A stretch of 64,000 nt of DNA from a virus. The notes under the pieces are model-generated. The model was not told the origin of the DNA. It was given only the letters and a program-made list of their open reading frames with translations, and made no database searches. The stretch spans positions 26,739-90,738 of IMG/VR virus record IMGVR_UViG_3300045988_110023; one strand, written 5' to 3'. Below are positions 1 through 64,000 of the stretch, piece by piece (the first letter of the stretch is position 1; each line of letters begins with the position of its first letter). Both the position numbers and the translations under genes were made by a program.

Positions 1-3000
1 ATATGACAGCGTAAAGTTCAATGCATTGCAGGATGAGCTTGCCAGGGCAGAGTTCCTCGATGTGGTATTGAACGATAACGAGCTTCACTACACTTCCCTG
101 CCGAAATTCCCATTCTATGTACAGACTTTGGATGATTTGCTAGACAGAATCCAGGCATGCTTAAACGAGCAGATTGGTGCAGGTCTTTGGAAGATTTACT
201 CCAGAAACAAGGACCGTTCCGTGCAGCGTGGAGCCCTTGAAAGTGAGTGGTTGTCGGTTTATGGTGAGAAAACCGAAGATAACGTCATCGAATCGATGTC
301 CATTACAGTGGATTCGCAGACCTGTTGGCAGGCCCTTGCGCTTGTGAACGAGAAGTGGGACATAAACTTCATCGTCAGAGGAAGAAACATATATGTCGGT
401 ACTACCGGAATACAGGCAAACCATATCTTCAAGTATGGCCTCGGTAATGGATTATATGAGATTGTTCAGAACGCTGATTCCGACCAGAGTGTCGTTACGA
501 GATTGAGAGCTTATGGTTCCGAGAAGAATCTTCCTTCTCACTACTATGCGGACCTAGGTGTCAAGTACGTGGCGAACATCACGAAAGTCGTCGGGGCCAG
601 CACGAATGTTACACTTGAACTGGACCTCGATTATATAGAGACATATTTCAAGAATCCGAGAAAGTATATTGTTTCTGGAGAAACTGGCGAACAGTCTTTC
701 GGTTGGGTACTTAAGGTTACATTTGATTTCAAGACTGAGATTACCGGTTATGTAACACAGACATACGACTCTAAAAAATGTAGATTCTATTCTGAGCTGA
801 AGGGAACACAGACTGACACCGGAGATGAGGAATCAAAGGAGAAGCTTGATGCGTTTATTGCGCAGGTCAAGGCCGGAAATACAAAGATGTATATCACGTC
901 CGGTCTCAACAAGAAGGCTGTTCCTTCATCTATGAAGGAGTATGCAAAGAATCTTCCGAACAACATGTCCATCAATAGACTTATGTTGCCTGGATTCCCT
1001 CATGTATCGCTGAGCGATTTCTATAACTCACTCACGAATGAAGAGAAGAAGTACGTGAATCCTACCGGGAGACAGCATAAATTCTCCACAGATCCGCACA
1101 GGCCATACATCGATTCTATCAACATCAAGCAGATTGGCCTTCGTTCTGCATCGCAGTTCTTTGAAACAGATGATAAGACAAATGGAGTTATTGAAATCTA
1201 CCCTACTATCGAGGAGATGGAAATCGGTGGCGTACGTGTTGATGAGATTGATGAGGGTGTGGCTCCTGATGATGACGGAAGATTTGGCGATAATGAAACC
1301 GTAAAGAATGTTGATATCTATCTTAAAAAGGCTATCGACTTTGATATCAACGACTTAAAGGATGACGACTTCTCCATCTCGATGAAGGATGGTATGTGTG
1401 GCGGACGAACATTCAAGGTAGCATCCTCAACCAAGATTGATGGAAGATGGAGGCTTACTATTGAAAGAGTAAAGGACGACGCTCTTGAGCTGTGGTTTCC
1501 ATACAAGGACTACCCTATCAAGAAAGGCGACCATTTCGTTCTTACCGGCATCACACTTCCTGATTCGTATGTCAATGCTGCGTCTCTGAAGCTCCTTAAA
1601 TACGCCATAGCATTCATTGACAAGAACGACTACACAAGGTACGTCTATCAGCCTAAGGTTGATGAGATTTTCATGGCAAGACAGCATGATCTTGCTGAAA
1701 AGGATACTACAGGAGTTATCAAGAGTCTTCATGATACGCTCAAAGCCGGAGACTTGATGGAGTTTGAGGATACTGACCTCAGAATTGGCGGTGTAATATC
1801 CATAGATCAGCTCACAATCAAGGAAGAAGATGGTAAGATTCCTACCTACGATATAACTCTTCGCGAGGATAAGGAGGTTGGAACTATCCAGAAGATCCAA
1901 CAGCAGATATCGTCGCTCCAAAGTGGAAATGGCGGAACAGGTGCAGGCTTGACAACTACACAAGTCAAGGGCCAGATTGCAACAGAGGGAAGTAAGCACT
2001 TCATCTCAAAGATAAACGATGACATAGCCAACGGCACCATCACTTGGGAAAAGGTGCAGAAGTTCTTGCAGGGATTGCTTGTCGGTGGAGGCTCGTGGAC
2101 TCCAGACGCAGAAGGTCGTTCGCACCTCATCACAGATTACTTGGAGGTAAGAATGAAGGCTATCTTCGAGGAGCTGGTTATCAATAAAACATCCACCATT
2201 GGCGGTAAGGAGATAATCTCTCCTGCTGGCGGCGTGGTGGTTCATAAGGTAGAAGAGGTTACTGTGACATATAATAATGTGTCACAGAAGGCTTATCGTT
2301 GCTATTTCTTAGCAGAGCAGGAAGGCGATGAGGTAGATAACGACTTCGCGGTTAACGACCAAGTGCGCTCGGAATCATTCAATGTTCGCAAGGGCACTTA
2401 TCACAAGGCTGGCAATCACTTCTATTGGCGATTGGTAATCGGTCGTGATGAAGACCCTGTAGAGCTGGAAGGAAAGAAGTATCATTATATCGACCTCTCT
2501 GATACCGATTGCGCTACGGCAAGCTATGTTCCTGCTAAAGGTGATGTGCTCAACCAGTGCGGTAATAGAACCGATGTAGAACGTCAGAACTGCCTTATCT
2601 TCTCGGCGGTAGATACCTATTCGCCATCCATTAGCCTCTATCACGGCATCAACAGCTATTCCTTTGCCAATAGGGAGTACGTGGAATATGGTGTGAATAA
2701 GCAGAATAACAAGGCATTCTTCAACGTCTATGGTGATATGTATGTAGGCGATAGACCTACAAAGGAGAATGGCTATGAGGGCAGCTCTTATATCAGATAT
2801 GATAGCAGCACTAAGCAAATGTCTGTTAAGGCTAAGATTTCCGCTAAATCCACTGTGGATGGCAAGGAATTGTCTCAGTATATTAAGGAGAACTCAGCAA
2901 AGGGCTTGACCGAGGAGCAGGTAAACAATCTCATCAAGAACTCGCAGGTCATTGCCGACTTGCAGAATCAGGTGGATGGTGCTATCGAAACGTGGTTCTA

Positions 3001-6000
3001 TGATGGTGTTCCTACCTTGGAGAATGCCCCAGCCATCAGTTGGAAGACCGATAAGGATAAAGAAATCCATCTTGGCGACCTTTACTACAACAACAAGACG
3101 GGCAAGGCATACCGCTTTGCCAAGGATAGCAACACCTATAAGTGGACTCTCATTACAGATACCGACATCGCCAAAGCCCTTTCCGATGCAAGAATGGCAC
3201 AGGAGACCGCAAACGGGAAGATGAAGGTGTTCAGCGTTCAGCCTACGACACCTTATCAGGTTGGCGATATATGGGTTAATGCCACTTATCCTTCTGACGG
3301 CAGTACCTACAAGAATGAGGTATTGCGCTGTCAGACCAACAAAGCGGCTGGTTCTCAGTTCGCCATCGGTGATTGGATTAAAGCATCTAAATACACCGAT
3401 GATACCGTTGCCAACGCAGCCAAAAAGGCAGCAGAAGATGCTCAGAAGGCGGTACAGACCGCACAGACGGACATTAAGAACCTCGGAAAGACGGTCACTG
3501 ATAACAAGAAGGATTTCGATAATTATGTTACCAATGGCTACCTAGAGCCTTCCGAGATTGCGGCAATGGCGCAGGACTCGAAGCGACTTGAAGATGATTT
3601 TGCGGCTGCGCAGAAGTCATATAATGAGGTGGAGAACGCAGAGGTACTGAAGGACACCAAGGAACTCACTGACCTCACTTCCGCTTTCACTGACCTCTCT
3701 GATGCCAAGAAAGAACTCATCAAGGATCTTTCAGATATATCTAAAAGATACAATGAGACTGATACCAACGGCAAGGCTGCTATCGTCTCAGCCGTGGGAA
3801 CGAAGTTCACCAACTTTCAGTCCGCATACAGCACATTCTATGACAAACTTGGCTTGGCAAACGCCTATATCACTAGCAAGATATATGGTGACTTGAAGCA
3901 GAATATCACAGACCTCGCAGGTTACAAGTATCTCAAGGATGCGCTCGGTCAGACTACAGATATTGACGGTGGTCTTGTAATGACAACGCTCCTTGCGCTG
4001 AGAGACGGAGACGGAAACGTTCAGAGCGGTATCAACGGAGCAATAGACCCGAACAGAGGAAAGAAGAGTATCGCAACATGGTGGGGCGGTCAGATGGTGG
4101 ATAAGGACTATAATAGCGGAAATCTTACCCCTGCAACCTCCCTCATCCGCTTCGACGGCTCGGGTTATCTTGCCAATGGTGCTATCTGGTGGGACGTGAG
4201 CGGAAAGGTTCACGCAGACCCTACATCGTTTATCATCAGCGAAAAGAATCTTGGCGCATACCTCACCTTCTTTGAACCAACTTGGAAGGAAGGAAGTGCA
4301 GGAACGAGCGTTGCCGACCTTGTATCACTGAAGCCAAACGCACCATTCTCTAAACTTGGCGTATCGGGCGATGCTACCTTCGAGGGCGCAATCTCCTTCC
4401 ATGGCATTAAGCTCACGTATGATTCCACAAACAAGGCTATCAAGATTGATGGTAATCTCTATGCCACAGGTGGTATCACGGCATACGGAGCAGGAGCATC
4501 TACCACGGGCGGTGGTGGCGGCTTGAACGGCAGTGTGAAGAGTTATTCAAATGCCTTGAAGCTTACATCAGAATCGCTGAGTGAGATTGCCTCTGCCTAC
4601 TCCATCAAGGCTCTTGATTCTCGTATCTCCAGCTTGGAAGGTGGTAGTGCTACTGCTATTTCTGTCAGCGGTAGCGGTAATGCGGTTACGTCTGTCACCA
4701 AGGATGGTACTACTATCAGCATAGTTAAAGGTAGTACGTTCTTAACTAGTCATCAGTCACTTGATGGTTACGTTAATGCAATATCTGTAAGTGGAAGTGG
4801 GAATGCTATCACGTCTGTATCTAAAAGTGGAAAGAGTATTACTTTTACTAAAGGTGCAACTTTCTTAACTAGTCATCAGAGTCTCGCCAACTATTATACC
4901 AAAAGTAGTGTAGATTCACTTCTTAGTGGTAAGTCGGCAACTAGTCATACACATAGTGTAAAGATTAACGGTGTTACTAAAACTATTGCAGCTACTGGTG
5001 GTGCTGCTGTAGATTTAGGAACTTATCTTACTAGTCATCAATCTCTTAATGGGTATGCTACGCAATCTTGGGTTAAAAGTCAAGGTTATCTTACTAGTCA
5101 TCAAGATGTTAGTGTTCTTACTATGGCTAATGATAGATATTATAGTTCTGGTCAATGGGGTATAAATATGAGAAATTCCGATATTATTGGAGTTAATAGC
5201 ATTTATACTAATGATGTATCTGAGACCCCTACTGAAGCTATTCTATTTTTTAGAAGTAACGGTAACTATGATGGTATTCGTGCAGTAAATGGAGTATTAT
5301 ATTTTAGCAATAATGTAGTTAGAACTACTAGTAAATATGATGCTGAATATGAAGTTTATCATAAAGGTAATCTTACTAAACTTAGTCAACTTACTAATGA
5401 CAAGAACTTTGTTACTGGTTCTGTAAGTGGTCAAACTATTACTATCAATGGTGTTTCTACTACTTGGCAAAATACTTGGAGAGGAATTACTGATAGTTAT
5501 AGTGGAACTTCTACTGGTACTAGTCTTAGTCAAAAAGGTGCAAATAGTTTATATAATGCTTTGCATAATGGTTATGCTAGTAGTGCAGGAAATGCAGACA
5601 CTGTAGATGGTTATCATGAAAGTTCATTTCTTAGATATAGAGGTGAGTATGGAGATGCATCTGTAACTAAGGATGGAGTTGGAGTTTATGGTTGGGCTCA
5701 TACTAATGAGGGACATAATAATTTTCATGAAAGCTATGGTGATATAATTAATATACAAGGTTATTCTACTTGGAGAACTAGATTTGATATAGGAACTAGT
5801 GGAAGAATTAGAATAATGCATGGTATAAATACTACTACTGCAACTCAGGTTGGTTATCTTGCTTATTTACATGATAATGTAGCTTCTGCAACTAAACTCA
5901 GAACTCCTAGAACTATTTGGGGTCAAAGTTTTGATGGAACTGGGAATGTTGATGGAACATTAACTATAACTAATAGTGGTTCAGATGACCCTCATATTAT

Positions 6001-7048
6001 ATCTACAGTAAGTAAATGGTTTCATATTGTATCTAAATATAAACTTGTTTTATATGCTGGAGAATATAATAGTAGTCAAAAAGATGCTATAAATATATTA
6101 TCAAATCATAATGTAGGTATTGGAGTAGACCCTTCTTATAAACTACATGTTAAAGGTGATATATATTCATCTGCTACTATTAGAACTGCTGCTCAAAATC
6201 AAGCTATAATGTTAACTAACGATGCCAGTCCTGCTTGGATTAGTGCTCTTGAAGGTCAAGTAATATTCAATACTGGTAAGGCTATTCGTTTTGGTGAAAC
6301 TGCTTGGGATTGGAATCAATGGGCTGGTCTTAAATATACTCATTCTAATAAAACTATTTATCTTGGTATAGCTGATAATTCTGTGTTTAATGCTAATAGT
6401 GCACAAAGTAATGGTACACTGAAATTTCCAGGTATTACAACTATAACTCCTGATAGTGGAGCTAGAATTGGAGGTAGTGGTGGTGATTTATATTTAGGTA
6501 ATGCTAATAATAGTAATTGGGTGAAAGTTCAAGATATATGTAGTCATAATGGTTCTAATTATTGGTATATATATCAAAGCGGTAATGCTCATTTTAGTAA
6601 CATTAATGTTGTTGGTACTGCTACTATCGGTGGTGATTGTCTTGTTAAAGGTGGAGTTACAGCTTATCAATCTTCTGACATCCGCTTGAAGCAGGATTTG
6701 CGGAAGCTGGACTACTTGGGTATCATCAAGGCAATGGGTGGCACATTCGGCTTTGCTTGGAAGAAGGACAATACAAGGTCTATCGGTTGGATTGCCCAAC
6801 ACGTCTTGTGCAACCCTCACTTAAAGGACATCGTGGAGACGGACAAGAAGGGCTACTACAAGATTAACTACTGGTCTCCGAAGCTGATTGCAACGGCATT
6901 CGGTGCTATCGAGCAGGTGGGCGATGAGGTGAGCAGGTTGAAGACTCGGGTGGTCTTCCTCGAATCAGAGGTTCAGCGATTGAGTGGAGATAAGGAAGAC
7001 TGCAACAAGAAGAGATTAGATAACAAGAATATTAATTCATTAAATTAG
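1..7048 (+). CDS. Giant tail fibre / tail spike protein with a C-terminal intramolecular-chaperone (peptidase S74-like) domain. The 5' end is probably outside the window.
   Basis: 2340-aa ORF. The frame stays open back to nt 2 and the listed start at 26 is TTG, so the gene likely starts upstream. It has coiled-coil segments and repeated ISVSGSGNA..TFLTSHQSL units. The C-terminus SSDIRLKQDL...GWIAQHV...INYWSPKLIATAFGAIEQ...LESEVQRL matches the tail-fibre/endosialidase chaperone domain pattern. Confidence 0.85.
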   Translation, partial: YDSVKFNALQDELARAEFLDVVLNDNELHYTSLPKFPFYVQTLDDLLDRIQACLNEQIGAGLWKIYSRNKDRSVQRGALESEWLSVYGEKTEDNVIESMSITVDSQTCWQALALVNEKWDINFIVRGRNIYVGTTGIQANHIFKYGLGNGLYEIVQNADSDQSVVTRLRAYGSEKNLPSHYYADLGVKYVANITKVVGASTNVTLELDLDYIETYFKNPRKYIVSGETGEQSFGWVLKVTFDFKTEITGYVTQTYDSKKCRFYSELKGTQTDTGDEESKEKLDAFIAQVKAGNTKMYITSGLNKKAVPSSMKEYAKNLPNNMSINRLMLPGFPHVSLSDFYNSLTNEEKKYVNPTGRQHKFSTDPHRPYIDSINIKQIGLRSASQFFETDDKTNGVIEIYPTIEEMEIGGVRVDEIDEGVAPDDDGRFGDNETVKNVDIYLKKAIDFDINDLKDDDFSISMKDGMCGGRTFKVASSTKIDGRWRLTIERVKDDALELWFPYKDYPIKKGDHFVLTGITLPDSYVNAASLKLLKYAIAFIDKNDYTRYVYQPKVDEIFMARQHDLAEKDTTGVIKSLHDTLKAGDLMEFEDTDLRIGGVISIDQLTIKEEDGKIPTYDITLREDKEVGTIQKIQQQISSLQSGNGGTGAGLTTTQVKGQIATEGSKHFISKINDDIANGTITWEKVQKFLQGLLVGGGSWTPDAEGRSHLITDYLEVRMKAIFEELVINKTSTIGGKEIISPAGGVVVHKVEEVTVTYNNVSQKAYRCYFLAEQEGDEVDNDFAVNDQVRSESFNVRKGTYHKAGNHFYWRLVIGRDEDPVELEGKKYHYIDLSDTDCATASYVPAKGDVLNQCGNRTDVERQNCLIFSAVDTYSPSISLYHGINSYSFANREYVEYGVNKQNNKAFFNVYGDMYVGDRPTKENGYEGSSYIRYDSSTKQMSVKAKISAKSTVDGKELSQYIKENSAKGLTEEQVNNLIKNSQVIADLQNQVDGAIETWFYDGVPTLENAPAISWKTDKDKEIHLGDLYYNNKTGKAYRFAKDSNTYKWTLITDTDIAKALSDARMAQETANGKMKVFSVQPTTPYQVGDIWVNATYPSDGSTYKNEVLRCQTNKAAGSQFAIGDWIKASKYTDDTVANAAKKAAEDAQKAVQTAQTDIKNLGKTVTDNKKDFDNYVTNGYLEPSEIAAMAQDSKRLEDDFAAAQKSYNEVENAEVLKDTKELTDLTSAFTDLSDAKKELIKDLSDISKRYNETDTNGKAAIVSAVGTKFTNFQSAYSTFYDKLGLANAYITSKIYGDLKQNITDLAGYKYLKDALGQTTDIDGGLVMTTLLALRDGDGNVQSGINGAIDPNRGKKSIATWWGGQMVDKDYNSGNLTPATSLIRFDGSGYLANGAIWWDVSGKVHADPTSFIISEKNLGAYLTFFEPTWKEGSAGTSVADLVSLKPNAPFSKLGVSGDATFEGAISFHGIKLTYDSTNKAIKIDGNLYATGGITAYGAGASTTGGGGGLNGSVKSYSNALKLTSESLSEIASAYSIKALDSRISSLEGGSATAISVSGSGNAVTSVTKDGTTISIVKGSTFLTSHQSLDGYVNAISVSGSGNAITSVSKSGKSITFTKGATFLTSHQSLANYYTKSSVDSLLSGKSATSHTHSVKINGVTKTIAATGGAAVDLGTYLTSHQSLNGYATQSWVKSQGYLTSHQDVSVLTMANDRYYSSGQWGINMRNSDIIGVNSIYTNDVSETPTEAILFFRSNGNYDGIRAVNGVLYFSNNVVRTTSKYDAEYEVYHKGNLTKLSQLTNDKNFVTGSVSGQTITINGVSTTWQNTWRGITDSYSGTSTGTSLSQKGANSLYNALHNGYASSAGNADTVDGYHESSFLRYRGEYGDASVTKDGVGVYGWAHTNEGHNNFHESYGDIINIQGYSTWRTRFDIGTSGRIRIMHGINTTTATQVGYLAYLHDNVASATKLRTPRTIWGQSFDGTGNVDGTLTITNSGSDDPHIISTVSKWFHIVSKYKLVLYAGEYNSSQKDAINILSNHNVGIGVDPSYKLHVKGDIYSSATIRTAAQNQAIMLTNDASPAWISALEGQVIFNTGKAIRFGETAWDWNQWAGLKYTHSNKTIYLGIADNSVFNANSAQSNGTLKFPGITTITPDSGARIGGSGGDLYLGNANNSNWVKVQDICSHNGSNYWYIYQSGNAHFSNINVVGTATIGGDCLVKGGVTAYQSSDIRLKQDLRKLDYLGIIKAMGGTFGFAWKKDNTRSIGWIAQHVLCNPHLKDIVETDKKGYYKINYWSPKLIATAFGAIEQVGDEVSRLKTRVVFLESEVQRLSGDKEDCNKKRLDNKNINSLN

Positions 7049-7056
7049 ATTAGAAA

Positions 7057-7362
7057 ATGGAGAATTTAAAGATTAACAAGAAAAGTGAACAGACAGCTGC
7101 CACTTATACCAAGGGCGGCTATCGAGTAGAAATCACCTACAATGTTGACAAGACGGGTGGCAACATTGAGAGCATCAATATGAGTATCTATGGTGACGCA
7201 AATGGTAATTATCTCGGCAATGCCAACGCTAGCTCCAACGGCAGCGAACTGACCTACAACATCAGCGGTGTTCCGCAGAGCAAGCTCAGTGAGGTATCAG
7301 CATTGATTAAGGAGGTTAATTCCGCTATCGCCGCTAATATGGCAAGCGAGGCAGCAGAGTAA
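7057..7362 (+). CDS. Hypothetical protein downstream of the tail fibre
   Basis: 101-aa ORF 9 nt after the fibre stop, same strand, with composition typical of the flanking genes. Confidence 0.6.
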   Translation: MENLKINKKSEQTAATYTKGGYRVEITYNVDKTGGNIESINMSIYGDANGNYLGNANASSNGSELTYNISGVPQSKLSEVSALIKEVNSAIAANMASEAAE

Positions 7363-7499
7363 GTATCGTGAGTATTAACGCAGGGTGGCTCTTATAGAGC
7401 TGCCTTGCCTAGTGTTCAATGTAACAGTAGAGCGAGTTGTTACCAAAGAAGTTGTAACAGAATAAGGAACTGAAGTTGAATATTTAAAAAATAAAGATT

Positions 7500-8786
7500 A
7501 TGTCTTACAATAGTGAAACTGGAATTATTAGTGCTCCTGTTAGCATTGGTGATGTTAAACAAGCTCTTGGAGAGAGTAGCAATGACCTTGCTACTCTTTG
7601 TAAGAGTGAAAATATAAATATATGGAGTAAGTATAAACCTATTAGTTGTAAAGGTGACTTTAAAGAATATCCTATTAGAGAAGACTCTGAGGAAATAGTA
7701 ACATCTTCATATAGTAACTTCACTTGTGTTGTTCGTTGTGGTATGAATATACCTATGGATACTTATTATAACTTACGTTATAATTATGGAGGAGAAGGTT
7801 TTGCTATTAAAGCATGTAAAAATCTTTATATTGATAATGTATATGGTCAGACTGGCGGTATTCATGATAACAAAACTACAATGGTATCAGGAAAACATTT
7901 TCCAAAAGGTGGTGCTAATTCTCCTTATAGATTAAGTGATTTTAGAAACTATAGTAGTAAAGCAACAAGGAATCCATTTATGACTTCTATTCCTCAATTT
8001 CATACCGTTGAAGTTTATTATTCTTCAATTCCTAAATTTAATTGTGTATTATATATGAATACACATGTGGATAATAACACAAATCTTACTATGGATGATA
8101 TAATAACTGATTTATCTTTAGCTTGGTCTTTTTGGATTCAAATTTGTTATAATTCACCATATAATACTACTGATAAGATTTATAAAAATTATTATGTTGG
8201 CAATTGCAAAAAACCAACAGATTATATATATGCTGATAGAGAAATAACTTTTGATATAGGTAGTGGAGATAAATATATTGATATTGTGCCTTTTTTAGCA
8301 TATACTCGTAATGCAACTTTATATGATGATACAAAAATAATTTTCATATCTCTTCCAGGTGGTATTAGTTTTAAATATTATCCTAGACAAATTAATATGG
8401 AAAGTATTAAAAGTGGTTCTAGTGGTTTTGTTGATTTCTCATCGTTGAGAGAATTAGTTGGTGCTAGTTGTATTTGTAAAGCTAGAATATATAAACTTCC
8501 TGATGCTACAATTACAATTACTGATGGTATATTTAGAAGTGTTTGTGGTTATGGTAACAATAAGACAACATACGGAAGAGGTTATGTATCTAATAGCTCT
8601 GGTCAAAGTACAGGTTCTGTAACTATTCCTGAAGGTGATAGAACAGATTATGTTGATATATATATAAGATTTGATAATGTTTATGAAGGAGGTTATTATG
8701 GACAAATGTGTCAATTATCTTTTGAAATTAATATAGATGGTGGATGGAAACAAGTTCCTCCAGGAGGTAGTTATATTATGCGTTAA
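7500..8786 (+). CDS. Hypothetical protein, strongly AT-rich. Candidate tail-associated or receptor-binding accessory protein.
   Basis: 428-aa ORF with ATG preceded by an A-rich leader. Its composition and codon usage match the AT-rich distal part of the tail fibre gene (about 4735-6660). No family recognised. Confidence 0.65.
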   Translation: MSYNSETGIISAPVSIGDVKQALGESSNDLATLCKSENINIWSKYKPISCKGDFKEYPIREDSEEIVTSSYSNFTCVVRCGMNIPMDTYYNLRYNYGGEGFAIKACKNLYIDNVYGQTGGIHDNKTTMVSGKHFPKGGANSPYRLSDFRNYSSKATRNPFMTSIPQFHTVEVYYSSIPKFNCVLYMNTHVDNNTNLTMDDIITDLSLAWSFWIQICYNSPYNTTDKIYKNYYVGNCKKPTDYIYADREITFDIGSGDKYIDIVPFLAYTRNATLYDDTKIIFISLPGGISFKYYPRQINMESIKSGSSGFVDFSSLRELVGASCICKARIYKLPDATITITDGIFRSVCGYGNNKTTYGRGYVSNSSGQSTGSVTIPEGDRTDYVDIYIRFDNVYEGGYYGQMCQLSFEINIDGGWKQVPPGGSYIMR

Positions 8787-9036
8787 AACGTAGATGTTCT
8801 TAATATAACAAAATACTAGAAATGTATTTGTGGTTTACGTTCTCACCGAGAAAGCAGACACGTTGCGACCTAGTGATTACCCAACGTGGGAAAGTTAATT
8901 TTAAATTCGTAAATTTTGCTCCTCCTGCATTGCTATTCGGAATTATTTTCTTAACTTTGCACTGTTAATAGGAAAGGTATTCTGCTATGGCAATCTGGCG
9001 AAGAATATTGTATAACATAAAAATAAAGAAACAATT

Positions 9037-9501
9037 ATGAAAAAGATTAAGACAATCGAGGCTGTTACAGCCTACAGAACATTGAAGGCATTGAAGACAT
9101 CATCAATGAGCGATGATGCCGCTATGCGAGTTTGGAAGAATATGAAGGCACTGCGCCAAGTAGCCGATACCTACGACAAGGATGTGGAGGAAGCGCAGCA
9201 GAGCTTGAAGGACGATAAGTTCGAGGAGATGCAGCGCAAGCTTCAGGAGTGCCAGCAGCTAGAGCAGAAGCACGCCAATGAGGGCTACGAATACACCAAG
9301 GACGATTCAGCCAAGTTCGCTGAGGTCAATGAGTACTTCTTCAATCAGAAGCAGAAGACAGAGAAGTACTTCTCAGACCTTGCCAATGCCGAGGTAGAGG
9401 TAGCCATCGAGGACGTTGACGAGAAGGAGCTGTTCAAGGCAGCGAAAGATTGCGGCTTGAAGTTCGCTGATATGGAGAGCCTTGAGGTTGTGATAGGATA
9501 A
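9037..9501 (+). CDS. Hypothetical protein (helical, charged)
   Basis: 154-aa ORF with an A-rich leader. A TAACTTTG box lies upstream at 8952-8959. Confidence 0.7.
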   Translation: MKKIKTIEAVTAYRTLKALKTSSMSDDAAMRVWKNMKALRQVADTYDKDVEEAQQSLKDDKFEEMQRKLQECQQLEQKHANEGYEYTKDDSAKFAEVNEYFFNQKQKTEKYFSDLANAEVEVAIEDVDEKELFKAAKDCGLKFADMESLEVVIG

Positions 9502-9672
9502 ACACTAATAGCGTTAGAATTTGGTAAGGAAGCCGTTCTAACGCTATTTTTGCAGCCATCTACTTTCAGATTGTTACTTTTTATAAAGTTTAACACAAAA
9601 ATATTCTCATTTTCGCTGGTTTTGTGCAAAAGAGTGTAACTTTGCAACATCATTTAATTAAAATCAACGCTT

Positions 9673-10179
9673 ATGAATAAAGAAGACGAAGACAACCTGT
9701 TAAAGTGGTTGAAAGACAAAGATGTCAGTGAGGTTATAGACTTACTGATGCGACACGGTAATCGGTATAGCAGAAGGATTCTGAAATTTTTCAGATGGTT
9801 TTGTAAGTACGTTCCTATTACACTTATGTGCTTTCACGCATACGGCATTTATGAATTCTCTCAGCATCCTCGTGAAATGTTCATCCCTTATGCGGAGAAT
9901 GCAACTTGCTATCTCTACATATATTTTATGGTGTACGTCCTGCCAATGGTTTTGATATTAGCAAGCCGATTTTTCTTCTTGTGTTGGAGATACCGCATTC
10001 CCTTCTTCTACTTTGCAAGCATCAATGCGGCTCACATTGTGGAATGGAGCTGGTATACCACCAAAGATATGGTAGATTCTTGTTTTACAGTCATGGTAGT
10101 AACGGCAATATTCTATCTGTACTCTTTTACTGATTTGTTTATCAGCAGGTCAAAGTTAGGACGTAAAATCTGTGCATAA
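9673..10179 (+). CDS. Integral membrane protein, unknown function
   Basis: 168-aa ORF with several hydrophobic segments (YVPITLMCFHAYGIY, YLYIYFMVYVLPMVLILASRFFFL, VMVVTAIFYLYSF). A TAACTTTG box lies at 9637-9644. Confidence 0.7.
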   Translation: MNKEDEDNLLKWLKDKDVSEVIDLLMRHGNRYSRRILKFFRWFCKYVPITLMCFHAYGIYEFSQHPREMFIPYAENATCYLYIYFMVYVLPMVLILASRFFFLCWRYRIPFFYFASINAAHIVEWSWYTTKDMVDSCFTVMVVTAIFYLYSFTDLFISRSKLGRKICA

Positions 10180-10520
10180 TGGGAAAGATATTGAATTATA
10201 AGATGCTCGGAACGGCTTTTAAGTTGCTAAGTGACGCTTGCTTTAAAGCTGACGAGCAACAGCGAAATGGTGAGGTCATCACCGCTTGCGGAATGAGCGA
10301 TGATGACCTAGATAGATTGTGCGACATCATCCCCGATATGCTTAACCCGATGCTATCTACCGAGGAAGTCAAGGAGAAACTGCATGTTTCTGATGCTACG
10401 TTGAACAGGATGGTCGCTAGGGGTGACATCCCGAACGGAAAATGCAAGAAGCGTGGGCACACCCGATATTGGAAGAAGTGGGATATACTGCACTTCATTA
10501 AGAGTAAGAGAAAATCATAA
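10179..10520 (+). CDS. Helix-turn-helix DNA-binding protein (excisionase/AlpA-like HTH)
   Basis: 113 aa. Its start overlaps the previous stop (ATAATG). The C-terminal LHVSDATLNRMVARGDIPNGK...RYWKKWDILHFI resembles the excisionase-family HTH. Confidence 0.6.
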   Translation: MGKILNYKMLGTAFKLLSDACFKADEQQRNGEVITACGMSDDDLDRLCDIIPDMLNPMLSTEEVKEKLHVSDATLNRMVARGDIPNGKCKKRGHTRYWKKWDILHFIKSKRKS

Positions 10521-10558
10521 CGGATAAGCCCTATCGCAACACGGATAAGCGAGAACGT

Positions 10559-10762
10559 ATGAGTATTATTATGGATTATATGTTTTGTACTTTGATTATA
10601 GTAGCGATACTGGTAATCATCAACAGCACGTTCATTGCTTATTTGTATCTTTCCTATGAATATAAGAAGGTCGATAAGTACTTCTTGACTTGGGTAACGA
10701 TGTCAACTATGATATTGATAATGTGGTTCGTGGAAGGATTGTATCTGTATCTAACAAATTAA
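10559..10762 (+). CDS. Small membrane protein
   Basis: 67-aa ORF with two hydrophobic helices. Confidence 0.5.
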   Translation: MSIIMDYMFCTLIIVAILVIINSTFIAYLYLSYEYKKVDKYFLTWVTMSTMILIMWFVEGLYLYLTN

Positions 10763-10772
10763 TGATGAAAAA

Positions 10773-10804
10773 TTTGGTGGTTTCAGAATTATTGTCTATA
10801 TTTG
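10773..10804 (+). promoter_or_regulatory. Bacteroidota-type promoter candidate (-33 TTTG / -7 TAnnTTTG)
   Basis: TTTG at 10773-10776 and TATATTTG at 10797-10804, a 20-nt spacer as in the published Bacteroides consensus. The next ORF is more than 340 nt away. Confidence 0.5.
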
Positions 10805-10864
10805 CAGTGTTTTTTAGAGCAGCGTTTTTAAGAGCATCGCATTTCCGAGCAGGAATGTAATATT

Positions 10865-10898
10865 CCCCTATACTACGCCAATAGTATAGGGGATTTTT
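10865..10898 (+). terminator. Rho-independent terminator
   Basis: 11-bp stem CCCCTATACTA/TAGTATAGGGG with a 6-nt loop, followed by ATTTTTG. Confidence 0.6.
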
Positions 10899-10953
10899 GT
10901 TTCTACTTCTATCCTAATAGTTGAACATGTAAGTGTTCCTTACAAGTTGAGCA

Positions 10954-10982
10954 AGAGAGGCAAGTGACTGCCTCTCTTTTTT
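10954..10982 (+). terminator. Rho-independent terminator
   Basis: 9-bp stem AGAGAGGCA/TGCCTCTCT followed by TTTTTTG. Confidence 0.65.
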
Positions 10983-11054
10983 GTTATTTATGATATTACC
11001 TCATATCACCTTAAATCTCTGATAATCAACCACTAAAAGAAAGTGTGATAGAGT

Positions 11055-11087
11055 TATATTTGCTCTCCCCTATTCTTCGTACCTTTG
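11055..11087 (+). promoter_or_regulatory. Promoter candidate for the 11148 gene
   Basis: TATATTTG at 11055-11062 and TACCTTTG at 11080-11087, about 60 nt upstream of the ATG. Confidence 0.4.
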
Positions 11088-11147
11088 CATCCGTAACGTT
11101 ACAATAGTGTTAGTTAATATTAAGGATAACTTAAAAAGATTGTAAAA

Positions 11148-11873
11148 ATGGAGATGACAGATGCAAAGGTCGTAGAAAAGAAAATCTACGAAGAGGGGAA
11201 AAAGCATGACGATTATGCTTCTAAGGCTACAGGTAATGCTGGTCTTACCCTTGGTATCATCGGCACAGCACTCGGTGCTGGCGCTTGGTTGCTTGGCGGT
11301 AACAACCGCAGTGTGTTTGGTTCACTCGGTGGCAGCAATATGCCTGAGAACGTGAACATCAACGCCTATGGGGCTAACGCAAGTTCAAATCAGCCAACCG
11401 CCTTACAGGTGATGGAGAAGGAATGCGATGATGAGGTGAAGTTGCTTACCTACATGTTCGGTATGAAGCTCGACACCGCTAACAAGTTCTACGCTATGCG
11501 AGAGACAGACATCGCTGAGAAGTTCTCTATGTATAAGGGTGCTAACGATGCTATCAACGCCGAGAACCGCCGTGCAATGCAGGCTGAGTTCGGTCTTTAC
11601 AAGTCTCAGATTGATGCAGATTTTGGCTTGTACAAGAATCAGAGAGACCAGTACGATGCGTTGCAAGCAAAGTATAGCGACCTCGACAAGAAGGTAGCCG
11701 TGATGGAAGCCCTCACTCCTTACAAGGAGAAGCTTATGATGGCTTACGTTAACGAGAAGACCTGCAATTGCTTGCGTGGTCAGTTGGTACTCCCATCTAC
11801 GCCAGTAATTTCGGGCTACGGCAGCTATTGCTGTAACGGTACTGCTACTTCCACGCCCACTACAGGAGCGTAA
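11148..11873 (+). CDS. Hypothetical protein with one glycine-rich hydrophobic segment
   Basis: 241-aa ORF with the segment GNAGLTLGIIGTALGAGAWLLGG. No family recognised. Confidence 0.7.
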   Translation: MEMTDAKVVEKKIYEEGKKHDDYASKATGNAGLTLGIIGTALGAGAWLLGGNNRSVFGSLGGSNMPENVNINAYGANASSNQPTALQVMEKECDDEVKLLTYMFGMKLDTANKFYAMRETDIAEKFSMYKGANDAINAENRRAMQAEFGLYKSQIDADFGLYKNQRDQYDALQAKYSDLDKKVAVMEALTPYKEKLMMAYVNEKTCNCLRGQLVLPSTPVISGYGSYCCNGTATSTPTTGA

Positions 11874-11996
11874 CAGAGCAGTAAGGAAGTCGGTTAGACG
11901 GACTAAAAAGAAATGAGTTGGTGAGGGGTGTTTGCCCTCGTTGGTGGATGCCCTCTCACCTCTCTATAATATATCACCAACTTAAAGATATTGATT

Positions 11997-12488
11997 ATGA
12001 TGAATTTTGGAAACAGCCCATTATTGGATATGGGTACAAGTCAGCAGCAGCCGCAGATGATGGATGCCGAGCTACAGAAGATGTATGAGGCAATACAACA
12101 GAAGCGAGCATCTATCAACATGCAGGCGCAGCAGTCTTCCACCCCTTTATGGGATGAAATCGACAAGATTGAAGACAATCTTACAGGCGCACAACGTCAG
12201 TACTTGATGCAAAATCAGGAGTACGTCAATAGCTTGCAATATGTGTCTAAGCTAGTGCAAGACGAGGAATTGCGCATCATACGTCCTCGCATTGAGAGTA
12301 CTCAGCAAGGACAGGAGGCATTAAAGAAACATTTGTCTTTGATGCAACGACTGAGAAAAGAAGTAGCACAGGCGGAAGAGCAGAAAACCGCTATGCTTAA
12401 CGACTATATGACAAATCATAGTGATAAAACGTGGCAAGAGTATCTCGCTATGGTTCAAGGGACAAAGAAGGGAGGAACTAAGAAATGA
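11997..12488 (+). CDS. Hypothetical coiled-coil protein
   Basis: The ORF track starts at TTG 11991. The first ATG is at 11997. Q/E-rich and helical. Confidence 0.65.
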   Translation: MMNFGNSPLLDMGTSQQQPQMMDAELQKMYEAIQQKRASINMQAQQSSTPLWDEIDKIEDNLTGAQRQYLMQNQEYVNSLQYVSKLVQDEELRIIRPRIESTQQGQEALKKHLSLMQRLRKEVAQAEEQKTAMLNDYMTNHSDKTWQEYLAMVQGTKKGGTKK

Positions 12489-12916
12489 ACGTAACAGAAT
12501 TGAAAGAGAAACTGCTTACATCGCTTGATTTGTGGGCAGATGCTAGAATAGACGATATGGTTAAGGCTAACCAGATGCTCGCCATACCATCAGTGTACAT
12601 GAAACGTGCGGCGCACAACATCATCGCCAAGCACAAAGATAGTTGGGGCAAGAGCATTGACAACGCTACCCTATTCATCGCCGATGAAGACGGCAACATA
12701 GATGCCAACACGATATTTAAAGATATGATGCAGATGCTAAAATCCGTGGAAGATTACAAATTCGATGTAGGTTTTATACACGGACATATCGACAAAGGAG
12801 TTGTGTCTATTGACCTGCCAGATGGAATTGCTACTGCTATTCTCTTTGGTAGCAAGCGAAGTATCAACTTCACAGAGGAGGACTTTGTAGAGTTGAGAGA
12901 TTTGATAATAGGTTAA
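12485..12916 (+). CDS. Hypothetical protein
   Basis: 143-aa ORF with a 4-nt start/stop overlap (ATGA) with the previous gene. Confidence 0.7.
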   Translation: MNVTELKEKLLTSLDLWADARIDDMVKANQMLAIPSVYMKRAAHNIIAKHKDSWGKSIDNATLFIADEDGNIDANTIFKDMMQMLKSVEDYKFDVGFIHGHIDKGVVSIDLPDGIATAILFGSKRSINFTEEDFVELRDLIIG

Positions 12917-12928
12917 AATATATAAGAT

Positions 12929-13435
12929 ATGGAAACAAAAGAGATTATGAGTAAATTTGATGAGCTGTACGGAATGATGGCATCATCAGCAAACGTAAAG
13001 TATATGCACGTATTCGGTAATACGATGCGTTGCATGATGAAGGATATGGCATCCAAGCACCCAGAGTTGGCACAAGAGTATCTTGATAAGCTTTGCGCTA
13101 TCAAGTGGAAGAACTATCTTACGAAGAAGGAGGCTTCGGAGATTGTAAACGGTATGAATCCACCAGTAACCTGGGATATGCAGACATGGATCAATGCTAT
13201 GACCGGTCTCGGACTTGCAACAGAAGAGAAACCTTATTACAACGATTACGCTTTGTACGTTGCGATGAATCAGGTTGTAAGCGACCACGGATGCACAATT
13301 GCTAAGATACTCGGCAAGGAAGATGTTAAGGACATTGATACAGAACATCTGGTTAAGTATGCCCACAGCCTTGCACTCGATTTGTTGAAAGACAAGGATG
13401 GTGTATACAACATCAGAGAGTATTTTCTGAAGTAA
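12929..13435 (+). CDS. Hypothetical protein
   Basis: 168-aa ORF in the same operon-like run. The antisense 275-aa ORF at 12986-13813 has implausible composition. Confidence 0.7.
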   Translation: METKEIMSKFDELYGMMASSANVKYMHVFGNTMRCMMKDMASKHPELAQEYLDKLCAIKWKNYLTKKEASEIVNGMNPPVTWDMQTWINAMTGLGLATEEKPYYNDYALYVAMNQVVSDHGCTIAKILGKEDVKDIDTEHLVKYAHSLALDLLKDKDGVYNIREYFLK

Positions 13436-13453
13436 CATCAAAAATATACGGTT

Positions 13454-13882
13454 ATGAAAAAGATATTCGAAGACATTATAGCTAGCAATGACATGCAGGC
13501 TATCAAGAACTGTGTTACGATCATGGCAGATTGTTGTGAAGTCGGAATGAATGACAGCGTAATGCTTGATATGATGAAGCAGGTCCAGGGAGAGATTGGC
13601 GCGTGTCATTATAACGAAGAAATGGCAGATATGCATCTTTGTCTCATAGGCCAGCTTCACACTAAAGATGTAGCCAAGGACTATTGGCATGAGGTCAAGA
13701 ACGACAACATCAATCTCGAAGACTGGTGCGTTCTCTGGGGTGAAATGGTAAAACGCAACGACGCAAAGATAAAGAAATGGTTCCCGAAGATCAATACGTA
13801 CAACTACGAGCAAAAGATTTTCGATGAATGTATTTCCTTCCTGGAAAGTGGCAGACTTCCATATTATGACTTGAATGTCTAA
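13454..13882 (+). CDS. Hypothetical protein
   Basis: 142-aa ORF, followed by an 11-bp hairpin (AAAGTTTCGGT / ACCGAAACTTT, about 13901-13950). Confidence 0.7.
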   Translation: MKKIFEDIIASNDMQAIKNCVTIMADCCEVGMNDSVMLDMMKQVQGEIGACHYNEEMADMHLCLIGQLHTKDVAKDYWHEVKNDNINLEDWCVLWGEMVKRNDAKIKKWFPKINTYNYEQKIFDECISFLESGRLPYYDLNV

Positions 13883-13980
13883 AGTTTTTCGTTATGCTGA
13901 ATAAAGTTTCGGTTTTTTTTGCTATCTTTGCAGAAAGAGACCGAAACTTTATTTTTATTAATTATTCAGGATAACAGATT

Positions 13981-14493
13981 ATGACAGATTTATTAGATTC
14001 ATCACAGATTCGGCAGATAGGTGTTACTATTTTTTCAGCTATACTTGCCTTTGCAACGCCAACAGAGGGATTCATCTTGGCGTTGGTTATCGCATTTGGC
14101 TTCAATATCTTCTGCGGTATGCGAGCTGACGGCGTGAGTGTTGTACGATGCAAGAATTTTTCTGTATCAAAGTTCAAGAACGCACTTTTAGAGATGCTCT
14201 TGTATGTTGTTATTGTGTATGTCATGTATGGAATCATGGTAAGTTGCAACGACAATACAGAAGCATTATTCGTGATTAAGATGCTTACGTATATATTCTG
14301 CTATGTGTATCTATGCAACGCGTTCAAAAACCTCATCAAGGCATACCCTAAGAATGTAGCATTCAGAGTTATTTACTACATTTTGAGATTCGAGTTTGCA
14401 AAGGCACTGCCTAGTTACTGGAAACCGATTATTGACAGACTCAACAATGAGTTTGATAAAAAAGAGGAGGAAAACAAAAATGGCAAACAGTAA
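13981..14493 (+). CDS. Holin-like membrane protein
   Basis: 170 aa with at least 3 hydrophobic helices and a charged C-terminus (KKEEENKNGKQ). It overlaps the start of the endolysin gene. The call rests on position and topology only. Confidence 0.5.
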   Translation: MTDLLDSSQIRQIGVTIFSAILAFATPTEGFILALVIAFGFNIFCGMRADGVSVVRCKNFSVSKFKNALLEMLLYVVIVYVMYGIMVSCNDNTEALFVIKMLTYIFCYVYLCNAFKNLIKAYPKNVAFRVIYYILRFEFAKALPSYWKPIIDRLNNEFDKKEEENKNGKQ

Positions 14494-14992
14494 GATTTTA
14501 GAGCCGTTTATCCTAAAGTGGGAAGGTGGCTTCGTTAACGACAAAGATGATTTGGGAGGAGCTACTAATATGGGTGTGACTCTTGCTACGTACCGCTCAG
14601 TATTCGGCAGCAAGAAGACGGTTAACGATTTAAAGCGTATGACCAGTGTGCAATGGGGTGTAATCTTCAAGAAGTACTACTGGGATAAGTGGAATGCTGA
14701 TGATATTAAAGACCAGAACGTAGCCAATATCCTCGTCGACTGGGTATGGGCTAGCGGAGCCTACGGTATCAAGATTCCTCAGAGAGTTCTTGGCGTTGAT
14801 GTGGATGGTATTGTCGGGCCGAAGACTATCGCAGCTGTCAACGCAAGAGATGGCCGGGAACTGTTTGATAACATCAAGCAGGAAAGAAAAAATTTCATTG
14901 ACCGTATCTGTCAGACAAGACCACAGAACAAAAAGTTCAAGAATGGTTGGCTGAACAGAATTAATTCACTTGCTTATGAAACTGATAGATAA
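14480..14992 (+). CDS. Endolysin: GH108 N-acetylmuramidase domain plus a PG_binding_3-like domain
   Basis: Internal ATG at 14480 gives MANSKILEPFILKWEGGFVNDKDDLGGATNMGVT, the GH108 signature with catalytic EGG. This is followed by ...VLGVDVDGIVGPKTIAAVNA, a peptidoglycan-binding motif. Confidence 0.85.
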   Translation: MANSKILEPFILKWEGGFVNDKDDLGGATNMGVTLATYRSVFGSKKTVNDLKRMTSVQWGVIFKKYYWDKWNADDIKDQNVANILVDWVWASGAYGIKIPQRVLGVDVDGIVGPKTIAAVNARDGRELFDNIKQERKNFIDRICQTRPQNKKFKNGWLNRINSLAYETDR

Positions 14993-15572
14993 GATAACAA
15001 AGGTTGTAATTACCATTGCAGTAGCAATGCTGATTCTATCAATGTTCTGTAGATGTAAGGCGAAAGAACGTGTGATAGAGAAGAAAACGTACATCACAGA
15101 CCGGCGCAACGAGGCTAAGTGGGATTCACTCTTTAATGCAAGGCTTGTCAAGGAGCTGGAATCATACAGAGCATCGCATAAAGAGTCTATGAAGTCAACT
15201 ACGAAAGAGAAGACACATATCAAGGATAGTACAGCTTCGAAGTATGATGCGAACGGCAACAAGGTTGGTGAGGATAAATTTCACTACGAATATCACGAAA
15301 TATCACAAGAGGACGTACAGATACTGAGAGATAGTATTTCTAGTCTTAAGGAATACAAGGATAGTGCTGCGATATATCATAGCAAGTGTGACTCCTTAAT
15401 CTCAGTGATAAGTAAAATATCGAAAGATAAAGTATATGTCGAGAAACAGCTATCAAGGACTGACATGGCATTTTTAAATATAGGTAAGATAACTTCAGTT
15501 TGCCTTTTCATAGGCATTCTCGCATTTTTAGGTTGTATATACTGGAAATTAAAGTTACACAAACGTTCTTAG
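14976..15572 (+). CDS. Candidate unimolecular spanin
   Basis: ATG at 14976. N-terminal signal with a lipobox-like LSMFC, a long charged middle part and a C-terminal TM helix (ITSVCLFIGILAFLGCIYW). It overlaps the endolysin 3' end. Confidence 0.45.
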   Translation: MKLIDKITKVVITIAVAMLILSMFCRCKAKERVIEKKTYITDRRNEAKWDSLFNARLVKELESYRASHKESMKSTTKEKTHIKDSTASKYDANGNKVGEDKFHYEYHEISQEDVQILRDSISSLKEYKDSAAIYHSKCDSLISVISKISKDKVYVEKQLSRTDMAFLNIGKITSVCLFIGILAFLGCIYWKLKLHKRS

Positions 15573-15610
15573 TTTTTTCTAATGTTTTTATTTGGTTATT
15601 GATTTATAAA

Positions 15611-15647
15611 CAAAAAGGGGTGACCGCACGCGATGTGTAGCCACCCC
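15611..15647. terminator. Hairpin terminator between the convergent late (+) and early (-) blocks
   Basis: GGGGTG...CACCCC stem at 15617-15647 preceded by CAAAAA, which gives a T-tract on the minus strand. Confidence 0.5.
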
Positions 15648-15672
15648 TAAACATATAGATAATGCACAGAAA

Positions 15673-16302
15673 TTATTCTTCAGCTCCCTGGAGGAACTTG
15701 ATACCATACTTCGTCTCGTAGTGTTTCTGCTGCTCTTCTGTCAACATTTTGGTTTCGCTGTCGTAGAACACGGTAAGCAGCTCTCCGTAATCTTTGTCGT
15801 AGAAGTAGTTGTATTTATTGCAGAGATAGTTCCTTGCACAGAGACATCTGCTCGGAATGGTCTTGAACTTGCGTCGTGTCTTCTGTTTTATTCCATTCGT
15901 TGCTCTGTACCTGTCAAGCCTCAGCGTCTTTTTTAGAGATTCAGAACGTTTAGCTATTATCTCCGGTCTTATTATTGCCTGTGCACATTTCAACCGAAGT
16001 CTTTCTTCCGTTTCCTGGGTATGAGTAACGCCAAGTGCCTTTGCTATGCTTGTTACACATGACTTTGTTATTCCAAGTTCTTTGGAAATTTCAGAAGAAG
16101 AGTAATCCGGATATAGCTTACGGACAGATTCCCTGATCTTCTCTCTTTGCTCTTTTCTTGCGTCCTTGAACGAATCCCCATGCAGCCTATGTAGCCACCA
16201 GTAAACAGTCTGTACTGCGCAACCGAAGCTCTTGGCCATTGCGTAAGGAGATTCGTAAGGGTGTTCCTTTATATACGTTTTCTGTTCATCTGTGATATTC
16301 AT
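15673..16302 (-). CDS. DNA-binding protein with two HTH-like segments
   Basis: 209 aa. AMAKSFGCAVQTVYWWL and SSSEISKELGITKSCVTSIAKAL resemble HTH motifs. Confidence 0.65.
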   Translation of the reverse strand: MNITDEQKTYIKEHPYESPYAMAKSFGCAVQTVYWWLHRLHGDSFKDARKEQREKIRESVRKLYPDYSSSEISKELGITKSCVTSIAKALGVTHTQETEERLRLKCAQAIIRPEIIAKRSESLKKTLRLDRYRATNGIKQKTRRKFKTIPSRCLCARNYLCNKYNYFYDKDYGELLTVFYDSETKMLTEEQQKHYETKYGIKFLQGAEE

Positions 16303-16305
16303 GTA

Positions 16306-16950
16306 TTACTTTTTATCAGAAGAGCCGTAGCCGTTATCGCCGCGCTCTGTTTTGTTTAACTCATCCGTCTCTATAAACATGATGTTGTCACAAGTTTCAA
16401 GATGAAATTGTACCACTTTGTCGCCAACCTTATATCGCGGCATTTTTGGAAATACGTGATAGAATACAGCAGAAATCTCGCCTGTATAATTGTCTATTGT
16501 ACCAATACCGTTACTAAGAATCATTCCTGTATTACATATAGAAGAACGTGAACGAAATGTAAAACATCTTGAAATGTCAACAGGTTTCTTTTGGTCTTCA
16601 ATCTGTAAAGCGAATCCTAGACCATACTTCCATACATTAGGGTAAATCTCCATTTCTGATACAGCATAGCAGTCGTAGCAGAAATCATCATCGTGCGCCT
16701 TGGTTGGCATAATAGCATTCTCGTCTGTTTTCTTGAACAAAACTGGTTCACCAATAACTTCGGTAAACCGGTTCATTATTACACCTCCAACATTAACTTT
16801 ACCGTAGAAAATATCGGCAGGGCGCGTCCAAATCTTGTGTTCACCATAGAGTGCCATATAAACAACTTCTTTCTCCTGAGTTTCACTATTAGTGACCTCA
16901 GTAATAAATCTGTAATAACCTCCTTTAAAATGTCTGTAGATCTTTTCCAT
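16306..16950 (-). CDS. dut: DUF1653-dUTPase fusion protein
   Basis: N-terminus YRHFKGGYYRFI...VVYMALYGEHKIWTRPADIFYGKV fits the DUF1653 pattern. The C-terminal half carries trimeric dUTPase motifs: RSRSS, GTIDNYTGEI, GDKVVQFHL, ERGDNGYGSS. Confidence 0.8.
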   Translation of the reverse strand: MEKIYRHFKGGYYRFITEVTNSETQEKEVVYMALYGEHKIWTRPADIFYGKVNVGGVIMNRFTEVIGEPVLFKKTDENAIMPTKAHDDDFCYDCYAVSEMEIYPNVWKYGLGFALQIEDQKKPVDISRCFTFRSRSSICNTGMILSNGIGTIDNYTGEISAVFYHVFPKMPRYKVGDKVVQFHLETCDNIMFIETDELNKTERGDNGYGSSDKK

Positions 16951-16965
16951 TTTAATATTTAAAGT

Positions 16966-17094
16966 TTAAAATTCATGTTCATCACATACTTGGTCGCAAG
17001 ATGATTCATGCTCGTTATTACTGCACCATCCTACACCATAAGCGTCTTCGCTATCAAACCAATGACAGTTACCGCAACATTTTTCTTCATTCAT
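16966..17094 (-). CDS. Small Cys-rich protein (42 aa), not in the ORF track
   Basis: MNEEKCCGNCHWFDSEDAYGVGWCSNNEHESSCDQVCDEHEF. Its ATG overlaps the previous TGA (ATGA) and uses the recurrent AGCGTATG start context. Confidence 0.45.
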   Translation of the reverse strand: MNEEKCCGNCHWFDSEDAYGVGWCSNNEHESSCDQVCDEHEF

Positions 17095-17351
17095 ACGCTG
17101 TACTGTTTTAATCTTTCTACACTACGGCGAAGGTCTCTCGGACGGAACGGATCCTTTTTATTAAACTTTGCCGCCTCGTTTCTGTACCTACGAGCATTCC
17201 AATATTCAACTAAACTTATGGCTTTTGTGATGCGGTGGTCTTTGCAACCATCAAACCCCATACAATACAAATCGTATCGACTATGCCAATAGCCTATCTT
17301 TCCATTACGAAAGTTTGGCTTCATTATCTTCTTTGCTAATCTAATCTTCAT
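17091..17351 (-). CDS. Hypothetical basic protein
   Basis: 86-aa ORF packed tightly between neighbours. Confidence 0.6.
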   Translation of the reverse strand: MKIRLAKKIMKPNFRNGKIGYWHSRYDLYCMGFDGCKDHRITKAISLVEYWNARRYRNEAAKFNKKDPFRPRDLRRSVERLKQYSV

Positions 17352-17353
17352 CC

Positions 17354-17557
17354 TTACACCTCCTCCCAGTCTGTTGCGAGAATATCCTCAGAATCTTTAA
17401 AAACACAAGGAAAGAATTCTCCATCGCATACAGCCACAATAGTCTCAGAGACAATATGGATATAAGCTCCACATTCTTTCCAGATTCCCCTTCTCACTTT
17501 CTTTCCTTCCTTCATTCTTCTCAGAGCCTCCGAGAAATCAAATATTTCCTTGCTCAT
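17354..17557 (-). CDS. DUF2829-like small protein (the family that contains Thoeris anti-defence Tad2)
   Basis: 67 aa. FSEALRRMKEGKKVRRGIWKECGAYIHIV fits the DUF2829 N-terminal pattern (aL.a.k.GkkvrR.gW). Confidence 0.5.
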   Translation of the reverse strand: MSKEIFDFSEALRRMKEGKKVRRGIWKECGAYIHIVSETIVAVCDGEFFPCVFKDSEDILATDWEEV

Positions 17558-18762
17558 TATAATTCTGCTTTAAAGTTGTAAATTGGTTTAATAACATCAA
17601 TGACATCAACCGTAGGTTTGATTAACTCAACAATCTCTTCGGTTGGCTTGTATGCCATAGGTGCTTCATCAATGGTTTCTTCACAAACTGATGTGGAATA
17701 AATGCCATTCATTTCATTCTTGTAAGAATCCATAGATAACTCTTTCTTCGCCTGTGTACGAGACATTAATCTACCTGCGCCATGAGGGGCAGAGCATAGC
17801 CAATCTTTGTTACCTTTTCCCTTGCAGATAAGAGAACCATCACGCATATTCATTGGGATAATGACTACCTCATCCTTTTTTGCACTGATAGCTCCCTTTC
17901 GCAATATACCCTTGTCTGTATCTATATAGTTGTGAATGGTTGTAAAAGAATACTTATCTGAATTAGCATCAATATCTACACCTAAAGCATTTACAAGTCT
18001 GTTGGCGATAATCATTCTGTTTTGTTCAGCATATTTTTGAACTATGCGCATATCATTGAGGTAGTCATTGAGCAAATCACCTTCCAAGTAAGAAAGTTCC
18101 TTGCTTATATTTTTAGTACCTAATGACTTAATAACACTCTGTATCTCATTTTCTCTGCCTTCGCTTTTTAGCTTGGCAATAACCTCCGACTTATCGGCAG
18201 CCTTCTTGTGGCAATACTGGTAAGCAAGGTTTTGGTAATAGTTGCATACCCTAACTCCAAGGTTTCTACTTCCTGTATGTATCACAAGAAACTTCTCACC
18301 CTCTTCGTTTGCATTTAACTCTATAAAGTGATTGCCACCGCCAAGACTTCCAACAGAACGATATACTATTTCCATGCTGTCAAGACAATCCCAAGCACGG
18401 AATTTGCCAAACATACAACCATCAACCAATCCGTTTATGTAGGCTGATACTTCTCCCTCGTTGACATTAAAACCAGACGGAATCAACTTATTGACTGCTT
18501 CATCAAATTTCTGCAAGTCAATATCAACTTTACCAAGTCTTACGACTTTCATGCCGCAGCCTATATCTACTCCAACAGTGTTAGGAACTACTCTGTTGTC
18601 AAGCTCTATTACCGTGCCAATAGTGCATCCTTTACCTGCATGGCAATCTGGCATTATTCTTATTTTACAACTATTGTAAGCCTCGCTATTAGATAGGGTT
18701 TCTATCTGTTTGATAGCTTCATCTTCTATTGTCTTTGCGAAAATCTTTGTAAACTCATTCAT
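17557..18762 (-). CDS. rtcB: RtcB-family RNA 3'-phosphate ligase
   Basis: RtcB metal- and GTP-binding motifs are present: MPDCHAGKGCTIGTV, VGVDIGCGM, GGGNHFIEL, HTGSRNLG, SAPHGAGR. Confidence 0.9.
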   Translation of the reverse strand: MNEFTKIFAKTIEDEAIKQIETLSNSEAYNSCKIRIMPDCHAGKGCTIGTVIELDNRVVPNTVGVDIGCGMKVVRLGKVDIDLQKFDEAVNKLIPSGFNVNEGEVSAYINGLVDGCMFGKFRAWDCLDSMEIVYRSVGSLGGGNHFIELNANEEGEKFLVIHTGSRNLGVRVCNYYQNLAYQYCHKKAADKSEVIAKLKSEGRENEIQSVIKSLGTKNISKELSYLEGDLLNDYLNDMRIVQKYAEQNRMIIANRLVNALGVDIDANSDKYSFTTIHNYIDTDKGILRKGAISAKKDEVVIIPMNMRDGSLICKGKGNKDWLCSAPHGAGRLMSRTQAKKELSMDSYKNEMNGIYSTSVCEETIDEAPMAYKPTEEIVELIKPTVDVIDVIKPIYNFKAEL

Positions 18763-18767
18763 ATCTC

Positions 18768-19163
18768 TTAATCTTTACGTTTAACTTTCTCAAAATAAAA
18801 CACTACCTTCTTGTCGAACTGAGGAATAATAAGACCATAGGCAATACTCATCTTCACTTGAAACTTGGCAGCGCCACTTAGCAAGCCAACCGCCTGCCTC
18901 TTTATTTCTGCTCTGAACTGTTCTAAGGTCATATCCCTCTTACGGAAGTTACAAGCACGGCAAGCTGGCATATAGTTCTCTAAGCTATCCTCGCCTTGAG
19001 TTACTGCGAACTTGCCTTGTTTCTCATCCCATCTGGAATACATTCCTCTGTTTTTGGGAACAATATGGTCTACTTGCATATCCTTGTACTCTATAGTCCT
19101 GCCACAATAGGCACAATGACCATCATACATACGATATACCTTTAGTCTAGTTTCCTTCTTCAT
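18768..19163 (-). CDS. HNH endonuclease
   Basis: CAYCGR...VDHIVPKNRG...NYMPACRACNFRK is a classical HNH / zinc-hook arrangement. Confidence 0.85.
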   Translation of the reverse strand: MKKETRLKVYRMYDGHCAYCGRTIEYKDMQVDHIVPKNRGMYSRWDEKQGKFAVTQGEDSLENYMPACRACNFRKRDMTLEQFRAEIKRQAVGLLSGAAKFQVKMSIAYGLIIPQFDKKVVFYFEKVKRKD

Positions 19164-19188
19164 TTCTTATTTTTTTAAGCTTCATACG

Positions 19189-19365
19189 CTAATTAATTAC
19201 CTCCTCAATCGTTTTGAGATAGTAAATTGTATTATTGATACCTGTAAGTTCCTTGCAAGGACTTTGATAAGTCTCAGAGATTTGTTCCAAATCCTCGATA
19301 AATTGTTGTAGCTTAATTTTATCCTCCCAATCGAGAACTACTACATTTCTTGTTTCTTTTTTCAT
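19189..19365 (-). CDS. Small hypothetical protein (58 aa), not in the ORF track
   Basis: MKKETRNVVVLDWEDKIKLQQFIEDLEQISETYQSPCKELTGINNTIYYLKTIEEVIN. TAGCGTATG junctions lie at both ends. Confidence 0.45.
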   Translation of the reverse strand: MKKETRNVVVLDWEDKIKLQQFIEDLEQISETYQSPCKELTGINNTIYYLKTIEEVIN

Positions 19366-19368
19366 ACG

Positions 19369-19509
19369 CTAAAAAGGTATTTTTTTATTACTACTGCGAA
19401 AATGCATATGTTTTCTTCTCCACGCCAAATTATTTTCTACTTTAATATGTCCGTCTGGGAATTGATGTACTCTATCCCAATAAGCAAACATAGAGAATAT
19501 ACTTTTCAT
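19369..19509 (-). CDS. Small hypothetical protein (46 aa), not in the ORF track
   Basis: MKSIFSMFAYWDRVHQFPDGHIKVENNLAWRRKHMHFRSSNKKIPF. TAGCGTATG junctions lie at both ends. Confidence 0.45.
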   Translation of the reverse strand: MKSIFSMFAYWDRVHQFPDGHIKVENNLAWRRKHMHFRSSNKKIPF

Positions 19510-19512
19510 ACG

Positions 19513-19794
19513 CTATAATTCTTCTTTTTCAAATTCACTCTTTGGGACACGATAACAAACTTCTGCACCATAAGAACGTTTTACGCCTTTTAAGGGCATT
19601 AACCTTTCTAGAATATTATGTACCTTAGTGCCTTTTCTAACACTAATAGATATATAATCATATCCATAATTTGCTAGTAATGGCGAGTTGTTTGCCATAT
19701 ACACCTTGCCATTTTTACCAAGATTACTATGATTTCTTGCAGGCTGGTAGTACAACCCGCTAGCCTTATGCTTGATTCTGTAAGGTTTTGCCAT
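19513..19794 (-). CDS. Hypothetical protein
   Basis: 93-aa ORF, tightly packed. Confidence 0.65.
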   Translation of the reverse strand: MAKPYRIKHKASGLYYQPARNHSNLGKNGKVYMANNSPLLANYGYDYISISVRKGTKVHNILERLMPLKGVKRSYGAEVCYRVPKSEFEKEEL

Positions 19795-19796
19795 AA

Positions 19797-20093
19797 CTAC
19801 TTACTTTTAAGTTCTTCAATTCTTTTATCACAATTCTTTATCATTCGTCTGAAGAAATTTTTTCTCTTCTCCATGACGAAGATTCGGTCGTACTTACCAA
19901 CATAATAATCTCCTGACAAGAGGTCATCAATGTGTATTCGTACAACGTCTTGCGACCAATTATCTATAAATAGATAATAGGTTTCACGATTAGGGTGTAC
20001 CATAAGGTACTCGTAGAAGTGGAAATTATCATTTTTAATAAATGTCACTCCGCAACCTTTTGTTAACTGACTTATGTCTTTTAATACTTCCAT
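19797..20093 (-). CDS. Hypothetical protein
   Basis: 98-aa ORF, tightly packed. Confidence 0.65.
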   Translation of the reverse strand: MEVLKDISQLTKGCGVTFIKNDNFHFYEYLMVHPNRETYYLFIDNWSQDVVRIHIDDLLSGDYYVGKYDRIFVMEKRKNFFRRMIKNCDKRIEELKSK

Positions 20094-20095
20094 AT

Positions 20096-20311
20096 CTATT
20101 TCTCCTTTGCTTTAACGTTATACACTCCATCAATGACTTCCACTTCATAACAATCTGGACAATAGTGTTTACCATCTATCATTTCCCAGTCTGAGTAGTC
20201 ACCAATATCGACTTCTTTGTTGCTGAATAGTGCAGAGCAAGTATCTGTGCCACCAAACACTTCTCCGCATCTATCACAGACAATCTGATACATTGTAATC
20301 GGTCTATACAT
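20096..20311 (-). CDS. Zinc-ribbon protein, paralogue of 24241-24498
   Basis: TMYQIVCDRCGEVF...W..IDGKHYCPDCY. The same CxxC...CPDC pattern occurs in 24241-24498. Confidence 0.65.
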   Translation of the reverse strand: MYRPITMYQIVCDRCGEVFGGTDTCSALFSNKEVDIGDYSDWEMIDGKHYCPDCYEVEVIDGVYNVKAKEK

Positions 20312-20314
20312 AAG

Positions 20315-20464
20315 CTATTCTTTCTTCCCGTATAAAAGTTCAACACTCTTTCTTAGCACTGCCTCTATATGGTCTCTTTCGAGGTCTCTAGGCTGTCTAA
20401 GAAGCCATTCTATATCTCCGTCTATCAATTCTTGATAGGCTTCCTTACATATTTGCATGCTCAT
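20315..20464 (-). CDS. Small hypothetical protein (49 aa), not in the ORF track
   Basis: MSMQICKEAYQELIDGDIEWLLRQPRDLERDHIEAVLRKSVELLYGKKE. It ends in a TAGCTTATG junction. Confidence 0.45.
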   Translation of the reverse strand: MSMQICKEAYQELIDGDIEWLLRQPRDLERDHIEAVLRKSVELLYGKKE

Positions 20465-20466
20465 AT

Positions 20467-20565
20467 TTATCTCTTCCAATATTTACCAATTAAATAACCG
20501 ATAACTCCACCCATAAAAGCTGTAAATAGAACAACTATGGTAAGTACAACATAAAATCCAAACAT
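20467..20565 (-). CDS. Small single-pass membrane peptide (32 aa), not in the ORF track
   Basis: MFGFYVVLTIVVLFTAFMGGVIGYLIGKYWKR. The start lies in a TAGCTTATG junction. Confidence 0.4.
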   Translation of the reverse strand: MFGFYVVLTIVVLFTAFMGGVIGYLIGKYWKR

Positions 20566-20568
20566 AAG

Positions 20569-20772
20569 CTATTCTTCTTTAAGTTCTACCGGCTCATCGC
20601 TCCAAGACAATTCTCTTCCGATGAGCTTCTTAACGCTTCCATGCGGAAGAACCATTTTATCACCCCACCATTCTCCATGTTTCTCACATCTTTTTGGTTT
20701 ATACCAAAAAGCTTTTTCTATACCATCATAATCAACGGCAAGCCATATACTATAATTTTTAGGTAGTGCCAT
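20569..20772 (-). CDS. Hypothetical protein
   Basis: 67-aa ORF. Confidence 0.6.
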   Translation of the reverse strand: MALPKNYSIWLAVDYDGIEKAFWYKPKRCEKHGEWWGDKMVLPHGSVKKLIGRELSWSDEPVELKEE

Positions 20773-20779
20773 AACAATA

Positions 20780-21121
20780 TTATTTTAGATTAAACTGCTT
20801 TGATAAGAATGAATCATTCTTTATCAAGTTGATAATTTCTCCTTCTGTATGAATGCCTTTCCAAAACAGTTCGGTATGATCACCAACTCTGTCTTCATCT
20901 ACAGAGAACGGAACACCATAATTTGTATAAACCTCTCCGTGATGTTTGATAACGTGGCGACCAGGATTCTTTCGGATATTATTTATACAAGTTTCATTAT
21001 CGCATTCGCACCATATCTCATACTCTGCCCCTGTCAGCGTTTTGTCAATACCAATAGGATAATGCCCGGAACACCCATTTGTTCCAAAGTAAATTATTTC
21101 TGCCATATTCTTTTCTTTCAC
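20780..21121 (-). CDS. Hypothetical protein
   Basis: 113-aa ORF. An alternative start is M6 at 21106. Confidence 0.65.
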   Translation of the reverse strand: MKEKNMAEIIYFGTNGCSGHYPIGIDKTLTGAEYEIWCECDNETCINNIRKNPGRHVIKHHGEVYTNYGVPFSVDEDRVGDHTELFWKGIHTEGEIINLIKNDSFLSKQFNLK

Positions 21122-21151
21122 CCTCTCCCTTTTACAGGAGAGGGTGGTTAG

Positions 21152-21664
21152 TTAATCTGTTGCAACTTCCCAATCTTCCGCAAACACATCAGATGAAGAA
21201 GGAACCCATGAATCAGCCCTACCATCCGGATTGATAATCAACATTTGGTTGGTATAATCAATGTGGGGATTCTCACGCTTCATCAGAATGTCCTTAGCAA
21301 TCTGTGGCAATGACTGCATCTTAGGAATGATGTCACCTGTAATGTGTGAAGGAACCTGCTTCACGATAAACAACCCCTTACCATTCCATCCCTTGCGTCT
21401 TACCGCAAGACCAGCCTTCAACAAGTTAATAGCTCCGCCGAAGTTAACAGATCCTACTTCACGATAGGCTTTCTCAAACACACTCTTTGGAGACCAAGAC
21501 TTATATCCGTTATCATACTCTACTAAGTAGCCATCTTCCTCATCGGTTGCTGGCTTAATTTCTCTACCAAGCACTTTCTGTGCTTCTGTCATAGTCATGG
21601 GCTCTGCCATAATGACCTTTGTACCAATAAACTTTTTCATAATTACTTTATATTTATATCCCAT
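21152..21664 (-). CDS. Protein with a DUF2829-like domain (second copy in the window)
   Basis: 170 aa. The central FGGAINLLKAGLAVRRKGWNGKGLFIVKQ matches the DUF2829 pattern. Confidence 0.55.
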   Translation of the reverse strand: MGYKYKVIMKKFIGTKVIMAEPMTMTEAQKVLGREIKPATDEEDGYLVEYDNGYKSWSPKSVFEKAYREVGSVNFGGAINLLKAGLAVRRKGWNGKGLFIVKQVPSHITGDIIPKMQSLPQIAKDILMKRENPHIDYTNQMLIINPDGRADSWVPSSSDVFAEDWEVATD

Positions 21665-21680
21665 AAGGGATGGTTACTTA

Positions 21681-21980
21681 CTAAGGATGAGTAGGCATTT
21701 TCATCCAATGCGTTGGCATATTTGGCTTTGCAAACTGCTTATGGTATGCGTCCATTCCTGGAATACCTGAGACACCTTTGTAGTAGTCGTCTCCTTCTTC
21801 ATAGCATGTATCATAGCAATCCTGCTCGTTATTCCAAGTTGCAGATACAAAACCATCGTCTTGCATAAAACCTACCCGTGTTCCATTAGGATTAAAATCC
21901 TCATCAATCCACTTTTCGTTAAAGGCAATCACCTCTTCTCCAAAAGGGATTTCTACTTCTGATACTTTATTCCATTCCAT
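21681..21980 (-). CDS. Hypothetical protein
   Basis: 99-aa ORF. Confidence 0.65.
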   Translation of the reverse strand: MEWNKVSEVEIPFGEEVIAFNEKWIDEDFNPNGTRVGFMQDDGFVSATWNNEQDCYDTCYEEGDDYYKGVSGIPGMDAYHKQFAKPNMPTHWMKMPTHP

Positions 21981-21990
21981 ACTCTATAAT

Positions 21991-22257
21991 TTAAATTTCA
22001 CTAATTTGTTTCTTAATGCTCTCTATTTCTCCTTTTACTTCAAGACGTATGATGTTTTCATACTTTGCCAAAATATCTTTTATAGGAGACAAATCTTCAG
22101 AGCTACAGAGTTTATTATCTCCCCAACCATCCTGATTATGATAGTAAGAAAGATGAGTATCATTATTATCTAATATATGATATACCCTTTTTAATTCTTT
22201 TAATTTCTTATCAAGAGAAATAACTTGTTGATATTGTTCTTCTGTCATATTATTCAC
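21991..22257 (-). CDS. Hypothetical protein
   Basis: 88-aa ORF. Confidence 0.65.
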   Translation of the reverse strand: MNNMTEEQYQQVISLDKKLKELKRVYHILDNNDTHLSYYHNQDGWGDNKLCSSEDLSPIKDILAKYENIIRLEVKGEIESIKKQISEI

Positions 22258-22282
22258 ATTTATGTCCTATAAGGACAGTTAA

Positions 22283-22903
22283 TTACTCTGTTACTTTCTT
22301 TATGCTTTCTGAAAATGTTTTGAGCCATTTGGTATCCTTTTCGGCAGCAACTACAGATTTATTATACTGCTCCAAATTATACTTCATAGACTCTATTAAA
22401 TCAGTGCGATTAGTTTGTTTTTGAATCCACTCATCTTTAGGGATGATATTCTCCACATAAACATGGCTGCAATCAAAATCTAAACTATCAATTAATTGAC
22501 TTTCCATAAAGTCCTTAACACCCTCGTATTCTTTGGATGGTGGAGTCCATCTTCTAACTTTGGATAGCATTGCATTGTATCTGTTTTTGAGAGCTTCATT
22601 CTCTTTCAATCTATCCTCATTTCCCTTGATTACATCATTAACATAAGAAAGATACTCAGCTTCAAGTTCTTCCTTTGTCTTAGGGGATGCAAGGTGCTTC
22701 TCGTACTCAGCTTTTGCCTCTTCGTATTTCTTTTTATAGTAATCACTAGGACATATCTTGTCAGGAATTTCGAATCTACTAAGGTTAGGATATTTCCCTT
22801 CAAATCTTAGGTAGATACCGAAGTTACGCAAGCAACTATTTGCAAATTGCTCAAATGTTATATCTTCACCATCATATATTGGTGCTGTAAATCCTGTTGG
22901 CAT
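22283..22903 (-). CDS. Hypothetical protein
   Basis: 206-aa ORF. Confidence 0.7.
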   Translation of the reverse strand: MPTGFTAPIYDGEDITFEQFANSCLRNFGIYLRFEGKYPNLSRFEIPDKICPSDYYKKKYEEAKAEYEKHLASPKTKEELEAEYLSYVNDVIKGNEDRLKENEALKNRYNAMLSKVRRWTPPSKEYEGVKDFMESQLIDSLDFDCSHVYVENIIPKDEWIQKQTNRTDLIESMKYNLEQYNKSVVAAEKDTKWLKTFSESIKKVTE

Positions 22904-22907
22904 ATCA

Positions 22908-23435
22908 TTATATTTTTAAGTTACTATCTATATGCAAGGCATATAATAAATGTTGGAGTTCGTGAACATAGGTAAATTCAAAATGGAAATAGTGATTACA
23001 TTCATTTATATAGTTCCAATCTCTAAGATTTTCACATTGACTGATTTGTAAGTCGCCATAAGTCACTCTATCAAGCTCGTCCAATTTGTCATCTAGTTCC
23101 TTGGAAAACTGATAGCCACGCTCTTCACTGCCAGCGTAAAACCAGCTTATGGATTTATTCCATCCATTCTTCTCCAAAATTGCGGGCACAAGATTAATAG
23201 GAACAATATCCTTAACCCAAGCACAGCAGTCACCTGAGAGATAGCCTTTATCTCCAAATTCCGCACCTTCGATGTTCTCTAAGCAGACAACACCTTTCAG
23301 AACCGTTTCATCGTCTAACTTCAAAGTCTTTGATGGGTCAGATGATGTTACTCTGTAAACGACATTCTGTGCTGTACCTAGTGGTACTCCATTTGTCATC
23401 ACCAAATCTCCTGGAATGTATTCTAGTTTATCCAT
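22908..23435 (-). CDS. Hypothetical protein
   Basis: The start is placed at MDKLEY (ATG 23435), which lies in a TAAGCGTATG junction with the upstream stop. The ORF track extends to 23474. Confidence 0.65.
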   Translation of the reverse strand: MDKLEYIPGDLVMTNGVPLGTAQNVVYRVTSSDPSKTLKLDDETVLKGVVCLENIEGAEFGDKGYLSGDCCAWVKDIVPINLVPAILEKNGWNKSISWFYAGSEERGYQFSKELDDKLDELDRVTYGDLQISQCENLRDWNYINECNHYFHFEFTYVHELQHLLYALHIDSNLKI

Positions 23436-23439
23436 ACGC

Positions 23440-23982
23440 TTAGTCTTTACAATTAATGAAATCCTCATACTCACCTATCGTGATTTCCACGAAGTCTGGA
23501 TTTTGCTTTTCAGCTCTAATACTATCATCGAAGTAAACGAAAATGCGGTCTTTGTGACGTAAAAGCTGGGTGATGGAGAATCGGCTGACGTGCGGAACTT
23601 CGATATTCAGTTCCTTCAATATCTTGAAATGATGAGTAAAGGATTTATATGATGTAAGTACTGCTGCTATTGCCTTACCTTGCTTACTACGCTTGTTAGG
23701 CGCAATAGCTATATAGTAACCGTCCTCCAATTTTACACCGTCTACCTTCTTCCACACCTTCTTATCTAACGTATCGTAACGCTCAGAAAGAACCCATATA
23801 GCGGTAATCTCGTACTCTCTTGTGAGAGTTCTGTTAGGCTGATAGCCCTGATATTTTTCAAATTTGAAACCTACGGCTTCTTCTACTCTTTTCATGTAGG
23901 CTTGATGCTCTTCAAATTCTGCATCGAGAATACTCTTAATGTATCCATAAGCCTTACTTCCCTGTTTTGCTTCGTACAACAT
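23440..23982 (-). CDS. Hypothetical protein
   Basis: 180-aa ORF with start context AAGCGTATG. Confidence 0.7.
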   Translation of the reverse strand: MLYEAKQGSKAYGYIKSILDAEFEEHQAYMKRVEEAVGFKFEKYQGYQPNRTLTREYEITAIWVLSERYDTLDKKVWKKVDGVKLEDGYYIAIAPNKRSKQGKAIAAVLTSYKSFTHHFKILKELNIEVPHVSRFSITQLLRHKDRIFVYFDDSIRAEKQNPDFVEITIGEYEDFINCKD

Positions 23983-23987
23983 ACGCT

Positions 23988-24272
23988 TTACTTTTCAAGT
24001 TTCTCAATCAATACCTTAATCTCATTATATGCAAGAATATCTGTACTTCTACAGATGTTACCAATATTCTTCAACTCCATGATTATCTCATGATTTGTAG
24101 GCACACCATGCTTCTTTCTTACCCATTCAATGAACTCGGGAATTACAATATTAGTGCTTTCCAATGTCTTACCAACTCTGCCATTGTATGACAGAAGGTA
24201 GTAGTTCTTTCTTGTTAAGAACCACCACAAAGCAACTAACCTATATTTGATACTTAATAATTTCTGTTTCAT
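23988..24272 (-). CDS. Hypothetical protein with an N-terminal hydrophobic segment
   Basis: The start is placed at MKQKLL (24272). The ORF track extends to 24308. Confidence 0.55.
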   Translation of the reverse strand: MKQKLLSIKYRLVALWWFLTRKNYYLLSYNGRVGKTLESTNIVIPEFIEWVRKKHGVPTNHEIIMELKNIGNICRSTDILAYNEIKVLIEKLEK

Positions 24273-24498
24273 TTTCTTTCTCCTTTCTTTTTTTAGGAAC
24301 ATACTCATCTAACTCATCGTCAAACCCATAGCAGTCTGGGCAGTAGTGCTTATCGCCTATCTCTGCCCATTCGCTTTCCATTGCTTGCTCTTTTGCAGTT
24401 CCTTCGTCCAACCAAGCCCCAATGCCATTAAATTCATCAATGAATGTTTTTCCACATATGTCACAAACGACAGAGTACATAGTAACTGTCTTAATCAT
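24241..24498 (-). CDS. Zinc-ribbon protein, paralogue of 20096-20311
   Basis: The start at MIKTVTMYSVVCDICGKTF (24498) overlaps the upstream stop. Also contains ...WAEIGDKHYCPDCY. Confidence 0.6.
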   Translation of the reverse strand: MIKTVTMYSVVCDICGKTFIDEFNGIGAWLDEGTAKEQAMESEWAEIGDKHYCPDCYGFDDELDEYVPKKRKEKENETEIIKYQI

Positions 24499-24820
24499 GT
24501 TCACCTCCTTCCTTTGGAAATAATTCATCCACGTAGAGCCACTGAGTAATATCTAATGTCCAGTAATTTACCTGACCGCTAATATTATATGCTTCCCAAT
24601 ACACAATACTGTAGCCTCCATGTTTATATACAACTAATACAGGTCTTTCTTCTTCTGGTATATCTTTTGCAGGATGCAACAAGTCCTTCAGAAACTCATT
24701 GATAGCCCAATTTGCACCTTCTTTAAAGCCTTCTTCAATTAATAAGGCTTCTTGCTTATCACAATCCGTCACTTCGCTGTATCTTCTTGCAGCAGCTTCT
24801 ATTTTTTTGTCATCTATCAT
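24491..24820 (-). CDS. Hypothetical protein
   Basis: 109-aa ORF. Confidence 0.65.
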   Translation of the reverse strand: MIDDKKIEAAARRYSEVTDCDKQEALLIEEGFKEGANWAINEFLKDLLHPAKDIPEEERPVLVVYKHGGYSIVYWEAYNISGQVNYWTLDITQWLYVDELFPKEGGEHD

Positions 24821-25035
24821 AATCTACCCTTTCTTTTTCTAAGTTCTAACATTCTTCTAGTTCTGCGATTTTCCTTGCCACTAGGAGGATTGCCACCAAG
24901 CTTTACTTCTGGGATTTCATAATTCATATAGATGGAAGCTTCTTTATTGAGTGCCTTAACTACTTCTTTAGTCAAGGCTTCTTTAAGTGATACACCAGTT
25001 TGTGTTACAATTATCTTTGCAGCGTCTCTAATCAT
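24817..25035 (-). CDS. Hypothetical protein
   Basis: 72-aa ORF with a 4-nt overlap to the next gene. Confidence 0.6.
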   Translation of the reverse strand: MIRDAAKIIVTQTGVSLKEALTKEVVKALNKEASIYMNYEIPEVKLGGNPPSGKENRRTRRMLELRKRKGRL

Positions 25036-25038
25036 TGC

Positions 25039-25293
25039 TCACCTCCTTTCGTAATAAAGATTAAACCACACCTTGTTGCTATGCTTATCCTTATAAACAT
25101 TGCCTTCAAGGTCGAAATAAACTCGTTTCTTCTGATTGAACTTCTTCATCATTGGCTGATTATCTTTGTATGTAGTTACATCATACTCAACCAATGAAGA
25201 ACCACGTTCATTCTTTGTTGGAGGATAACCTGATTCACGTATGAAACGTACCTCTAATTCTTTATTTCCAATTTCAAAATTTGCTGTAGCCAT
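25039..25293 (-). CDS. Hypothetical protein
   Basis: 84-aa ORF. Confidence 0.6.
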   Translation of the reverse strand: MATANFEIGNKELEVRFIRESGYPPTKNERGSSLVEYDVTTYKDNQPMMKKFNQKKRVYFDLEGNVYKDKHSNKVWFNLYYERR

Positions 25294-25294
25294 G

Positions 25295-25480
25295 TTACTT
25301 CACTCTTTTAAATTGAACAGCCTTTCCGTCTTTTCTAGTGCTTGCGCTACAGTCAAAATCTCCGCAAACATTCTCATAGATATTGTTACATATCTCATCG
25401 AAAAAACAGCCATTACATTGTTCTTTCTCTGTCTTAACCACCTTCAAGACGATTTCCGAACCTATAGGTAAATCTTCCAT
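25295..25480 (-). CDS. Small Cys-rich protein
   Basis: 61 aa with CNGCFFDEICNNIYENVCGDFDCS. Start lies in a TAGCTTATG junction. Confidence 0.55.
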   Translation of the reverse strand: MEDLPIGSEIVLKVVKTEKEQCNGCFFDEICNNIYENVCGDFDCSASTRKDGKAVQFKRVK

Positions 25481-25483
25481 AAG

Positions 25484-25843
25484 CTATTGTTTTTTACGTT
25501 TTAATTCTTCCAAGTCGTGTTTCAAACGCTTATGAAAGCTATCTTCGCCATCATCGCCACTAAGTAACCAGTCAATGCGCTGTGCGTAAACCTCGGCTTT
25601 CTTTAGTAGAGCTATACCTTTCTTGAACTCCTTGATAGTTTCCTTAGAATACTCGCTACGATTAGGTATTGTATGATGATGCTTACGAACGTATTCTTTC
25701 TCGGAATCCTCTAACCAATGATCTTCAATATACCGATTTACGTCAAATTCATCATCAAGAGAATGTCCGTAGATTTCATCCTCTATTTCCGTGTATATGT
25801 CAGCAATTCTGTACTGAGCATAATCAAATGCGCCTCCACTCAT
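25484..25843 (-). CDS. Hypothetical protein
   Basis: 119-aa ORF. Confidence 0.65.
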   Translation of the reverse strand: MSGGAFDYAQYRIADIYTEIEDEIYGHSLDDEFDVNRYIEDHWLEDSEKEYVRKHHHTIPNRSEYSKETIKEFKKGIALLKKAEVYAQRIDWLLSGDDGEDSFHKRLKHDLEELKRKKQ

Positions 25844-25844
25844 A

Positions 25845-26729
25845 CTATTCTGTTCTTTTTAGTTTAAGTTGTCTCATTTTTGCCTTTACTGCACCAACAG
25901 ATCGTCCTAGAGCCTTTGCAAGTTCTTCATCAGACATCTTATCAAAGTTGCGTGACAGGAAGTTAACCTGGATGCCGTTCCAAGGGAGGAATGCGTTATT
26001 CTGGTGTTCTTCACCATGATAGTCAACGCCATTGAGCTTCAGTCCTTCGTCGGCAGCGTTGTCTATCCTTTCCGGATTGCATACCTTCATTGCAACCACC
26101 TGCAAAGCCCTGTAAATCTGACCGCCTTCCTTGAAGTATTCAGCATCCTTGTCCGGTATGAGGATCCTGGCAACCTCTCTCATCGAGGCATACATACCAT
26201 ACATAGACTGTATGAATTCTCCGCAAGGTCTTATGCTGCCGGAACTGATGCCACGTTCACTCATAACGTCATCAAACTTCGTACACATATCGTGCAGCAT
26301 GATTGACAGGTTGTAGGCTACGCATGCATACGCCTGAAGCTTGTGTTCCTTGATGTTGTTTTTCAGAAGAATGTTGTCGGTCGTATAGAAGAGTCTCTGT
26401 ATGTCAATCTTCAGGTCTTCCTCCATGATGTCCGTAATATCAAGCCAGAGCTCGTACTGAGAAATCTCAGTGGTATACTTCTTGAATATACCTATAAGAG
26501 TCTCAGAACGGGAGAATGCCTCCTTTATGCGATACTTAAGCTCATGCTTAAACAGGTCCTTCCTCTCGCTGAGATTGTCGTGCAAGTCTTTGATTGCCGT
26601 CTGTGTGATTGTAGCGAGAGAACCGATAATGAGGTAATAGAGCGAAGTGATATGGTCTACTGTTTCCCTGTCCGGCTCCTTGTAGTTGATGAAGAATGCT
26701 CCTTTTGGTGTGAAATTATATGCCGACAT
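25845..26729 (-). CDS. Hypothetical protein with a C-terminal HTH-like tail
   Basis: The start is placed at MSAYNF (26729), 2 nt after the upstream TAG. The C-terminus is MSDEELAKALGRSVGAVKAKMRQLKLKR. Confidence 0.65.
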   Translation of the reverse strand: MSAYNFTPKGAFFINYKEPDRETVDHITSLYYLIIGSLATITQTAIKDLHDNLSERKDLFKHELKYRIKEAFSRSETLIGIFKKYTTEISQYELWLDITDIMEEDLKIDIQRLFYTTDNILLKNNIKEHKLQAYACVAYNLSIMLHDMCTKFDDVMSERGISSGSIRPCGEFIQSMYGMYASMREVARILIPDKDAEYFKEGGQIYRALQVVAMKVCNPERIDNAADEGLKLNGVDYHGEEHQNNAFLPWNGIQVNFLSRNFDKMSDEELAKALGRSVGAVKAKMRQLKLKRTE

Positions 26730-26731
26730 TC

Positions 26732-26890
26732 CTACACCTCCTTCTTTACTGCCAATGCGCAACTGATACAGAAGAGCATCAGTAGCGAAAGGAAAATATG
26801 TTCAACCATGAAGCAGGCAAACCCGTAACCTGCGATGAGAGCTACAATAACGAGCAGGATCATCACTATTGTATGTTTGTATTTCTTCAT
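26732..26890 (-). CDS. Small membrane protein
   Basis: The start is placed at MKKYKH (26890). Two hydrophobic helices. Confidence 0.5.
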   Translation of the reverse strand: MKKYKHTIVMILLVIVALIAGYGFACFMVEHIFLSLLMLFCISCALAVKKEV

Positions 26891-26891
26891 A

Positions 26892-27179
26892 TTACTTTGA
26901 TTTAATGTTTCCGTATGCAGCCACATAGCTATCAAGCTGCTGTGTTACGTGAACTAGTTTTTGATTGTAGTTATCTCGTTCAGCCCTAGCCTTAGAGATA
27001 AAGATAAAGCTAACGATGAACGAGATTACTACCGTTATCATGATGAACATCCAAGGCAGCTTGTGTACTGCCTTATTGATTACTCTTCCTAGGTTTCTCA
27101 CAATAACCCAGGAGTAGATCCAGATGAACACTACCGCTTGCTTTGTGGTAGCATTCTCGATACGTTCTTTCTGTGTCAT
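26892..27179 (-). CDS. Membrane protein
   Basis: 95 aa with two TM-like helices. Start context AGAATTATG. Confidence 0.6.
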   Translation of the reverse strand: MTQKERIENATTKQAVVFIWIYSWVIVRNLGRVINKAVHKLPWMFIMITVVISFIVSFIFISKARAERDNYNQKLVHVTQQLDSYVAAYGNIKSK

Positions 27180-27190
27180 AATTCTAAAAT

Positions 27191-27295
27191 TTACTTGGTC
27201 CGGTTGAACCAGTTATCGGTAGATTGCCAATAACCGGCTAACCATATTTCTTTCTTTGTCGCATCAGGATGCTCACTGAGCCATTCCTCTGCCAT
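27191..27295 (-). CDS. Small hypothetical protein (34 aa), not in the ORF track
   Basis: MAEEWLSEHPDATKKEIWLAGYWQSTDNWFNRTK. It fills the gap between two genes. Confidence 0.35.
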   Translation of the reverse strand: MAEEWLSEHPDATKKEIWLAGYWQSTDNWFNRTK

Positions 27296-27296
27296 T

Positions 27297-27962
27297 TTAC
27301 TTACGTCTGCCATTTTTGTCTCGTTTTGATTCTTTTTCAAGTTTTTGTTTTAGCTTTTCAAGAGGGGATTCTTTCGGATCCACACCATTTAAGCGACAAT
27401 GTTCTTCGTAGGATATTGCTTTTCTTCTAGATTCCTCATCTTCTTTCTTTTGTTTCTCAGCTAACTTTTGAGAATCAATTTCGGCTCTCTTTTCGTAAAG
27501 CTTACACATGTATTTTTCGAGAGCAATAAAAAGTTTTTGAGGATTCACTGTCTTTCCTACATAGATTTCGCCATACTCACCCATAGAAAACTCGTAGAAG
27601 AATCTAGTAAGCTCACTAGGCGTAAGGTGATAGTATTCTTGTCTGATACGCTGTGCCATAGCCTTGAACTGGTAAGGAGTAGTTGCTTCGATAGCTCCAA
27701 TAACCATAAACAAGTCGATGAGCATTATCTTAATCCAGAACTCGCTTGCGCCATCTTTGAAGTACTTATCAATACTAACAAACGACATACCGCCCCTAGC
27801 TACAGAATCATATACAGATGTAATTGCATCTGTTCGATTTTGCAGGGTAGGATATTTGTCCAGGAATAGCGCATATTGTCCGCCGTATTTTTCCACCGCT
27901 TGCTTGCATTCAGTCGGCAAGGATTGAACTAATTTTGTTGAAAGTTCGTTGCTGTTGTTCAT
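27297..27962 (-). CDS. Hypothetical protein
   Basis: 221-aa ORF. Its 5' end overlaps the upstream gene by 53 nt. Confidence 0.7.
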   Translation of the reverse strand: MNNSNELSTKLVQSLPTECKQAVEKYGGQYALFLDKYPTLQNRTDAITSVYDSVARGGMSFVSIDKYFKDGASEFWIKIMLIDLFMVIGAIEATTPYQFKAMAQRIRQEYYHLTPSELTRFFYEFSMGEYGEIYVGKTVNPQKLFIALEKYMCKLYEKRAEIDSQKLAEKQKKEDEESRRKAISYEEHCRLNGVDPKESPLEKLKQKLEKESKRDKNGRRK

Positions 27963-28317
27963 AACTGTTTACACCATTGTTTTTAGGAGCGTACAACCCG
28001 GAATAGTTGTTTCCCATAGAATGCTCAACGATAACCTTTGCGTATTCAGGATTTCCGCCCGACATCTTTAAAAGCTTCTTTTTAAGAGCCGCGAGTCCAC
28101 GAGGTTGATATTTCTGCCGTTTCTCTTTCTTGTAAGCAAGCCACATATCGAGAGCTTCCTGGCAAGGGTAAATCTCCTCCTGTTGCACTTCTTCCTCAAA
28201 GTCTGATAAATCGTTGCCTAACGAGAACGCAGCACCCATACAAAAGATTTTCTGTTTCTCTGCGTCATTAGGAAACAACTCGCTAGACTTCTGACGTATA
28301 TTAGTTGGTAACATCAT
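27910..28317 (-). CDS. Hypothetical protein
   Basis: 135-aa ORF with start in a TAGCTTATGATG junction. Confidence 0.6.
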   Translation of the reverse strand: MMLPTNIRQKSSELFPNDAEKQKIFCMGAAFSLGNDLSDFEEEVQQEEIYPCQEALDMWLAYKKEKRQKYQPRGLAALKKKLLKMSGGNPEYAKVIVEHSMGNNYSGLYAPKNNGVNSYEQQQRTFNKISSILAD

Positions 28318-28320
28318 AAG

Positions 28321-28761
28321 CTATTGTATGTAATTTTGTTGTCTTTCTATATCATGCTGAATATGCAGTAGTGCGATATATTCATCAGAATCAGGAAAAT
28401 CAAATCCAGCTTCTTCTTTTGCCCATACTTTGAAATCAGAAATTGATTTGCTCATTTCGTCTTTCGTAAGGTCGGCAGAAGAACGGAGATACTTATAGCA
28501 TTCTCCCGTGAATTTATCAATCCCTTCTCTGAGGAACATATCTTTGTTCACTACCAGCTTATAGAAATGCGTCTTAACTTCGTCTAGAGTGTAGCCGTAT
28601 TGGAGACCGAATGCAGATAGGAGCAAATGAAGATAGGCATTCTGCTTCAAAGAACGTCCACGTTTTTCTTTCAGCTCTACCATCGCGCCTTTGTTCTCCA
28701 ACTCGGCTACTTTTTTCCTAAACGTTTCAAGTTCAAACACATTTTTCAGGTTGAACCACAT
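28321..28761 (-). CDS. NinB/Orf-like recombination mediator (tentative)
   Basis: 146 aa. KRGRSLKQNAYLHLLL resembles the RSLDQNRKLWA core of lambda Orf/NinB. It sits next to the SSB and recombinase genes. Confidence 0.45.
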   Translation of the reverse strand: MWFNLKNVFELETFRKKVAELENKGAMVELKEKRGRSLKQNAYLHLLLSAFGLQYGYTLDEVKTHFYKLVVNKDMFLREGIDKFTGECYKYLRSSADLTKDEMSKSISDFKVWAKEEAGFDFPDSDEYIALLHIQHDIERQQNYIQ

Positions 28762-28793
28762 AAGCGTTGAATGCTCGTTTGATTAATTCTACA

Positions 28794-29261
28794 CTAGAAG
28801 GGAAGGTCATCATAGTTCCCTCGTTGCTGTGCTTGCTGCTGTGCAGACTGCTGTTCAGGTGGAAACAGATTTTGCTGATTCGTCGGGTTTGCCACGCCAG
28901 CATCATTAGCAGAACTTGCCATAGCTTGTTGTGCTGCTTGTGCGCTAGACTGTGCATTGCCGCTAAAGCCACCACCTTGTGCGGCAGCTTGTTGTGACAC
29001 CTTAGTAACATTCCAGGCACGGATGCTGTTGAACCAACGGCCCTGATACTCGTGAGCATCAATATCAAAGCTAACGTTAATAACCTCACCACTATGAATG
29101 TTGAACTGAGCCAGACGGTCTGCTCCGAAAACATCAAAGGCCATCTTCTTAGGATATTGCTCTTGTGTTTCTATTACATAAGTCTGGGACTTCCACTCAC
29201 CTCTTGCAGAGACGCCGCTTCTTTCAGGTAAAACGGCAATAACTTTTCCTTGAATTTCCAT
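28794..29261 (-). CDS. ssb: Single-stranded DNA-binding protein (DUF3127-type OB fold with an acidic tail)
   Basis: The N-terminal MEIQGKVIAVLPERSGVSARGEWKSQTYVIET... fits the Bacteroidota DUF3127 pattern. A Q/A-rich linker and the C-terminal DDLPF are typical of an SSB tail. Confidence 0.7.
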   Translation of the reverse strand: MEIQGKVIAVLPERSGVSARGEWKSQTYVIETQEQYPKKMAFDVFGADRLAQFNIHSGEVINVSFDIDAHEYQGRWFNSIRAWNVTKVSQQAAAQGGGFSGNAQSSAQAAQQAMASSANDAGVANPTNQQNLFPPEQQSAQQQAQQRGNYDDLPF

Positions 29262-30661
29262 TATTTTTTATTTAAAGAATTTTGTAAAACCAAATCTGCC
29301 AACTCATCAAAGTAGGCTGCATCCTTGATAGCGGAGTCCTGTTCGCCTGTAACCTTTGATGCTATTGAGCCTTTCTGCATAATCAAGCTATAAAGATAGC
29401 CGTCGATGGTATTTGCACCCATGAGAATCCACGATGTAACCGCATTCTTCTGACCGTTACGATAGGCACGGCATTCACACTGCGACAAGTCCGCCATCGT
29501 CCATGGGAGCTCGACGAACACCACATTGGAAGAAGCCGTAAGCGTAAGGCCTACGCCTGCTGCCTTGATGGAGCAGATGATGATTCTCTTTTTCCTATCC
29601 TGAAAAGAATCGATAGCCCACTGCTTCTGCTGCTGGCTATCGGAACCGGTTACGGTGCAAACCTCATCCGGGAACTCTTTCTTGATTGCACTAACGACAT
29701 CACGATGCTCGGCAAATACGATTATCTGTTCTTCGGTATCATGGAGAAACTCTATAGTCGCCTTCATCTTCCCTCGCCCAGATATCGAGCGAAGGTTCAT
29801 AAACCTGACAAGAGCCTTCATTCTAAGCTTTTTCCTAGCCTCTTCCTCGGAGCAGCTCTTGTATTCGAGAAGGAACGTGAGCAGGTCTTTCTGACAGGTA
29901 TCGTACTCTTCCTGCGTTTCAGGGTCGAGGGCGACACTGATGGTCGTTCTGGTCAGATCCGGCAAATCCTTAAGAACATCTTTCTTTTCTCTGCGGAAGT
30001 AGCATGTTTCGTGTATCTTCCGGTTAAGCTCTTCAAGATTCTCGTTCTCACCGTACCTGTTACAAAACTCGCCAAACCCTCCGAACTCGTCGTTCAGACG
30101 ACCGAGGATAGCAAGCTGGCAGGCCAGGTCTGTTGCGTGATTGACAACGGGCGTACCTGTAAGCTCATAGATATACTCCTTACCCTGGCACAGTCCCATG
30201 ATAATTTTAGACTGCCTTGTTGATGGATCCTTGACTCTTGCAGACTCGTCTATAATCACAGACTTGATAATCTTCAGTTCATCACGAAACAGGAAGTTTT
30301 TCAGCCGTAACGGTTTCGGACCGAGGCTTACGACGAAGTATTTTGCGAGCGACTCGTAATTACATATCACTACATCATACAGGTTCATCTTAGTAAGATG
30401 ATATCCGTATGTCGCATTGACGGAATCGGTAAGAATGAGAGGCCGGAGGTTCGTAAACTTCTTTATCTCTCGTTCCCAATTAACCTTAAGTGCAGCAGGG
30501 CAAACAACAAGGCAGGGAGTTGCCTTTGCACGTTCAATGGCGACGATAGACTGAACCGTCTTACCGGTTCCCATGTCATCACCATTGATACAGCGCTTCA
30601 TGGCAAGCTCCATGCGCACACCTTCTTCTTGATAATCGTATAATTTCGGTTTATCTGACAT
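29261..30661 (-). CDS. SNF2-family DNA helicase/translocase
   Basis: Motifs DMGTGKTVQS (I), VIIDESARVKD (II), LTGTPVVN (III) and AGGVGLTLTASSNVVFVELPW...QCECRAYRNGQ (V/VI). Confidence 0.9.
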   Translation of the reverse strand: MSDKPKLYDYQEEGVRMELAMKRCINGDDMGTGKTVQSIVAIERAKATPCLVVCPAALKVNWEREIKKFTNLRPLILTDSVNATYGYHLTKMNLYDVVICNYESLAKYFVVSLGPKPLRLKNFLFRDELKIIKSVIIDESARVKDPSTRQSKIIMGLCQGKEYIYELTGTPVVNHATDLACQLAILGRLNDEFGGFGEFCNRYGENENLEELNRKIHETCYFRREKKDVLKDLPDLTRTTISVALDPETQEEYDTCQKDLLTFLLEYKSCSEEEARKKLRMKALVRFMNLRSISGRGKMKATIEFLHDTEEQIIVFAEHRDVVSAIKKEFPDEVCTVTGSDSQQQKQWAIDSFQDRKKRIIICSIKAAGVGLTLTASSNVVFVELPWTMADLSQCECRAYRNGQKNAVTSWILMGANTIDGYLYSLIMQKGSIASKVTGEQDSAIKDAAYFDELADLVLQNSLNKK

Positions 30662-30670
30662 AATAATAAA

Positions 30671-31351
30671 TTATAATAAACACCACATGCGGAAAGCCCA
30701 TTCAAGAGCCTTCTCCCTACCACGCAAATACAACTCGTCACCACGTTCAATCTTCTTATAGAATACTTTCTTCTTGGTCTTGGAGACCGCAAAGATAAAG
30801 TCCATGTTTCCGTATCTTGGGTCTAAACTGTGCGTAAGATCCATATACCATGCACGGCTTCTATCCCAATCGACGAAATCAATCTGAGCCTCAAATTGCT
30901 CCTGTGACGTAGCTGCGGTGGTTTTCAAATCACCGCCGAACTCGCCGAGCCACCAGTCGAACTTGCAGCGTACCGGAAGCTCGAACTCGAAGCCCTGGTA
31001 TTCCATCTTCATATGCGGATTGATGAATGTTTTCTGACCGACCGCATTCTTCAGGACGAAATCAAGGAATCTATCTTTGGTTGCCTGTTTCTTCAGAACA
31101 GCAAGCCGGTCTAGACCCCATTTCCAATCCTTCTCCGTATATTTCTCGTCATCGACCGTCATGGCGTAATGATTGCACTTTTCCGGTTCGGTAACGAGAG
31201 CGTCAACGAGAGTTCCGAGATGGAAAGCCTTTCTCTTGTCCTCTTCCTTTACGAAGTTGAGCTGCGGGTTCAGGGCAAATTTCAACGCAGTGAGGTCCGA
31301 ATTGGAGACCTCACCACGAGAATAATAAGGGTCAAACGGTTGTTCTGCCAT
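30671..31351 (-). CDS. PD-(D/E)XK-type exonuclease (RecE/YqaJ-like partner of the annealase)
   Basis: GTLVDALV...KFDWW...GGDLKTTAATS is a D...D/ExK-like arrangement. It lies two genes from the RecT-like gene. Confidence 0.55.
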   Translation of the reverse strand: MAEQPFDPYYSRGEVSNSDLTALKFALNPQLNFVKEEDKRKAFHLGTLVDALVTEPEKCNHYAMTVDDEKYTEKDWKWGLDRLAVLKKQATKDRFLDFVLKNAVGQKTFINPHMKMEYQGFEFELPVRCKFDWWLGEFGGDLKTTAATSQEQFEAQIDFVDWDRSRAWYMDLTHSLDPRYGNMDFIFAVSKTKKKVFYKKIERGDELYLRGREKALEWAFRMWCLL

Positions 31352-31352
31352 A

Positions 31353-32822
31353 TTACTTAGCCGTCACCTCATCCTCATATTTAATATAAGGAGAAACAAT
31401 ATACTCTTCTTCGCTGTTTGCGTGTTTCTCGCAAGCCTTGCGCATGAATTCCAACTTAGAAGCAAGTTTGTCAGGAGCCATCTTGGAGCCTTCAATCGTC
31501 CACCACTGCTGGATGATGTCGAGCCAGGCATTCTTGTCGGTAACAACAAGGCGTTTTGTTACCTTGATTTTCTGCTTACCGGTTTCTCCAACGGAAGTCT
31601 GAGCGAAGAGTGACTGGGCCTGTGCGGTAGCGTGCTGGGCTGCATTTTCTGCATCACGCTTCTCCTGCTCAGCCGCAAGCTTTCTCTGCTGCTCTTCCTT
31701 AGCAGCCTCATCAGCCTTACGGATAGCCTCTTCCTTAGCCTTACGTTCAGCCTCAGCAGCGGCAGCTTCTGCTTCCTTACGTTTGCACTCTTCCTCAGCA
31801 GCCTTCAGCTCGGCTTCCTTTGCCTTGCGTTCAGCCTCGGCAGCTTTCCGCTCTGCCTCCTTGCGCTTGCGCTCCTCCTCGTCCTTGATACGCTGAATCT
31901 CCTCCTGCTTCTTGCGCTCTTCCTCAGCAGCCTTACGTGCTTCCTCCTCTTTGCGCTTACGCTCCTCTTCAGCCTTGCGAGCTTCTTCTTCCTTACGTTT
32001 GCGTTCCTCTTCTGCCTTCTTGATTTCAAGAAGTTCAGCAATCTTAGAATCAAACTTCATAAGAAGCTCATCACGGGTAGCATTAACGGTCTGCATATAA
32101 GATGCAAGAAGAGAAGCGGAAACCTCCTTGTAGGCTCCATTCATAATCTCCTTGGCATCATTCTCATCAATTTCAGAAGAGTATGAAGGCTTGTTATTAA
32201 CGAACAGATGTCCGAGGTCAAGAACATCAGAACACTCTGTAATACGTTTCTTAACTTCATCCTTGTTGTCAAGGGTGAGAAGAGAGAACGTGTTATTAAG
32301 TGAGTTGATAGCAGCAGAAGAATGCTCTGTAAGGAGATTGTTCAAGATATCAATCGTATCAGTCTTCAACTTAATCTTGGCCTCCTTGATGCGCTCCTGG
32401 CGCAGACGTTCCTGCTCAGCCTTACGCTGCTGTTCAAGCTTGTATGCCGCATACTCGTTGCGCTTCTCCTGAATCTTATAGACAACAGAATCGGTGTTCT
32501 TGATAGAGATAAGGTTCTCCATCATAGTAAAACCCTTACGGACAATATCGAACACTTGGGTAACACCCTTACGTTTCTCCGTCATTGCTTTCTCTGTCAG
32601 TTTAGCTTTCTTGATAAACTCAGCGGCTCTCTCGTCAAGAGCATCGTTCATTCCGGATACGCCAATATCAAACAACAGAGACTCACCTGCATTCACGCAT
32701 GCCTCATAAGATTTCCTGTTGGCTTGCACCGCATTTTCCGTATCAGATTTTAGCGTTGCAATCTGTCTTGTAATATTGTTGGCTTGTTGTTGTACCAACT
32801 GCAATTCTGTATTTTCTGCCAT
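31353..32822 (-). CDS. Hypothetical protein with a long K/E/A-rich repeat region
   Basis: ATG at 32822 (the track start at 32831 is TTG). The central part is EERKRKEEEARKAEEERKRKEEEARKAAEEERKKQEE... Overlapping ORFs in other frames are artefacts of the repeat. Confidence 0.7.
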   Translation of the reverse strand: MAENTELQLVQQQANNITRQIATLKSDTENAVQANRKSYEACVNAGESLLFDIGVSGMNDALDERAAEFIKKAKLTEKAMTEKRKGVTQVFDIVRKGFTMMENLISIKNTDSVVYKIQEKRNEYAAYKLEQQRKAEQERLRQERIKEAKIKLKTDTIDILNNLLTEHSSAAINSLNNTFSLLTLDNKDEVKKRITECSDVLDLGHLFVNNKPSYSSEIDENDAKEIMNGAYKEVSASLLASYMQTVNATRDELLMKFDSKIAELLEIKKAEEERKRKEEEARKAEEERKRKEEEARKAAEEERKKQEEIQRIKDEEERKRKEAERKAAEAERKAKEAELKAAEEECKRKEAEAAAAEAERKAKEEAIRKADEAAKEEQQRKLAAEQEKRDAENAAQHATAQAQSLFAQTSVGETGKQKIKVTKRLVVTDKNAWLDIIQQWWTIEGSKMAPDKLASKLEFMRKACEKHANSEEEYIVSPYIKYEDEVTAK

Positions 32823-32833
32823 ATATAACAATT

Positions 32834-33718
32834 TTAAAATGGTGAATCACTATCAACCTTTACCTTTACACCTTTATCTTCCGGTGCGGCATCACCAGTA
32901 CCAAAGGCTTCCTGAGTCGGTTTCTGCTGAGTCTGCATGTCGATATCGGCCTGCAAAAGAGCGCCCAGACCAACCTTCAGTTTAGGATAGCCCTTGAACG
33001 CATGCTTGCATGTCTTCGAGATAAGGAAGCCTGTGTCGATATCTCTGAAATACGTTCTACCATCGTTCCCGACATAGTTTCCGCCGTAAAGAGCGTTGGC
33101 TTTGTGGTCTTTACCTCCGAACTTCTCCGAATACGTACGGAGACGGTCGATACCTTCGCGGTCAAGAACGAAGTAATCGTAGGCATTGTTCGGAAGAATA
33201 ATCTTCACGTAACAAGCAACGATGTATGAATTTTCAGGTCGAGGATAAGTCTTTGCGTAATCAACGTACTTATGACCGTCTCGTTCACCGAAACGAAAAT
33301 CGTCACAATTGTAAACTACTACAGGATTGTCACAACGAACAATCTGACCGGCTCGCTGGCGAAGAAGGATTTCTCCATATCCAGTATATGTGATCTTGGC
33401 CGTATAATTCGTTTGTCGGGTATTCTTGTCGTAGTTACTGTAGCCCATGAGGTAACAGAGTGTCGTAGTTCCCTTTTCGAGAGACAAACCGTTAATTGCC
33501 AGGTTCATGAAGGCATCATGAATATTCAGTGATGGAGCCTTTTCAAGATAGCCCTTGAACGAGCCATTGAGAAGTTCTTCGTTGAAGAATGCCTTCTGCT
33601 CTTCGAAGAATACTTCTCCGCCCTCTCCGAACTTCTGATTGTACACCTCGATGAATCTGTCTCTTGCCAAATCGCAAATCTGATTATGAGGCGTTTTGTT
33701 TAACTGCTCTATATCCAT
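32834..33718 (-). CDS. RecT-like single-strand annealing protein (tentative)
   Basis: 294 aa. AINGLSLEK...CYLMGY, TGYGEILLRQRAGQIV and VVVYNCDDFRF follow the RecT family pattern (GYxG, VVYxxDxF). Confidence 0.55.
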   Translation of the reverse strand: MDIEQLNKTPHNQICDLARDRFIEVYNQKFGEGGEVFFEEQKAFFNEELLNGSFKGYLEKAPSLNIHDAFMNLAINGLSLEKGTTTLCYLMGYSNYDKNTRQTNYTAKITYTGYGEILLRQRAGQIVRCDNPVVVYNCDDFRFGERDGHKYVDYAKTYPRPENSYIVACYVKIILPNNAYDYFVLDREGIDRLRTYSEKFGGKDHKANALYGGNYVGNDGRTYFRDIDTGFLISKTCKHAFKGYPKLKVGLGALLQADIDMQTQQKPTQEAFGTGDAAPEDKGVKVKVDSDSPF

Positions 33719-33735
33719 TTGTATAGATTTTGAAA

Positions 33736-33999
33736 TTAATGAACTCTATCTAAATATCTGAAGTAAGTTTCCACCGTCACGCTTTCGCCCTTTTCATTAA
33801 GGCGTTCATAATGAAGTGGAACCTTACCGAGTTTTCTACCCTCACCTTCAATGTAGTTGAGGTATGCCGCCTTTCGGGCCAGCTGTACCGACTTGCTTCG
33901 TGGAAGTTCCATGATGCACGCATGCACCTTACGCAAGTCAAGTACAGCAAAGGCCATCTTGGCGGGCATTTTTGCTATTCTGTTATCCATTTCTGTCAT
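33736..33999 (-). CDS. Hypothetical protein
   Basis: 87-aa ORF. Confidence 0.6.
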   Translation of the reverse strand: MTEMDNRIAKMPAKMAFAVLDLRKVHACIMELPRSKSVQLARKAAYLNYIEGEGRKLGKVPLHYERLNEKGESVTVETYFRYLDRVH

Positions 34000-34745
34000 T
34001 ACACTTCCATAATAGGAATCTCAGGACAGAGCTTACGAATCTTGTCAAGCTCCGTATTGATGATCTTGTCGCGGGATTCTTCGATGATACATTCTGCATC
34101 AGCAGAGATAAGCGTCAGTAATGCCATGTTGCCTTCGACGTGAGCGATAGTCTCGATTGAAAGCTTCTCAGGCTCTGCGCCCTTGAAAATAGGAATATTG
34201 ATGGTGAACGATGGAGGAAGATTAGAGTCTACAGCCTTCTCATAGTTGTCAGTCACGGAACCATTGTCGCTGTATTCCTTCTTGATTGTTGTCTGAACCT
34301 TCGCCGAGAAGCTCTTGAGGAGATTGACGAGTTCCATGTTCTTCTCCTTCGTCTCGAAGAAAGAACGGTTGAGTCGGAAAAAGTCACCAAGCTGTACCGG
34401 TTTCCACAACTGACCGTCATTGATATGAAATCCCGTAAACTGACGAGACAGCTGAATAGAGCCGATAATTGTCTGTGTAGTGCGCTCATCATTCTCGTTT
34501 GTAACAAGAGTAACAACGAGCTTCTCTCGATTAACCAGGATATGCGTATGCTCTTTGTCAATCTGCTCTGTACCCCAACGCTTCTCAAGAAAGGCATAGA
34601 TACAGGTAATAACACCGTCTACCTGAAGATTAAGAGGCTCCTTTGCAGGAAGCTTATAAGGGTTCTCGTTACCTACCTCACGGAGAACAATCTCCGCATG
34701 ATCCTGTCCAGGAGCGAGGTCTATCTGCAATTTTTCATTGTTCAT
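33999..34745 (-). CDS. Hypothetical protein
   Basis: 248-aa ORF. Confidence 0.7.
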   Translation of the reverse strand: MNNEKLQIDLAPGQDHAEIVLREVGNENPYKLPAKEPLNLQVDGVITCIYAFLEKRWGTEQIDKEHTHILVNREKLVVTLVTNENDERTTQTIIGSIQLSRQFTGFHINDGQLWKPVQLGDFFRLNRSFFETKEKNMELVNLLKSFSAKVQTTIKKEYSDNGSVTDNYEKAVDSNLPPSFTINIPIFKGAEPEKLSIETIAHVEGNMALLTLISADAECIIEESRDKIINTELDKIRKLCPEIPIMEV

Positions 34746-34787
34746 TTTACAAAATATTTTAGAATTTAGAAACTATGTGAAAGCAGA

Positions 34788-35237
34788 CTACATAGCCTGC
34801 TGATCACGGTTAATTGAGTATACATTGCTAGGGAGTTCGTCACGTGTTGCCGGACGGGAAGAAACAAGATTACCCTCCTTGTCATAGAAGGCAGTCATCT
34901 TTGCTTCACGGTCAACAAACTTGTAAACCTTCTCGTTAACCATGCTACCCTTCTGCTTGATTTCCTTAAGGAGAGAAGAAATCTCTTCCTTGATAGGCTT
35001 CAGCTCTGCCTTTTTCTGCTCACGGAAATCCTTGATTTCCTCCTCGATGTCAGATGCTCGTGCAGACTGAAGAGCGAACAGGTCCTTCTTCTTCATCAGC
35101 TCATCAGAGTTGAATCGCTTGATGAACTCCATTTTCTCAACAGAGTCCGCGTTGTTGGCGAGGAAATCCTCACGCTCCTCCAGGTCCTCATACTCATGAC
35201 CGAGGGTTGCTGAAATAGTTGCTTTTTCTTTTGCCAT
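34788..35237 (-). CDS. Hypothetical protein
   Basis: 149-aa ORF. Confidence 0.7.
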   Translation of the reverse strand: MAKEKATISATLGHEYEDLEEREDFLANNADSVEKMEFIKRFNSDELMKKKDLFALQSARASDIEEEIKDFREQKKAELKPIKEEISSLLKEIKQKGSMVNEKVYKFVDREAKMTAFYDKEGNLVSSRPATRDELPSNVYSINRDQQAM

Positions 35238-35250
35238 TGTGTTATATGAA

Positions 35251-35460
35251 TTAATGTGTTAATACTCGGCGCCAGCGTCCACGCTTAAATTTCTTGTCCG
35301 CGTGAATTCCGAACAATTCCGGTGTTGTTACGCCATTCATCATAGGAAGCACATTGCCCTTCTGCAAAATACTTTCGAAATGAGAAGAAGTGACAGGAGC
35401 GTGGCAGATGATGTTCTTCTTGACATCATACAGGTTGCCGTACTTTGATACTACGCCCAT
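35251..35460 (-). CDS. Hypothetical protein
   Basis: 69-aa ORF. Confidence 0.55.
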   Translation of the reverse strand: MGVVSKYGNLYDVKKNIICHAPVTSSHFESILQKGNVLPMMNGVTTPELFGIHADKKFKRGRWRRVLTH

Positions 35461-35855
35461 TACACGTCCTCCTCCATTATTTTCAACAACTCACGGAAAC
35501 CTTCAGCGCCATGCACCTCTCCGTTTTTCACTTTTTCCTGGAGTTCGTCGAGCTTCTTCATCTTAGCGAGGAAAGAGTTCTTCTTGTCCTCAAGCGAATT
35601 GAGGCGCTTGGTGATTGCCAGTTCCGGGTTATCACTGAGAATGATGTCCAATGCGATGCCGGCGAAAAGGTTCGTATTATTCTCCCTCTTGCCTTCATCA
35701 TCAATCTCGTCGATATCACGAGTAAACTGGTTTTTGCCGTCGATAACCTTCTTGATTTCATTGAACTCAGAAAGATTCTTCGAGATGTCGAATGCTCTGT
35801 CAACAAGAGCCTGCTTGTCAATTACTACACTGACGATAATTTTGTCTTTGTCCAT
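35460..35855 (-). CDS. Hypothetical protein
   Basis: 131-aa ORF. The overlapping alternative-frame ORFs are shorter and compositionally odd. Confidence 0.65.
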   Translation of the reverse strand: MDKDKIIVSVVIDKQALVDRAFDISKNLSEFNEIKKVIDGKNQFTRDIDEIDDEGKRENNTNLFAGIALDIILSDNPELAITKRLNSLEDKKNSFLAKMKKLDELQEKVKNGEVHGAEGFRELLKIMEEDV

Positions 35856-35881
35856 AATTTAAAATATTTAGAATTAAACTA

Positions 35882-35977
35882 CTAGTCTTCCTTATCCCAA
35901 CCAAGGAGATGTGCGACGAATGCGCATGCAGCGAACATAGCTACTGTTGCTATGAGACTATTGATAATAATAACCAT
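35882..35977 (-). CDS. Small single-pass membrane peptide (31 aa), not in the ORF track
   Basis: MVIIINSLIATVAMFAACAFVAHLLGWDKED. Confidence 0.35.
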   Translation of the reverse strand: MVIIINSLIATVAMFAACAFVAHLLGWDKED

Positions 35978-35998
35978 ATCTTCTTGTTTTATACCTTA

Positions 35999-36463
35999 TT
36001 ATATAATATAGCAATCGGACGGTGGATAATCAACGTTTTTCCACTCGTTCTTCTTTATCTTGATAGCCTTACGGAATATTACAACAGACTCGCCGTTATG
36101 ACGTTTCCTATTGTGAGCGATAAGTCTTGCCACCACAGCCTTTGTTGTAATCGAGAACTCTCTGAGCTTTGAGGTATAGAGGCTCTTGACATCACATATC
36201 ACAATCTTCTCGCCTTCCCGGTAAACGAAGTCGGCAGTATAGTTGTGGCCGTAAAGCAATGACCTTCTTTCATACTTGACCTTAGTTTTAAGCTGCTTTG
36301 GTCTCAGCATCCATACAGGCTTAATTGCCGTGATGGTTACCTGTCTGTGAATACAGCTTATATTAGGATCATCGAGGATTGTCTGCAAGTACAGATACTC
36401 CTCTCTTGAATCGTATTCGTTCCCGTCAGGAGCGTAATACTTCTTTGAACCTACGCGTCCCAT
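35999..36463 (-). CDS. DUF1064-like protein (putative PD-(D/E)XK nuclease / resolvase)
   Basis: YDSREEYLYLQ...NYTADFVYREGEKIVICDVKS follows the DUF1064 pattern (YDS.E, Y.aDF.y, DvK). Confidence 0.5.
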   Translation of the reverse strand: MGRVGSKKYYAPDGNEYDSREEYLYLQTILDDPNISCIHRQVTITAIKPVWMLRPKQLKTKVKYERRSLLYGHNYTADFVYREGEKIVICDVKSLYTSKLREFSITTKAVVARLIAHNRKRHNGESVVIFRKAIKIKKNEWKNVDYPPSDCYII

Positions 36464-36714
36464 GTCTTGCCGGCCTCCGCTCCGGGATTTTTGAAAAGCA
36501 GATTGATAGCATCAGAGCCATACCTCTGCCACATTTTGTTACCCCACTGAATAAGATATTCACCCTTTCTGGCTTCAAGTCTACCATCCGTATATTTCGG
36601 TTTAATGCGAGCAGTAATGTCCTTTCCGTTCTGTTCTATGCTTTCAACGCATTCCAGATTCCGAAGAGCATTAATGTTTTCCTTACTGATTCTTATTATG
36701 TTTTTAACTTTCAT
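36451..36714 (-). CDS. Hypothetical protein
   Basis: 87-aa ORF. Confidence 0.6.
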   Translation of the reverse strand: MKVKNIIRISKENINALRNLECVESIEQNGKDITARIKPKYTDGRLEARKGEYLIQWGNKMWQRYGSDAINLLFKNPGAEAGKTWDA

Positions 36715-36884
36715 CTATAGTAAAACCTCTCCGTTTAGCCAACCACGCAAGGCAGGAGAGGTTATTGCACGTGGTTATTCGTGATGTGGAAGAGGCCAAC
36801 GTTAAAGGGAGGAGGGAGAATTGACTCCCTCACTCCCAAAGATAATCAAAAACTGTAAATTTATGGCACTCACACAATTAAGTG

Positions 36885-36956
36885 AGCCACATGCAGGACT
36901 CGAACCTACGACCAACCACCATGTTAGGCTGCTCTGACCAACTGAGCTAATGTGAC
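36885..36956 (-). tRNA. tRNA-like gene with canonical acceptor, D and T arms. The anticodon arm is non-canonical in my hand fold (possible CAU).
   Basis: Minus strand: GTCACAT TA GCTC AGTTGGTCA GAGC ... GTAGG TTCGAGT CCTGC ATGTGGC T. The anticodon region AGCCTAACATGGTGGTT gives either a 9-nt loop or a 7-nt loop AACATGG closed by a T-T mismatch. No U33. Confidence 0.6.
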
Positions 36957-37083
36957 TTGTACCTCCTACTTTCACAAGCAAGAGGATATTAATACTCAAA
37001 TTAAAATATAAATGACTTATAAGAAAAAGTGCCGACCTCTGTCAGCTAACGAAAAAATATTTTTTGAAATTTACCTACTTGGG

Positions 37084-37155
37084 AAGCCCAGGGGAGACTC
37101 CAACTCCCAACCTCGCGGAAAGTACCACGGCTCTATGCAGTTGAGCTACTGGGCG
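37084..37155 (-). tRNA. tRNA-like gene with an atypical anticodon loop (6 nt by hand fold). Isotype undetermined.
   Basis: CGCCCAG TA GCTC AACTGCATA GAGC CGTGG TACTTT CCGCG AGGTT GGGAG TTGGAGT CTCCC CTGGGCT T. There is a 1:72 C-U mismatch. A G-U pair in the anticodon stem supports the minus strand. Confidence 0.5.
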
Positions 37156-37205
37156 ACACATAAGTTAACCAATCAAAATTCTTGAAAAATGAAAGAAAAT
37201 TGTGA

Positions 37206-37275
37206 CGAGAGGATGGATTCGCACCATCGACCTCCAAGGACACTTCCCCTGGCGCTCTACTACTGAGCTACTCTC
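37206..37275 (-). tRNA. tRNA-like gene with a 6-bp anticodon stem and the loop GAAGTGT (no U33). Isotype undetermined.
   Basis: GGGAGAG TA GCTC AGTAGTA GAGC G CCAGGG GAAGTGT CCTTGG AGGTC GATGG TGCGAAT CCATC CTCTCGT. There is a G-G mismatch at 2:71. Ends are approximate. Confidence 0.45.
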
Positions 37276-37396
37276 CCCAGAAATAAAAAATAATTCCTTC
37301 TAAAAGAGATAGACGTACCCTATCTTCCCAGACCAGATACGCAAGAAACAATCTTTTCACATATAAACAATTTAGAGCTTTAAAAATAAACATTTG

Positions 37397-37469
37397 TGGC
37401 AGGTACAGAACTCGAATCTGTGACCTCTAGGTCATGAACCTAGCGAGCTACCAACTGCTCCAACCTGCG
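37397..37469 (-). tRNA. tRNA-Met-type (anticodon CAT)
   Basis: CGCAGGT TG GAGC AGTTGGTA GCTC G CTAGG TTCATGA CCTAG AGGTC ACAGA TTCGAGT TCTGT ACCTGCC A. Canonical 7-nt loop with U33. 1:72 C-C mismatch. No encoded CCA. Confidence 0.8.
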
Positions 37470-38019
37470 ATGTATGCAGCCTATCTTCACAGACGGGCTG
37501 CATTTTTAATTGAATTAATTTGAATATGAAATACAATGAATTACTTTTTGGAGGCTAGGGCTCAACGAAGAACCTCTTGCGATGATAAGATCGGTATCAT
37601 TTTGTTATCGCCGTGCATCAGTTACACTACTAACCTCTTGATTATATTTTATGAATGAGCAATTCTCACTTCATTTGGATTTACCAGACTGCAACGTTTT
37701 CGGCAGTGCTTGCACCGACAATTCTTCGTTCCGGTGTAGTCCGTCTGCTTACTTGATGCAGATTAGCTGGATTTTCGTATGTCGTGCGTCCTTTCGCCAG
37801 GTCACGGCATCCATTGATGCTCTCCAGTTACTTCTTTTACACGCATACTATTTCTGTGCATCAACATGTCAAAGAACTATCTTCCATGTCCGCTCAATGA
37901 AACTCTCATCTGACGCAAGATTGTCGCTGCCCGAACGACCTACTTTATAAGGTATAAGGACTTACCTTTGCGCCGTCAGAGAGGAATTCAACTACTAAAC
38001 GGAACTAAAAAAAAGAGTG

Positions 38020-38094
38020 TGACTGAGGCGAGGCTCAAACTCGCGACCCGGTGATTAGGAATCAACCTGCTCTATTCAACTGAGCTACTCAGTC
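38020..38094 (-). tRNA. tRNA-Arg-type (anticodon CCT)
   Basis: GACTGAG TA GCTC AGTTGAATA GAGC A GG(T)TGA TTCCTAA TCACC GGGTC GCGAG TTTGAGC CTCGC CTCAGTC A. Perfect acceptor stem. One bulged base in the anticodon stem. Confidence 0.75.
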
Positions 38095-38245
38095 TGGTTT
38101 GGGGCGAAAGAAGCTAAACGAACAGACATCGCCCCAAAGTGTCTACCGCTGTAGACGTAAACAAAATAACTAACAACATGCTCTCACGAGCAAATGAAAC
38201 AAACCTATAACTTTAACCATACCAATATTAATCTTATTTCCAATG

Positions 38246-38491
38246 CTAGCAGATGATCCTATTCTTTTCTACCATCTTTCGAACATCAGAGACCTTATAG
38301 AATATGGTGTTTCGCACCTTATAGTAAGGCAGAACACCCGATTCTCTCAAATCTTTTATGTATTCCTTACTAACACCGCCAAGGTATGCCAGGATAGTCT
38401 TATTGGTCAGGAATTCCTGGTCTACTTCCTTCAACGAGATGATTTTCTCCACCACGTCGATACCGACCTTGCTTCGGTTCTTTCCTACCAT
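38246..38491 (-). CDS. Excisionase-like HTH protein
   Basis: 81 aa. ILAYLGGVSKEYIKDLRESGVLPYYKVRNTIFYKVSDVRKMV resembles the excisionase-family DNA-binding domain. Confidence 0.6.
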   Translation of the reverse strand: MVGKNRSKVGIDVVEKIISLKEVDQEFLTNKTILAYLGGVSKEYIKDLRESGVLPYYKVRNTIFYKVSDVRKMVEKNRIIC

Positions 38492-38495
38492 AGGT

Positions 38496-39266
38496 TTAAT
38501 CTTTAACGGATTCTTTTTCTATAGTAGGTATAATGCCATGTTTCTTTAGCTCATTATACAAGAATAATCTTCCTTTCTGAGTCCACTTTGTGTGCATTAC
38601 TGAACCTACACTACCATCACGGTGAGTGATAGAAACTGTTTCTGACTGAACATAGCCACAAGGGAGATACTTTGCGTAGAGAATCCACTGACCGCCAACT
38701 TTATGCTGAATGCCGAAGTTTCTCAGCAAGATATTGAACGATTTTGCTGATTGACCGTAGTCCTGAGCAATCTGTGTCGTCGTAACGGTCTCCTTGCACG
38801 AAAGGATTGTATCAACATAGCTAACCTTTGGCTGCATCTCGGTGATTGTGGCCGAGAGCTGTACAATCTCTTTATTCTTCGATTCTAGAGCAAGCTGTTG
38901 TTGCTCTATCTTCTCCTGCTGCTTTGCTGCAAGCATAAGGGCCTCAGAGAAAGACTGAGGTACTTGATACTGCTCCAGGTGATTCTTCTTCTCAAGTTCT
39001 TCAAGCTTATTTATGATTTTCTCACGGAGCAAAGCGTCATAGCCGCTCGCCAAAATCAAGCAACCCTTTGGCGTTAGCTCAAACATTGGCCTCACCTCTC
39101 CTTTTTTATCTTTATAACGAACCAATCCAAAGTTGGATCCGTTAACTCCCTGCTCTATCAATGAGCGAATATCACGCATCACATGAGCATGCTTTTTCCC
39201 GGTTATCTCTGCAATTTCGAGAGATGTCATTGTATCGGTTCTTCCGAGTTTTATGATTTCCTCCAT
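38496..39266 (-). CDS. Rha-family regulatory protein fused to a KilAC antirepressor domain
   Basis: The N-terminus TSLEIAEITGKKHAHVMRDIRSLIEQ fits the Phage_pRha pattern. The C-terminus TTTQIAQDYGQSAKSFNILLRNFGIQHKVGGQWILYAKY fits the KilAC/ANT pattern. Confidence 0.8.
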   Translation of the reverse strand: MEEIIKLGRTDTMTSLEIAEITGKKHAHVMRDIRSLIEQGVNGSNFGLVRYKDKKGEVRPMFELTPKGCLILASGYDALLREKIINKLEELEKKNHLEQYQVPQSFSEALMLAAKQQEKIEQQQLALESKNKEIVQLSATITEMQPKVSYVDTILSCKETVTTTQIAQDYGQSAKSFNILLRNFGIQHKVGGQWILYAKYLPCGYVQSETVSITHRDGSVGSVMHTKWTQKGRLFLYNELKKHGIIPTIEKESVKD

Positions 39267-39287
39267 ACTTTAATCTTTTAAAGTTTA

Positions 39288-39509
39288 CTACTCAACCGGA
39301 ACAGCGGTGATAATCGCTGTATGGTTCTTGTAATCTGCCGAGGTTGAGTACTTAAGCACTCCTTTAGGCAAATCTTCGTATTGAGCAAGCTGATAGGCGT
39401 ATGTTACTGCCGACCGAACTGCTTTTGCGGACTCAAGCAGAAAGATTTCAAATTTTCCTGGTTTGATGCCCAATATGTCCTGTTTTGTTATTCTTGCAAC
39501 TTTTTTCAT
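39288..39509 (-). CDS. Hypothetical protein, first gene leftward of the switch region (Cro-position)
   Basis: 73-aa ORF divergent from the repressor-like gene. Confidence 0.6.
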   Translation of the reverse strand: MKKVARITKQDILGIKPGKFEIFLLESAKAVRSAVTYAYQLAQYEDLPKGVLKYSTSADYKNHTAIITAVPVE

Positions 39510-39537
39510 CTTTGTTACTTAAATAATTCATTAAAAA

Positions 39538-39569
39538 TTTGGAGGTATGCGAAAAAAGTCGTATATTTG
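39538..39569 (+). promoter_or_regulatory. Bacteroidota-type promoter candidate directed toward the repressor-like gene
   Basis: TTTG at 39538-39541 and TATATTTG at 39562-39569, with a 20-nt spacer. Confidence 0.5.
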
Positions 39570-39593
39570 CAGTGTCAATGTAAAGTACGTACT

Positions 39594-39710
39594 TTCGGTC
39601 GCACAAGCCTCCGTTTGTAACGGCTTTGTTGGTTACTCGACCGTCAACGAGTGCAAAGGTACAAAAACTTCGGTAAAGCACCTAATGTTTCGGTAAAATA
39701 CTTCGGTATA
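39594..39710. promoter_or_regulatory. Candidate operator repeats (TTCGGT core, four copies)
   Basis: TTCGGT at 39594, TTCGGTAAA at 39669 and 39689, and TTCGGTATA at 39702. All lie in the divergent intergenic region between 39509 (-) and 39769 (+). Confidence 0.4.
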
Positions 39711-39768
39711 TTACAGAATTTTAACGTTTCGAGTCGATTTAGTTGCGTATATAAAACTAAGAAGCATT

Positions 39769-40278
39769 ATGGGAACATTAAATTCGGTACAAGAAAGGTT
39801 AGATTACCTCATCAAGATTAAGAAGATGAGCGAGAATGCCTTCATGAAGGCTACAGGAACAAACAACATCGGCAAGATGAGAAGCGGGAAGCTGTCAATA
39901 TCCGAGGGAACGATTAGTAAAATATGCAATTCTCTTGGGGTTAGCTATAGCTGGCTAAAGTATGGAAGCGGTAGTATGAATGGAAATATGGTAATTCAGC
40001 TAGGCGAAACGCATCAGAAGATAGAAGAGTCCATCAACGAGGCGTTTAAGCACGGCATACCGATGGCGCAGTTGATAAATGCCGGGAACGTTGGTGACAA
40101 TAATCAAAACATAACTACGGGAACGGAACGAGCCAAGGAGCGTGAAGAGGAGTCGTTCAAAGACAAGAATGCCCAGCTCATTCAGATCATCAATGCACAG
40201 AACGAGACTATCAAGTCTAAGGACAGTGAGATTCGTCTTCTCAGGAAGATTCTTGCTGATAACGGAATCGAAGTATAA
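39769..40278 (+). CDS. cI/XRE-like repressor
   Basis: N-terminal HTH (ERLDYLIKIKKMSENAFMKATGTNNIGKMRSGKLSISEGTISKICNSLGVSYSWLKYG). It is transcribed divergently from the antirepressor block. Confidence 0.7.
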   Translation: MGTLNSVQERLDYLIKIKKMSENAFMKATGTNNIGKMRSGKLSISEGTISKICNSLGVSYSWLKYGSGSMNGNMVIQLGETHQKIEESINEAFKHGIPMAQLINAGNVGDNNQNITTGTERAKEREEESFKDKNAQLIQIINAQNETIKSKDSEIRLLRKILADNGIEV

Positions 40279-40298
40279 CATTATAATATATAAGGATT

Positions 40299-41003
40299 AT
40301 GAAGAAGGTATTATTAGCAGCAATGATACTTCTTGCAGGAGCATCATTCACATCATGCAGCAGTAGCGATGATGACGGAACAATTCCTGGAGCAGAGAAG
40401 CCAAACTACAAGATTCACGACAACAATATTGTCGGAGTATGGAGAGGAGGCAACTACTACTTTGTTTCATTCTCGTCTGACAAGCACAACGCTTCTCTTA
40501 TCTCAAACAAGTTTCTTGATGAAGGAGATTATAGCATCAAAGGGGACACGATTACCGTAAGCAACAAGTACTTCGGCAACGAAACGAAATATGTTGTGAA
40601 CAGCTTAAGCTCAAACAAGCTTTCTATGACCATTACATATAACGACAGATGGGAAGGAAAGAAAACAGAAACCATGAGCTTCACCAAGTCTGAAGACGAA
40701 CCATGCACAAAGACTAATGATTTGGTCGGCAAGTCATACTATGCTCAGTATTCAGTAAGTCACGGAAGCCAGCACTGGAACAAGACATTTCTGACATACA
40801 ACACCATATCATGCACGAGAAGCGATGCAGCCAGCTCTACTCCATCCACATTCTACTATGTATATATGAAGCCAACGCTTTACTTCTATGTAATAAGGAG
40901 CAATGAATTCTACTACGATACCGTAAGATGCGGCAGAGTTGAGTTCAATTCAAACAACCAAATTGATGGCATGGGTTCGCTTTATGGTGATAAGCTATAC
41001 TAA
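40299..41003 (+). CDS. Lipoprotein (moron-like, between repressor and integrase)
   Basis: Signal peptide plus lipobox MKKVLLAAMILLAGASFTSCSSSDDD. No family recognised. Confidence 0.8.
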   Translation: MKKVLLAAMILLAGASFTSCSSSDDDGTIPGAEKPNYKIHDNNIVGVWRGGNYYFVSFSSDKHNASLISNKFLDEGDYSIKGDTITVSNKYFGNETKYVVNSLSSNKLSMTITYNDRWEGKKTETMSFTKSEDEPCTKTNDLVGKSYYAQYSVSHGSQHWNKTFLTYNTISCTRSDAASSTPSTFYYVYMKPTLYFYVIRSNEFYYDTVRCGRVEFNSNNQIDGMGSLYGDKLY

Positions 41004-41279
41004 ACGTATTTGTCAGCAATATGCAAGTAACAGAAAATAAGAATTTATAAATAATTGATAATAAGGGACTTATAAAATTAAGATGATTACAGTACAAAAT
41101 TGGGCATCCTAACTATGTAAGTCTCTGTGTATCAGCAATAGTAGTAAAATAACAATCCTTTTATTTTACATAAAAATGCCACAAAAAGGTAATTTAAGGT
41201 AATCTGAGGTTACTTTTTGCAAGTAATATGCAAGTGTGGCTTGCATGTAGATTGAAGGATTACAAAAGAAATCATCGCT

Positions 41280-42449
41280 ATGAAGGTATATGTAGAGTCA
41301 AAGACAAACAAGGTATTTTTCTCAGTAACCCACATGACAAAGAGGTTCTATGTCTATACCGGGTTGCAGACAACCGAGAAGTTCACCGGCATGATGTTTC
41401 CGAAGTCTGATAAGTCAGCAAAAGCGAAGACGAGAAGACTTGCTGAGCTGTATGCCAAGTGTGAGAGCTATGCCCTTGACCATCATGACGAGTCGCCGGA
41501 TATGATGAAGGAACATCTGAAGGAGATCTGTACGGGAGCAAAGAAAGAAGACAAGTCTCCGTTCCTCAGTTTCATGAAGGCATTCGCTGAGACAAGAGAT
41601 AGGCCGAATACCAGGAGAAGCTACGATAGGACATACCGATGCGTAGAGGCATACGACGGTAAGTGCAGTTTCAACACCATAACCAAGGACTGGCTTGAAG
41701 GGTTCATCAGGCATGAGATGGATAAGGGAAGGAAGGCCAATGGTATCTCGAACGACATCACACACATCAAGGCAGTATTCAAGAAGGCCATCGATGATGG
41801 TAAGACGCAGAACTTTCCGTTCCACTATATCAAGCTCAAAAAGGAGGAAACCAGGAAGCGCTGTCTGTCACTGGAGCAGATGAGAGAACTTAGGGATGCC
41901 AAATTACACGGCAAGCAGGCTCTGTACCGCGATTTCTTCATGTTGGGGTTCTACCTCATAGGTATCAATGTTTCGGACCTCCTGACACTAAAGAAGGAGG
42001 ATTTCCACAATGGTAGGATAAGCTACTACCGAAACAAGACAGGTAGATTGTACGACATCAAGGTTGAGCCAGAGGCTATGGAGATAATAAGCAGATACCG
42101 CAGCAGAAAGCCGCAGTACCTGCTCAGGTTCTTCGAAGACGCAGGAACTTTCGACGTGGACCACTTCACGAACAACATGAACCGTACGCTGAGAAGGATT
42201 GGCCCGAAGGATCCTAAGGATATGAGAAAGTCATCACCTCACCCTATCGACAGCAAGATTTCTTCGTACTACAACAGGCATAGCTGGGCGACGTTTGCGT
42301 CAGAGATAGGTATTTCACTCGAAACAATCGGTCGAGCACTGGGACACTCCGTATGGGAGAAGACGGTTACAGCCATCTATGTCAAATACGACAACAAGGC
42401 AGTTGACGAGGCGAACCGAAAAGTCATCGACTATCTGAATAAACAGTAA
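41280..42449 (+). CDS. int: Tyrosine recombinase / phage integrase
   Basis: 389 aa. The C-terminal catalytic region is ...SYYNRHSWATFASEIGISLETIGRALGHS...TAIYVKY (H-x-x-R ... Y). A hairpin CCCGGCGTC/GACGCCGGG follows the stop. Confidence 0.9.
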   Translation: MKVYVESKTNKVFFSVTHMTKRFYVYTGLQTTEKFTGMMFPKSDKSAKAKTRRLAELYAKCESYALDHHDESPDMMKEHLKEICTGAKKEDKSPFLSFMKAFAETRDRPNTRRSYDRTYRCVEAYDGKCSFNTITKDWLEGFIRHEMDKGRKANGISNDITHIKAVFKKAIDDGKTQNFPFHYIKLKKEETRKRCLSLEQMRELRDAKLHGKQALYRDFFMLGFYLIGINVSDLLTLKKEDFHNGRISYYRNKTGRLYDIKVEPEAMEIISRYRSRKPQYLLRFFEDAGTFDVDHFTNNMNRTLRRIGPKDPKDMRKSSPHPIDSKISSYYNRHSWATFASEIGISLETIGRALGHSVWEKTVTAIYVKYDNKAVDEANRKVIDYLNKQ

Positions 42450-42612
42450 AGAAAAACCCGGCGTCGACATAGGGTAAGTGTCAGACGCCGGGAAAGAGAG
42501 TAGCAGCGAAATAGTGCTCTGCCTTAATTCACATACAGCATTCAGATACAAATATACAAAAAAACTGAGATACGCAAGAAATTACTTGTTGTTCATGCTT
42601 TTATTGTATTCG

Positions 42613-43092
42613 TCATTTTTTTCGTTGGATACATTTTTCGAAATCGACTATATTTCGTTGGATACATTTTTCGATATCGGCCATATTTTCCTCGCGAATC
42701 CTCATATGTTCCAATAGGCCACTTGTAGTAAGCTTTCTCTTACAGTAGAGAACCTTAGCCTCCGCTAAGCGGCATTTTTCTCTCCATAAATTCCTGTACA
42801 GGCATACTAAACTAGCATATCTTGAATATTGATGCAGCTGTAAGAGATTATCATTTGCATTCTTCTCTGCCTCCTTCAGCTTCTCCTTTGTCTCTATCAG
42901 CTCTATTTGAAGCTTCTCCTTGCAGCGGAGGATGTAGCAGCATACGGTAGCAAGGAGAGTTATGAAGAAGCAATCAGCAAACATGTTCCAGATTCCAAGA
43001 AAGGCTTCCACAATACAGAAGCATAGCCCGATGACAATGCACACGACAAAGATGTCGATGCGGTCGAAAATCATTTTTAATCTTTCTTTCAT
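42613..43092 (-). CDS. Membrane protein with a coiled-coil tail
   Basis: 159 aa with two N-terminal TM helices. The 3' end carries a 30-nt tandem duplication (EKCIQR twice). Start lies in a TAGCGTATG junction. Confidence 0.6.
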   Translation of the reverse strand: MKERLKMIFDRIDIFVVCIVIGLCFCIVEAFLGIWNMFADCFFITLLATVCCYILRCKEKLQIELIETKEKLKEAEKNANDNLLQLHQYSRYASLVCLYRNLWREKCRLAEAKVLYCKRKLTTSGLLEHMRIREENMADIEKCIQRNIVDFEKCIQRKK

Positions 43093-43095
43093 ACG

Positions 43096-44211
43096 CTACA
43101 AATCGTTTTTATAATCGTTAGAAATAATCCAGGAGCTCATTACAATATTGAATATCAGCAGGAGAACAATGATAGCCCAGTACTGCCCGTCGGTAAGCTC
43201 TATGGTAAGATAATCAAAATCCTCGAAGTTCTTTCTGTGCCATTCCTTTTCTACAATCGGACCGATATACTCGGCGTACTTTTCGAGATTTACAGGATTG
43301 CTCATAAACCAGTCTCTACTCTTAACGCCTACGACCGGGCTATCACACCATGAAAATGCGTTGCACCACTTGACATTCTTGTTTTTGTCAATACCGACGC
43401 ACACGACAAGTTCATTCTTGTTGCCGCCCTGCCAGTATGAGCGCTGCTTTTCAACGATTTCTTCCGGCTTGTTCGTAAAGAACAGGACGAACACCCTAAA
43501 CTGCTTCCGCTCGCCATAGTATCCGTTCAGCCATCTCATCGCCTTCTCCTGATTCTTCGGGATCTTCAGTCCAAGCACAGGGTCCTGGTCATAAAGAACG
43601 ATATCCGGATACTCGAACAGTCCAAGCTTTCGTGCCTGCTGATAATCAATATCCTCAAACTTGAAAATAGAACGTGAGGCTTTCACTTTATTCTTATAAT
43701 CGTGCTCAGAAGATAATGTGTACGAGTTTTCAATGGAACCATCCCACGCCCATTCCTGAGCATCGCCATCCTTAGTGTAGTAATCCCTGTGCATATCAAT
43801 GAACACGCTTTTGGTTCCGAGAATCTTTCTGACTACATTAAACTCGTTGTCGGTCATGAAGTATTCTTCCTTGTTCCTAGCATCAAAATAAGTCCAACGT
43901 TCAGGGTGATTGTCTACGTACGAACAATCGTATGTTTCCGTACGTTGATTCTTTCCGCTTCCAACGGTCCTTGTACACGTGCGGTGTATGTACTCATTCC
44001 AGGCATCGTAATGACGGATTCTTGTAACGTAGCTTCCGAGATACTCCGTGTCAGCAGCATTTGACTGTTTGAACACGAACTCCATGAGGATACCTATGAG
44101 GATGGAAGGAACAATGAGTACTGCGTATTCCCACCAGGTGGTCTGCTTCCTGAAGAAAATCAACAGGAAAGCAGCAACCACGAATGGGATTAGGAATATG
44201 AATATTTCCAT
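43096..44211 (-). CDS. Membrane protein with N- and C-terminal TM helices
   Basis: 371-aa ORF. No family recognised. Confidence 0.7.
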   Translation of the reverse strand: MEIFIFLIPFVVAAFLLIFFRKQTTWWEYAVLIVPSILIGILMEFVFKQSNAADTEYLGSYVTRIRHYDAWNEYIHRTCTRTVGSGKNQRTETYDCSYVDNHPERWTYFDARNKEEYFMTDNEFNVVRKILGTKSVFIDMHRDYYTKDGDAQEWAWDGSIENSYTLSSEHDYKNKVKASRSIFKFEDIDYQQARKLGLFEYPDIVLYDQDPVLGLKIPKNQEKAMRWLNGYYGERKQFRVFVLFFTNKPEEIVEKQRSYWQGGNKNELVVCVGIDKNKNVKWCNAFSWCDSPVVGVKSRDWFMSNPVNLEKYAEYIGPIVEKEWHRKNFEDFDYLTIELTDGQYWAIIVLLLIFNIVMSSWIISNDYKNDL

Positions 44212-44217
44212 AAGCTG

Positions 44218-44763
44218 TTATTTCTTGAACAGGTCTACGTCGTTATCCTCTCCAAGCTGCATGATCATCTTTGTCTTGGATGAGGAGATAACCTTGTATT
44301 CGATAGGTTTGGTGTCAGATATGAACCACTTCGCCGGATATGTCTTCACGAGCGTCTCGTGCTCACGGATGATATCGAGCATTCTCTCCTGTGATGTCTG
44401 AAACTCGGAGCGCTGAATCTCTATGGACTGCATGAGGTCCTTGTAGAGCGAAACGTCGAAGTTAGGATTACTTTCCTTGATCCACTTCATAAGAGAGCCG
44501 TCTCCCTTTGAGTATCTGCCCTCGATAAGTTTCGGATAGATGGACTCGAATGCGGACTTGTACTCATCCGTAACCTGTGCCTTCTGCTGAAGAACCTTCC
44601 ACATCTTGTCGTGAACACCCTCAATCTTGCCACGCTGAGCCTCTGACTGCTGGCGAAGTGAGATTTCCTGGTTGTTGTAATGGAAATAACAACCGATAAC
44701 TGAACCTGCGGCGAGTACTACTATTGCGAGTACTGATGCCAAAATAATGTTTTTTACACTCAT
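44218..44763 (-). CDS. N-terminally anchored protein (LemA-like architecture is only a guess)
   Basis: 181 aa with one N-terminal TM helix followed by a helical domain. Confidence 0.6.
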   Translation of the reverse strand: MSVKNIILASVLAIVVLAAGSVIGCYFHYNNQEISLRQQSEAQRGKIEGVHDKMWKVLQQKAQVTDEYKSAFESIYPKLIEGRYSKGDGSLMKWIKESNPNFDVSLYKDLMQSIEIQRSEFQTSQERMLDIIREHETLVKTYPAKWFISDTKPIEYKVISSSKTKMIMQLGEDNDVDLFKK

Positions 44764-44789
44764 AATGTTTAAAAATTAAAAAAATATAC

Positions 44790-44999
44790 TTAGTCTTTTA
44801 TTTTAAAAATATCAATCAACACAAAAGCACCTAGGAAGAAGAACCAGATGCTCTTCTCTCCGTATGCCCTACTGACGTCAAATCTTACAGTCGGTACTAG
44901 GTAATAAGAACCTTTCAGAATATCGCAACTGAAGGCTATCATTCTCTTTTCGGTTCTGATTTCCAGACGGTCAGTACACTTGTTTAGTCTTATTTTCAT
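44790..44999 (-). CDS. Small hypothetical protein with a C-terminal hydrophobic segment
   Basis: ATG at 44999 (MKIRLNK...) lies 2 nt after the upstream TAA. The longer track ORF (to 45134) overlaps the regulator gene. Confidence 0.45.
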   Translation of the reverse strand: MKIRLNKCTDRLEIRTEKRMIAFSCDILKGSYYLVPTVRFDVSRAYGEKSIWFFFLGAFVLIDIFKIKD

Positions 45000-45003
45000 A
45001 TAC

Positions 45004-45915
45004 TTAATCTTTTTGGTTTGACAACTTGTTATTGAGTCTGATGTAGAAGTCTTCCTCAGACTCTCCGTTCTCCTTGAAGTCGAGATTGTTTTCCTCAACG
45101 AAGTCAAGAATAGCCCAGACGCTCTTCCTGCCAAGATTCCTGAGCTTCATAAGCTCTGACCTTCCCCGGAGATTACGAACCAAGTCGCCTACGGTATATA
45201 CGTCGAAGCCTTTGAGTGCATTCAGGATGCGGACAGAGAAGCCACAGTCCTTTAAATCCCTGGAAAGGATCAGCGGAGGAAGAACTGCGCTACTGACAGG
45301 CTTGTCTCCTTTCGCGCGCCGGTATTCGTCGAAGCTTACCTGTAGCGACTTGATTACCTTCTGTAGGCGCTCAACCTCATACTGCAAGGTTCTGTTCGTT
45401 GAGAGCTCAGCAATGGCAATATCCTCATTGTAGGTGAGTTTGTTGCAAGTCTTTTCTGCTATCTGCCTGATTCTCGTTGCAGACACGCCGTACTTGATTG
45501 ACAGCTCGTCATAGGTCATTCCGTTAATTATGTCCTTCAGAAGACTGGACTCACGATAGGTAAGATTCGGTAATACACCAAGATGCGACATTGTATTGAT
45601 TACACCGAACAGCATGCCTACGGCGTTTGCAGCCAGCTTGCCGTTTGCGGTAGCTCTGTCTCTCAGCTCAGTGAGCTCTACGTTGATTGCGCGCTTGTGA
45701 TACTCGACTTCCTTGAGCTTCTCGTCAATCATCTTCTCGTTTGCTGCAATCATCTTGTATTTCTGAGCATATTTCTCGATATCCTCGCTGTTGACATAGA
45801 GGATGCCGTGTTCGCCTACGTAGCTTCCAAGGATGCCTTCCTTGATGTAGTTGCTGATAGTCTGCCTTGATACTCCCAGTATCAAGGCAGCTTTGTTTCT
45901 TGTTATTCTTGCCAT
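45004..45915 (-). CDS. Multi-domain transcription regulator: N-terminal HTH, sigma70-region-4/LuxR-like HTH, and an RNA polymerase alpha-subunit CTD-like domain
   Basis: The domains are AALILGVSRQTISNYIKEG, then LTYRESSLLKDIINGMTYDELSIKYGVSATRIRQIA, then FSVRILNALKGFDVYTVGDLVRNLRGRSELMKLRNLGRKSVWAILDFV. The last parallels E. coli alpha-CTD [20 protein letters not shown]...LLKTPNLGKKSLTEIKDVL. Confidence 0.75.
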   Translation of the reverse strand: MARITRNKAALILGVSRQTISNYIKEGILGSYVGEHGILYVNSEDIEKYAQKYKMIAANEKMIDEKLKEVEYHKRAINVELTELRDRATANGKLAANAVGMLFGVINTMSHLGVLPNLTYRESSLLKDIINGMTYDELSIKYGVSATRIRQIAEKTCNKLTYNEDIAIAELSTNRTLQYEVERLQKVIKSLQVSFDEYRRAKGDKPVSSAVLPPLILSRDLKDCGFSVRILNALKGFDVYTVGDLVRNLRGRSELMKLRNLGRKSVWAILDFVEENNLDFKENGESEEDFYIRLNNKLSNQKD

Positions 45916-45926
45916 AGAACTAATGT

Positions 45927-46367
45927 TTAACGTCTTTTATCTTCAATATTACACTTGCTGCAAAGCTCCTCGAAGACCTGCTCTGCGTGGTCCGTAACGG
46001 AGTTGAACATGATGTTCTCGCCATCCTTCTTGCGCCACACGACATCTACTCTTCTCAGGCGCTTCTTCTGCTCCAGGAATAGTTTTTTCAACTCGGGGTA
46101 GTTAGCACCATCCTTAATCTCTCTAAGGTTATTGAGACTTCTGAGCATCTTGTTGTTGGTGAATATCACCACAGACCCTCCGTCCGGAATAGAGCAGGCG
46201 ACCGACACTATAGTCAGCAGCTCCATCTTGTAGGCAATGGTATTTACCTGTGCCTTCGACGAGATTTTATACGTATCCTTCCCTTTAAGGATGATATAGG
46301 CCCCGCCTGTGGCCGAGCCATCGTAGTTTCCTACAGCCTTTACATAGGCTACATAATTGTTCTCCAT
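45927..46367 (-). CDS. RNase H-like fold protein (tentative)
   Basis: 146 aa. NYDGSATGGAYIIL, YKMELLTIV, VVIFTNNK and SVTDHAEQ align by eye with RNase HI TDGS..GGYGAIL, NRMELMA, ILSTDSQ and CDELA. The third acidic residue appears to be replaced by N. Confidence 0.4.
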   Translation of the reverse strand: MENNYVAYVKAVGNYDGSATGGAYIILKGKDTYKISSKAQVNTIAYKMELLTIVSVACSIPDGGSVVIFTNNKMLRSLNNLREIKDGANYPELKKLFLEQKKRLRRVDVVWRKKDGENIMFNSVTDHAEQVFEELCSKCNIEDKRR

Positions 46368-46492
46368 AATTTCCTCTACTAAATTATTATTTTTCTTTTT
46401 TTTCCCACACGCACGCTAGTATACTAGAAGCTATTCTATAAGACTACCACTAACTAATAGTGTGAAAACGTCAAAAACAGAAACACTAGCAT

Positions 46493-47356
46493 TTAATCAG
46501 GCATTCCGAAGCCATTATCCAATGGAACGAGGATGCCTTTACTTGCTGTTTCAGAACCTTTCTGGCTTTTCGTCATTCTACTTCCGTATCCGTAGATTTT
46601 GTGTCTGCCGCAGCTTCTTTTTGCGCTTTCGTCTGTGATGGCATACGAGCAAGGAATTGCTACATATACGTTGTCTCCCTTCTCGAATGTAGGGTTCTTT
46701 CTGCCGAATCTCAACAGCATCTTTTCAACCTGCCCTGGCACTCGCTTGTCAGCCATGTGCAGTTCGGCTATGGTCGATGTGATTTCTTCTTTTTTCTTCA
46801 ATCTCTTCTTTATACCACTTACAGAACCATGCGACATTCCAACTCCAACCTGGAATTGTTTGATCGTAATGAATTTGGACCGACACAAGCGAGTCTTGTC
46901 AATTTTTCTACCACTAACGTGTGAGCTGTTCGATTCTTCACTACCGATCTGAAACAAAAACAGGAGTTCGTTCAGCCTGTTGTATATATCCTTCAGTGTA
47001 TATTCTTTGTTCACTTCTAGCGTGAACATCTTTGCGCCTTTGAAAGCCCTTCCATACCTATTACGCTTTCTCGTACTATCCTTGAATGATGTAACGATGA
47101 AGCGACCATCATTCTGTACGGAGAATAATTCATCTGTCTTGATGGCGTTGAGTAAGAGCTGAACTTTCGGTTGTCCGATACGAAGGGAACTCATCAATTG
47201 CCTTGTTCCCATATCGAACATCACGGAATTGCTATGCTGCATCTTACACCAGATTGCAAAGCACAATACTGTCATACGCTTACTCCTTTCTACCTTGGAG
47301 TAACCGCAAGCGTATTGCCTTACCAAATCAACTCTGATGTTTAATGCTTTTGGCAT
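46493..47356 (-). CDS. Hypothetical protein
   Basis: 287-aa ORF. The antisense ORFs inside it look spurious. Confidence 0.7.
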   Translation of the reverse strand: MPKALNIRVDLVRQYACGYSKVERSKRMTVLCFAIWCKMQHSNSVMFDMGTRQLMSSLRIGQPKVQLLLNAIKTDELFSVQNDGRFIVTSFKDSTRKRNRYGRAFKGAKMFTLEVNKEYTLKDIYNRLNELLFLFQIGSEESNSSHVSGRKIDKTRLCRSKFITIKQFQVGVGMSHGSVSGIKKRLKKKEEITSTIAELHMADKRVPGQVEKMLLRFGRKNPTFEKGDNVYVAIPCSYAITDESAKRSCGRHKIYGYGSRMTKSQKGSETASKGILVPLDNGFGMPD

Positions 47357-47713
47357 AACTATATAAACGAAGAAACCCTAAACAGGGTCAAGCTGCTTAG
47401 GGAGTCTTCTATGATTAAAGTTCACTCAATGTGAACGAGAATCCAATTTTATTGAGCGCATCAAACCTTGACCCTTTGAATTGCGTTACAAAGATACTAC
47501 GATTTTCTATTCCGTACAATAGTTCTGTTTTCACCATAAACCGTACTTATTAAAGTAAAAAGTGAGGACAAGCATTTTAAAGATACTGGTATAGCTAAAG
47601 GTTTCAAGAGAAGCAAAAACAGCTGATTGCAATATTCATTAAAGTACAGAATATTTACAATTAACGTAGTTTAAGAAAAAAGTATGATTTTCGTTGCTTT
47701 TTTGGTGGTTATC

Positions 47714-47753
47714 TTAATAAAATAGCCGCCTATCTGTAAGTGGATAAGCGGCT
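47714..47753 (-). terminator. Rho-independent terminator of the 47764-48111 gene
   Basis: Minus strand AGCCGCTTATC...GATAGGCGGCT followed by ATTTTATT. Confidence 0.65.
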
Positions 47754-47763
47754 AGTTGTATTG

Positions 47764-48111
47764 CTATTTGTCTGTATCGAAGCGAAGTCCTTGCTTTGCC
47801 TCCTCCGGGGAAGAGACATCCTTCTTCAGAAGGTAATGTATGTGTCCGTCATAATTCAATTCGGTAACGAACTGCCATCCTCTCGCTGACATGTAGTTGA
47901 GAATGTCGGTGAGGTTATTGAACTCAATCTTCTTTCCCTCCTCGTTACGGAGGGCTACAGGCTGCTTCTGCTCGCCCCATTCAAGTTCTAGTCTGATCTT
48001 CATCGCCAGGTTGTACGTACCGCTAATGGTACAGTAGTAAGGATGCTTCTCCTGTGCGAAGGATGATGCCGTTACAAGTGCAAACATCAGCATAAATAAA
48101 ATCTTCTTCAT
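47764..48111 (-). CDS. Secreted protein (signal peptide)
   Basis: MKKILFMLMFALVTASSFAQ signal sequence. 115 aa. Confidence 0.7.
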   Translation of the reverse strand: MKKILFMLMFALVTASSFAQEKHPYYCTISGTYNLAMKIRLELEWGEQKQPVALRNEEGKKIEFNNLTDILNYMSARGWQFVTELNYDGHIHYLLKKDVSSPEEAKQGLRFDTDK

Positions 48112-48120
48112 AGAAATGAC

Positions 48121-48155
48121 TTAACCGTGATGTCGAGGGCTGAAGGGTTGTTTTA
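48121..48155. repeat. Copy A of a conserved motif of about 35 bp upstream of three consecutive genes
   Basis: TTAACCGTGATGTCGAGGGCTGAAGGGTTGTTTTA, 9 nt upstream of the 48111 start. Confidence 0.7.
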
Positions 48156-48157
48156 CA

Positions 48158-48466
48158 TCAGATTTCCGTTGCTTTTATCGTGTAGACGAATTTTAAAAGA
48201 CCATGAGGGTTGTATTGGATAAGTCTTACCGACACTGCGGTCTCATCAGCGAGGAAAGCAATAGCTTCTCCTGCAACGGTCTTCTGTATCTCAAGACTAC
48301 CATCGGGGTTCAATATTTCTTTTGCCTTTTTCATGTCACTTGCGACAATCAGACCAGTTTCGCTAAGGATGCCTCTCTCAATAGCGTTCTTCAGTTCTTC
48401 GATACTGTTGTTGTTGAAATTTTCCTTTGCAACAACCCGGTTGAATTTGATATTAGTTGTTATCAT
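48158..48466 (-). CDS. Hypothetical protein
   Basis: 102-aa ORF. Confidence 0.65.
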   Translation of the reverse strand: MITTNIKFNRVVAKENFNNNSIEELKNAIERGILSETGLIVASDMKKAKEILNPDGSLEIQKTVAGEAIAFLADETAVSVRLIQYNPHGLLKFVYTIKATEI

Positions 48467-48475
48467 AAGATTGCT

Positions 48476-48513
48476 TTGACCGTGATAGCGAGGGCTGAAT
48501 GGTTATTATTTTA
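48476..48513. repeat. Copy B of the motif of about 35 bp
   Basis: TTGACCGTGATAGCGAGGGCTGAATGGTTATTATTTTA, 9 nt upstream of the 48466 start. Confidence 0.7.
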
Positions 48514-48757
48514 CTTCATTTTCGTCTCCAATAGCATCCGTGAGTCTATCGACAAGGAAGCTGCAAGCTTCAGACAGGCTGTTCGCACTCTGACGGAGCA
48601 GCATCATCTCTGCAACAGCGCCAGCGTCTTGCTTTCCACCGTGCTTTGGGTACGCCAAGTCAAGCATATCAATGCTATGATTACTAACCAAGTCATTGAT
48701 CAGTTCATAAACATTATCCACCTTGTTTCTGGCTGTAACTAAATTCTCTGTTGTCAT
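48506..48757 (-). CDS. Hypothetical protein
   Basis: 83-aa ORF. Confidence 0.65.
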   Translation of the reverse strand: MTTENLVTARNKVDNVYELINDLVSNHSIDMLDLAYPKHGGKQDAGAVAEMMLLRQSANSLSEACSFLVDRLTDAIGDENEVK

Positions 48758-48768
48758 ATTCTTATCGC

Positions 48769-48801
48769 TTGACCGTGTTGCGTAGGGCTTGGTTATTAAT
48801 T
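48769..48801. repeat. Copy C of the motif (more diverged)
   Basis: TTGACCGTGTTGCGTAGGGCTTGGTTATTAATT, 11 nt upstream of the 48757 start. Confidence 0.6.
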
Positions 48802-48922
48802 GCAGGAGCCGAAGCTCCCTATTTTTGGCTAATCGGGGCCGTTTTTAAAAATCCCCTCCTACCCTCACGGGCAAGAGAGGACACTCATTTAAACAATCTA
48901 GCTATGAAAAACTAGAAATATC

Positions 48923-49351
48923 TTATTTCCCGCACTTAACAACTTCGAAAACACGATGCTCTCTGTCGGCGGAAAGTCTATTACCTTCTTCATCGCATAT
49001 GTGGCCATCTTCGTTGACCCACATCTTCTGGTTGAACATCTCCTCGCACATTCCCAGGATCTTAAGATATTCCTGTGCCTCGAAGATGACGTTCTTGCCA
49101 TCACGCTCTGCCCTCTTGAAGTTATCGATAAGATCTGGATTCAGGTCAGGTGCAGTGATATCGTACTCATCCATTTCATCGTGATAGTGGATGTTGAGAA
49201 TCTCCAACTCTTCCACCATTGCGGAGTTCGTACCAATCTCGCCAGTCAGAGCCTTCATAATGGTCTCCTTTTCTAGCTTTTCGTACTTCTTCCGGCACTC
49301 ATTGATGAGTTTATTCAACTCTTCTTCTGTATAATCTTCTACCATATTCAT
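48923..49351 (-). CDS. Hypothetical acidic protein
   Basis: 142-aa ORF preceded by a TTAACCAATTAAAATAATG unit. Confidence 0.7.
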   Translation of the reverse strand: MNMVEDYTEEELNKLINECRKKYEKLEKETIMKALTGEIGTNSAMVEELEILNIHYHDEMDEYDITAPDLNPDLIDNFKRAERDGKNVIFEAQEYLKILGMCEEMFNQKMWVNEDGHICDEEGNRLSADREHRVFEVVKCGK

Positions 49352-49408
49352 TATTTTAATTGGTTAAACAATGGCAGGAGATGGCTGCTAACCACCTCCA
49401 GTTTTAGC

Positions 49409-50428
49409 TTAATCCTCATCTAGACCGTTATCGAGGTCTTCTTCATAGACGCCGAACAATCTCAGTGTATTGCTGTCAATCTCGGTCTTACCGACAATGT
49501 AGCGCTGCGTCATCTGGATATTCGGCATACCGTTACTGGTATGTCCCATCATGACGGCAATCTGCTCAAGAGGCACTCCCTTCTTTGAGAGATTCGTTGC
49601 GAACGAGCGTCTGCCGGTATGGGATGATACGAACCGATACTTCTTTCCTGTCTCTTCCTTTCCGGCTTTGAACACCTTTGTATTCGTATCTATTCCGCAG
49701 TCACGACAGATATCGCGGAGAGCTCTATTGAACGTCCTTTCACCTATCTCACCCGGAAGAGGCTCGTCACCAGTACCGCATACGAGGAACGGACGGAGCT
49801 TCTTGTGAAGTGGAACCCTTACCTCGGTCTTTGTTTTCTGAGTAACATAGACGAGGAAGTGTCCGGTATCATCTATGTTCTCTTCCGTCATTCTCTGGCA
49901 GTCGCTGTAACGTGCGCCACAGAGACATTCCATGATAAACATTCTCTGAACATATCTTTTTGTTTTCCCGTGAGGGTTGTACTTTATGATTCTGTTTATC
50001 TCCTCATCAGAGAGATATACAGACTGGACCGGTACAGCCTTCGCTCTAAGTATTCTGCCGAACGTAGGACTAGGGATTTCCCTGGTAGCATCGTTCTCAC
50101 GTATCACAGCCTTGATGGTTGCACATACGGTTCTTGCCGAGTTAGGAGCGTAGTTCTCCTGGATCTTCTCGAAGAGGTCGCGCAGATTGTCGTCGGTGAT
50201 GTCTTCCCATAATGGCTTATGTCCTAGCATCTCTTCGAACATCCTTACAACCTTAATAAGTTTCGGATATTTCCAGATGTATGCGCCATAGAACGTGTCA
50301 TGCCTCCAGGCGTTGCTGTGATAATTGGCGAACCAACCCTGCTTGATGGCAGTCTTGTACTTCTGCTGCTGTGTGTAGCTCAGAAGTCTCTCCCAATCTC
50401 TTGTCTTGATTCTTATTTCTTCTGTCAT
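49409..50428 (-). CDS. Tyrosine recombinase (second integrase-family gene)
   Basis: 339 aa. ...FVSSHTGRRSFATNLSKKGVPLEQIAVMMGHTSNGMPNIQMTQRYI (HxxR...H...Y catalytic region). An R in ...CLCGARYSDCQRM lies upstream. Confidence 0.85.
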   Translation of the reverse strand: MTEEIRIKTRDWERLLSYTQQQKYKTAIKQGWFANYHSNAWRHDTFYGAYIWKYPKLIKVVRMFEEMLGHKPLWEDITDDNLRDLFEKIQENYAPNSARTVCATIKAVIRENDATREIPSPTFGRILRAKAVPVQSVYLSDEEINRIIKYNPHGKTKRYVQRMFIMECLCGARYSDCQRMTEENIDDTGHFLVYVTQKTKTEVRVPLHKKLRPFLVCGTGDEPLPGEIGERTFNRALRDICRDCGIDTNTKVFKAGKEETGKKYRFVSSHTGRRSFATNLSKKGVPLEQIAVMMGHTSNGMPNIQMTQRYIVGKTEIDSNTLRLFGVYEEDLDNGLDED

Positions 50429-50511
50429 AATTCTAATATTTTGGTTACTAGTGGCAAAGATACGAAAAGTTTATAATATAAACCATCGTCTTTGCCGTTT
50501 TTAACGCTAAT

Positions 50512-51030
50512 TTAACCTTCCGAAGCAGTCTGCTTCTCGACTGATACGAGTCTTAGGGTAGAACCATTATGGTCATTCCACACACGCATGTAGTCTTCCG
50601 CCTCATCCAATGCATCTTTATATGATTTTGCTCGGAATACGTACGGATTCTCCTTAGGAATGAAAATTCCATCATTGTAGGCAATCTTATACTTTGCAGC
50701 ATAGACACCAATATAGCCGTTCAGCTCGTCGTTCAGACTAGTAGCGATGTCTGCAAGAAGGTCAACTGGTATATCATCATCGATAGCTTTTGCTTCCGGG
50801 AACTCAAACCCTACAGAAGTGCATCGGCTATGAATGATAGGGATAGCTGTATCGCTGTCGCCTACTTCTACGATGTTCACCTCCCTGTTGTCGCCGGCAC
50901 GTACAGGCCAATCGAACACCTTTCTGCTCACATTGTGCTCTCTCATTATCTCACGGATGGTGCATGCAAGCTCCATCTTTGCTGTTGAACGCAATTCATC
51001 AATCTTGTCTTTCAATACTTTTCTCTTCAT
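50512..51030 (-). CDS. Hypothetical protein
   Basis: 172-aa ORF with the standard start unit. Confidence 0.7.
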   Translation of the reverse strand: MKRKVLKDKIDELRSTAKMELACTIREIMREHNVSRKVFDWPVRAGDNREVNIVEVGDSDTAIPIIHSRCTSVGFEFPEAKAIDDDIPVDLLADIATSLNDELNGYIGVYAAKYKIAYNDGIFIPKENPYVFRAKSYKDALDEAEDYMRVWNDHNGSTLRLVSVEKQTASEG

Positions 51031-51084
51031 AATCTTAATATTTTGGTTTAAATTGATGCCCGCCTTCCGGCAGGCTTGTTTGGC

Positions 51085-51657
51085 TTAGTCTTTTCTTTCG
51101 ATATCAAGGCCCGTAAGCACGCCTTTCATATAGGCTAATGTCTCTTCCTTGCATTCCGATAGAAACTTCTGGCAGCCATCAATGATAACGCCGTACTTAC
51201 CGCTCGGATAATTCTGTAGAGAGCACGAGTGGTAATGCTTTCCGGATTTTTCCTCGATTTCTCCTGCGAGTCGCTTCCCTTCGTCGGTCTCATTTGGACG
51301 ATTTTCTGGGTACTCATCGTAAAAATACTCGTGCCATAAATCTAGTAGCATATCCTTGCAATCCTCCATATCTTGCAAAATATCCGATAATTTGTATGGC
51401 GCGCCGTTAGCACCATGTCCATCCTCGCCAATCCATTTACTGGCTTCCTCGTCAGGATCGAAGTCGCTATAATATTGATACAACTTATCCATAAAGTCAG
51501 ACTTATTGCCATTCTCGAACCAAATTGTGGCGATGAAATCTTGGTCTTGTGGGGAATACTTCTCTAACTCGACGCAAACCTCACCTCTTTCGTTAGGTGT
51601 ATCGTCTACATTATAACTCCAGTCTAATTCCTCTGCTATTTTTAAAAAATCATTCAT
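51085..51657 (-). CDS. Hypothetical acidic protein
   Basis: 190-aa ORF, D/E/Y-rich, with the standard start unit. Confidence 0.7.
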   Translation of the reverse strand: MNDFLKIAEELDWSYNVDDTPNERGEVCVELEKYSPQDQDFIATIWFENGNKSDFMDKLYQYYSDFDPDEEASKWIGEDGHGANGAPYKLSDILQDMEDCKDMLLDLWHEYFYDEYPENRPNETDEGKRLAGEIEEKSGKHYHSCSLQNYPSGKYGVIIDGCQKFLSECKEETLAYMKGVLTGLDIERKD

Positions 51658-51705
51658 ATTTTTAATTTTAATTGGTTAATACTTGCACCCTCCGAAGAGG
51701 GCTTT

Positions 51706-52107
51706 TTAGGCTTCCTGGTAAGCGAGAATCTGTATGTGACGCATCTCGAAATTGACGAAGATGTTAAGATATATACCAGCGTAAGTAAGGAGCGTGGTTC
51801 CGTTGTTTTCCTCGGTGATAATTTTCTTTTGCTCTGTGCCCATGAGGTTATTTACCAGGTCGTTTGCCACCATAGCCAGGCGGAGATTGTCTGAGTTATC
51901 CTTTATCCATCTGACATCCATAGAGTTGCCATAAACTTCTGCATGGCAGGCGTTAGAATAGATGAAACCTACAGCCTCGTTGCATCCGTCGTCCGTATAC
52001 TCGCCATCGTCGAACATATTCTCCCACAGAGTGTCATGATAGAGATCGTTCTCAATATCGAATTCACTCAGATTTTTTACATTTACATCTACTATTTCCA
52101 TAATCAT
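51706..52107 (-). CDS. Hypothetical protein
   Basis: 133-aa ORF. Confidence 0.7.
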   Translation of the reverse strand: MIMEIVDVNVKNLSEFDIENDLYHDTLWENMFDDGEYTDDGCNEAVGFIYSNACHAEVYGNSMDVRWIKDNSDNLRLAMVANDLVNNLMGTEQKKIITEENNGTTLLTYAGIYLNIFVNFEMRHIQILAYQEA

Positions 52108-52168
52108 TCTACTTTAATTGGTTAATACTAGGAGCGTGAAACAATAATGTTCCACGCCTTGTTCGGCT

Positions 52169-52603
52169 TTACACCGGCAGAGACACGATGTATTCCTTCT
52201 TCTTCTTTCGTGTTCTGCTCTTCACAGTGAATCCACAAAAATCTCTCAGCCACCCGGCAGCATTGCCGATGAATGGCTCGTTCACCATAAGGATAGGACG
52301 GAGCATTCCGTTCTTCTTCATGAACTGATAGTCTATGAATTCGAACGGGTCATCCGGGTCCTCACTCCTCTTCTCCCAAACGCTGACATCGAGATAGTCG
52401 ATGAAGTCTCCCTCTGGCGGGTTATCCATCTCGATGAATCTCTTCGGAGTTAGGAGAATCGTCTCCTTAGGCTCATGGGTCATAAAGAAATTCTCTATAA
52501 CCTCGTTGAACTTGTTCATGTCCATCTGTTTCTGGACAATGCCCTTTCTCTTCATGATGTCGGAAGCTTTGAGCATTCTTGTACCTCTTCTTGCTACTGC
52601 CAT
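52169..52603 (-). CDS. Hypothetical protein
   Basis: 144-aa ORF. ATG lies in the AGAATTATG-type context (TTTGAATTATG). Confidence 0.7.
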   Translation of the reverse strand: MAVARRGTRMLKASDIMKRKGIVQKQMDMNKFNEVIENFFMTHEPKETILLTPKRFIEMDNPPEGDFIDYLDVSVWEKRSEDPDDPFEFIDYQFMKKNGMLRPILMVNEPFIGNAAGWLRDFCGFTVKSRTRKKKKEYIVSLPV

Positions 52604-52655
52604 AATTCAAAATTTTAATTGGTTAAACATAGTACCCTCCGAAGAGGGCTTTTGG

Positions 52656-53360
52656 CTAGTGTGCAAGGAATCCTACCGCCTGCCCCTTACCGATGGACCA
52701 GCATAGTCTGTCTTCCTTCAGGCACTCTGTGCAGTTTCCGGTACACAGACGTGTTCCTTCCGGAGCAGACGTTCCGCTCTCGAAGATAGGATGCGCCTCA
52801 GGGAATCCATGGCGGTTATCCATCTTAAGACCAAGCCATCCGCTGAATAGGATATGCATGTTCTCTGGGATTACATTGCCCTCATCGAGATACTCGTTGC
52901 ATACATCGAACATCTTCGTGAACGCCAGGAACTTGGTATCCTTGTGCTTGCGTGCAATATCGCACATCTTGTCAAGATACCATTTATTCTGGATATCACC
53001 GCCGATATGGAATCGGAAGGCTCTAGGAAATCTGTAGTCGAGATACCCGTCAATCTCCTTGAAGTATCGTTCAGGATCCTCGTGGAGAATGGCAGAATTG
53101 ATAGCTCTCGTCTTGATGACCTCCTTGTAAATCATGTCATTGCGCAGGTCGTAGCAGCTCTTCGCACAGATTGCACAGTTGCCGCAATCCATGACCGGGA
53201 TAAGCGATACAGATGGGATTACTCCCAACTTGCTGTTGCCATCGCTGATCTTGACATGCAAGTCGCTGACGTTCTCTACTGCGTTCTCATAAGCTGCCTG
53301 TGCCTTTGACAGACGAGTCTTCATTCCTTCCTTACCTAATGTCCAGTAATTTCTACTCAT
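52656..53360 (-). CDS. Cys-cluster protein (possible metal or Fe-S binding), family not confidently recognised
   Basis: 234 aa with MDCGNCAICAKSCY and CTGNCTECLKEDRLC clusters and FRFHIGGD. Confidence 0.65.
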   Translation of the reverse strand: MSRNYWTLGKEGMKTRLSKAQAAYENAVENVSDLHVKISDGNSKLGVIPSVSLIPVMDCGNCAICAKSCYDLRNDMIYKEVIKTRAINSAILHEDPERYFKEIDGYLDYRFPRAFRFHIGGDIQNKWYLDKMCDIARKHKDTKFLAFTKMFDVCNEYLDEGNVIPENMHILFSGWLGLKMDNRHGFPEAHPIFESGTSAPEGTRLCTGNCTECLKEDRLCWSIGKGQAVGFLAH

Positions 53361-53494
53361 AATTCTAATTTAAAATTGGTTAAACTAGTGGTACAAAAAA
53401 CCGGCGTGTCTCACGACAGACCGGCTTGAACCATTTAAACAAAATTTAGTTATGATATGAGTAGCCAGCCGCTGCTAACGACTGACATTTTTGG

Positions 53495-53890
53495 CTAATC
53501 TTCATCTACTTTTACATTGTAGTGAAATCTTACAGTAAGGTAATCTGTGCTCAGAAAGAATGTATAGATTAAAGGCTCAGCCTGGCGTTCGTCGAGATAC
53601 TGCTTCGTCTCGAAATAGTATATATTATTTTTTGATTCGCCAGTCAGTCGTTTGACAATCTCTCTACCCCACTCTGATGTAATCCACGATCGAAGCTTCC
53701 TGATAGATAGGTAGTTTCCGTGATACTCTATCATTGTAGGTGCGCCTCCTACAAATCCCAATGAAAAAAACTTATTGGTGAGATATTGCGAATCGTCAAA
53801 GATGGCGTCTAGAAGTGATTCCTCGACGACATTCTTCCCGTCAATAAGAGCCTTAATATACTCTCTTGTGTCTACATTAATTTCCTTCAT
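53495..53890 (-). CDS. Hypothetical protein
   Basis: 131-aa ORF. Confidence 0.7.
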   Translation of the reverse strand: MKEINVDTREYIKALIDGKNVVEESLLDAIFDDSQYLTNKFFSLGFVGGAPTMIEYHGNYLSIRKLRSWITSEWGREIVKRLTGESKNNIYYFETKQYLDERQAEPLIYTFFLSTDYLTVRFHYNVKVDED

Positions 53891-54121
53891 AATTCTTAAT
53901 TTTATTGGTTAGACTTTGAATCGGTTACCGAATCAGTAACCGACTTTTTGGGCTAGAATGGCTCCCGGCTGGCGCCTTGCTTTAATAGTTCGATCTAGAG
54001 AGCTTTAGCTCGAAGGATTACCTCCAGTAGTGACTGGAGGAGATCCTTCGTTGAAGAAGCTCTTGTGAATTGCTGCCGAGCCACCATTCCATAGGTGGCG
54101 AACCTTACGTCCTACTGATGA

Positions 54122-55177
54122 TTACTTGTTCTCGCTCTTGGCTTTCTTCCACTCAAGAATCTTGCCCTGGATGTCTATATCAGACTCTTTGATGAGCTGC
54201 TTGAGAACACCGAGCATTCTCCAACCTTCTTCGTCGTAGAGCTTGGCTTTTGACTCAAGCTCCTTAAGGGAGTTGGTTTCTGACATCTTTCGTCCGTTCT
54301 TCAGGAATCTTGCTCCGTGGAACATGATGAGGTTTCTCATCGTGTAGTAGGAACCTGAACCCTTGTAGGCAGTAATGAACGCATCAGCCTGCTTGGTATC
54401 CCACGCGAGATGCTTGCGGTTCTTGTTGAACTTGCGAACGGCATCGTAGAGTTCCTTGTAGGTTTCTGCAACACTCATCTTGTTGGCAAGGTCACGGAGA
54501 GGATTGTATACCTTTCTCTCCAAGTCAGCGACGAAGATGTTTTCGTTCTGAAGACGGATATAAGGATTACCCTTGCAGGTATGCTTGTATGTCTTCTTCT
54601 TGTTTCCATCCTTGTCCTCCTTGGTAGTGTAGATGCACTTGTCGTCAATGTAGCTGCGAAGCTTGTTAATATAGTCAATAGCCATATCGTGTGCTACGCA
54701 GCCGTTGAACCAGCGGTTTCTCGCCTTGAGATTCTCGTAGTCCTTGTGGTCACACATCTTCATCTGAGCATACAGCTCGTTCTCCAACATGCGCCACTGG
54801 TACTCGTAGCCTTTCTTCTGCAACACCTCGTTGAATGACTTGCCGTCCTTCTCCATGTCTCGCAACATGTGGAATATCTGACTCATCACCCAACGACGGA
54901 AGAGCTTCCAGTTACTTACGTATCCACCCTCGACAATCTGCTTGCCTACCGCATCGATGGTTGCATCGTCCATATCAACAGGAACAGCCGCACCATTTTC
55001 GATTTTGATAAGCTGATCATCACCGAGAGGGAAATATTTACTAGTATCAACACCTGCTGCCTTAAGAGCTTCGAGACGCATCTGCGCCTTGGTCTTCTTA
55101 CCGGTAGCTGCTGTAGCCTCTACATTGTTAGTTACGATGTTCAAGTTCTCACCAGTGATTGTTACAATCTGCTTCAT
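54122..55177 (-). CDS. Hypothetical protein
   Basis: 351-aa ORF, the largest non-enzymatic gene of the array. No family recognised. Confidence 0.75.
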   Translation of the reverse strand: MKQIVTITGENLNIVTNNVEATAATGKKTKAQMRLEALKAAGVDTSKYFPLGDDQLIKIENGAAVPVDMDDATIDAVGKQIVEGGYVSNWKLFRRWVMSQIFHMLRDMEKDGKSFNEVLQKKGYEYQWRMLENELYAQMKMCDHKDYENLKARNRWFNGCVAHDMAIDYINKLRSYIDDKCIYTTKEDKDGNKKKTYKHTCKGNPYIRLQNENIFVADLERKVYNPLRDLANKMSVAETYKELYDAVRKFNKNRKHLAWDTKQADAFITAYKGSGSYYTMRNLIMFHGARFLKNGRKMSETNSLKELESKAKLYDEEGWRMLGVLKQLIKESDIDIQGKILEWKKAKSENK

Positions 55178-55359
55178 AATTCTAATAATTTTAAATTGGT
55201 TACTAAAAATTTATTTAACTCTAGTGGATGAGGCTTACGCCCCACCCTTGTTTGGCTCAACCCAGTCTCTGAGGATAATCAGGTCCCTGTCATTTTCAGA
55301 CTTCCAGAACCATCTTCCCCACCTGTTCTCCCATGCAAGGTTGCCTCTTAGAAGCTGAA

Positions 55360-55686
55360 TCAGTATGTATAGCTCCGCTTACATCTAGCTACCTCTCGTC
55401 GCTCACCATACATCATATCTTCGTCTGAGAGCTCTTTCTCGGGCAAAGCCTTGAAGTAGTAGCGGCGATGGGATTCAGAACGCTCAGACGGCACAGAATG
55501 TTTGTATGCCATATATCTCTGTTCTATTGCGAACAGGACTACTGCATGTGTCAGGTAAGGTGTATCTTTCGGCTTATCTTCCTCAGACATTACTATCTTA
55601 CCATTCATCCTACATGTCCTCTTCTGGAAGTTGATGGTGAACTTAGCACCATTCTCAACTGCATTGATAATCTCGTCGTATGTCAT
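55360..55686 (-). CDS. Hypothetical protein, possibly frameshifted at its 3' end
   Basis: 108-aa ORF. Unlike its neighbours its stop is not in the AGCC(T/A)AAA motif. An alternative frame continues to a TAAGCC stop at 55235. Confidence 0.6.
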   Translation of the reverse strand: MTYDEIINAVENGAKFTINFQKRTCRMNGKIVMSEEDKPKDTPYLTHAVVLFAIEQRYMAYKHSVPSERSESHRRYYFKALPEKELSDEDMMYGERREVARCKRSYTY

Positions 55687-55718
55687 AATTCTATTGTATT
55701 GGTTAATAGGGATAGTGC

Positions 55719-55964
55719 TTATTCTTGCACTATCAAATTGGCTTCTTCGAGTTCATCCTTACTCAGTACATCTTCGTCTTCTCCGATGTGGATATAGAAT
55801 TTGTCTCCGTTCGCCCACTCCATTGCACGCATATACAACCAGTGAGCCTCTTCGATAGAGAATCCGTCTGCGCTTACTGAATCAAGCATCTCGCCCATGC
55901 AAACTTCTGACGTTTCGTACTCTTTCTTGATTTCCTCAAGCTTCTTTAGTAATCTGCTGTTCAT
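55719..55964 (-). CDS. Hypothetical acidic protein
   Basis: 81-aa ORF with the standard start unit TTAACCAATATTTAAGAATTATG. Confidence 0.7.
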   Translation of the reverse strand: MNSRLLKKLEEIKKEYETSEVCMGEMLDSVSADGFSIEEAHWLYMRAMEWANGDKFYIHIGEDEDVLSKDELEEANLIVQE

Positions 55965-55989
55965 AATTCTTAAATATTGGTTAATGGGA

Positions 55990-57318
55990 GTGCGCTCAGA
56001 GAATCTGTTGCGTAACTATAAGGTCTTGATTAATACTGTATCTAAGTCCTGACAGATCCAGGTAACCACCTGGATCTTCAGGATGATTGATACCGTATTG
56101 TACAATCTATTCTCCTTGCGCACAATTCGGCTCGCAATAACCTAGTCTGACTCAACCTGATACGTTGCATTGCTTTAAGTTTTTGATTAAGGGCGTGGCA
56201 TTGTTATGAAGCCAACCTCAGGAAGCGTACGCTTCCCCATCCTTGGCTTCAGAATCAATGAAACGCTCGATGAACTCTCAGAACTTGCCAGACATCGCTG
56301 CAATGCGCATGACTTATCTCATGTATTATGTTGCATGGATATATGTTCTTGATTCGATCCCGTGTTTGGATACCTGCGCCTGCGGGGATAACGGCAGGCG
56401 GCAGGTATACCACTCACGTGATATTAAACCTCATACTCTTGATAAGTCGTGATGCAATTCACTTTTGGTTGTTGTAGGTACACTCATAGGTCTGTTGTCT
56501 TACTATAGGCTGATGATTTAACCCGCTTGCCGATACGCGAGATTGCTGGTATTACCAGACATATCGCGTTGATACAAGGCGGGTTGAATAAACCGATACC
56601 TCCTCGTGTACCTCGTTTGGCAATAACGTTGTCTTTATCTGAGAGCGTGGCACGTAGCTATAGCAGCTTGATTCGAGGGCTGTTGTAAGCCGCCGGAGTA
56701 CCCGGATAGTGTTCCGGGGAGGCCGGCGGCATGTAAACAGCACTCATAAATTCACTCTCCTCTAAAGACTACCCTCGTGCTAGGGTGATTCCCTGACCGA
56801 TGGCTCGGCACAATACTTTATGTTTCTGATTTGACACAGGATTCGCCAGAATAGGTGATCCAGGACAATGCGCCTACTGCGCAGCCGTCCAGGATCAACT
56901 ACTCTGGTTAAGAGACCTGTTGCATAAACTTCAGCCATCCGTCAGGGAGTGGTGGTGTGCGCCACCGGTGGTGGTCATACGGAATGTCACATTTCTGTAC
57001 TTCGTTGATGAGCTACGCCTTGTGCGTCATACGAGGGGCCCGAGGTGTCTCAAGTTGCAAACTTGGATAACTCGGTCCCCTCAGATGATGTTATAGAGGC
57101 GTCGCCTGAATCTGTCCGTCCTTCTCCCACGTCCGTGTGCTCGGTTACAGAGTCTGCCGGTCAGAAGATACTGCGCATAGCTATATCAGATTGATAATAT
57201 CCGGTTTAGGACGAGCGTAGGACCCATCTCATTGAGATGAGGTCCATGCACTCCGCAACCGGGATATTTAAAACCTTGTGTCTTCATTCCGGCAAAATCC
57301 TTGCGCTAGGATGCTCGT
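55990..57318. ncRNA. Candidate large structured non-coding RNA (or structured DNA) immediately 3' of the reverse transcriptase gene
   Basis: 1.33 kb with no ORF above 69 codons in six frames. It sits in an array where spacers are otherwise about 45-70 nt. It is visibly G+C-richer and holds at least 9 long, near-perfect stem-loops (see findings). The strand is not determinable from the stems because they are almost all Watson-Crick. Confidence 0.45.
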
Positions 57319-58584
57319 CTACAGAGTATTCACCAATGTGTTGTACGCTGCCCTGCTCGTTCGCAAGGCATTCTGAGCACAACCTATCGATAGATACCCC
57401 TTGATTTCGCTCTCTGTCTTACTCCTGTTGGCTTTCACGTTCCTTCCACGACCTCGGTCTATGCAACCTACAGCCTGAGTCTTCACGTATCCGAGACCAC
57501 CGACCTTTCTCTTGCCTGTCTTGACCGCACGGATGCAGTCCATGACGAAGGTGTTGAGCTTGTCGATGTCCTCTTTCACGTTTATGACTGGAAGAACCTG
57601 AGTAGACCAGGAATAATCGCAGTACCCCTTGTAGAGATACCTGTTTACTGCATTGATGGCTTTCGTCATCGTGGTGTCACGTTTCTTTATCGTCCTCTTC
57701 TCAATCTCCTTCTGAAAGGTCTTGATGCGTGTGGACGACAGAGAGATATTGTGACCCTTGATGGAATATCCCAAGAACTTAAACCAGTGATTAGCATCAA
57801 GATACTCAACCTTCTTCGGATTGAGCGTCATCTGCATCATCTCCAGCTCGCTCTTCATGATATCCATGGCTTTCTCATAGTCTTCACCGACAAACAGCGT
57901 ATCATCTGAATAGCGGACGTAATATCCGTTAAGCTTAGATAGCTTGTCGTCAAGATGATAGAGAATGACATCAGCCAGCCATGCAGCAACAGAACATCCC
58001 TGCTTGAGGGACTGATACTTCTCACAGAGGTTATTGTCCTCATCGAAATAGATATCCGTGTGATAGTAGTCACGAATGACATCTATCAGCGCAGACTTTC
58101 CGTACTTCTCCTCTACCTTGTCGAATGCCCAGTCGATGAACCGAATAGGCACGGAATCAAAGTACTTGGAGAAGTCACCTTTCCATCCGATGATTTTACC
58201 ATCTGCCGAGTATATTATCCGAGAAACATCTTGCACCACACGACCGCAGCCGATACCCTTTTGGTATGACGTACAGCGTGGATGCACCATCTCTGGCATC
58301 AGCTCGAACAAGAGGTCGTTTGCTATGCTCAAGAGGATTCTGTCTACAGGTTCATTCACATAGACCGTACGGAAATCTCCGTTGTCTTTCGGAATCTTGG
58401 CTGTATGAGGCGGCATTATCTTGTAATTTCCGCTCTTGATCCTCTGATACATGGCCAGACGAGCCTCAGGTGTTGTAAGCTGATACATTACTGCTTTGTT
58501 CATGTCCTTGAATAAGCCTTTCTCGATAGCATACTGCCATCTGGCTTTCTCGAAGAACATCTCTAGGATTCTGTCTTCATTCAT
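57319..58584 (-). CDS. Reverse transcriptase (stand-alone, class undetermined)
   Basis: RT motifs 1-7: KIPKDNGDFRTVYV, SYQKGIGCGR, GWKGDFSKYFDSVP, SLKQGCSVAAWLADVILY, YVRYSDDTLFVG (YxDD), LNPKKVEYL, FKFLGYSI. A basic C-terminal extension of about 90 aa follows. Confidence 0.9.
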   Translation of the reverse strand: MNEDRILEMFFEKARWQYAIEKGLFKDMNKAVMYQLTTPEARLAMYQRIKSGNYKIMPPHTAKIPKDNGDFRTVYVNEPVDRILLSIANDLLFELMPEMVHPRCTSYQKGIGCGRVVQDVSRIIYSADGKIIGWKGDFSKYFDSVPIRFIDWAFDKVEEKYGKSALIDVIRDYYHTDIYFDEDNNLCEKYQSLKQGCSVAAWLADVILYHLDDKLSKLNGYYVRYSDDTLFVGEDYEKAMDIMKSELEMMQMTLNPKKVEYLDANHWFKFLGYSIKGHNISLSSTRIKTFQKEIEKRTIKKRDTTMTKAINAVNRYLYKGYCDYSWSTQVLPVINVKEDIDKLNTFVMDCIRAVKTGKRKVGGLGYVKTQAVGCIDRGRGRNVKANRSKTESEIKGYLSIGCAQNALRTSRAAYNTLVNTL

Positions 58585-58632
58585 AATTCTTATGTTTTGG
58601 TTATTGGTAGGGAGATTACTCTCCCCATTTGG

Positions 58633-58863
58633 CTAGTCGATGTGCTGATAAACATCTCCTCCCTGCTCTTTTTCGTTGTCAGCATAAAACTCCTGATTAG
58701 AATCAAGCTCTATTTCTTCGTTTACAAAATTGCTGGAATCGAGAACGATGACAGAATCATTGTAGGCTGTTTGTACTTGTTCAAGCGCATCTTTCTCACT
58801 CTTGGCATCGACGCTGACAATCTTGTTTAAAGTCTCTGTGACTGATACGTAATATCTCTTCAT
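58633..58863 (-). CDS. Hypothetical acidic protein
   Basis: The start is placed at MKRYYVSV (58863) in the AGAATTATG context. The track ORF extends to 58986. Confidence 0.65.
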   Translation of the reverse strand: MKRYYVSVTETLNKIVSVDAKSEKDALEQVQTAYNDSVIVLDSSNFVNEEIELDSNQEFYADNEKEQGGDVYQHID

Positions 58864-58916
58864 AATTCTTAATAATTTATTGGTTAATAATGTCAGAGGG
58901 ATTGCTCCCTCCGTTT

Positions 58917-59174
58917 TTAGGCTAATGCGTCCAATACTCTGTGGGCGTTGTATGCGACAGGATTGCTGTATTTTACCCTCTCCCACTTTTTACGCTCACA
59001 AACTTTCAAGCAATACTCATGTGCTATATTCTCTGATAGTGCATCGAACGTGTCGTGTGTGACATCTGATGGTTTACCGAAATAAACTCTGTAACCATCC
59101 CTGTAGCATACTATACGTCTGCCAAGTCTGTAGATTGTTCTACTGCCTTTCTCTACAAATGTAATTCTTTCCAT
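58917..59174 (-). CDS. Hypothetical protein
   Basis: The start is placed at MERITFVEKG (59174) in the AGAATTATG context. Confidence 0.65.
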   Translation of the reverse strand: MERITFVEKGSRTIYRLGRRIVCYRDGYRVYFGKPSDVTHDTFDALSENIAHEYCLKVCERKKWERVKYSNPVAYNAHRVLDALA

Positions 59175-59221
59175 AATTCTCTGTATTTGGTTATTGGTAG
59201 GTAGCCAAATGGCTACCAATT

Positions 59222-59560
59222 TTAGGCTTCGTTCCATGCTTTCCACGCTTCATCCGTATTCTTGGTGATTGCCTCGTTCCAAAGTTTCTCCAATTTATAG
59301 AAAATCTTCTGGAAAGCCTTCGATGTTGCCTTTGGGTCAATGCGCTTGCCGAGATAAGGTCGATTACGTGTAATCGTAATTTCGTCCTCGCACCAGCAAC
59401 ACCTGATCATCCCATACTCCGTAGGAGAACAACCTAGGTAAATTCCTTTTGCGTCATAACGCTCTTTACGTAACCACTTCGGGTAAGGAACGTAAATGGT
59501 CCATGCGTCAACACAGAAACGGAACTTCTTTCTTGTGTCGTGATAAAGTTTCAATTTCAT
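59222..59560 (-). CDS. Hypothetical protein
   Basis: The start is placed at MKLKLYHD (59560), preceded by a CAACCAAAATACAAATAATTATG unit. Confidence 0.65.
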   Translation of the reverse strand: MKLKLYHDTRKKFRFCVDAWTIYVPYPKWLRKERYDAKGIYLGCSPTEYGMIRCCWCEDEITITRNRPYLGKRIDPKATSKAFQKIFYKLEKLWNEAITKNTDEAWKAWNEA

Positions 59561-59609
59561 AATTATTTGTATTTTGGTTGATAGAAGAGGAGCATGCAAG
59601 CTCCCCTTG

Positions 59610-60455
59610 TTAGGCTGCATCTTTCGTCTGTAAGCCGTGTTCTTTGATAACCTCTTCTATGAGGTCATCAGCATCTTCGAAGTACTCTCCGCAACAGGAT
59701 TCAATCTGCTCCCACTCGTAGGAATCAGAAGATTTACCGTCCTCGTACAATTTTGTATACGGGCGTTTCTTTTCTAGGACGTAACTTTTTACATCACCCC
59801 ACATCCACATACCAATATTCTTGACTTCGCTCTCAAACAGCTCGATGGCACGATTCTTCCAGTTCTTGGTATTCGTATCCACCATCTTCTTGAAGCGCTC
59901 CTTGTCGCAATAGGCATATCCTCTAACATAATCTCCCTGGCTATATCCACTGGAAGACCACTCGTAGAATGCTATATCCTTGCAGTTTTCAAGGAGATTA
60001 ATAAAATCATCTTCTTCAAGCTCTTCTGTAAGCTCATCCCTAACATCCTCGTTCTTCAGTTCGTTAGGAGTGAAATCTCTAATGTTGTACCACTCGTTCT
60101 TGCCGATGCTGAATCTTGATTTTCTTTCAAAACTCCACATGTGGCACGACTTGTCGTATTCGAGACACAGATGATCGCAATGAAACATACTATTGATATA
60201 CTTGATAATCTTCTTTTGTGGAACATACTTGCAGACAAGCTCTTTCAAGGCAGCCTCTGCATTTTCAGCGTCGACTTCACTGCTACAACCACGAGAAAGT
60301 CCCCTGTTGTATCCGTAATCAGAATAGTCCCAGAAGTAAACGCCTGCCAAATCCCATTCTGTGCAAGGGCATTCGGCATCCTCATCCTGGTAAATGGTGA
60401 TTCTGTAATCACCGATTTCCTTCTTTGCAAATTCGTAACTCATATCTAATATCAT
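59610..60455 (-). CDS. Hypothetical acidic protein
   Basis: 281 aa. ITIYQDEDAECPCTEWD...WGDVKSYVLEKK...ESCCGEYFED. An alternative start is at 60443 (MSYEF). Confidence 0.7.
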   Translation of the reverse strand: MILDMSYEFAKKEIGDYRITIYQDEDAECPCTEWDLAGVYFWDYSDYGYNRGLSRGCSSEVDAENAEAALKELVCKYVPQKKIIKYINSMFHCDHLCLEYDKSCHMWSFERKSRFSIGKNEWYNIRDFTPNELKNEDVRDELTEELEEDDFINLLENCKDIAFYEWSSSGYSQGDYVRGYAYCDKERFKKMVDTNTKNWKNRAIELFESEVKNIGMWMWGDVKSYVLEKKRPYTKLYEDGKSSDSYEWEQIESCCGEYFEDADDLIEEVIKEHGLQTKDAA

Positions 60456-60498
60456 TTAAATGGTTTAACATTGAATATCCCCATGCTAGGGGATATTG

Positions 60499-61038
60499 TT
60501 AGGCTTCCTCATAATCTTCCTCCATCATAGAGTGAATCTCTTCAAGTTCGTTCGAGAAATTGTACTTGATGTTGTACGTGCCGAACGCCTTGAAGTACCA
60601 CTCTTCAAGGTACGCTCTGTCCTCGTCAGCCTGCTCGCTGTCCTCTGCCGAATCAAGTCTGGCTACCATCTGAGGATAAAAATCGTAGTAATCGTCGCCA
60701 TCGTAGTCCGTCGCCCAGAACGTACCTGTAACGTGTCTAGGATAATCGTTGTACAGATTGGCAAAATTACCATCCATGCGCTGGTCATTAAGATGGAGAT
60801 ATTTCTTCATCTCTCTGTTTACCTTATGGGTAAACTCCCATGCAAGAGACTGGATATTCTTTCCGTACAAATCGGCAATGTATTCTTCCATGTCTTCTGC
60901 GTCATCGAAATTCTCCAGGCATTCGCGATAGAGGCCTTCGATTGTCTTGGCAAAGCTTTTTACACCGATATAATCGGCTACTTTTTCGATAACCTCACCC
61001 TTGCTGTTCATAACATATTCCCAAATATTCTTTTCCAT
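60499..61038 (-). CDS. Hypothetical strongly acidic protein
   Basis: 179 aa, D/E/Y-rich throughout. The antisense 185-aa ORF is spurious. Confidence 0.7.
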   Translation of the reverse strand: MEKNIWEYVMNSKGEVIEKVADYIGVKSFAKTIEGLYRECLENFDDAEDMEEYIADLYGKNIQSLAWEFTHKVNREMKKYLHLNDQRMDGNFANLYNDYPRHVTGTFWATDYDGDDYYDFYPQMVARLDSAEDSEQADEDRAYLEEWYFKAFGTYNIKYNFSNELEEIHSMMEEDYEEA

Positions 61039-61090
61039 AATTCATCTGTTTAATGGTTCATAATTGTTCCCCACGATGATGTGGGGAGTT

Positions 61091-61330
61091 TTAGCCACAT
61101 ATGGCAATGTCGCCATAATTTCTGTAGAAATGCTTGTATGCCTCAAGACCACTTGCAGCTTTCAAGTCTGTGACCTCTAGCTTACCGGTATCCTTGCGTA
61201 CCTCTGCAATAGAGAATGAATTGTCGTGCGTCCACTTGATGAGGTCCACACGCCTAACAGGATTCTCTACTGACTCAACGATTTTACACTTCAGTAAATC
61301 GTCATTCAGTATTTTCTCTAAATCACTCAT
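61091..61330 (-). CDS. Hypothetical protein
   Basis: The start is placed at MSDLEKIL (61330) in the AGAATTATG context. The track ORF extends to 61540 across the next intergenic unit. Confidence 0.65.
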   Translation of the reverse strand: MSDLEKILNDDLLKCKIVESVENPVRRVDLIKWTHDNSFSIAEVRKDTGKLEVTDLKAASGLEAYKHFYRNYGDIAICG

Positions 61331-61388
61331 AATTCTGTAATTTTTTGTTAATAGAAATCCCCACCCGTGAGAGTGAGGATTGGTTTGG

Positions 61389-61853
61389 CTAATCATCGAA
61401 ATCACTTTCATCCTGATCGTACCACCAGTCCTGGAATCGATTTGCAACCTCTTCCAGTGCATACTTGGCAAATGTGTCGTAGATATTTCTGCTCTCGCCC
61501 TCGTTAAAAGGAGCATACAGAGCCTTGCCGATAGCATCATAGGTGACAGATTTGTCGTCCTTGAAATTCCCGAATCCCTTAATCATCGTGATAAGGTCTT
61601 CTCCCAAATCATCGGCAAGCTCGTGCATATTCTCCATGATAGCACTCTTGTTCTCGTTCCAGAACTTGCTTGTCTGATAAGTATAACAGAATCCAGTGTA
61701 CCCGTCATTTGCATTTCTGCAACTATCGAGAGAATTCAATATCGTGTCTTCATCGACACCACCAAGCTGCTCTACTACGGCATATGCCATCTTTACGAAT
61801 GATGGATTATCATTTTCCTTGATAAACGCATCCCATACTTTCTGTATATTCAT
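61389..61853 (-). CDS. Hypothetical acidic protein
   Basis: 154 aa ending in DQDESDFDD. Confidence 0.7.
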   Translation of the reverse strand: MNIQKVWDAFIKENDNPSFVKMAYAVVEQLGGVDEDTILNSLDSCRNANDGYTGFCYTYQTSKFWNENKSAIMENMHELADDLGEDLITMIKGFGNFKDDKSVTYDAIGKALYAPFNEGESRNIYDTFAKYALEEVANRFQDWWYDQDESDFDD

Positions 61854-61913
61854 ATTTCTGTATTTTGGTTGATAATAGAAACGAGCAAGCGCACCATACG
61901 CTTACCCGTAATT

Positions 61914-62132
61914 TTAGCCGAAAACCCAGATAGCCGTAGTTCTTGCACAAATGGCATATAGCTTTCCGCTGTGACCACGGAACAGCATTCCGTTGCATCC
62001 GTACACACCGGAAGAATAGCCTACCTGACTATATTCTTCCGGGATGGCTGCACGGCTTGAACTGTGTGTTATATCCTTGGCAGCTCCTACTCTAACGAGT
62101 CTCTTCAACTCTTTCTGTGTCATTTTCTCCAT
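61914..62132 (-). CDS. Hypothetical protein
   Basis: 72-aa ORF with the standard start unit. Confidence 0.65.
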   Translation of the reverse strand: MEKMTQKELKRLVRVGAAKDITHSSSRAAIPEEYSQVGYSSGVYGCNGMLFRGHSGKLYAICARTTAIWVFG

Positions 62133-62194
62133 AATTCTTTAATTTTGATGGTTTAACATGGTTTCTGTGCAGATAGACTGCACAGAATGTTTGG

Positions 62195-62371
62195 CTAGAA
62201 CTTGCGAGGACGCATGCACGATTGCTCAATCTCCAGAGCTTTCTTGTCTGCACGCGCTACGCGTCTGAAATACTCGCTCTTGTCGAGGTTCTTGCGTCTG
62301 CACTCCTCGCTGATAACTGCCTTGTGACTCGCTACGAGCCTGGCAAGGAACTTTCTGTCTCCGTCTGTCAT
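62195..62371 (-). CDS. Small basic protein (58 aa), possibly ribbon-helix-helix-like. Not in the ORF track.
   Basis: MTDGDRKFLARLVASHKAVISEECRRKNLDKSEYFRRVARADKKALEIEQSCMRPRKF. ATG lies in the TTTGAATTATG unit and the stop in TAGCCAAAC. The listed ORFs 62226-62507 (-) and 62222-62677 (+) are in other frames. Confidence 0.55.
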   Translation of the reverse strand: MTDGDRKFLARLVASHKAVISEECRRKNLDKSEYFRRVARADKKALEIEQSCMRPRKF

Positions 62372-62430
62372 AATTCAAAATTTGATTGGTTAATAGCAGG
62401 CAGCACATTATCGTACTGCCCAGTTCTGGC

Positions 62431-62700
62431 TCAGAGATTGTACACCGGACTTTCTGAAGCACACAGAATCGTAGGACCGGTGAGGATGGAGAATGCACAA
62501 GGGTCAAAGCCCTCGATATTCTTCATGCTCTCGATTTTCTTCTGTATCTCAGCACGTATGGATGACAGACTCAATCTGCCATCGATAGGCATGACAGAAT
62601 CCATGCCCACCATTTCCACAACGCTCACCTCATCGATGAATCTCATGTTCACAAGGTCAAACTTGTTAATCTTATGATAAAATTGTACCCATTTACTCAT
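62431..62700 (-). CDS. Hypothetical protein
   Basis: 89-aa ORF with the standard start unit. Confidence 0.65.
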   Translation of the reverse strand: MSKWVQFYHKINKFDLVNMRFIDEVSVVEMVGMDSVMPIDGRLSLSSIRAEIQKKIESMKNIEGFDPCAFSILTGPTILCASESPVYNL

Positions 62701-62749
62701 AATTCTACATTTTGGTTTATAGGAGAGGGAGTTTTATCTCCCTCATTTT

Positions 62750-63034
62750 TCAGGCTGTGTACTTCTTGAGAAATTCTGCGAGCTTGTTGTATTCATCGTC
62801 AATTTCTTCCTTGTTATCCACATAAAAGAAATTTGCGGTACAGCAGTCTGTAACTTTACACGTATCATCAAAGACAGCAGCATGAGCAGACATAGATCCG
62901 GTTTCTCCGTCTAATCTGACAGTAAGGCTCACGCCTGGCAGACTCTCTGCCAAATCTCTCTGAATTTTCTGCAATTTTGGCATGATGGTAGAACGTATGT
63001 ACTCTACATTCTCCTTGTATTCTTCATCTATCAT
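62750..63034 (-). CDS. Hypothetical protein, paralogue of 63087-63377
   Basis: IMPKLQKIQRD and EYNKLAEFLKKYTA parallel ILPRLQEIQRD and EYEKLTDFIKVHSA in the neighbour. Confidence 0.7.
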   Translation of the reverse strand: MIDEEYKENVEYIRSTIMPKLQKIQRDLAESLPGVSLTVRLDGETGSMSAHAAVFDDTCKVTDCCTANFFYVDNKEEIDDEYNKLAEFLKKYTA

Positions 63035-63086
63035 AATCTATAATTTTTGGTGAATAATTGTATGCGTGACAGTTGCCACGCACATT

Positions 63087-63377
63087 TTAGGCTGAATGTA
63101 CCTTAATGAAGTCTGTGAGTTTTTCGTACTCGGACTCCAGCTTTTCTCTGTCAAGCACGCAGGAGAGATGTAGGTGTAGGTATTTGTTGACCTTACCATA
63201 CATGATGGTGTAGGCATGGCAGACGATGTATTTGCCCTCAGGATCTACGTCTACCTCCAGACCAATCTTATTCTTGCCGAATATGTCACGCTGAATCTCC
63301 TGCAATCTAGGCAGAATCTTGTTGCGCAGATATTCTCTGCTCTTCTCTTCCCATTTAGGATTCTCTAATTTCTTCAT
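63087..63377 (-). CDS. Hypothetical protein, paralogue of 62750-63034
   Basis: See 62750-63034. The upstream hairpins are also near-identical (GTGCGTGGCAACTGTCACGCA versus GTGCGTGGCGGTTGTCACGCA on the minus strand). Confidence 0.7.
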   Translation of the reverse strand: MKKLENPKWEEKSREYLRNKILPRLQEIQRDIFGKNKIGLEVDVDPEGKYIVCHAYTIMYGKVNKYLHLHLSCVLDREKLESEYEKLTDFIKVHSA

Positions 63378-63425
63378 AATCTAAAATATTGGTGAATAGT
63401 ATGCGTGACAACCGCCACGCACATT

Positions 63426-63602
63426 TCAGCTCATGCACAGCACCGCTATCTCAGAGAAGCTCTTGGAGATAGCTTTCTTGCTACGATAATCTCTGTAGCC
63501 CTTAGTATTGTTGCTATGCCACTGGCGCGCTGCTATCTTGATCTTCTCCATCTCATGCATAAGCGCACGCTCAAAATTCTTCTGTGATTTTCTGTCTAAC
63601 AT
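63426..63602 (-). CDS. Small basic protein (58 aa), not in the ORF track
   Basis: MLDRKSQKNFERALMHEMEKIKIAARQWHSNNTKGYRDYRSKKAISKSFSEIAVLCMS. ATG lies in the AGAATTATG unit. Confidence 0.5.
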   Translation of the reverse strand: MLDRKSQKNFERALMHEMEKIKIAARQWHSNNTKGYRDYRSKKAISKSFSEIAVLCMS

Positions 63603-63665
63603 AATTCTGTAATTTAATTGGTTAATACTGGATACCGCCCGAATATCTCCAAGCGGTAGTTTTGG

Positions 63666-63875
63666 CTAGTCACAGATATCCTCTATCTGCTGCTGGATGG
63701 CATCTATCATCACACTGATGATAAACAGACCGCACATTTCAAGAACCGCAGAATATAAAACGGCTTGAAAATCTCCAAGCACAAATCCTACGATGGCAAT
63801 AAAACCACACACGAAACTTGTAACTAATACGAGCGCAGCAGATAGAACGCCCTTTCTTACGATATACTTTTCCAT
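63666..63875 (-). CDS. Small membrane protein
   Basis: 69 aa with two TM helices. Standard start and stop units. Confidence 0.65.
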   Translation of the reverse strand: MEKYIVRKGVLSAALVLVTSFVCGFIAIVGFVLGDFQAVLYSAVLEMCGLFIISVMIDAIQQQIEDICD

Positions 63876-63921
63876 AATTCTCTTGTTTAACTGGTTATAT
63901 TATCGTACTGCCTGAATTTCT

Positions 63922-64000
63922 CCAAGCAGAATTTAGCCAAATGTTTCCAAGCAGAATTTAGCCAAATGTTTCCAAGCAGAATTTAGCCAAATGTTTCCAA
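63922..64000. repeat. 25-bp perfect tandem repeat, at least 3.1 copies, running off the window edge
   Basis: CCAAGCAGAATTTAGCCAAATGTTT at 63922-63946, 63947-63971 and 63972-63996, followed by CCAA. Each unit contains TTAGCCAA, the reverse complement of the TTGGCTAA motif found in the intergenic units. Confidence 0.9.

Follow-up and report, generated by a model that had tools for sequence, protein, structure and literature searches.

A repeated junction unit between the genes of a Bacteroidales phage array and its possible likeness to promoter-early stem-loop cassettes

Results

The window analysed here is a stretch of 64,000 nucleotides from a Bacteroidales gut phage (IMG/VR record IMGVR_UViG_3300045988_110023). 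Its minus strand carries a 15-kb block (48,755-63,938) in which nearly all neighbouring genes are parted by one small junction unit, and when this strand was read and its junctions were tabulated, 27 co-oriented gene junctions were obtained. A tyrosine recombinase gene (49,409-50,428) and a reverse transcriptase gene (57,319-58,584) lie within the array, and the majority of its open reading frames have no family match. The phage also encodes an exonuclease VIII-like protein, a RecT-like annealing protein and a 2,250-aa protein that is a tail fibre; two tyrosine recombinases and a Rha/antirepressor gene mark the phage as temperate-like. For the protein encoded just beyond the downstream end of the array (45,004-45,915), the alpha-CTD domain call of the original prediction was borne out, RNA_pol_A_CTD being found together with HTH_17 and Sigma70_r4.

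The unit consists of (A/G)GC(C/T)(T/A)AA over the stop codon (box1), a hairpin, ATTAACCAA(T/A) (box2), 11-17 nt and AGAATT-ATG. The 27 junctions are listed below, with their elements in this order.

Unit 1, 63873..63938, minus strand: preceded by 25-bp tandem repeats; box1 variant GGCTAAA; hairpin 63,908-63,929; box2 variant TAACCAG; GAGAATTATG
Unit 2, 63600..63667, minus strand: TAGCCAAA (stop TAG); hairpin 63,633-63,658; ATTAACCAAT; CAGAATTATG
Unit 3, 63375..63431, minus strand: AGCTGAA (stop TGA); hairpin 63,400-63,423; box2 variant TTCACCAAT; TAGATTATG
Unit 4, 63032..63093, minus strand: AGCCTAA (stop TAA); hairpin 63,061-63,084; TTCACCAAA; TAGATTATG
Unit 5, 62698..62756, minus strand: AGCCTGA; hairpin 62,725-62,744; ATAAACCAAA; TAGAATTATG
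Unit 6, 62369..62431, minus strand: TGAGCCAGA; hairpin 62,398-62,421; ATTAACCAAT; TTGAATTATG
Unit 7, 62130..62196, minus strand: TAGCCAAA; hairpin 62,165-62,185; TTAAACCATC (start about 62,153); AAGAATTATG
Unit 8, 61851..61919, minus strand: GGCTAAA; hairpin 61,881-61,909; ATCAACCAAA; CAGAAATATG
Unit 9, 61328..61390, minus strand: TAGCCAAA; hairpin 61,356-61,381; degenerate box2 ATTAACAAAA; CAGAATTATG
Unit 10, 61036..61096, minus strand: GGCTAAA; hairpin 61,068-61,087; TGAACCATT; GATGAATTATG
Unit 11, 60441..60505, minus strand: AGCCTAA; hairpin 60,474-60,497; TTAAACCATT; TTAGATATG; a second ATG, in frame, at 60,455
Unit 12, 59558..59616, minus strand: AGCCTAA; hairpin 59,585-59,608; ATCAACCAAA; AATAATTATG
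Unit 13, 59172..59228, minus strand: AGCCTAA; hairpin 59,200-59,217; doubled box2 ACCAATAACCAAA; GAGAATTATG
Unit 14, 58861..58923, minus strand: AGCCTAA; hairpin 58,894-58,913 (GCAA loop); ATTAACCAAT; AAGAATTATG
Unit 15, 58582..58634, minus strand: TAGCCAAA; hairpin 58,610-58,625 (GTAA loop); ACCAATAACCAAA; AAGAATTATG; directly followed by the reverse transcriptase gene
Unit 16 (partial), 55962..55983, minus strand: only ATTAACCAAT and AAGAATTATG, after a 1.3-kb non-coding stretch 3' of the reverse transcriptase gene
Unit 17 (partial), 55684..55721, minus strand: TAAGCA stop region; no hairpin; ATTAACCAAT; TAGAATTATG
Unit 18 (atypical), 55175..55257, minus strand: AGCCAAA; weak hairpin; long AT-rich stretch; GTAACCAAT; TAGAATTATG
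Unit 19, 53888..53954, minus strand: TAGCCCAAAAA; hairpin TCGGTTACTGATTCGGTAACCGA 53,921-53,943; CTAACCAAT (start about 53,910); AAGAATTATG
Unit 20 (atypical), 53358..53496, minus strand: TAGCCAAAAA at the stop; about 60 nt; canonical terminator at about 53,394-53,425 (GC-rich hairpin, then TTTTTT); TTTAACCAAT; TAGAATTATG
Unit 21, 52601..52657, minus strand: TAGCCAAAA; hairpin GCCCTCTTCGGAGGGT 52,634-52,649 (UUCG loop); TTTAACCAAT; TTGAATTATG
Unit 22, 52099..52168, minus strand: TAAAGCCGAA; hairpin 52,133-52,158; ATTAACCAAT; TAGAATGATTATG
Unit 23, 51655..51712, minus strand: AGCCTAAAAA; UUCG hairpin as in unit 21, 51,687-51,702; ATTAACCAAT; TAAAAATATG
Unit 24, 51028..51087, minus strand: TAAGCCAAA; hairpin 51,058-51,075 (GGAA loop); TTAAACCAAA; TAAGATTATG
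Unit 25 (atypical), 50426..50496, minus strand: long hairpin 50,453-50,496, its 3' arm containing the canonical host -7 box TATCTTTG (50,455-50,462); GTAACCAAA; TAGAATTATG; followed by the tyrosine recombinase gene
Unit 26, 49349..49411, minus strand: TAAGCTAAA; hairpin 49,377-49,399; TTTAACCAAT; TAAAATAATG
Unit 27, 48755..48830, minus strand: TAGCCAAAAA; hairpin 48,804-48,819 (UUCG loop); ATAACCAAG; 32-nt leader; AAGAATATG

An AACCA-type box was present at all 27 junctions, 11-32 nt 5' of the ATG, while a box1-like sequence ((A/G)GC(C/T)NRA or TAAGC) at or adjoining the stop codon was found at 22 and a hairpin with predicted dG <= -9 kcal/mol at 24. The original prediction had placed the same four-part unit at nearly all junctions from 49.3 kb rightward. 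All of its plus-strand examples were found in place and most junctions carry the unit, but five of the 27 (units 16, 17, 18, 20 and 25) are partial, lacking box1 or the hairpin or having a hairpin of another kind, and unit 27 adds a full copy to the left of the predicted extent. In relatives, the array extends past the point where the right edge of the window falls. The regularity exceeds expectation: the array strand has 21 copies of the full-unit pattern, whereas 200 second-order Markov resamples gave 2.7 on average and 9 at most; for the half comprising box2 and start context, the figures are 21 observed and 0.13 expected. Enrichment over background, proposed earlier as a check, was also found for TAACCAA, with 24 copies in the window versus 8.6 expected (24 was reached in 0 of 100 shuffles). 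Sixteen of these map to the minus strand between 48.7 and 63.7 kb, and a scan of the array for orphan copies found none.

Box1 overlaps the stop codon in more than one way. In a family-wide set of 135 independent upstream gene ends, the registers TAG|CC (33), GC(C/T)|TAA or TGA (25) and TAA or TGA|(A)GC(C/T) (19) were observed. The frames thus vary as predicted, although there are three registers rather than two, and this argues that box1 serves as a signal in the nucleic acid rather than reflecting a constraint on coding. As had been noticed before, box1 and box2 are near-repeats of each other in direct orientation, TA(G/A)CCAA.

The hairpins of the units belong to the coding-strand RNA, in agreement with the predicted role in mRNA. 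Sense folds had a mean dG of -13.4, lower than that of antisense folds (-11.1) and of shuffled sequence (-6.4), and the sense fold was the stabler one in 248 cases versus 108. With one representative taken per independent hairpin cluster, 23 of 51 tetraloops were GNRA or UNCG in the sense strand and two in the antisense-equivalent form. Variation was concentrated in the loops (35% of loop columns, versus 11% of stem columns), and compensatory changes were seen in eight pairs. The hairpins mostly differ from junction to junction, as claimed, except that GCCCTCTTCGGAGGGT is confirmed at both 51,687-51,702 and 52,634-52,649 and that the hairpins of units 3 and 4 are near-identical. Read in the sense direction, most of them differ from canonical terminators: at least 5 T within 8 nt 3' of the stem were found in 18 of 120 hairpin clusters, and most hairpins have no U-tract. 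The A-tract of box1 together with the hairpin is, by contrast, terminator-shaped on the antisense strand.

The start-proximal part of the unit matches a known translation signal. In 425 distinct family units, A was found at position -3 in 99%, at -6 in 80% and at -14 to -11 in 64-81%; the window's own 24 array genes had A at -3 in 92% and at -6 in 71%. Position matrices show that AGAATTATG and the A-rich spacer correspond to the initiation optimum published for Bacteroidetes genes without a Shine-Dalgarno sequence, namely A at -3, -6 and -11 to -14; in Flavobacterium johnsoniae, A at these positions has been demonstrated to favour initiation (PMC6847099). About 92% of units have box2 at 11-17 nt from the ATG, and the spacing between box2 and hairpin is less constant (modes 6 and 9 nt). 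Tightly packed non-array genes have a weaker motif, AACTTAAA, at the corresponding place 5' of the gene.

Conservation in relatives, also proposed earlier as a check, was found: over 50 IMG/VR contigs of related phages carry the unit. Some of their arrays have no gene in common with the window; in three (L056, L018 and L068) the unit is kept with zero shared ORF clusters, which argues for a functional signal and not for shared gene ancestry. The backbone of the arrays is colinear, interrupted by insertions, deletions and replacements. Reverse transcriptase and recombinase belong to this backbone (ORF-cluster ranks 0 and 6; present in 25 and 17 of 51 arrays). One and the same hairpin can be joined to as many as seven unrelated upstream gene ends and six unrelated downstream ORFs. 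Of 125 pairs, about 70 lost homology at -3 to +8 of box1; of 139, 62 lost it directly 3' of AACCAA and 20 directly 3' of the ATG. These break points mark the units as joints of gene-cassette shuffling, and comparison of the contigs indicates that related phages exchange, gain and lose genes there. The original prediction of a signal with RNA hairpins and near-repeat boxes stands, but it had missed the start context, the antisense terminator shape and these mosaic break points.

Box2 bears no likeness to the Bacteroides sigma-A consensus (-33 TTTG, -7 TAnnTTTG; PMC7366714). The phage uses this host promoter elsewhere, and the unit does not match it. Canonical host promoters inside arrays of 7-13 kb occur at chance level, which counts as an argument for a promoter at box2. 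A further argument for such a promoter is the conserved gene 52,656-53,360, which follows directly on the hairpin-plus-T6 terminator of unit 20, separated from it by box2 and the start context alone. Against it, a promoter at box2 would leave a leader of only about 4-10 nt and would put the conserved -11 to -14 A patch outside the mRNA, and fewer than 4% of 5' UTRs in B. thetaiotaomicron are shorter than 10 nt (PMC7366714). The general lack of U-tracts would also give poor insulation between neighbouring promoters, terminators in Bacteroidota being canonical as a rule (PMC13613805). Across the 64 kb, a search for a phage RNA polymerase or a clear sigma factor found none.

Discussion

The main alternative, which we regard as possible yet weaker than the reading preferred below, is one long early operon whose units act only in RNA, as punctuation for selective processing and stabilisation. 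Transcription would start from an operator-controlled canonical promoter at the array head, perhaps with antitermination; a host or phage endonuclease would cut near box1 or box2, with the tetraloop hairpins shielding the ends; AACCAA and the A-rich stretch would form an extended ribosome landing site, and recombination at the boxes would be a by-product. The RNA-sense bias of the hairpins, their missing U-tracts, the absence of a host-type promoter from the units and the failure to find a phage polymerase all agree with this. So does the array head in two relatives (L020 and L006), where an AT-rich region with operator-like repeats and a canonical host promoter are followed by a terminator and then a conserved non-coding leader of about 700 nt, an arrangement that fits one regulated, possibly antiterminated, long operon. 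Box2 adjoins the start-codon region expected to be unstructured from about -20 and merges with the -11 to -14 A patch, and AACTTAAA precedes tightly packed genes where one promoter per gene is unlikely. However, we know of no nuclease motif that matches the boxes, box2 is spaced more tightly to the ATG than to the hairpin, a 15-kb transcript must traverse more than 25 stable hairpins, and genes beyond the strong canonical terminator at 53,394-53,425 would need antitermination. Such processing and stabilisation is established as a mechanism acting on operon transcripts (PMC10667835), but the invariant CC of AACCA is unexpected in the degenerate A-rich start sites of Bacteroidetes (PMC6847099).

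That the TA(G/A)CCAA boxes are repeated protein-binding sites, like the stoperators of cluster A mycobacteriophages, appears improbable. A repressor or other phage DNA-binding protein, such as the unusual HTH/sigma-region-4/alpha-CTD fusion encoded just downstream of the array, would silence or activate each cassette, either in the prophage state or at a given stage of infection. Two direct near-repeats per junction, co-oriented with transcription and intergenic only, would suit such a protein, as would the temperate-like character of the phage. But box1 is weak and falls in three registers, the RNA-strand bias of the hairpins and the fixed distance from box2 to the ATG would go unexplained, and box2 is unchanged in arrays without genes in common with the window. 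Repressor specificities of related temperate phages usually diverge, so a conserved host machine is the better candidate for reading the box. Least credible of all is an integron-like site-specific or retro-mobile system, with the units as attachment sites and cassettes moved by the tyrosine recombinase or the reverse transcriptase, a reading already disfavoured by the tests run. Both enzymes are backbone genes, behind each ORF comes a structured element of variable sequence whose ends are conserved, and the break points fall precisely at the boxes. Yet the boxes are direct repeats, whereas attC sites have an inverted R''/R' pair; the hairpins are short, with RNA-type tetraloops and sense-strand G-U pairs; cassette order is colinear among phages where attI insertion would shuffle it; and the recombinase scored 21.7 bits against TIGR02249, for which the integron-integrase cut-off is 265. 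With three break places per junction, recombination at short homologies is a better fit than one fixed crossover point.

We favour, with a probability of about one half, the reading that the unit is a two-job gene-cassette junction, a Bacteroidales-phage counterpart of the promoter-early stem-loop cassettes (PeSLs) of T4-type phages. The upstream gene's transcript would cross box1 and fold a stable tetraloop hairpin, which probably serves to mark or protect the 3' end of the mRNA and to dampen read-through without being a classical terminator. Together, ATTAACCAA(T/A), the A-rich spacer, AGAATT and AUG would act as the start module for the gene that follows, and the 3' two-thirds of this module come close to the ideal ribosome start site of Bacteroidetes genes that lack a Shine-Dalgarno sequence. 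The AACCA box, which is invariant, most likely fixes the 5' end of the downstream mRNA, probably as a phage-class promoter not of the sigma-A type or, as second choice, as a processing site. The terminator look of the units toward the opposite strand is unexplained by the PeSL-like model.

The PeSL-like model would also account for the mosaicism. Box1, box2 and AGAATTATG are the only sequences common to otherwise unrelated cassettes, and crossovers between co-infecting relatives or neighbouring units would for that reason resolve there; the RecT-like annealing protein and the exonuclease VIII-like nuclease could perform this recombination. The array ORFs, mostly without a family match, resemble in this respect the orphan genes flanked by PeSLs in T4-type phages (PMC2839356). 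ORFan cassettes would thereby be gained, lost and replaced with their expression signals kept.

A conserved four-part unit occupies the gene junctions of the array

When the minus strand was read, the four-part junction of the original prediction was found at nearly every gene junction from 48.7 kb to the window end. Each unit begins with box1, (A/G)GC(C/T)(T/A)AA, at the stop codon of one gene and continues through a hairpin to box2, an AACCAA-type box, followed by AGAATT and the ATG of the next gene. Within the array, the gene block that these units separate, 27 junctions were tabulated with coordinates, and in 24 of them the hairpin was followed by box2 and the start context. Compared with the original prediction, the array reaches one unit further to the left (48,755-48,830). 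Judged from relatives, the array runs on past the right edge of the window.

For TAACCAA, 8.6 copies are expected in the window and 24 are present, 16 of them on the minus strand of the array. On this strand the whole-unit pattern gave 21 matches, compared with a mean of 2.7 and a maximum of 9 in 200 Markov resamples, and the half comprising box2 and the start context also gave 21 matches, against 0.13 expected. Units were extracted from the window and related loci (525, of which 425 were distinct). Because family units are related by descent and counts over all units overstate their independence, cluster representatives were used wherever possible. The family consensus upstream of the start is C-T-A-y-T-A-T-T-AACCAA-(T/A), and the spacing from box2 to the ATG is 11-17 nt in about 92% of family units. 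These results show that the unit is a real, conserved, strand-specific signal. Literature searches did not find a description of it, and a paper on candidate gut-phage families mentions neither promoters nor intergenic motifs.

Box1 is the weakest part of the unit, with a core of GC(C/T) followed by a run of A. The stop codon is embedded in it in three different registers, which identifies box1 as a nucleic-acid signal rather than a coding constraint, as had been proposed from the sequence. A variant of box1 is also found at the window end, where a 25-bp tandem unit, TTGGAAACATTTGGCTAAATTCTGC (minus strand, 63,921-64,000), is present in at least three copies and is cut by the window end. Each copy consists of the box1 variant GGCTAAA and the 5′ arm of the following hairpin, and the repeat is non-coding, since 25 is not divisible by 3 and TAA occurs in all frames. 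At the left edge, a plus-strand ORF of 179 aa (48,203-48,742) overlaps nearly the whole of a minus-strand ORF of 83 aa (48,506-48,757) that follows unit 27. It is likely that only one of the two is real, and the presence of unit 27 upstream favours the shorter, minus-strand ORF.

The array lies in what looks like a temperate-type phage genome

The window looks like part of a temperate-type Bacteroidales phage. It encodes a helicase, a RecT-like protein, exonuclease VIII, two tyrosine recombinases, a Rha/antirepressor protein and a tail fibre, together with RtcB and four tRNAs:

17,557-18,762, RtcB RNA ligase gene
36,884-38,094, tRNA cluster (Met, Thr, Met, Arg-CCU)

In candidate Quimbyviridae gut phages, RtcB has been suggested to mend tRNAs that host anticodon nucleases have cleaved (PMC8008677). 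The nearest annotated protein relatives belong to Bacteroides phages (47% identity), and in BKO1-TP3, the genome of these proteins, the genes are tightly packed in the annotation. At gathering thresholds Rfam detected only tRNAs, and it gave no matches in two long non-coding stretches.

The head of the array was seen in two related loci (L020 and L006). An AT-rich region containing operator-like repeats together with a canonical promoter comes first there, then a 173-aa gene and its canonical terminator; about 700 nt of conserved non-coding sequence separate these from the first unit. This non-coding stretch (L006 6,270-7,010; L020 minus strand 900-1,560), for which Rfam gave no match, would lie past the right window edge, and the array might use it as a leader or as an antitermination RNA.

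Unit hairpins act as sense RNA

The hairpins have stems of 6-13 bp (average 8.8 bp) and loops mostly of 4-6 nt, and the family contains 123 different hairpin clusters. Mean folding energy was -13.4 kcal/mol for sense RNA and -11.1 kcal/mol for antisense RNA, with the sense fold better in 248 cases versus 108. Taking one representative per hairpin cluster, GNRA or UNCG tetraloops were found in 23 of 51 as sense RNA, compared with 2 in the antisense-equivalent form. Loops were more variable than stems, and covariation was seen in a few pairs. The bias towards the sense fold, the sense tetraloops and the conservation and covariation of the stems together indicate that the hairpins are transcribed and selected as coding-strand RNA; the unit hairpin works as sense RNA.

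Most unit hairpins do not have the form of an intrinsic (Rho-independent) terminator, in which a U-tract comes directly after a GC-rich hairpin on the transcribed strand. At least five T were present among the 8 nt 3′ of the stem in only 18 of 120 hairpin clusters, and at least five A among the 8 nt 5′ of it in 44 of 120. Rare U-rich tails and frequent 5′ A-tracts explain why a simple terminator scan placed its calls within the array mostly on the antisense strand. Canonical terminators are found in a minority of units (e.g. 53,394-53,425); terminators of Bacteroidota have been reported to be near the canonical form (PMC13613805).

The right part of the unit is a translation start site

The six bases preceding the ATG in family units are A (80%), G (74%), A, A, T and T. 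Position matrices revealed a strong preference for A at -3, -6 and -14 to -11 in the units and the same preference, weaker, at other genes of the window. In Bacteroidetes, which initiate without Shine-Dalgarno sequences, A at -3, -6 and -11 to -14 is a positive determinant of initiation, and the initiation region comprises an AUG start and an A-rich patch with few G or C and little structure (PMC6847099). Comparison of the matrices with that study found these properties in the units. The match in A positions means that AGAATTATG and the A-rich spacer are best read as a near-optimal site, and the right part of the unit is a translation start site. The same study does not account for two further features of unit starts, the G at -5 and the TT at -2/-1.

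The distance of box2 from the ATG is shared by a second and weaker motif, AACTTAAA or TTAAAA, found 12-20 nt upstream of start codons. This motif precedes tightly packed genes outside the array (e.g. window 11,128; 11,979; 19,806; 20,578; 22,915; 25,863) and falls partly within the preceding ORF, in differing frames. AACTTRAA occurs in 17 copies against 7.9 expected.

The unit boxes are joints of cassette exchange

At least 116 IMG/VR loci match the unit pattern, with up to seven exact matches per locus among the matches listed; many of the loci among these are on 50-90 kb contigs, mostly with the sample-set identifier 3300045988. A looser pattern identified 51 locus strands with at least five units. 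Three related arrays (L056, L018 and L068) have no ORF clusters in common with the window and keep the entire unit architecture, showing that the unit is a conserved signal and no relic of shared genes. Comparing the array with 50,697 phage records by megablast and blastn returned nothing useful. Among the matches listed for the unit pattern in 185,579 species genomes there were single chance matches in unrelated taxa, with no prophage copies and no host indicated.

The four segments of every junction were clustered separately. A single hairpin was found to pair with up to seven unrelated upstream gene ends and up to six unrelated downstream ORFs. In about 70 of 125 such pairs, homology stopped no more than a few bases from box1; it stopped directly 3′ of AACCAA in 62 of 139 pairs and directly 3′ of the ATG in 20 of 139. 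A chimeric unit in the related locus L060 carries the left half of one unit joined at TAACCAAT to the right half of another. The unit boxes are joints of cassette exchange. Gene order is colinear between arrays, with insertions, deletions and replacements, a pattern that fits homologous exchange where short sequences are shared and argues against cassettes reinserting freely. Among 20 array proteins scanned, 17 belonged to no Pfam or PHROG family. Outside the array the window carries a RecET-type pair of exonuclease VIII-like and RecT-like genes (30,671-31,351 and 32,834-33,718), which could catalyse short-homology exchanges at the units.

The most widely shared ORF of the arrays is a reverse transcriptase (57,319-58,584), which resembles those of group II introns (TIGR04416, E = 8.5e-29, below the cut-off). 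Directly downstream of it lies a stretch of about 1.3 kb (55,990-57,318, minus strand) with ORFs of at most 52 aa, for which neither an Rfam match nor a second copy in the window was found. At least 25 related loci keep this stretch, with 74-97% identity, and in an RNAalifold consensus of nine relatives compensatory double changes were seen at 78 of the 318 pairs. It has the appearance of a large structured RNA, so far undescribed, that is linked to the reverse transcriptase. A diversity-generating retroelement was considered and rejected, the reverse transcriptase being group-II-intron-like and its non-coding neighbour single-copy in the window.

AACCA as a candidate 5′-end signal

We favour the reading that the AACCA box is a promoter of a phage class or another determinant of 5′ ends, which would make the unit comparable to the promoter-early stem-loop (PeSL) cassette of T4-type phages. 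The box is invariant, unlike the start sites of Bacteroidetes; it is tied to the start codon rather than to the hairpin; and it persists after canonical terminators and at hairpin-less junctions. Moreover, a cassette with its own promoter would be expressed wherever it landed. Other observations count against a promoter. The host sigma-A pattern TTTG-N17-23-TAnnTTTG was absent from the units and present elsewhere in the window, and canonical Bacteroides promoters (TTTG ... TAnnTTTG), found outside the array, were at chance level inside arrays. Sigma-70-type hexamers were not enriched (27 versus 30.9 expected), and no polymerase or sigma factor was found within the 64-kb window, although, as the related loci are fragments, one may be encoded elsewhere in the genomes. 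A promoter at AACCA would imply a very short leader, the hairpins would be poor insulators, and the array head resembles the start of a single regulated operon. For these reasons, the main rival explanation is a single long transcript, with processing and stabilisation at the units. The precedents are the RNase III sites between T7 early genes and the selective RNA processing and stabilisation of operons (PMC10667835). As in such RNA punctuation of the T7 type, structured RNA between the cistrons would define and stabilise mature mRNAs; however, stems of 6-13 bp are too short for RNase III, unlike the T7 early-gene sites, and the conserved single-stranded boxes on either side of the unit hairpins correspond to no known nuclease specificity. 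An RNase P-like substrate was rejected, as the CCA is 8-11 nt away from the stem and does not adjoin it.

It is less likely that AACCA or the boxes constitute a repeated protein-binding site. The stoperators of cluster A mycobacteriophages are asymmetric sites that block elongation when bound by the immunity repressor; they occur genome-wide and differ between immunity groups. The unit boxes resemble them in being present in many asymmetric copies, in short intergenic regions and oriented with transcription, whereas box2 is confined to a single array and does not change across divergent phages, an invariance that argues against repressor sites of the stoperator type. An integron-like or retro-mobile cassette system, for which the array has a recombinase and a reverse transcriptase of its own, is likewise a less likely explanation. 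Integron attC sites are imperfect palindromes whose ends are inverted core sites (RYYYAAC ... GTTRRRY), they are used by an IntI-type integrase, and cassette order is variable. By contrast, the unit boxes are direct repeats, the array recombinase scored 21.7 bits against a TIGR02249 cut-off of 265, and the cassettes are colinear.

Two further kinds of promoter were rejected. N4-type promoters are hairpins of conserved sequence, with a 5-7 bp stem and a 3-nt loop, that are read by a virion RNA polymerase; the units have 123 hairpin clusters with loops mostly of 4-6 nt, and no virion polymerase was found in the window. Promoters of a crAss-like virion RNA polymerase were dismissed since PDB holds no relative of the 2,250-aa protein, whose end is formed by a tail-fibre chaperone domain; the crAss paper does not report an early motif.

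The unit upstream of the array's own tyrosine recombinase gene has a long hairpin (50,453-50,496) whose 3′ arm contains a canonical host -7 box (TATCTTTG, 50,455-50,462). This is the sole unit with a host-type promoter element; the box lies about 8 nt upstream of AACCAA and would put AACCAA at the very start of the transcript. Elsewhere in the window, a protein of 303 aa (45,004-45,915, minus strand) fuses HTH_17, sigma-70 region 4 and the RNA polymerase alpha C-terminal domain, a combination unusual among phage regulators, and is a candidate for a factor redirecting host RNA polymerase.

Relation to known systems

Of the systems described so far, the PeSL of T4-type phages comes closest to the unit (Arbiol, Comeau and Krisch 2010, PMC2839356; Comeau et al. 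2014, PMC4122927). Like PeSLs, the units are small composite intergenic cassettes in which a stem-loop adjoins a conserved gene-start signal reaching up to the start codon, and both are concentrated in a hyperplastic region with many small orphan genes. In both, the insertion, deletion and replacement break points of close relatives fall inside the cassettes, such that each gene travels with its own signals. A further characteristic of PeSLs is that recombination between adjacent elements yields mini-circles of single cassettes. However, PeSL promoters match the host sigma-70 consensus and are proven active, whereas box2 has no host sigma-A match and is a putative signal; PeSL stem-loops are effective terminators, whereas most unit hairpins lack a U-tract. 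In addition, the units carry a third conserved box, located at the stop codon, and a start site without a Shine-Dalgarno sequence, and the lineages differ, a temperate-like Bacteroidales phage as opposed to a T4-like myovirus. As the candidate promoter does not match the host primary-sigma consensus, we class the unit as PeSL-like in its working and outside the PeSL family.

The units also share properties with the start-associated sequences (SAS) and extended SAS that Pope and colleagues reportedly described in 2011 in cluster K mycobacteriophages. SAS are short conserved motifs a fixed few bases upstream of many start codons, with 10-20 per genome; they often follow an inverted repeat and are thought to act in translation or expression. 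A repeated motif linked to the start codon at a fixed distance, with an inverted repeat before it, is common to both, but SAS have a different sequence with a Shine-Dalgarno-like core and no stop-codon box. Cassette shuffling is not known to occur at SAS sites. A more distant parallel is mimivirus, for which an early promoter, AAAATTGA, and a 'hairpin rule' at transcript 3′ ends are said to have been described (by Suhre in 2005 and Byrne in 2009, respectively). There, too, a short invariant box lies upstream of almost every gene and a different hairpin occurs at each junction, where it defines the 3′ end of the preceding transcript. Mimivirus differs, being a giant virus of eukaryotes that has a polymerase and polyadenylation of its own, and there is no evolutionary relation.

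Implications

The unit is a genuine, widespread regulatory and recombination element. A bolder proposal, to which we would give a little under one chance in three, is that a large group of human-gut Bacteroidales phages has a private, standardised cassette 'connector', with AACCA as a new class of gene-start signal and three boxes selected for orphan-gene exchange. AACCA would then be either a new RNA-processing code or a promoter that host RNA polymerase uses with the help of a factor from the phage or the host. The stop box, hairpin and start box would let any orphan gene move between phages and be expressed at once, and the array-encoded reverse transcriptase and recombinase might take part.

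Bacteroidales phages belong to the most abundant viruses in the human gut, and to our knowledge almost nothing is known of their gene regulation. The unit points to a gene-start signal in such phages that is distinct from the known host sigma-A promoter. It could help to annotate true start codons and cassette boundaries in metagenomic contigs of this phage group, and its compact hairpin, start box and optimal start site without a Shine-Dalgarno sequence make it a candidate engineering part for Bacteroides and their phages. Finally, the many independent junctions document the trading of accessory genes among these phages, and the unit marks where such genes, probably including those for host take-over and anti-defence, are exchanged.

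What the first reader, a model, noticed from the sequence alone, without database searches (positions are those of the whole stretch)
57319..58584. Stand-alone reverse transcriptase embedded as an ordinary cassette in a phage small-gene array
The 421-aa ORF has all seven RT palm and finger motifs, including YSDD. Its context does not fit the familiar classes.
- Only 48 nt separate it from the upstream gene. That leaves no room for group II domains I-III or a retron msr/msd.
- I see no Avd-like gene, template repeat or variable-repeat target next to it.
- No endonuclease or maturase X domain is obvious.
- Its C-terminal part of about 90 aa (…GGLGYVKTQAVGCIDRGRGRNVKANRSK…) is basic and unassigned.

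It carries the same hairpin and TTGGTTAT..AAGAATTATG start unit as its neighbours, so it appears to be expressed like any other gene of the array. An RNase H-like gene (45927-46367) lies 11 kb away in the same block.
Basis: partly seen in the sequence, partly recalled or inferred. Interest (0 to 1): 0.75.

Follow-up and report, generated by a model that had tools for sequence, protein, structure and literature searches.

The report
Phage UG27 reverse transcriptase, RNA-module array
The ORF is a genuine reverse transcriptase, but it belongs to the already described, phage-borne UG27 family. It is not stand-alone: a 1.35-kb array of eight repeated, pseudoknotted RNA modules and two conserved partner genes follow it, and their function is still unknown.

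Summary
The 421-aa ORF (57319-58584, minus strand) is real and intact.

**Family.** It matches the PADLOC RT_UG27 profile end to end (E 3e-227, 752 bits). UG27 is a Class 2 UG/Abi RT family described in 2022 in human-gut phages, with two unknown partner proteins and a putative ncRNA.

**Not stand-alone.** The same gene order holds in every relative examined (about 300 fetched loci, RT identity mostly 65-100%):
- RT
- an ORF-free stretch of 0.85-1.5 kb
- a ~150-aa protein (frameshifted in this window)
- a ~351-aa protein

**The RNA.** The ORF-free 1.35 kb (55965-57318) is a head-to-tail array of eight ~170-nt structured RNA units on the RT strand. A ninth unit follows the 351-aa gene. Each unit has four covarying helices, a covarying pseudoknot and a 20-nt single-stranded junction of fixed length (AUC-N7-UAAAG-NN-A).

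**What it is not.** Group II intron, retron and DGR are excluded. The "RNase H-like" gene is not supported.

**Host.** A temperate phage or prophage of Segatella copri.

**Mechanism (inferred).** By analogy with DRT2, DRT3, DRT9 and DRT10, the RT binds the units and copies a short bounded template into cDNA.

**Status.** The biological role is unknown. The family is already known. The tandem-module architecture may be new, but one 2026 preprint on UG27 ncRNA could not be read.

The parts
57319..58584 (-). UG27-family reverse transcriptase CDS, 421 aa, with the YSDD active site and a conserved basic C-terminal domain.
   Evidence: ORF. Pfam RVT_1. PADLOC RT_UG27 E 3.1e-227 over the full length. 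Invariant residues. Codon-position diversity of 0.017, 0.008 and 0.131 shows purifying selection.
58582..58632 (-). 48-nt upstream spacer holding a hairpin (GGGAGAGTAATCTCCC) and the shared AACCAA...AAGAATTATG start unit. The range given runs through the ATG.
   Evidence: Sequence. Pattern enrichment of 14 copies against 0.02 expected.
55987..57311 (-). UG27 ncRNA: a head-to-tail array of eight ~170-nt structured units that starts 7 nt after the RT stop codon and fills the ORF-free 1.35 kb.
   Evidence: A covariance model built only from other clades hits this stretch, on this strand only. Alifold on 54 close relatives gives 376 pairs, 95% canonical, 62 with compensatory changes against 15-25 in shifted controls. 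G-U pairs outnumber A-C by 1208 to 327.
57152..57311 (-). Unit 1. Junction AUC AAUCUGA UAUAG CU AUG.
   Evidence: cmsearch 30.9 bits, E 3.6e-7. Motif.
56967..57145 (-). Unit 2. Junction AUC AACGAAG UACAG AA AUG.
   Evidence: cmsearch 35.8 bits, E 2.6e-8.
56789..56965 (-). Unit 3. Junction AUC AGAAACA UAAAG UA UUG. Homologous to unit 1 of other clades.
   Evidence: cmsearch 30.8 bits, E 3.9e-7. nhmmer block of HMM positions 371-527 matches the first ~170 nt after the RT in several other clades.
56629..56785 (-). Unit 4. Junction AUC AAGCUGC UAUAG CU ACG.
   Evidence: cmsearch 44.7 bits, E 2.1e-10.
56475..56628 (-). Unit 5, degenerate. The fold is kept, but the junction ends AGA and the pseudoknot partner is lost.
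   Evidence: cmsearch 2.5 bits, E 1.9. Helices with compensatory changes. Sequence.
56310..56462 (-). Unit 6. Junction AUC AAGAACA UAUAU CC AUG.
   Evidence: cmsearch 28.7 bits, E 1.2e-6.
56143..56308 (-). Unit 7. Junction AUC AAAAACU UAAAG CA AUG. Absent from some close relatives through recombination between unit motifs.
   Evidence: cmsearch 20.9 bits, E 8.3e-5. Deletion variants.
55987..56129 (-). Unit 8. Junction AUC AAGACCU UAUAG UU ACG. This is the terminal unit type, the block of the array that aligns across most clades.
   Evidence: cmsearch E 0.033 with filters off. Cross-clade alignment A2.
55719..55964 (-). 81-aa gene lying between the array and the accessory genes. It is not part of the conserved module; in L082 its homolog sits upstream of the RT.
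55235..55686 (-). Accessory protein 1 (~150 aa in relatives). Here a 1-nt deletion splits it into a 108-aa ORF (55360-55686) and an out-of-frame remainder (55235-55378).
   Evidence: Homologs. Three-frame translation. Conserved synteny. The AF2 model of the full-length homolog (pLDDT 86.7) has no structural neighbour in PDB or BFVD.
54122..55177 (-). Accessory protein 2, 351 aa, no known domain. Conserved downstream of every UG27 RT examined.
   Evidence: No Pfam, PHROG or PDB hit. The AF2 model is of low confidence.
53956..54091 (-). Solitary ninth RNA unit, just downstream of accessory protein 2.
   Evidence: cmsearch 23.5 bits, E 2.1e-5. A unit is found at the same position in many other clades, and three in L096.

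Best explanation
**What it is.** The ORF is the reverse transcriptase of a UG27 system (Class 2 UG/Abi RTs) carried by a temperate phage or prophage of Segatella copri. The functional unit is not the ORF alone. In order, it comprises:
- the RT
- an array of eight ~170-nt RNA units in its 3' untranslated region
- a ~150-aa protein, frameshifted in this window
- a 351-aa protein
- one more RNA unit

**Fold of one RNA unit.**
- A small hairpin, Pa.
- A closing stem (P1 plus P1b).
- An inner stem, P2.
- A long variable hairpin, P3.
- A pseudoknot between the GCACA loop of Pa and UGUGC in the 3' junction.
- This fold frames a 20-nt single-stranded junction of fixed length, AUC-N7-UAAAG-NN-A.

**Shown here.**
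- Family membership of the RT.
- The conserved gene order.
- The RNA strand, the unit fold, the pseudoknot and the tandem organisation.
- The prophage host.

[quoted passage not shown] On that basis:
- the RT binds each unit;
- its conserved C-terminal domain probably helps anchor the RNA;
- it copies a short, geometrically bounded template into cDNA, which may be repetitive;
- the 20-nt junction is the best candidate for that template;
- the array lets several RT molecules load on one RNA, or specifies several distinct products.

**Biological role (a guess).**
- About 45%: prophage-borne exclusion of other phages, as for the other UG/Abi RTs.
- About 25%: counter-defence.
- About 20%: a role in the phage's own life cycle.
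For: **Family.**
- PADLOC RT_UG27 matches at E 3.1e-227, 752 bits, profile 2-420 of 420. The next best are UG26 (112 bits), Drt9 and UG17.
- The published description of UG27 lists gut phages of Bacteroidetes and Firmicutes, protein clusters 337 and 346, and an ncRNA between the RT and cluster 336.

**Synteny.** RT, then gap, then p150, then p351, in all loci long enough to test, including the cultured Bacteroides phage BS-TP1.

**RNA.**
- The motif ATC-N6-8-TA.A.-NN-AYG occurs 6 times in the gap against 0.06 expected. Its period is ~170 nt in every clade.
- A covariance model built from 54 units of other clades finds 7 of the 8 array units at E<=0.033 (unit 5 is marginal, E 1.9), plus one solitary unit. 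All are on the RT strand, and nothing else in the 64 kb matches.
- Hits in other loci number 138, 112 and 45, all in RT sense.
- The covariation score is 0.731, against 0.208 +/- 0.007 in shuffles (0 of 500) and <=0.133 in slid controls.
- The pseudoknot was not part of the model. It is 98.3% paired, with compensatory changes at all 5 pairs.
- The junction is 20 nt in 93 of 112 units, with invariant A, U, C and U, A, A (G in 98%). Its variable positions have no covarying partner.
- Units at the same position in different clades are more alike (0.63) than units within one array (0.48).

**Selection.** Unit cores have diversity 0.06-0.17. RT four-fold degenerate sites have 0.164. P3 hairpins have 0.17-0.29 with pairing kept.

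**Host.** The RT is 98-99% identical in Segatella copri genomes, including the complete chromosome NZ_CP152484.1. The window carries two integrases.

**Class 2 logic.** bioRxiv 10.64898/2026.06.29.735271, section 9, and 10.64898/2026.04.29.721553.
Against: - There is no direct evidence here for any cDNA, for RT-RNA binding, or for which segment is the template.
- The A-B-A' microhomology that directs repeat synthesis in DRT10 was not detectable as co-variation within the junction (best z 2.7 over 84 tests).
- No stop-free neo-like reading frame arises from circularising a unit.
- The accessory proteins have no recognisable domain or fold, so no effector logic can be read.
- Accessory protein 1 is frameshifted in this window. 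This copy of the system may be impaired.
- UG27 showed no defence-island enrichment in the 2022 survey.
- I could not test the authors' own cluster 336, 337 and 346 profiles.
Confidence: 0.6

Rival explanations
1. Retron-like variant of the mechanism. The RT initiates in the conserved 3' junction of each unit and copies the long P3 hairpin, giving a set of 5-9 different hairpin ssDNAs. These act as decoys or sensors, much like retron msDNA.
For: - The junction lies 3' of P3, which is the correct side for reading P3 as a template.
- P3 keeps its base pairing while its sequence drifts at or above the neutral rate.
- Each array position has its own conserved P3 sequence across clades.
- Unit size (~170 nt) is in the range I recall for retron ncRNAs (my own recollection).
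Against: - The RT scores far better against UG27 and other Class 2 UG profiles than against retron profiles.
- All characterised Class 2 UG RTs use short single-stranded templates, not hairpins.
- There are no a1/a2-type flanking repeats and no Rfam retron hit.
- A structure-only constraint on a spacer hairpin explains the evolution of P3 equally well.
Confidence: 0.15
2. The array works mainly as RNA, for example as a multi-site scaffold, a sponge or decoy for host RNA-binding defence proteins, or a large RNP. The RT serves chiefly as its binding partner, and polymerisation is secondary.
For: - The RNA is large and highly structured. The MFE is -503 kcal/mol for 1354 nt.
- It is made of pseudo-repeats with position-specific identities.
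- Other large phage-associated structured RNAs exist, such as GOLLD and ROOL (my own knowledge).
Against: - YSDD and all the RT motifs are invariant across relatives that are ~65-68% identical to the window RT, and the gene is under strong purifying selection in the close clade. Catalysis therefore matters.
- There is no Rfam match to GOLLD, ROOL or any other family.
Confidence: 0.15
3. Mobile retroelement. The element would be a degenerate group II intron or another retrohoming element whose RT and RNA move as a unit.
For: - The closest solved structures by sequence are group II intron RTs (6ar1, E 2.6e-11).
- NCBIfam group_II_RT_mat gives 100.8 bits.
- The block of RT plus array has sharp conservation boundaries against variable flanks.
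Against: - The NCBIfam score is far below the 300-bit cut-off.
- No intron domain is detected, even at E<=10.
- Only 48 nt lie upstream of the ORF.
- No endonuclease or D domain is present.
- The element always sits in the same syntenic position with the same accessory genes.
- The sharp boundaries coincide with the shared gene-start units, at which the whole gene block is mosaic.
Confidence: 0.03
4. One reading: a truly stand-alone RT without RNA or protein partners. A DGR or retron whose partners were overlooked is a variant of the same view.
For: There is no Avd gene, no TR/VR pair and no upstream ncRNA.
Against: - The downstream array and the two accessory genes are conserved with the RT in every clade examined.
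- No second copy of the non-coding DNA exists that could serve as a VR.
- Retron and DGR profiles score far below UG27.
Confidence: 0.02

Closest known systems
UG27 systems (Mestre et al. 2022, NAR 50:6084, PMC9226505): a Class 2 UG/Abi RT of human-gut phages
   Same: - The RT profile matches end to end.
- The carrier is a phage or prophage of gut Bacteroidota.
- Two co-located proteins have no known domain.
- A structured ncRNA lies in the intergenic region downstream of the RT.
- There is no known function.
   Different: Nothing places this locus outside the family. The differences are additions to the 2022 description.
- The 2022 main text describes the ncRNA only as 'three long stem-loops' and never uses the word 'tandem'. 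Here it resolves into 5-8 homologous pseudoknotted units, plus a further unit after the second accessory gene.
- This copy has a frameshifted accessory protein 1 and an extra 81-aa gene.
DRT10 (UG17), DRT9 (UG28), DRT2 (UG2) and DRT3: Class 2 UG RT plus ncRNA defence systems
   Same: - They belong to the same RT class and are among the better-scoring profiles after UG27 (Drt9 97 bits, UG17 86 bits, Drt3a 47, Drt2 45).
- Each has a dedicated structured ncRNA.
[quoted passage not shown] The UG27 unit offers the same geometry: P2, a 20-nt junction, then the pseudoknot.
   Different: - Curated profiles are not met (NF041746 Drt2: 43 bits against a cut-off of 390).
- The ncRNA is downstream of the RT, not upstream as for UG2 and UG28.
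- It has many tandem units rather than one RNA.
- The partner proteins are unrelated to SLATT or nitrilase effectors.
- The system is carried by phages rather than by defence islands.
- No cDNA product is known.
Group II intron RTs and maturases (for example GsI-IIC RT, PDB 6ar1)
   Same: The fingers and palm, and the start of the thumb, align over residues 46-338.
   Different: - There is no ribozyme.
- There is no D or En domain.
- The score is below the family cut-off.
- The C-terminal domain is different.
Retrons
   Same: An RT with a dedicated ~170-nt structured RNA that contains a long variable hairpin.
   Different: - The RNA is downstream and multi-copy.
- The fold is different and pseudoknotted.
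- Retron RT profiles score weakly (42 bits).

Membership tests
UG27 (Class 2 UG/Abi RT system) | The RT matches the UG27 profile over its full length. | tested here: met
   PADLOC PDLC03765: E 3.1e-227, 752.4 bits, residues 3-421 against profile 2-420 of 420. The next family scores 112 bits.
UG27 (Class 2 UG/Abi RT system) | Encoded in phages or prophages of gut Bacteroidota or Firmicutes. | tested here: met
   - 401 IMG/VR relatives.
- A cultured relative, Bacteroides phage BS-TP1.
- 98-99% identical copies in Segatella copri genomes and relatives across Bacteroidales.
- Integrases in the window.
UG27 (Class 2 UG/Abi RT system) | Two co-located accessory proteins without known domains (clusters 337 and 346). 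| tested here: inconclusive
   Two domain-less proteins (~150 aa and ~351 aa) are syntenic with the RT in all loci. The authors' cluster profiles were not available, so identity with clusters 337, 346 and 336 is inferred, not tested.
UG27 (Class 2 UG/Abi RT system) | A structured ncRNA in the intergenic region between the RT and the next conserved gene. | tested here: met
   Covariation-supported structure on the RT strand, found by a covariance model in all clades tested.
Class 2 UG RT mechanism (ncRNA-templated cDNA synthesis) | RT-dependent cDNA templated by a short single-stranded window of the ncRNA, with A-B-A' microhomology. | not testable with these tools
   The geometry is compatible: a 20-nt fixed-length unpaired junction between P2 and the pseudoknot. 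A-A' co-variation was not detected. There are no cDNA data.
Group II intron | Ribozyme domains I-VI around the ORF, and an RT/maturase above the curated cut-off. | tested here: not met
   No Rfam hit at E<=10. TIGR04416 scores 100.8 bits against a cut-off of 300. Only 48 nt lie upstream.
Retron | msr/msd next to the RT, and a retron-type RT profile. | tested here: not met
   No Rfam hit. The best retron profiles score 42 bits, against a cut-off of 235 for NF038233.
Diversity-generating retroelement | A TR/VR repeat pair with adenine-specific differences, and an Avd accessory gene. | tested here: not met
   No second copy of any part of the non-coding region exists in the 64 kb. No DGR-type profile is among the top hits. 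The neighbours have no Avd-like domain.
DRT2 / DRT9 / DRT3 / DRT4 | A curated NCBIfam equivalog score. | tested here: not met
   Drt2 scores 43.1 against 390, Drt3a 37.6 against 200 and Drt4 25 against 450. The PADLOC Drt9 profile gives 96.8 bits, against 752 for UG27.

The most novel reading that the evidence does not exclude
The UG27 'ncRNA' is not one RNA motif. It is a cis-encoded tandem array of 5-8 position-specific, pseudoknotted ~170-nt modules, plus a further module after the accessory genes. Each module presents a fixed-length 20-nt single-stranded window. In this reading the array loads several RT molecules and templates several distinct short cDNAs, which may be tandem repeats. That would make it a multi-template retroelement of temperate gut phages with no described counterpart among retrons, DRTs, DGRs or introns. 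I could not read the 2026 preprint, which mentions UG27 74 times, so I cannot exclude that the architecture is already reported.
Probability: 0.3. Interest if true: 0.75.

Novelty: already known. Interest (0 to 1): 0.5.

Why it matters
- UG27 stands out among UG/Abi reverse-transcriptase groups for being carried predominantly by phages.
- It is very common in human-gut viromes. The 2022 survey found 1447 dereplicated genomes, and the best-matching 90%-identity protein cluster for this RT (94% identical representative) holds 6526 member sequences.
- It includes prophages of Segatella copri, a key gut species.
- Its function is an open question.
- The module map given here covers the units, the pseudoknot and the candidate 20-nt template window. 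Together with two tractable hosts, it makes the question directly testable. The hosts are the cultured phage BS-TP1 on Bacteroides salyersiae and the S. copri HDD04 lysogen.
- RT plus ncRNA pairs of this class are also of interest as programmable DNA-writing tools.

Tried and rejected
- **DRT2-like de novo gene.** I circularised and concatenated the segment between consecutive motifs in 24 diverse units. Only one sequence had a stop-free frame, and the period (150-172 nt) is not held to multiples of 3. Rejected.
- **DGR.** blastn at word sizes 7-9 of the 1.35 kb against the whole window finds only self-hits and intra-array repeats. Rejected.
- **A-B-A' template microhomology.** There is no significant positional identity or pairing co-variation inside the junction. 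N7 has no covarying partner elsewhere in the unit. Unresolved, not supported.
- **Hypermutation of the P3 hairpins.** Their diversity (0.17-0.29) is only 1-1.8 times that of RT four-fold sites (0.164). Neutral drift under a pairing constraint plus recombination is enough to explain it.
- **Direct alignment of the window RNA with BS-TP1.** It shows no usable sequence similarity. The homology appeared only through nhmmer blocks and the motif.
- **Accessory proteins.** Pfam, PHROGs and PDB sequence searches are all empty. The AF2 model of p351 has pLDDT 52 and was not searched. The AF2 model of p150 is good but has no structural neighbour.
- **The 'RNase H-like' gene.** Not supported.
- **bioRxiv 10.64898/2026.09.22.753630.** It could not be opened. 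Only term counts could be obtained.
- **Sigma-70 promoter and terminator scan.** Not above the shuffle level, and not suited to Bacteroidota.
Full report
**Observation**

The ORF exists as described: 57319..58584, minus strand, 421 aa, ATG start.
- Pfam RVT_1 is matched over its whole length, E 5.8e-18.
- YSDD is invariant in 13 relatives that are 65-68% identical to the window protein.
- The upstream gap is 48 nt.
- The shared start unit is genuine. AACCAA-N6-18-AATTATG occurs 14 times in the window against 0.02 expected. Every copy is on the minus strand and ends on a gene's ATG, including the RT's.
- Rfam finds no intron, retron or other family around the gene, even at E<=10.
- The 'RNase H-like' gene at 45927-46367 has no support.

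**What the protein is**

- The PADLOC profile RT_UG27 matches at E 3.1e-227 (752 bits), residues 3-421 against profile positions 2-420 of 420.
- The next families are UG26 (112 bits), Drt9/UG28 (97 bits) and UG17 (86 bits).
- Curated NCBIfam models for group II RT/maturase, Drt2, Drt3a, Drt4 and retron RTs all fall far below their cut-offs.
- By sequence, the nearest solved structures are group II intron RTs (6ar1, residues 46-338), followed by Cas6-RT-Cas1, retron-type RTs and two UG-type RTs: 9ioa/9vma, which I take to be DRT9 (9VMA is cited as DRT9), and Drt2 (9c0i).
- UG27 was defined by Mestre et al. 2022 (PMC9226505). It is a Class 2 UG/Abi RT and is encoded mostly in predicted human-gut phages of Bacteroidetes and Firmicutes.
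  - It is associated with two domain-less protein clusters (337 and 346).
  - It has a putative ncRNA 'with three long stem-loops' between the RT and cluster 336.
  - It is not enriched in defence islands, and its function is unknown.

**It is not stand-alone**

- I fetched about 300 related loci:
  - 80 close relatives (RT 97-100% identical);
  - the cultured Bacteroides phage BS-TP1 (67%);
  - a further ~150 IMG/VR loci representing more than a dozen additional clades (65-68% identity);
  - 80 loci from bacterial genomes (46-99%).
- In every locus long enough to test, the order is RT, then an ORF-free gap of 855-1507 nt, then a homolog of window 55360-55686, then a homolog of window 54122-55177.
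- In this window an 81-aa gene (55719-55964) also sits between the gap and the first accessory gene.
- Accessory protein 1, normally ~150 aa, is split by a 1-nt deletion.

**The 1.35 kb is a structured RNA on the RT strand**

- Among close relatives the RT gene has nucleotide diversity of ~0.05. The gap alternates between conserved and highly variable patches.
- RNAalifold on 54 of these sequences gives 376 pairs. They are 95% canonical, and 62 have compensatory changes against 15-25 in shifted controls.
- G-U pairs outnumber A-C by 1208 to 327, which favours the RT-sense strand.

**The RNA is a tandem array of homologous units**

- A 20-nt motif (ATC-N6-8-TA.A.-NN-AYG) occurs 6 times in the window's gap against 0.06 expected. 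It recurs with a ~170-nt period in every clade. There are 5 copies in the ~900-nt gaps and 7 in the ~1500-nt gaps.
- An alignment of 54 units from ten other clades (A4) shows a common fold:
  - hairpin Pa with loop A-GCACA;
  - closing stem P1 (8 bp) and P1b;
  - a conserved 5' junction (..AAGG..AUUYA..);
  - stem P2;
  - a long variable hairpin P3;
  - a 3' junction;
  - a pseudoknot between GCACA and UGUGC.
- On that MAFFT alignment the covariation score is 0.472, against 0.188 +/- 0.009 in shuffles (0 of 500).
- A covariance model built from these 54 units contains no window-clade sequence and no pseudoknot (R1).
  - In the 64-kb window it hits only the minus strand.
  - The eight intervals lie head to tail between 55987 and 57311. 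One of them (56475-56628) is degenerate.
  - It also finds a solitary unit at 53956-54091, just after the 351-aa gene.
- Across other loci all 138, 112 and 45 hits are in RT sense.
  - They tile the gap after the RT.
  - They usually include one unit after the second accessory gene, and three in L096.
  - They are also found next to RTs only 50-62% identical.
- On the model-aligned set of 112 units the covariation score is 0.731, against 0.208 +/- 0.007 in shuffles (0 of 500) and <=0.133 in slid controls.
- The pseudoknot, which the model did not contain, is 98.3% paired, with compensatory changes at all five pairs.
- Units at the same array position in different clades are more alike (0.63) than different units of one array (0.48). 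The array is therefore old and its positions are not interchangeable.
- Deletion variants among close relatives lack one or five units, with breakpoints in the conserved unit cores.

**Candidate template**

- The single-stranded 3' junction between P2 and the pseudoknot is 20 nt long in 93 of 112 units.
- It has invariant A-U-C at one end and U-A-.-A-G near the other, with seven variable positions in between.
- Those variable positions have no covarying partner anywhere in the unit.
- Recent work on DRT10, with re-inspection of DRT2, DRT3 and DRT9 structures, concludes that Class 2 UG RTs share one logic. [quoted passage not shown] Its sequence is free but its geometry is fixed. A-B-A' microhomology drives tandem-repeat synthesis (bioRxiv 10.64898/2026.06.29.735271, section 9; 10.64898/2026.04.29.721553).
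- The UG27 junction fits that geometry, so it is my best candidate for a template. This is inference only.
  - I found no co-varying A/A' microhomology.
  - I found no neo-like open frame.
- The strongly conserved C-terminal ~80 aa may supply RNA anchoring contacts, as the C-terminal residues do in DRT9, DRT3a and DRT10. This is also inference.

**Evolutionary rates**

- RT four-fold degenerate sites have diversity 0.164.
- Unit cores have 0.06-0.17, which indicates constraint.
- P3 hairpins have 0.17-0.29 with pairing preserved.
- This fits a structure-only constraint on P3 plus recombination. It does not require hypermutation.
- No VR-like copy of the RNA exists in the window.

**Accessory proteins**

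- Neither protein has a Pfam, PHROG or PDB sequence match.
- The AF2 model of the 351-aa protein is unreliable (pLDDT 52).
- The model of a full-length 150-aa homolog is confident (pLDDT 86.7, pTM 0.84). It has no structural neighbour in PDB (best E 3.9) and only its own homolog in BFVD.

**Host and context**

- The window matches only uncultured human-faecal phage records.
- The same RT at 98-99% identity lies in Segatella copri genomes, including the complete chromosome NZ_CP152484.1.
- The window encodes two integrases, a RecT-like protein, a helicase, an RtcB ligase and three tRNAs. It is therefore a temperate phage or prophage.
- Relatives occur in prophage-like regions across Bacteroidales and in a few Firmicutes assemblies.

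**Verdict**

- The finding is a correct detection of an RT and a correct exclusion of the classic retroelement classes. The RT, however, belongs to a family described in 2022, and it sits next to that family's described partners.
- Novelty of the finding as stated: already known.
- What may be new is the internal architecture of the UG27 RNA: a tandem, position-specific array of pseudoknotted units, plus a terminal unit. The main text of the 2022 paper does not describe it.
- I could not open a September 2026 preprint that mentions UG27 74 times, 'UG27 ncRNA' 11 times, pseudoknot 12 times and tandem 3 times. I therefore give only 0.3 probability that the multi-template reading is both undescribed and mechanistically right.
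- The biological function remains unknown. My ranking is prophage-borne phage exclusion, then counter-defence, then a role in the phage's own life cycle. This ranking is a judgement from family context, not a result.

Noticed in passing
window 55235-55686 (-): Accessory protein 1 of the UG27 module is frameshifted. A 1-nt deletion near 55372 (AAGC-GGAGC against AAGCTGGAGC) truncates it to 108 aa, and the remaining ~47 codons continue in another frame. The identical 108-aa product is on record from 6 contigs, so this is probably a real lineage variant and not a sequencing error.
   Followed up: partly
window 53956-54091 (-), and after the p351 homolog in L088, L114, L117, L118, L219, L231, L232, L216, L071, L077, L250, L096 (3 copies): A solitary RNA unit of the same family lies downstream of the second accessory gene, so the protein genes are bracketed by RNA units.
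   Followed up: partly
window 50426-63623 (-): Fourteen copies of a gene-start unit, AACCAA-N6-18-AATTATG, against 0.02 expected. Each sits immediately at the ATG of a minus-strand gene. Block boundaries of mosaic conservation between related phages coincide with these units.
   Followed up: partly
L003, L019, L025, L030, L071 compared with window 56143-57271: Close relatives lack one unit (unit 7) or up to five units. The breakpoints fall in the conserved unit cores, which suggests unequal recombination between units.
   Followed up: partly
window 55719-55964 (-); L082 4357-4602: An 81-aa gene sits between the array and the accessory genes in this clade. Its homolog (52% identity) lies upstream of the RT in another clade, so it is a movable small-gene cassette.
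   Followed up: no
window 58633-58986 (-): The gene just upstream of the RT has a DpnD/PcfM-like domain (PF14207, E 5e-11). This position is highly variable between otherwise near-identical phages.
   Followed up: no
window 17557-18762 (-) and 36885-37469 (-); L081 12763-13179: The phage carries an RtcB-type RNA ligase and three tRNA genes. The distantly related UG27 phage BS-TP1 also carries an RtcB-like ligase, a few kb from its RT. A possible link to RNA repair or tRNA-targeting defences was not examined.
   Followed up: no
window 41280-42449 (+), 49409-50428 (-), 32834-33718 (-): Two tyrosine-integrase-like genes and a RecT-like gene, consistent with a temperate life style.
   Followed up: partly
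L096 4501-5766: This UG27 RT has one in-frame stop codon, at a position where the 13 aligned relatives have an invariant Tyr (..RKY*HS..). It may be a pseudogene, an assembly error or stop-codon recoding. This locus also has three units after the second accessory gene.
   Followed up: no
window 26-7048 (+): A very large ORF of 2340 aa at the start of the window. It was not analysed.
   Followed up: no
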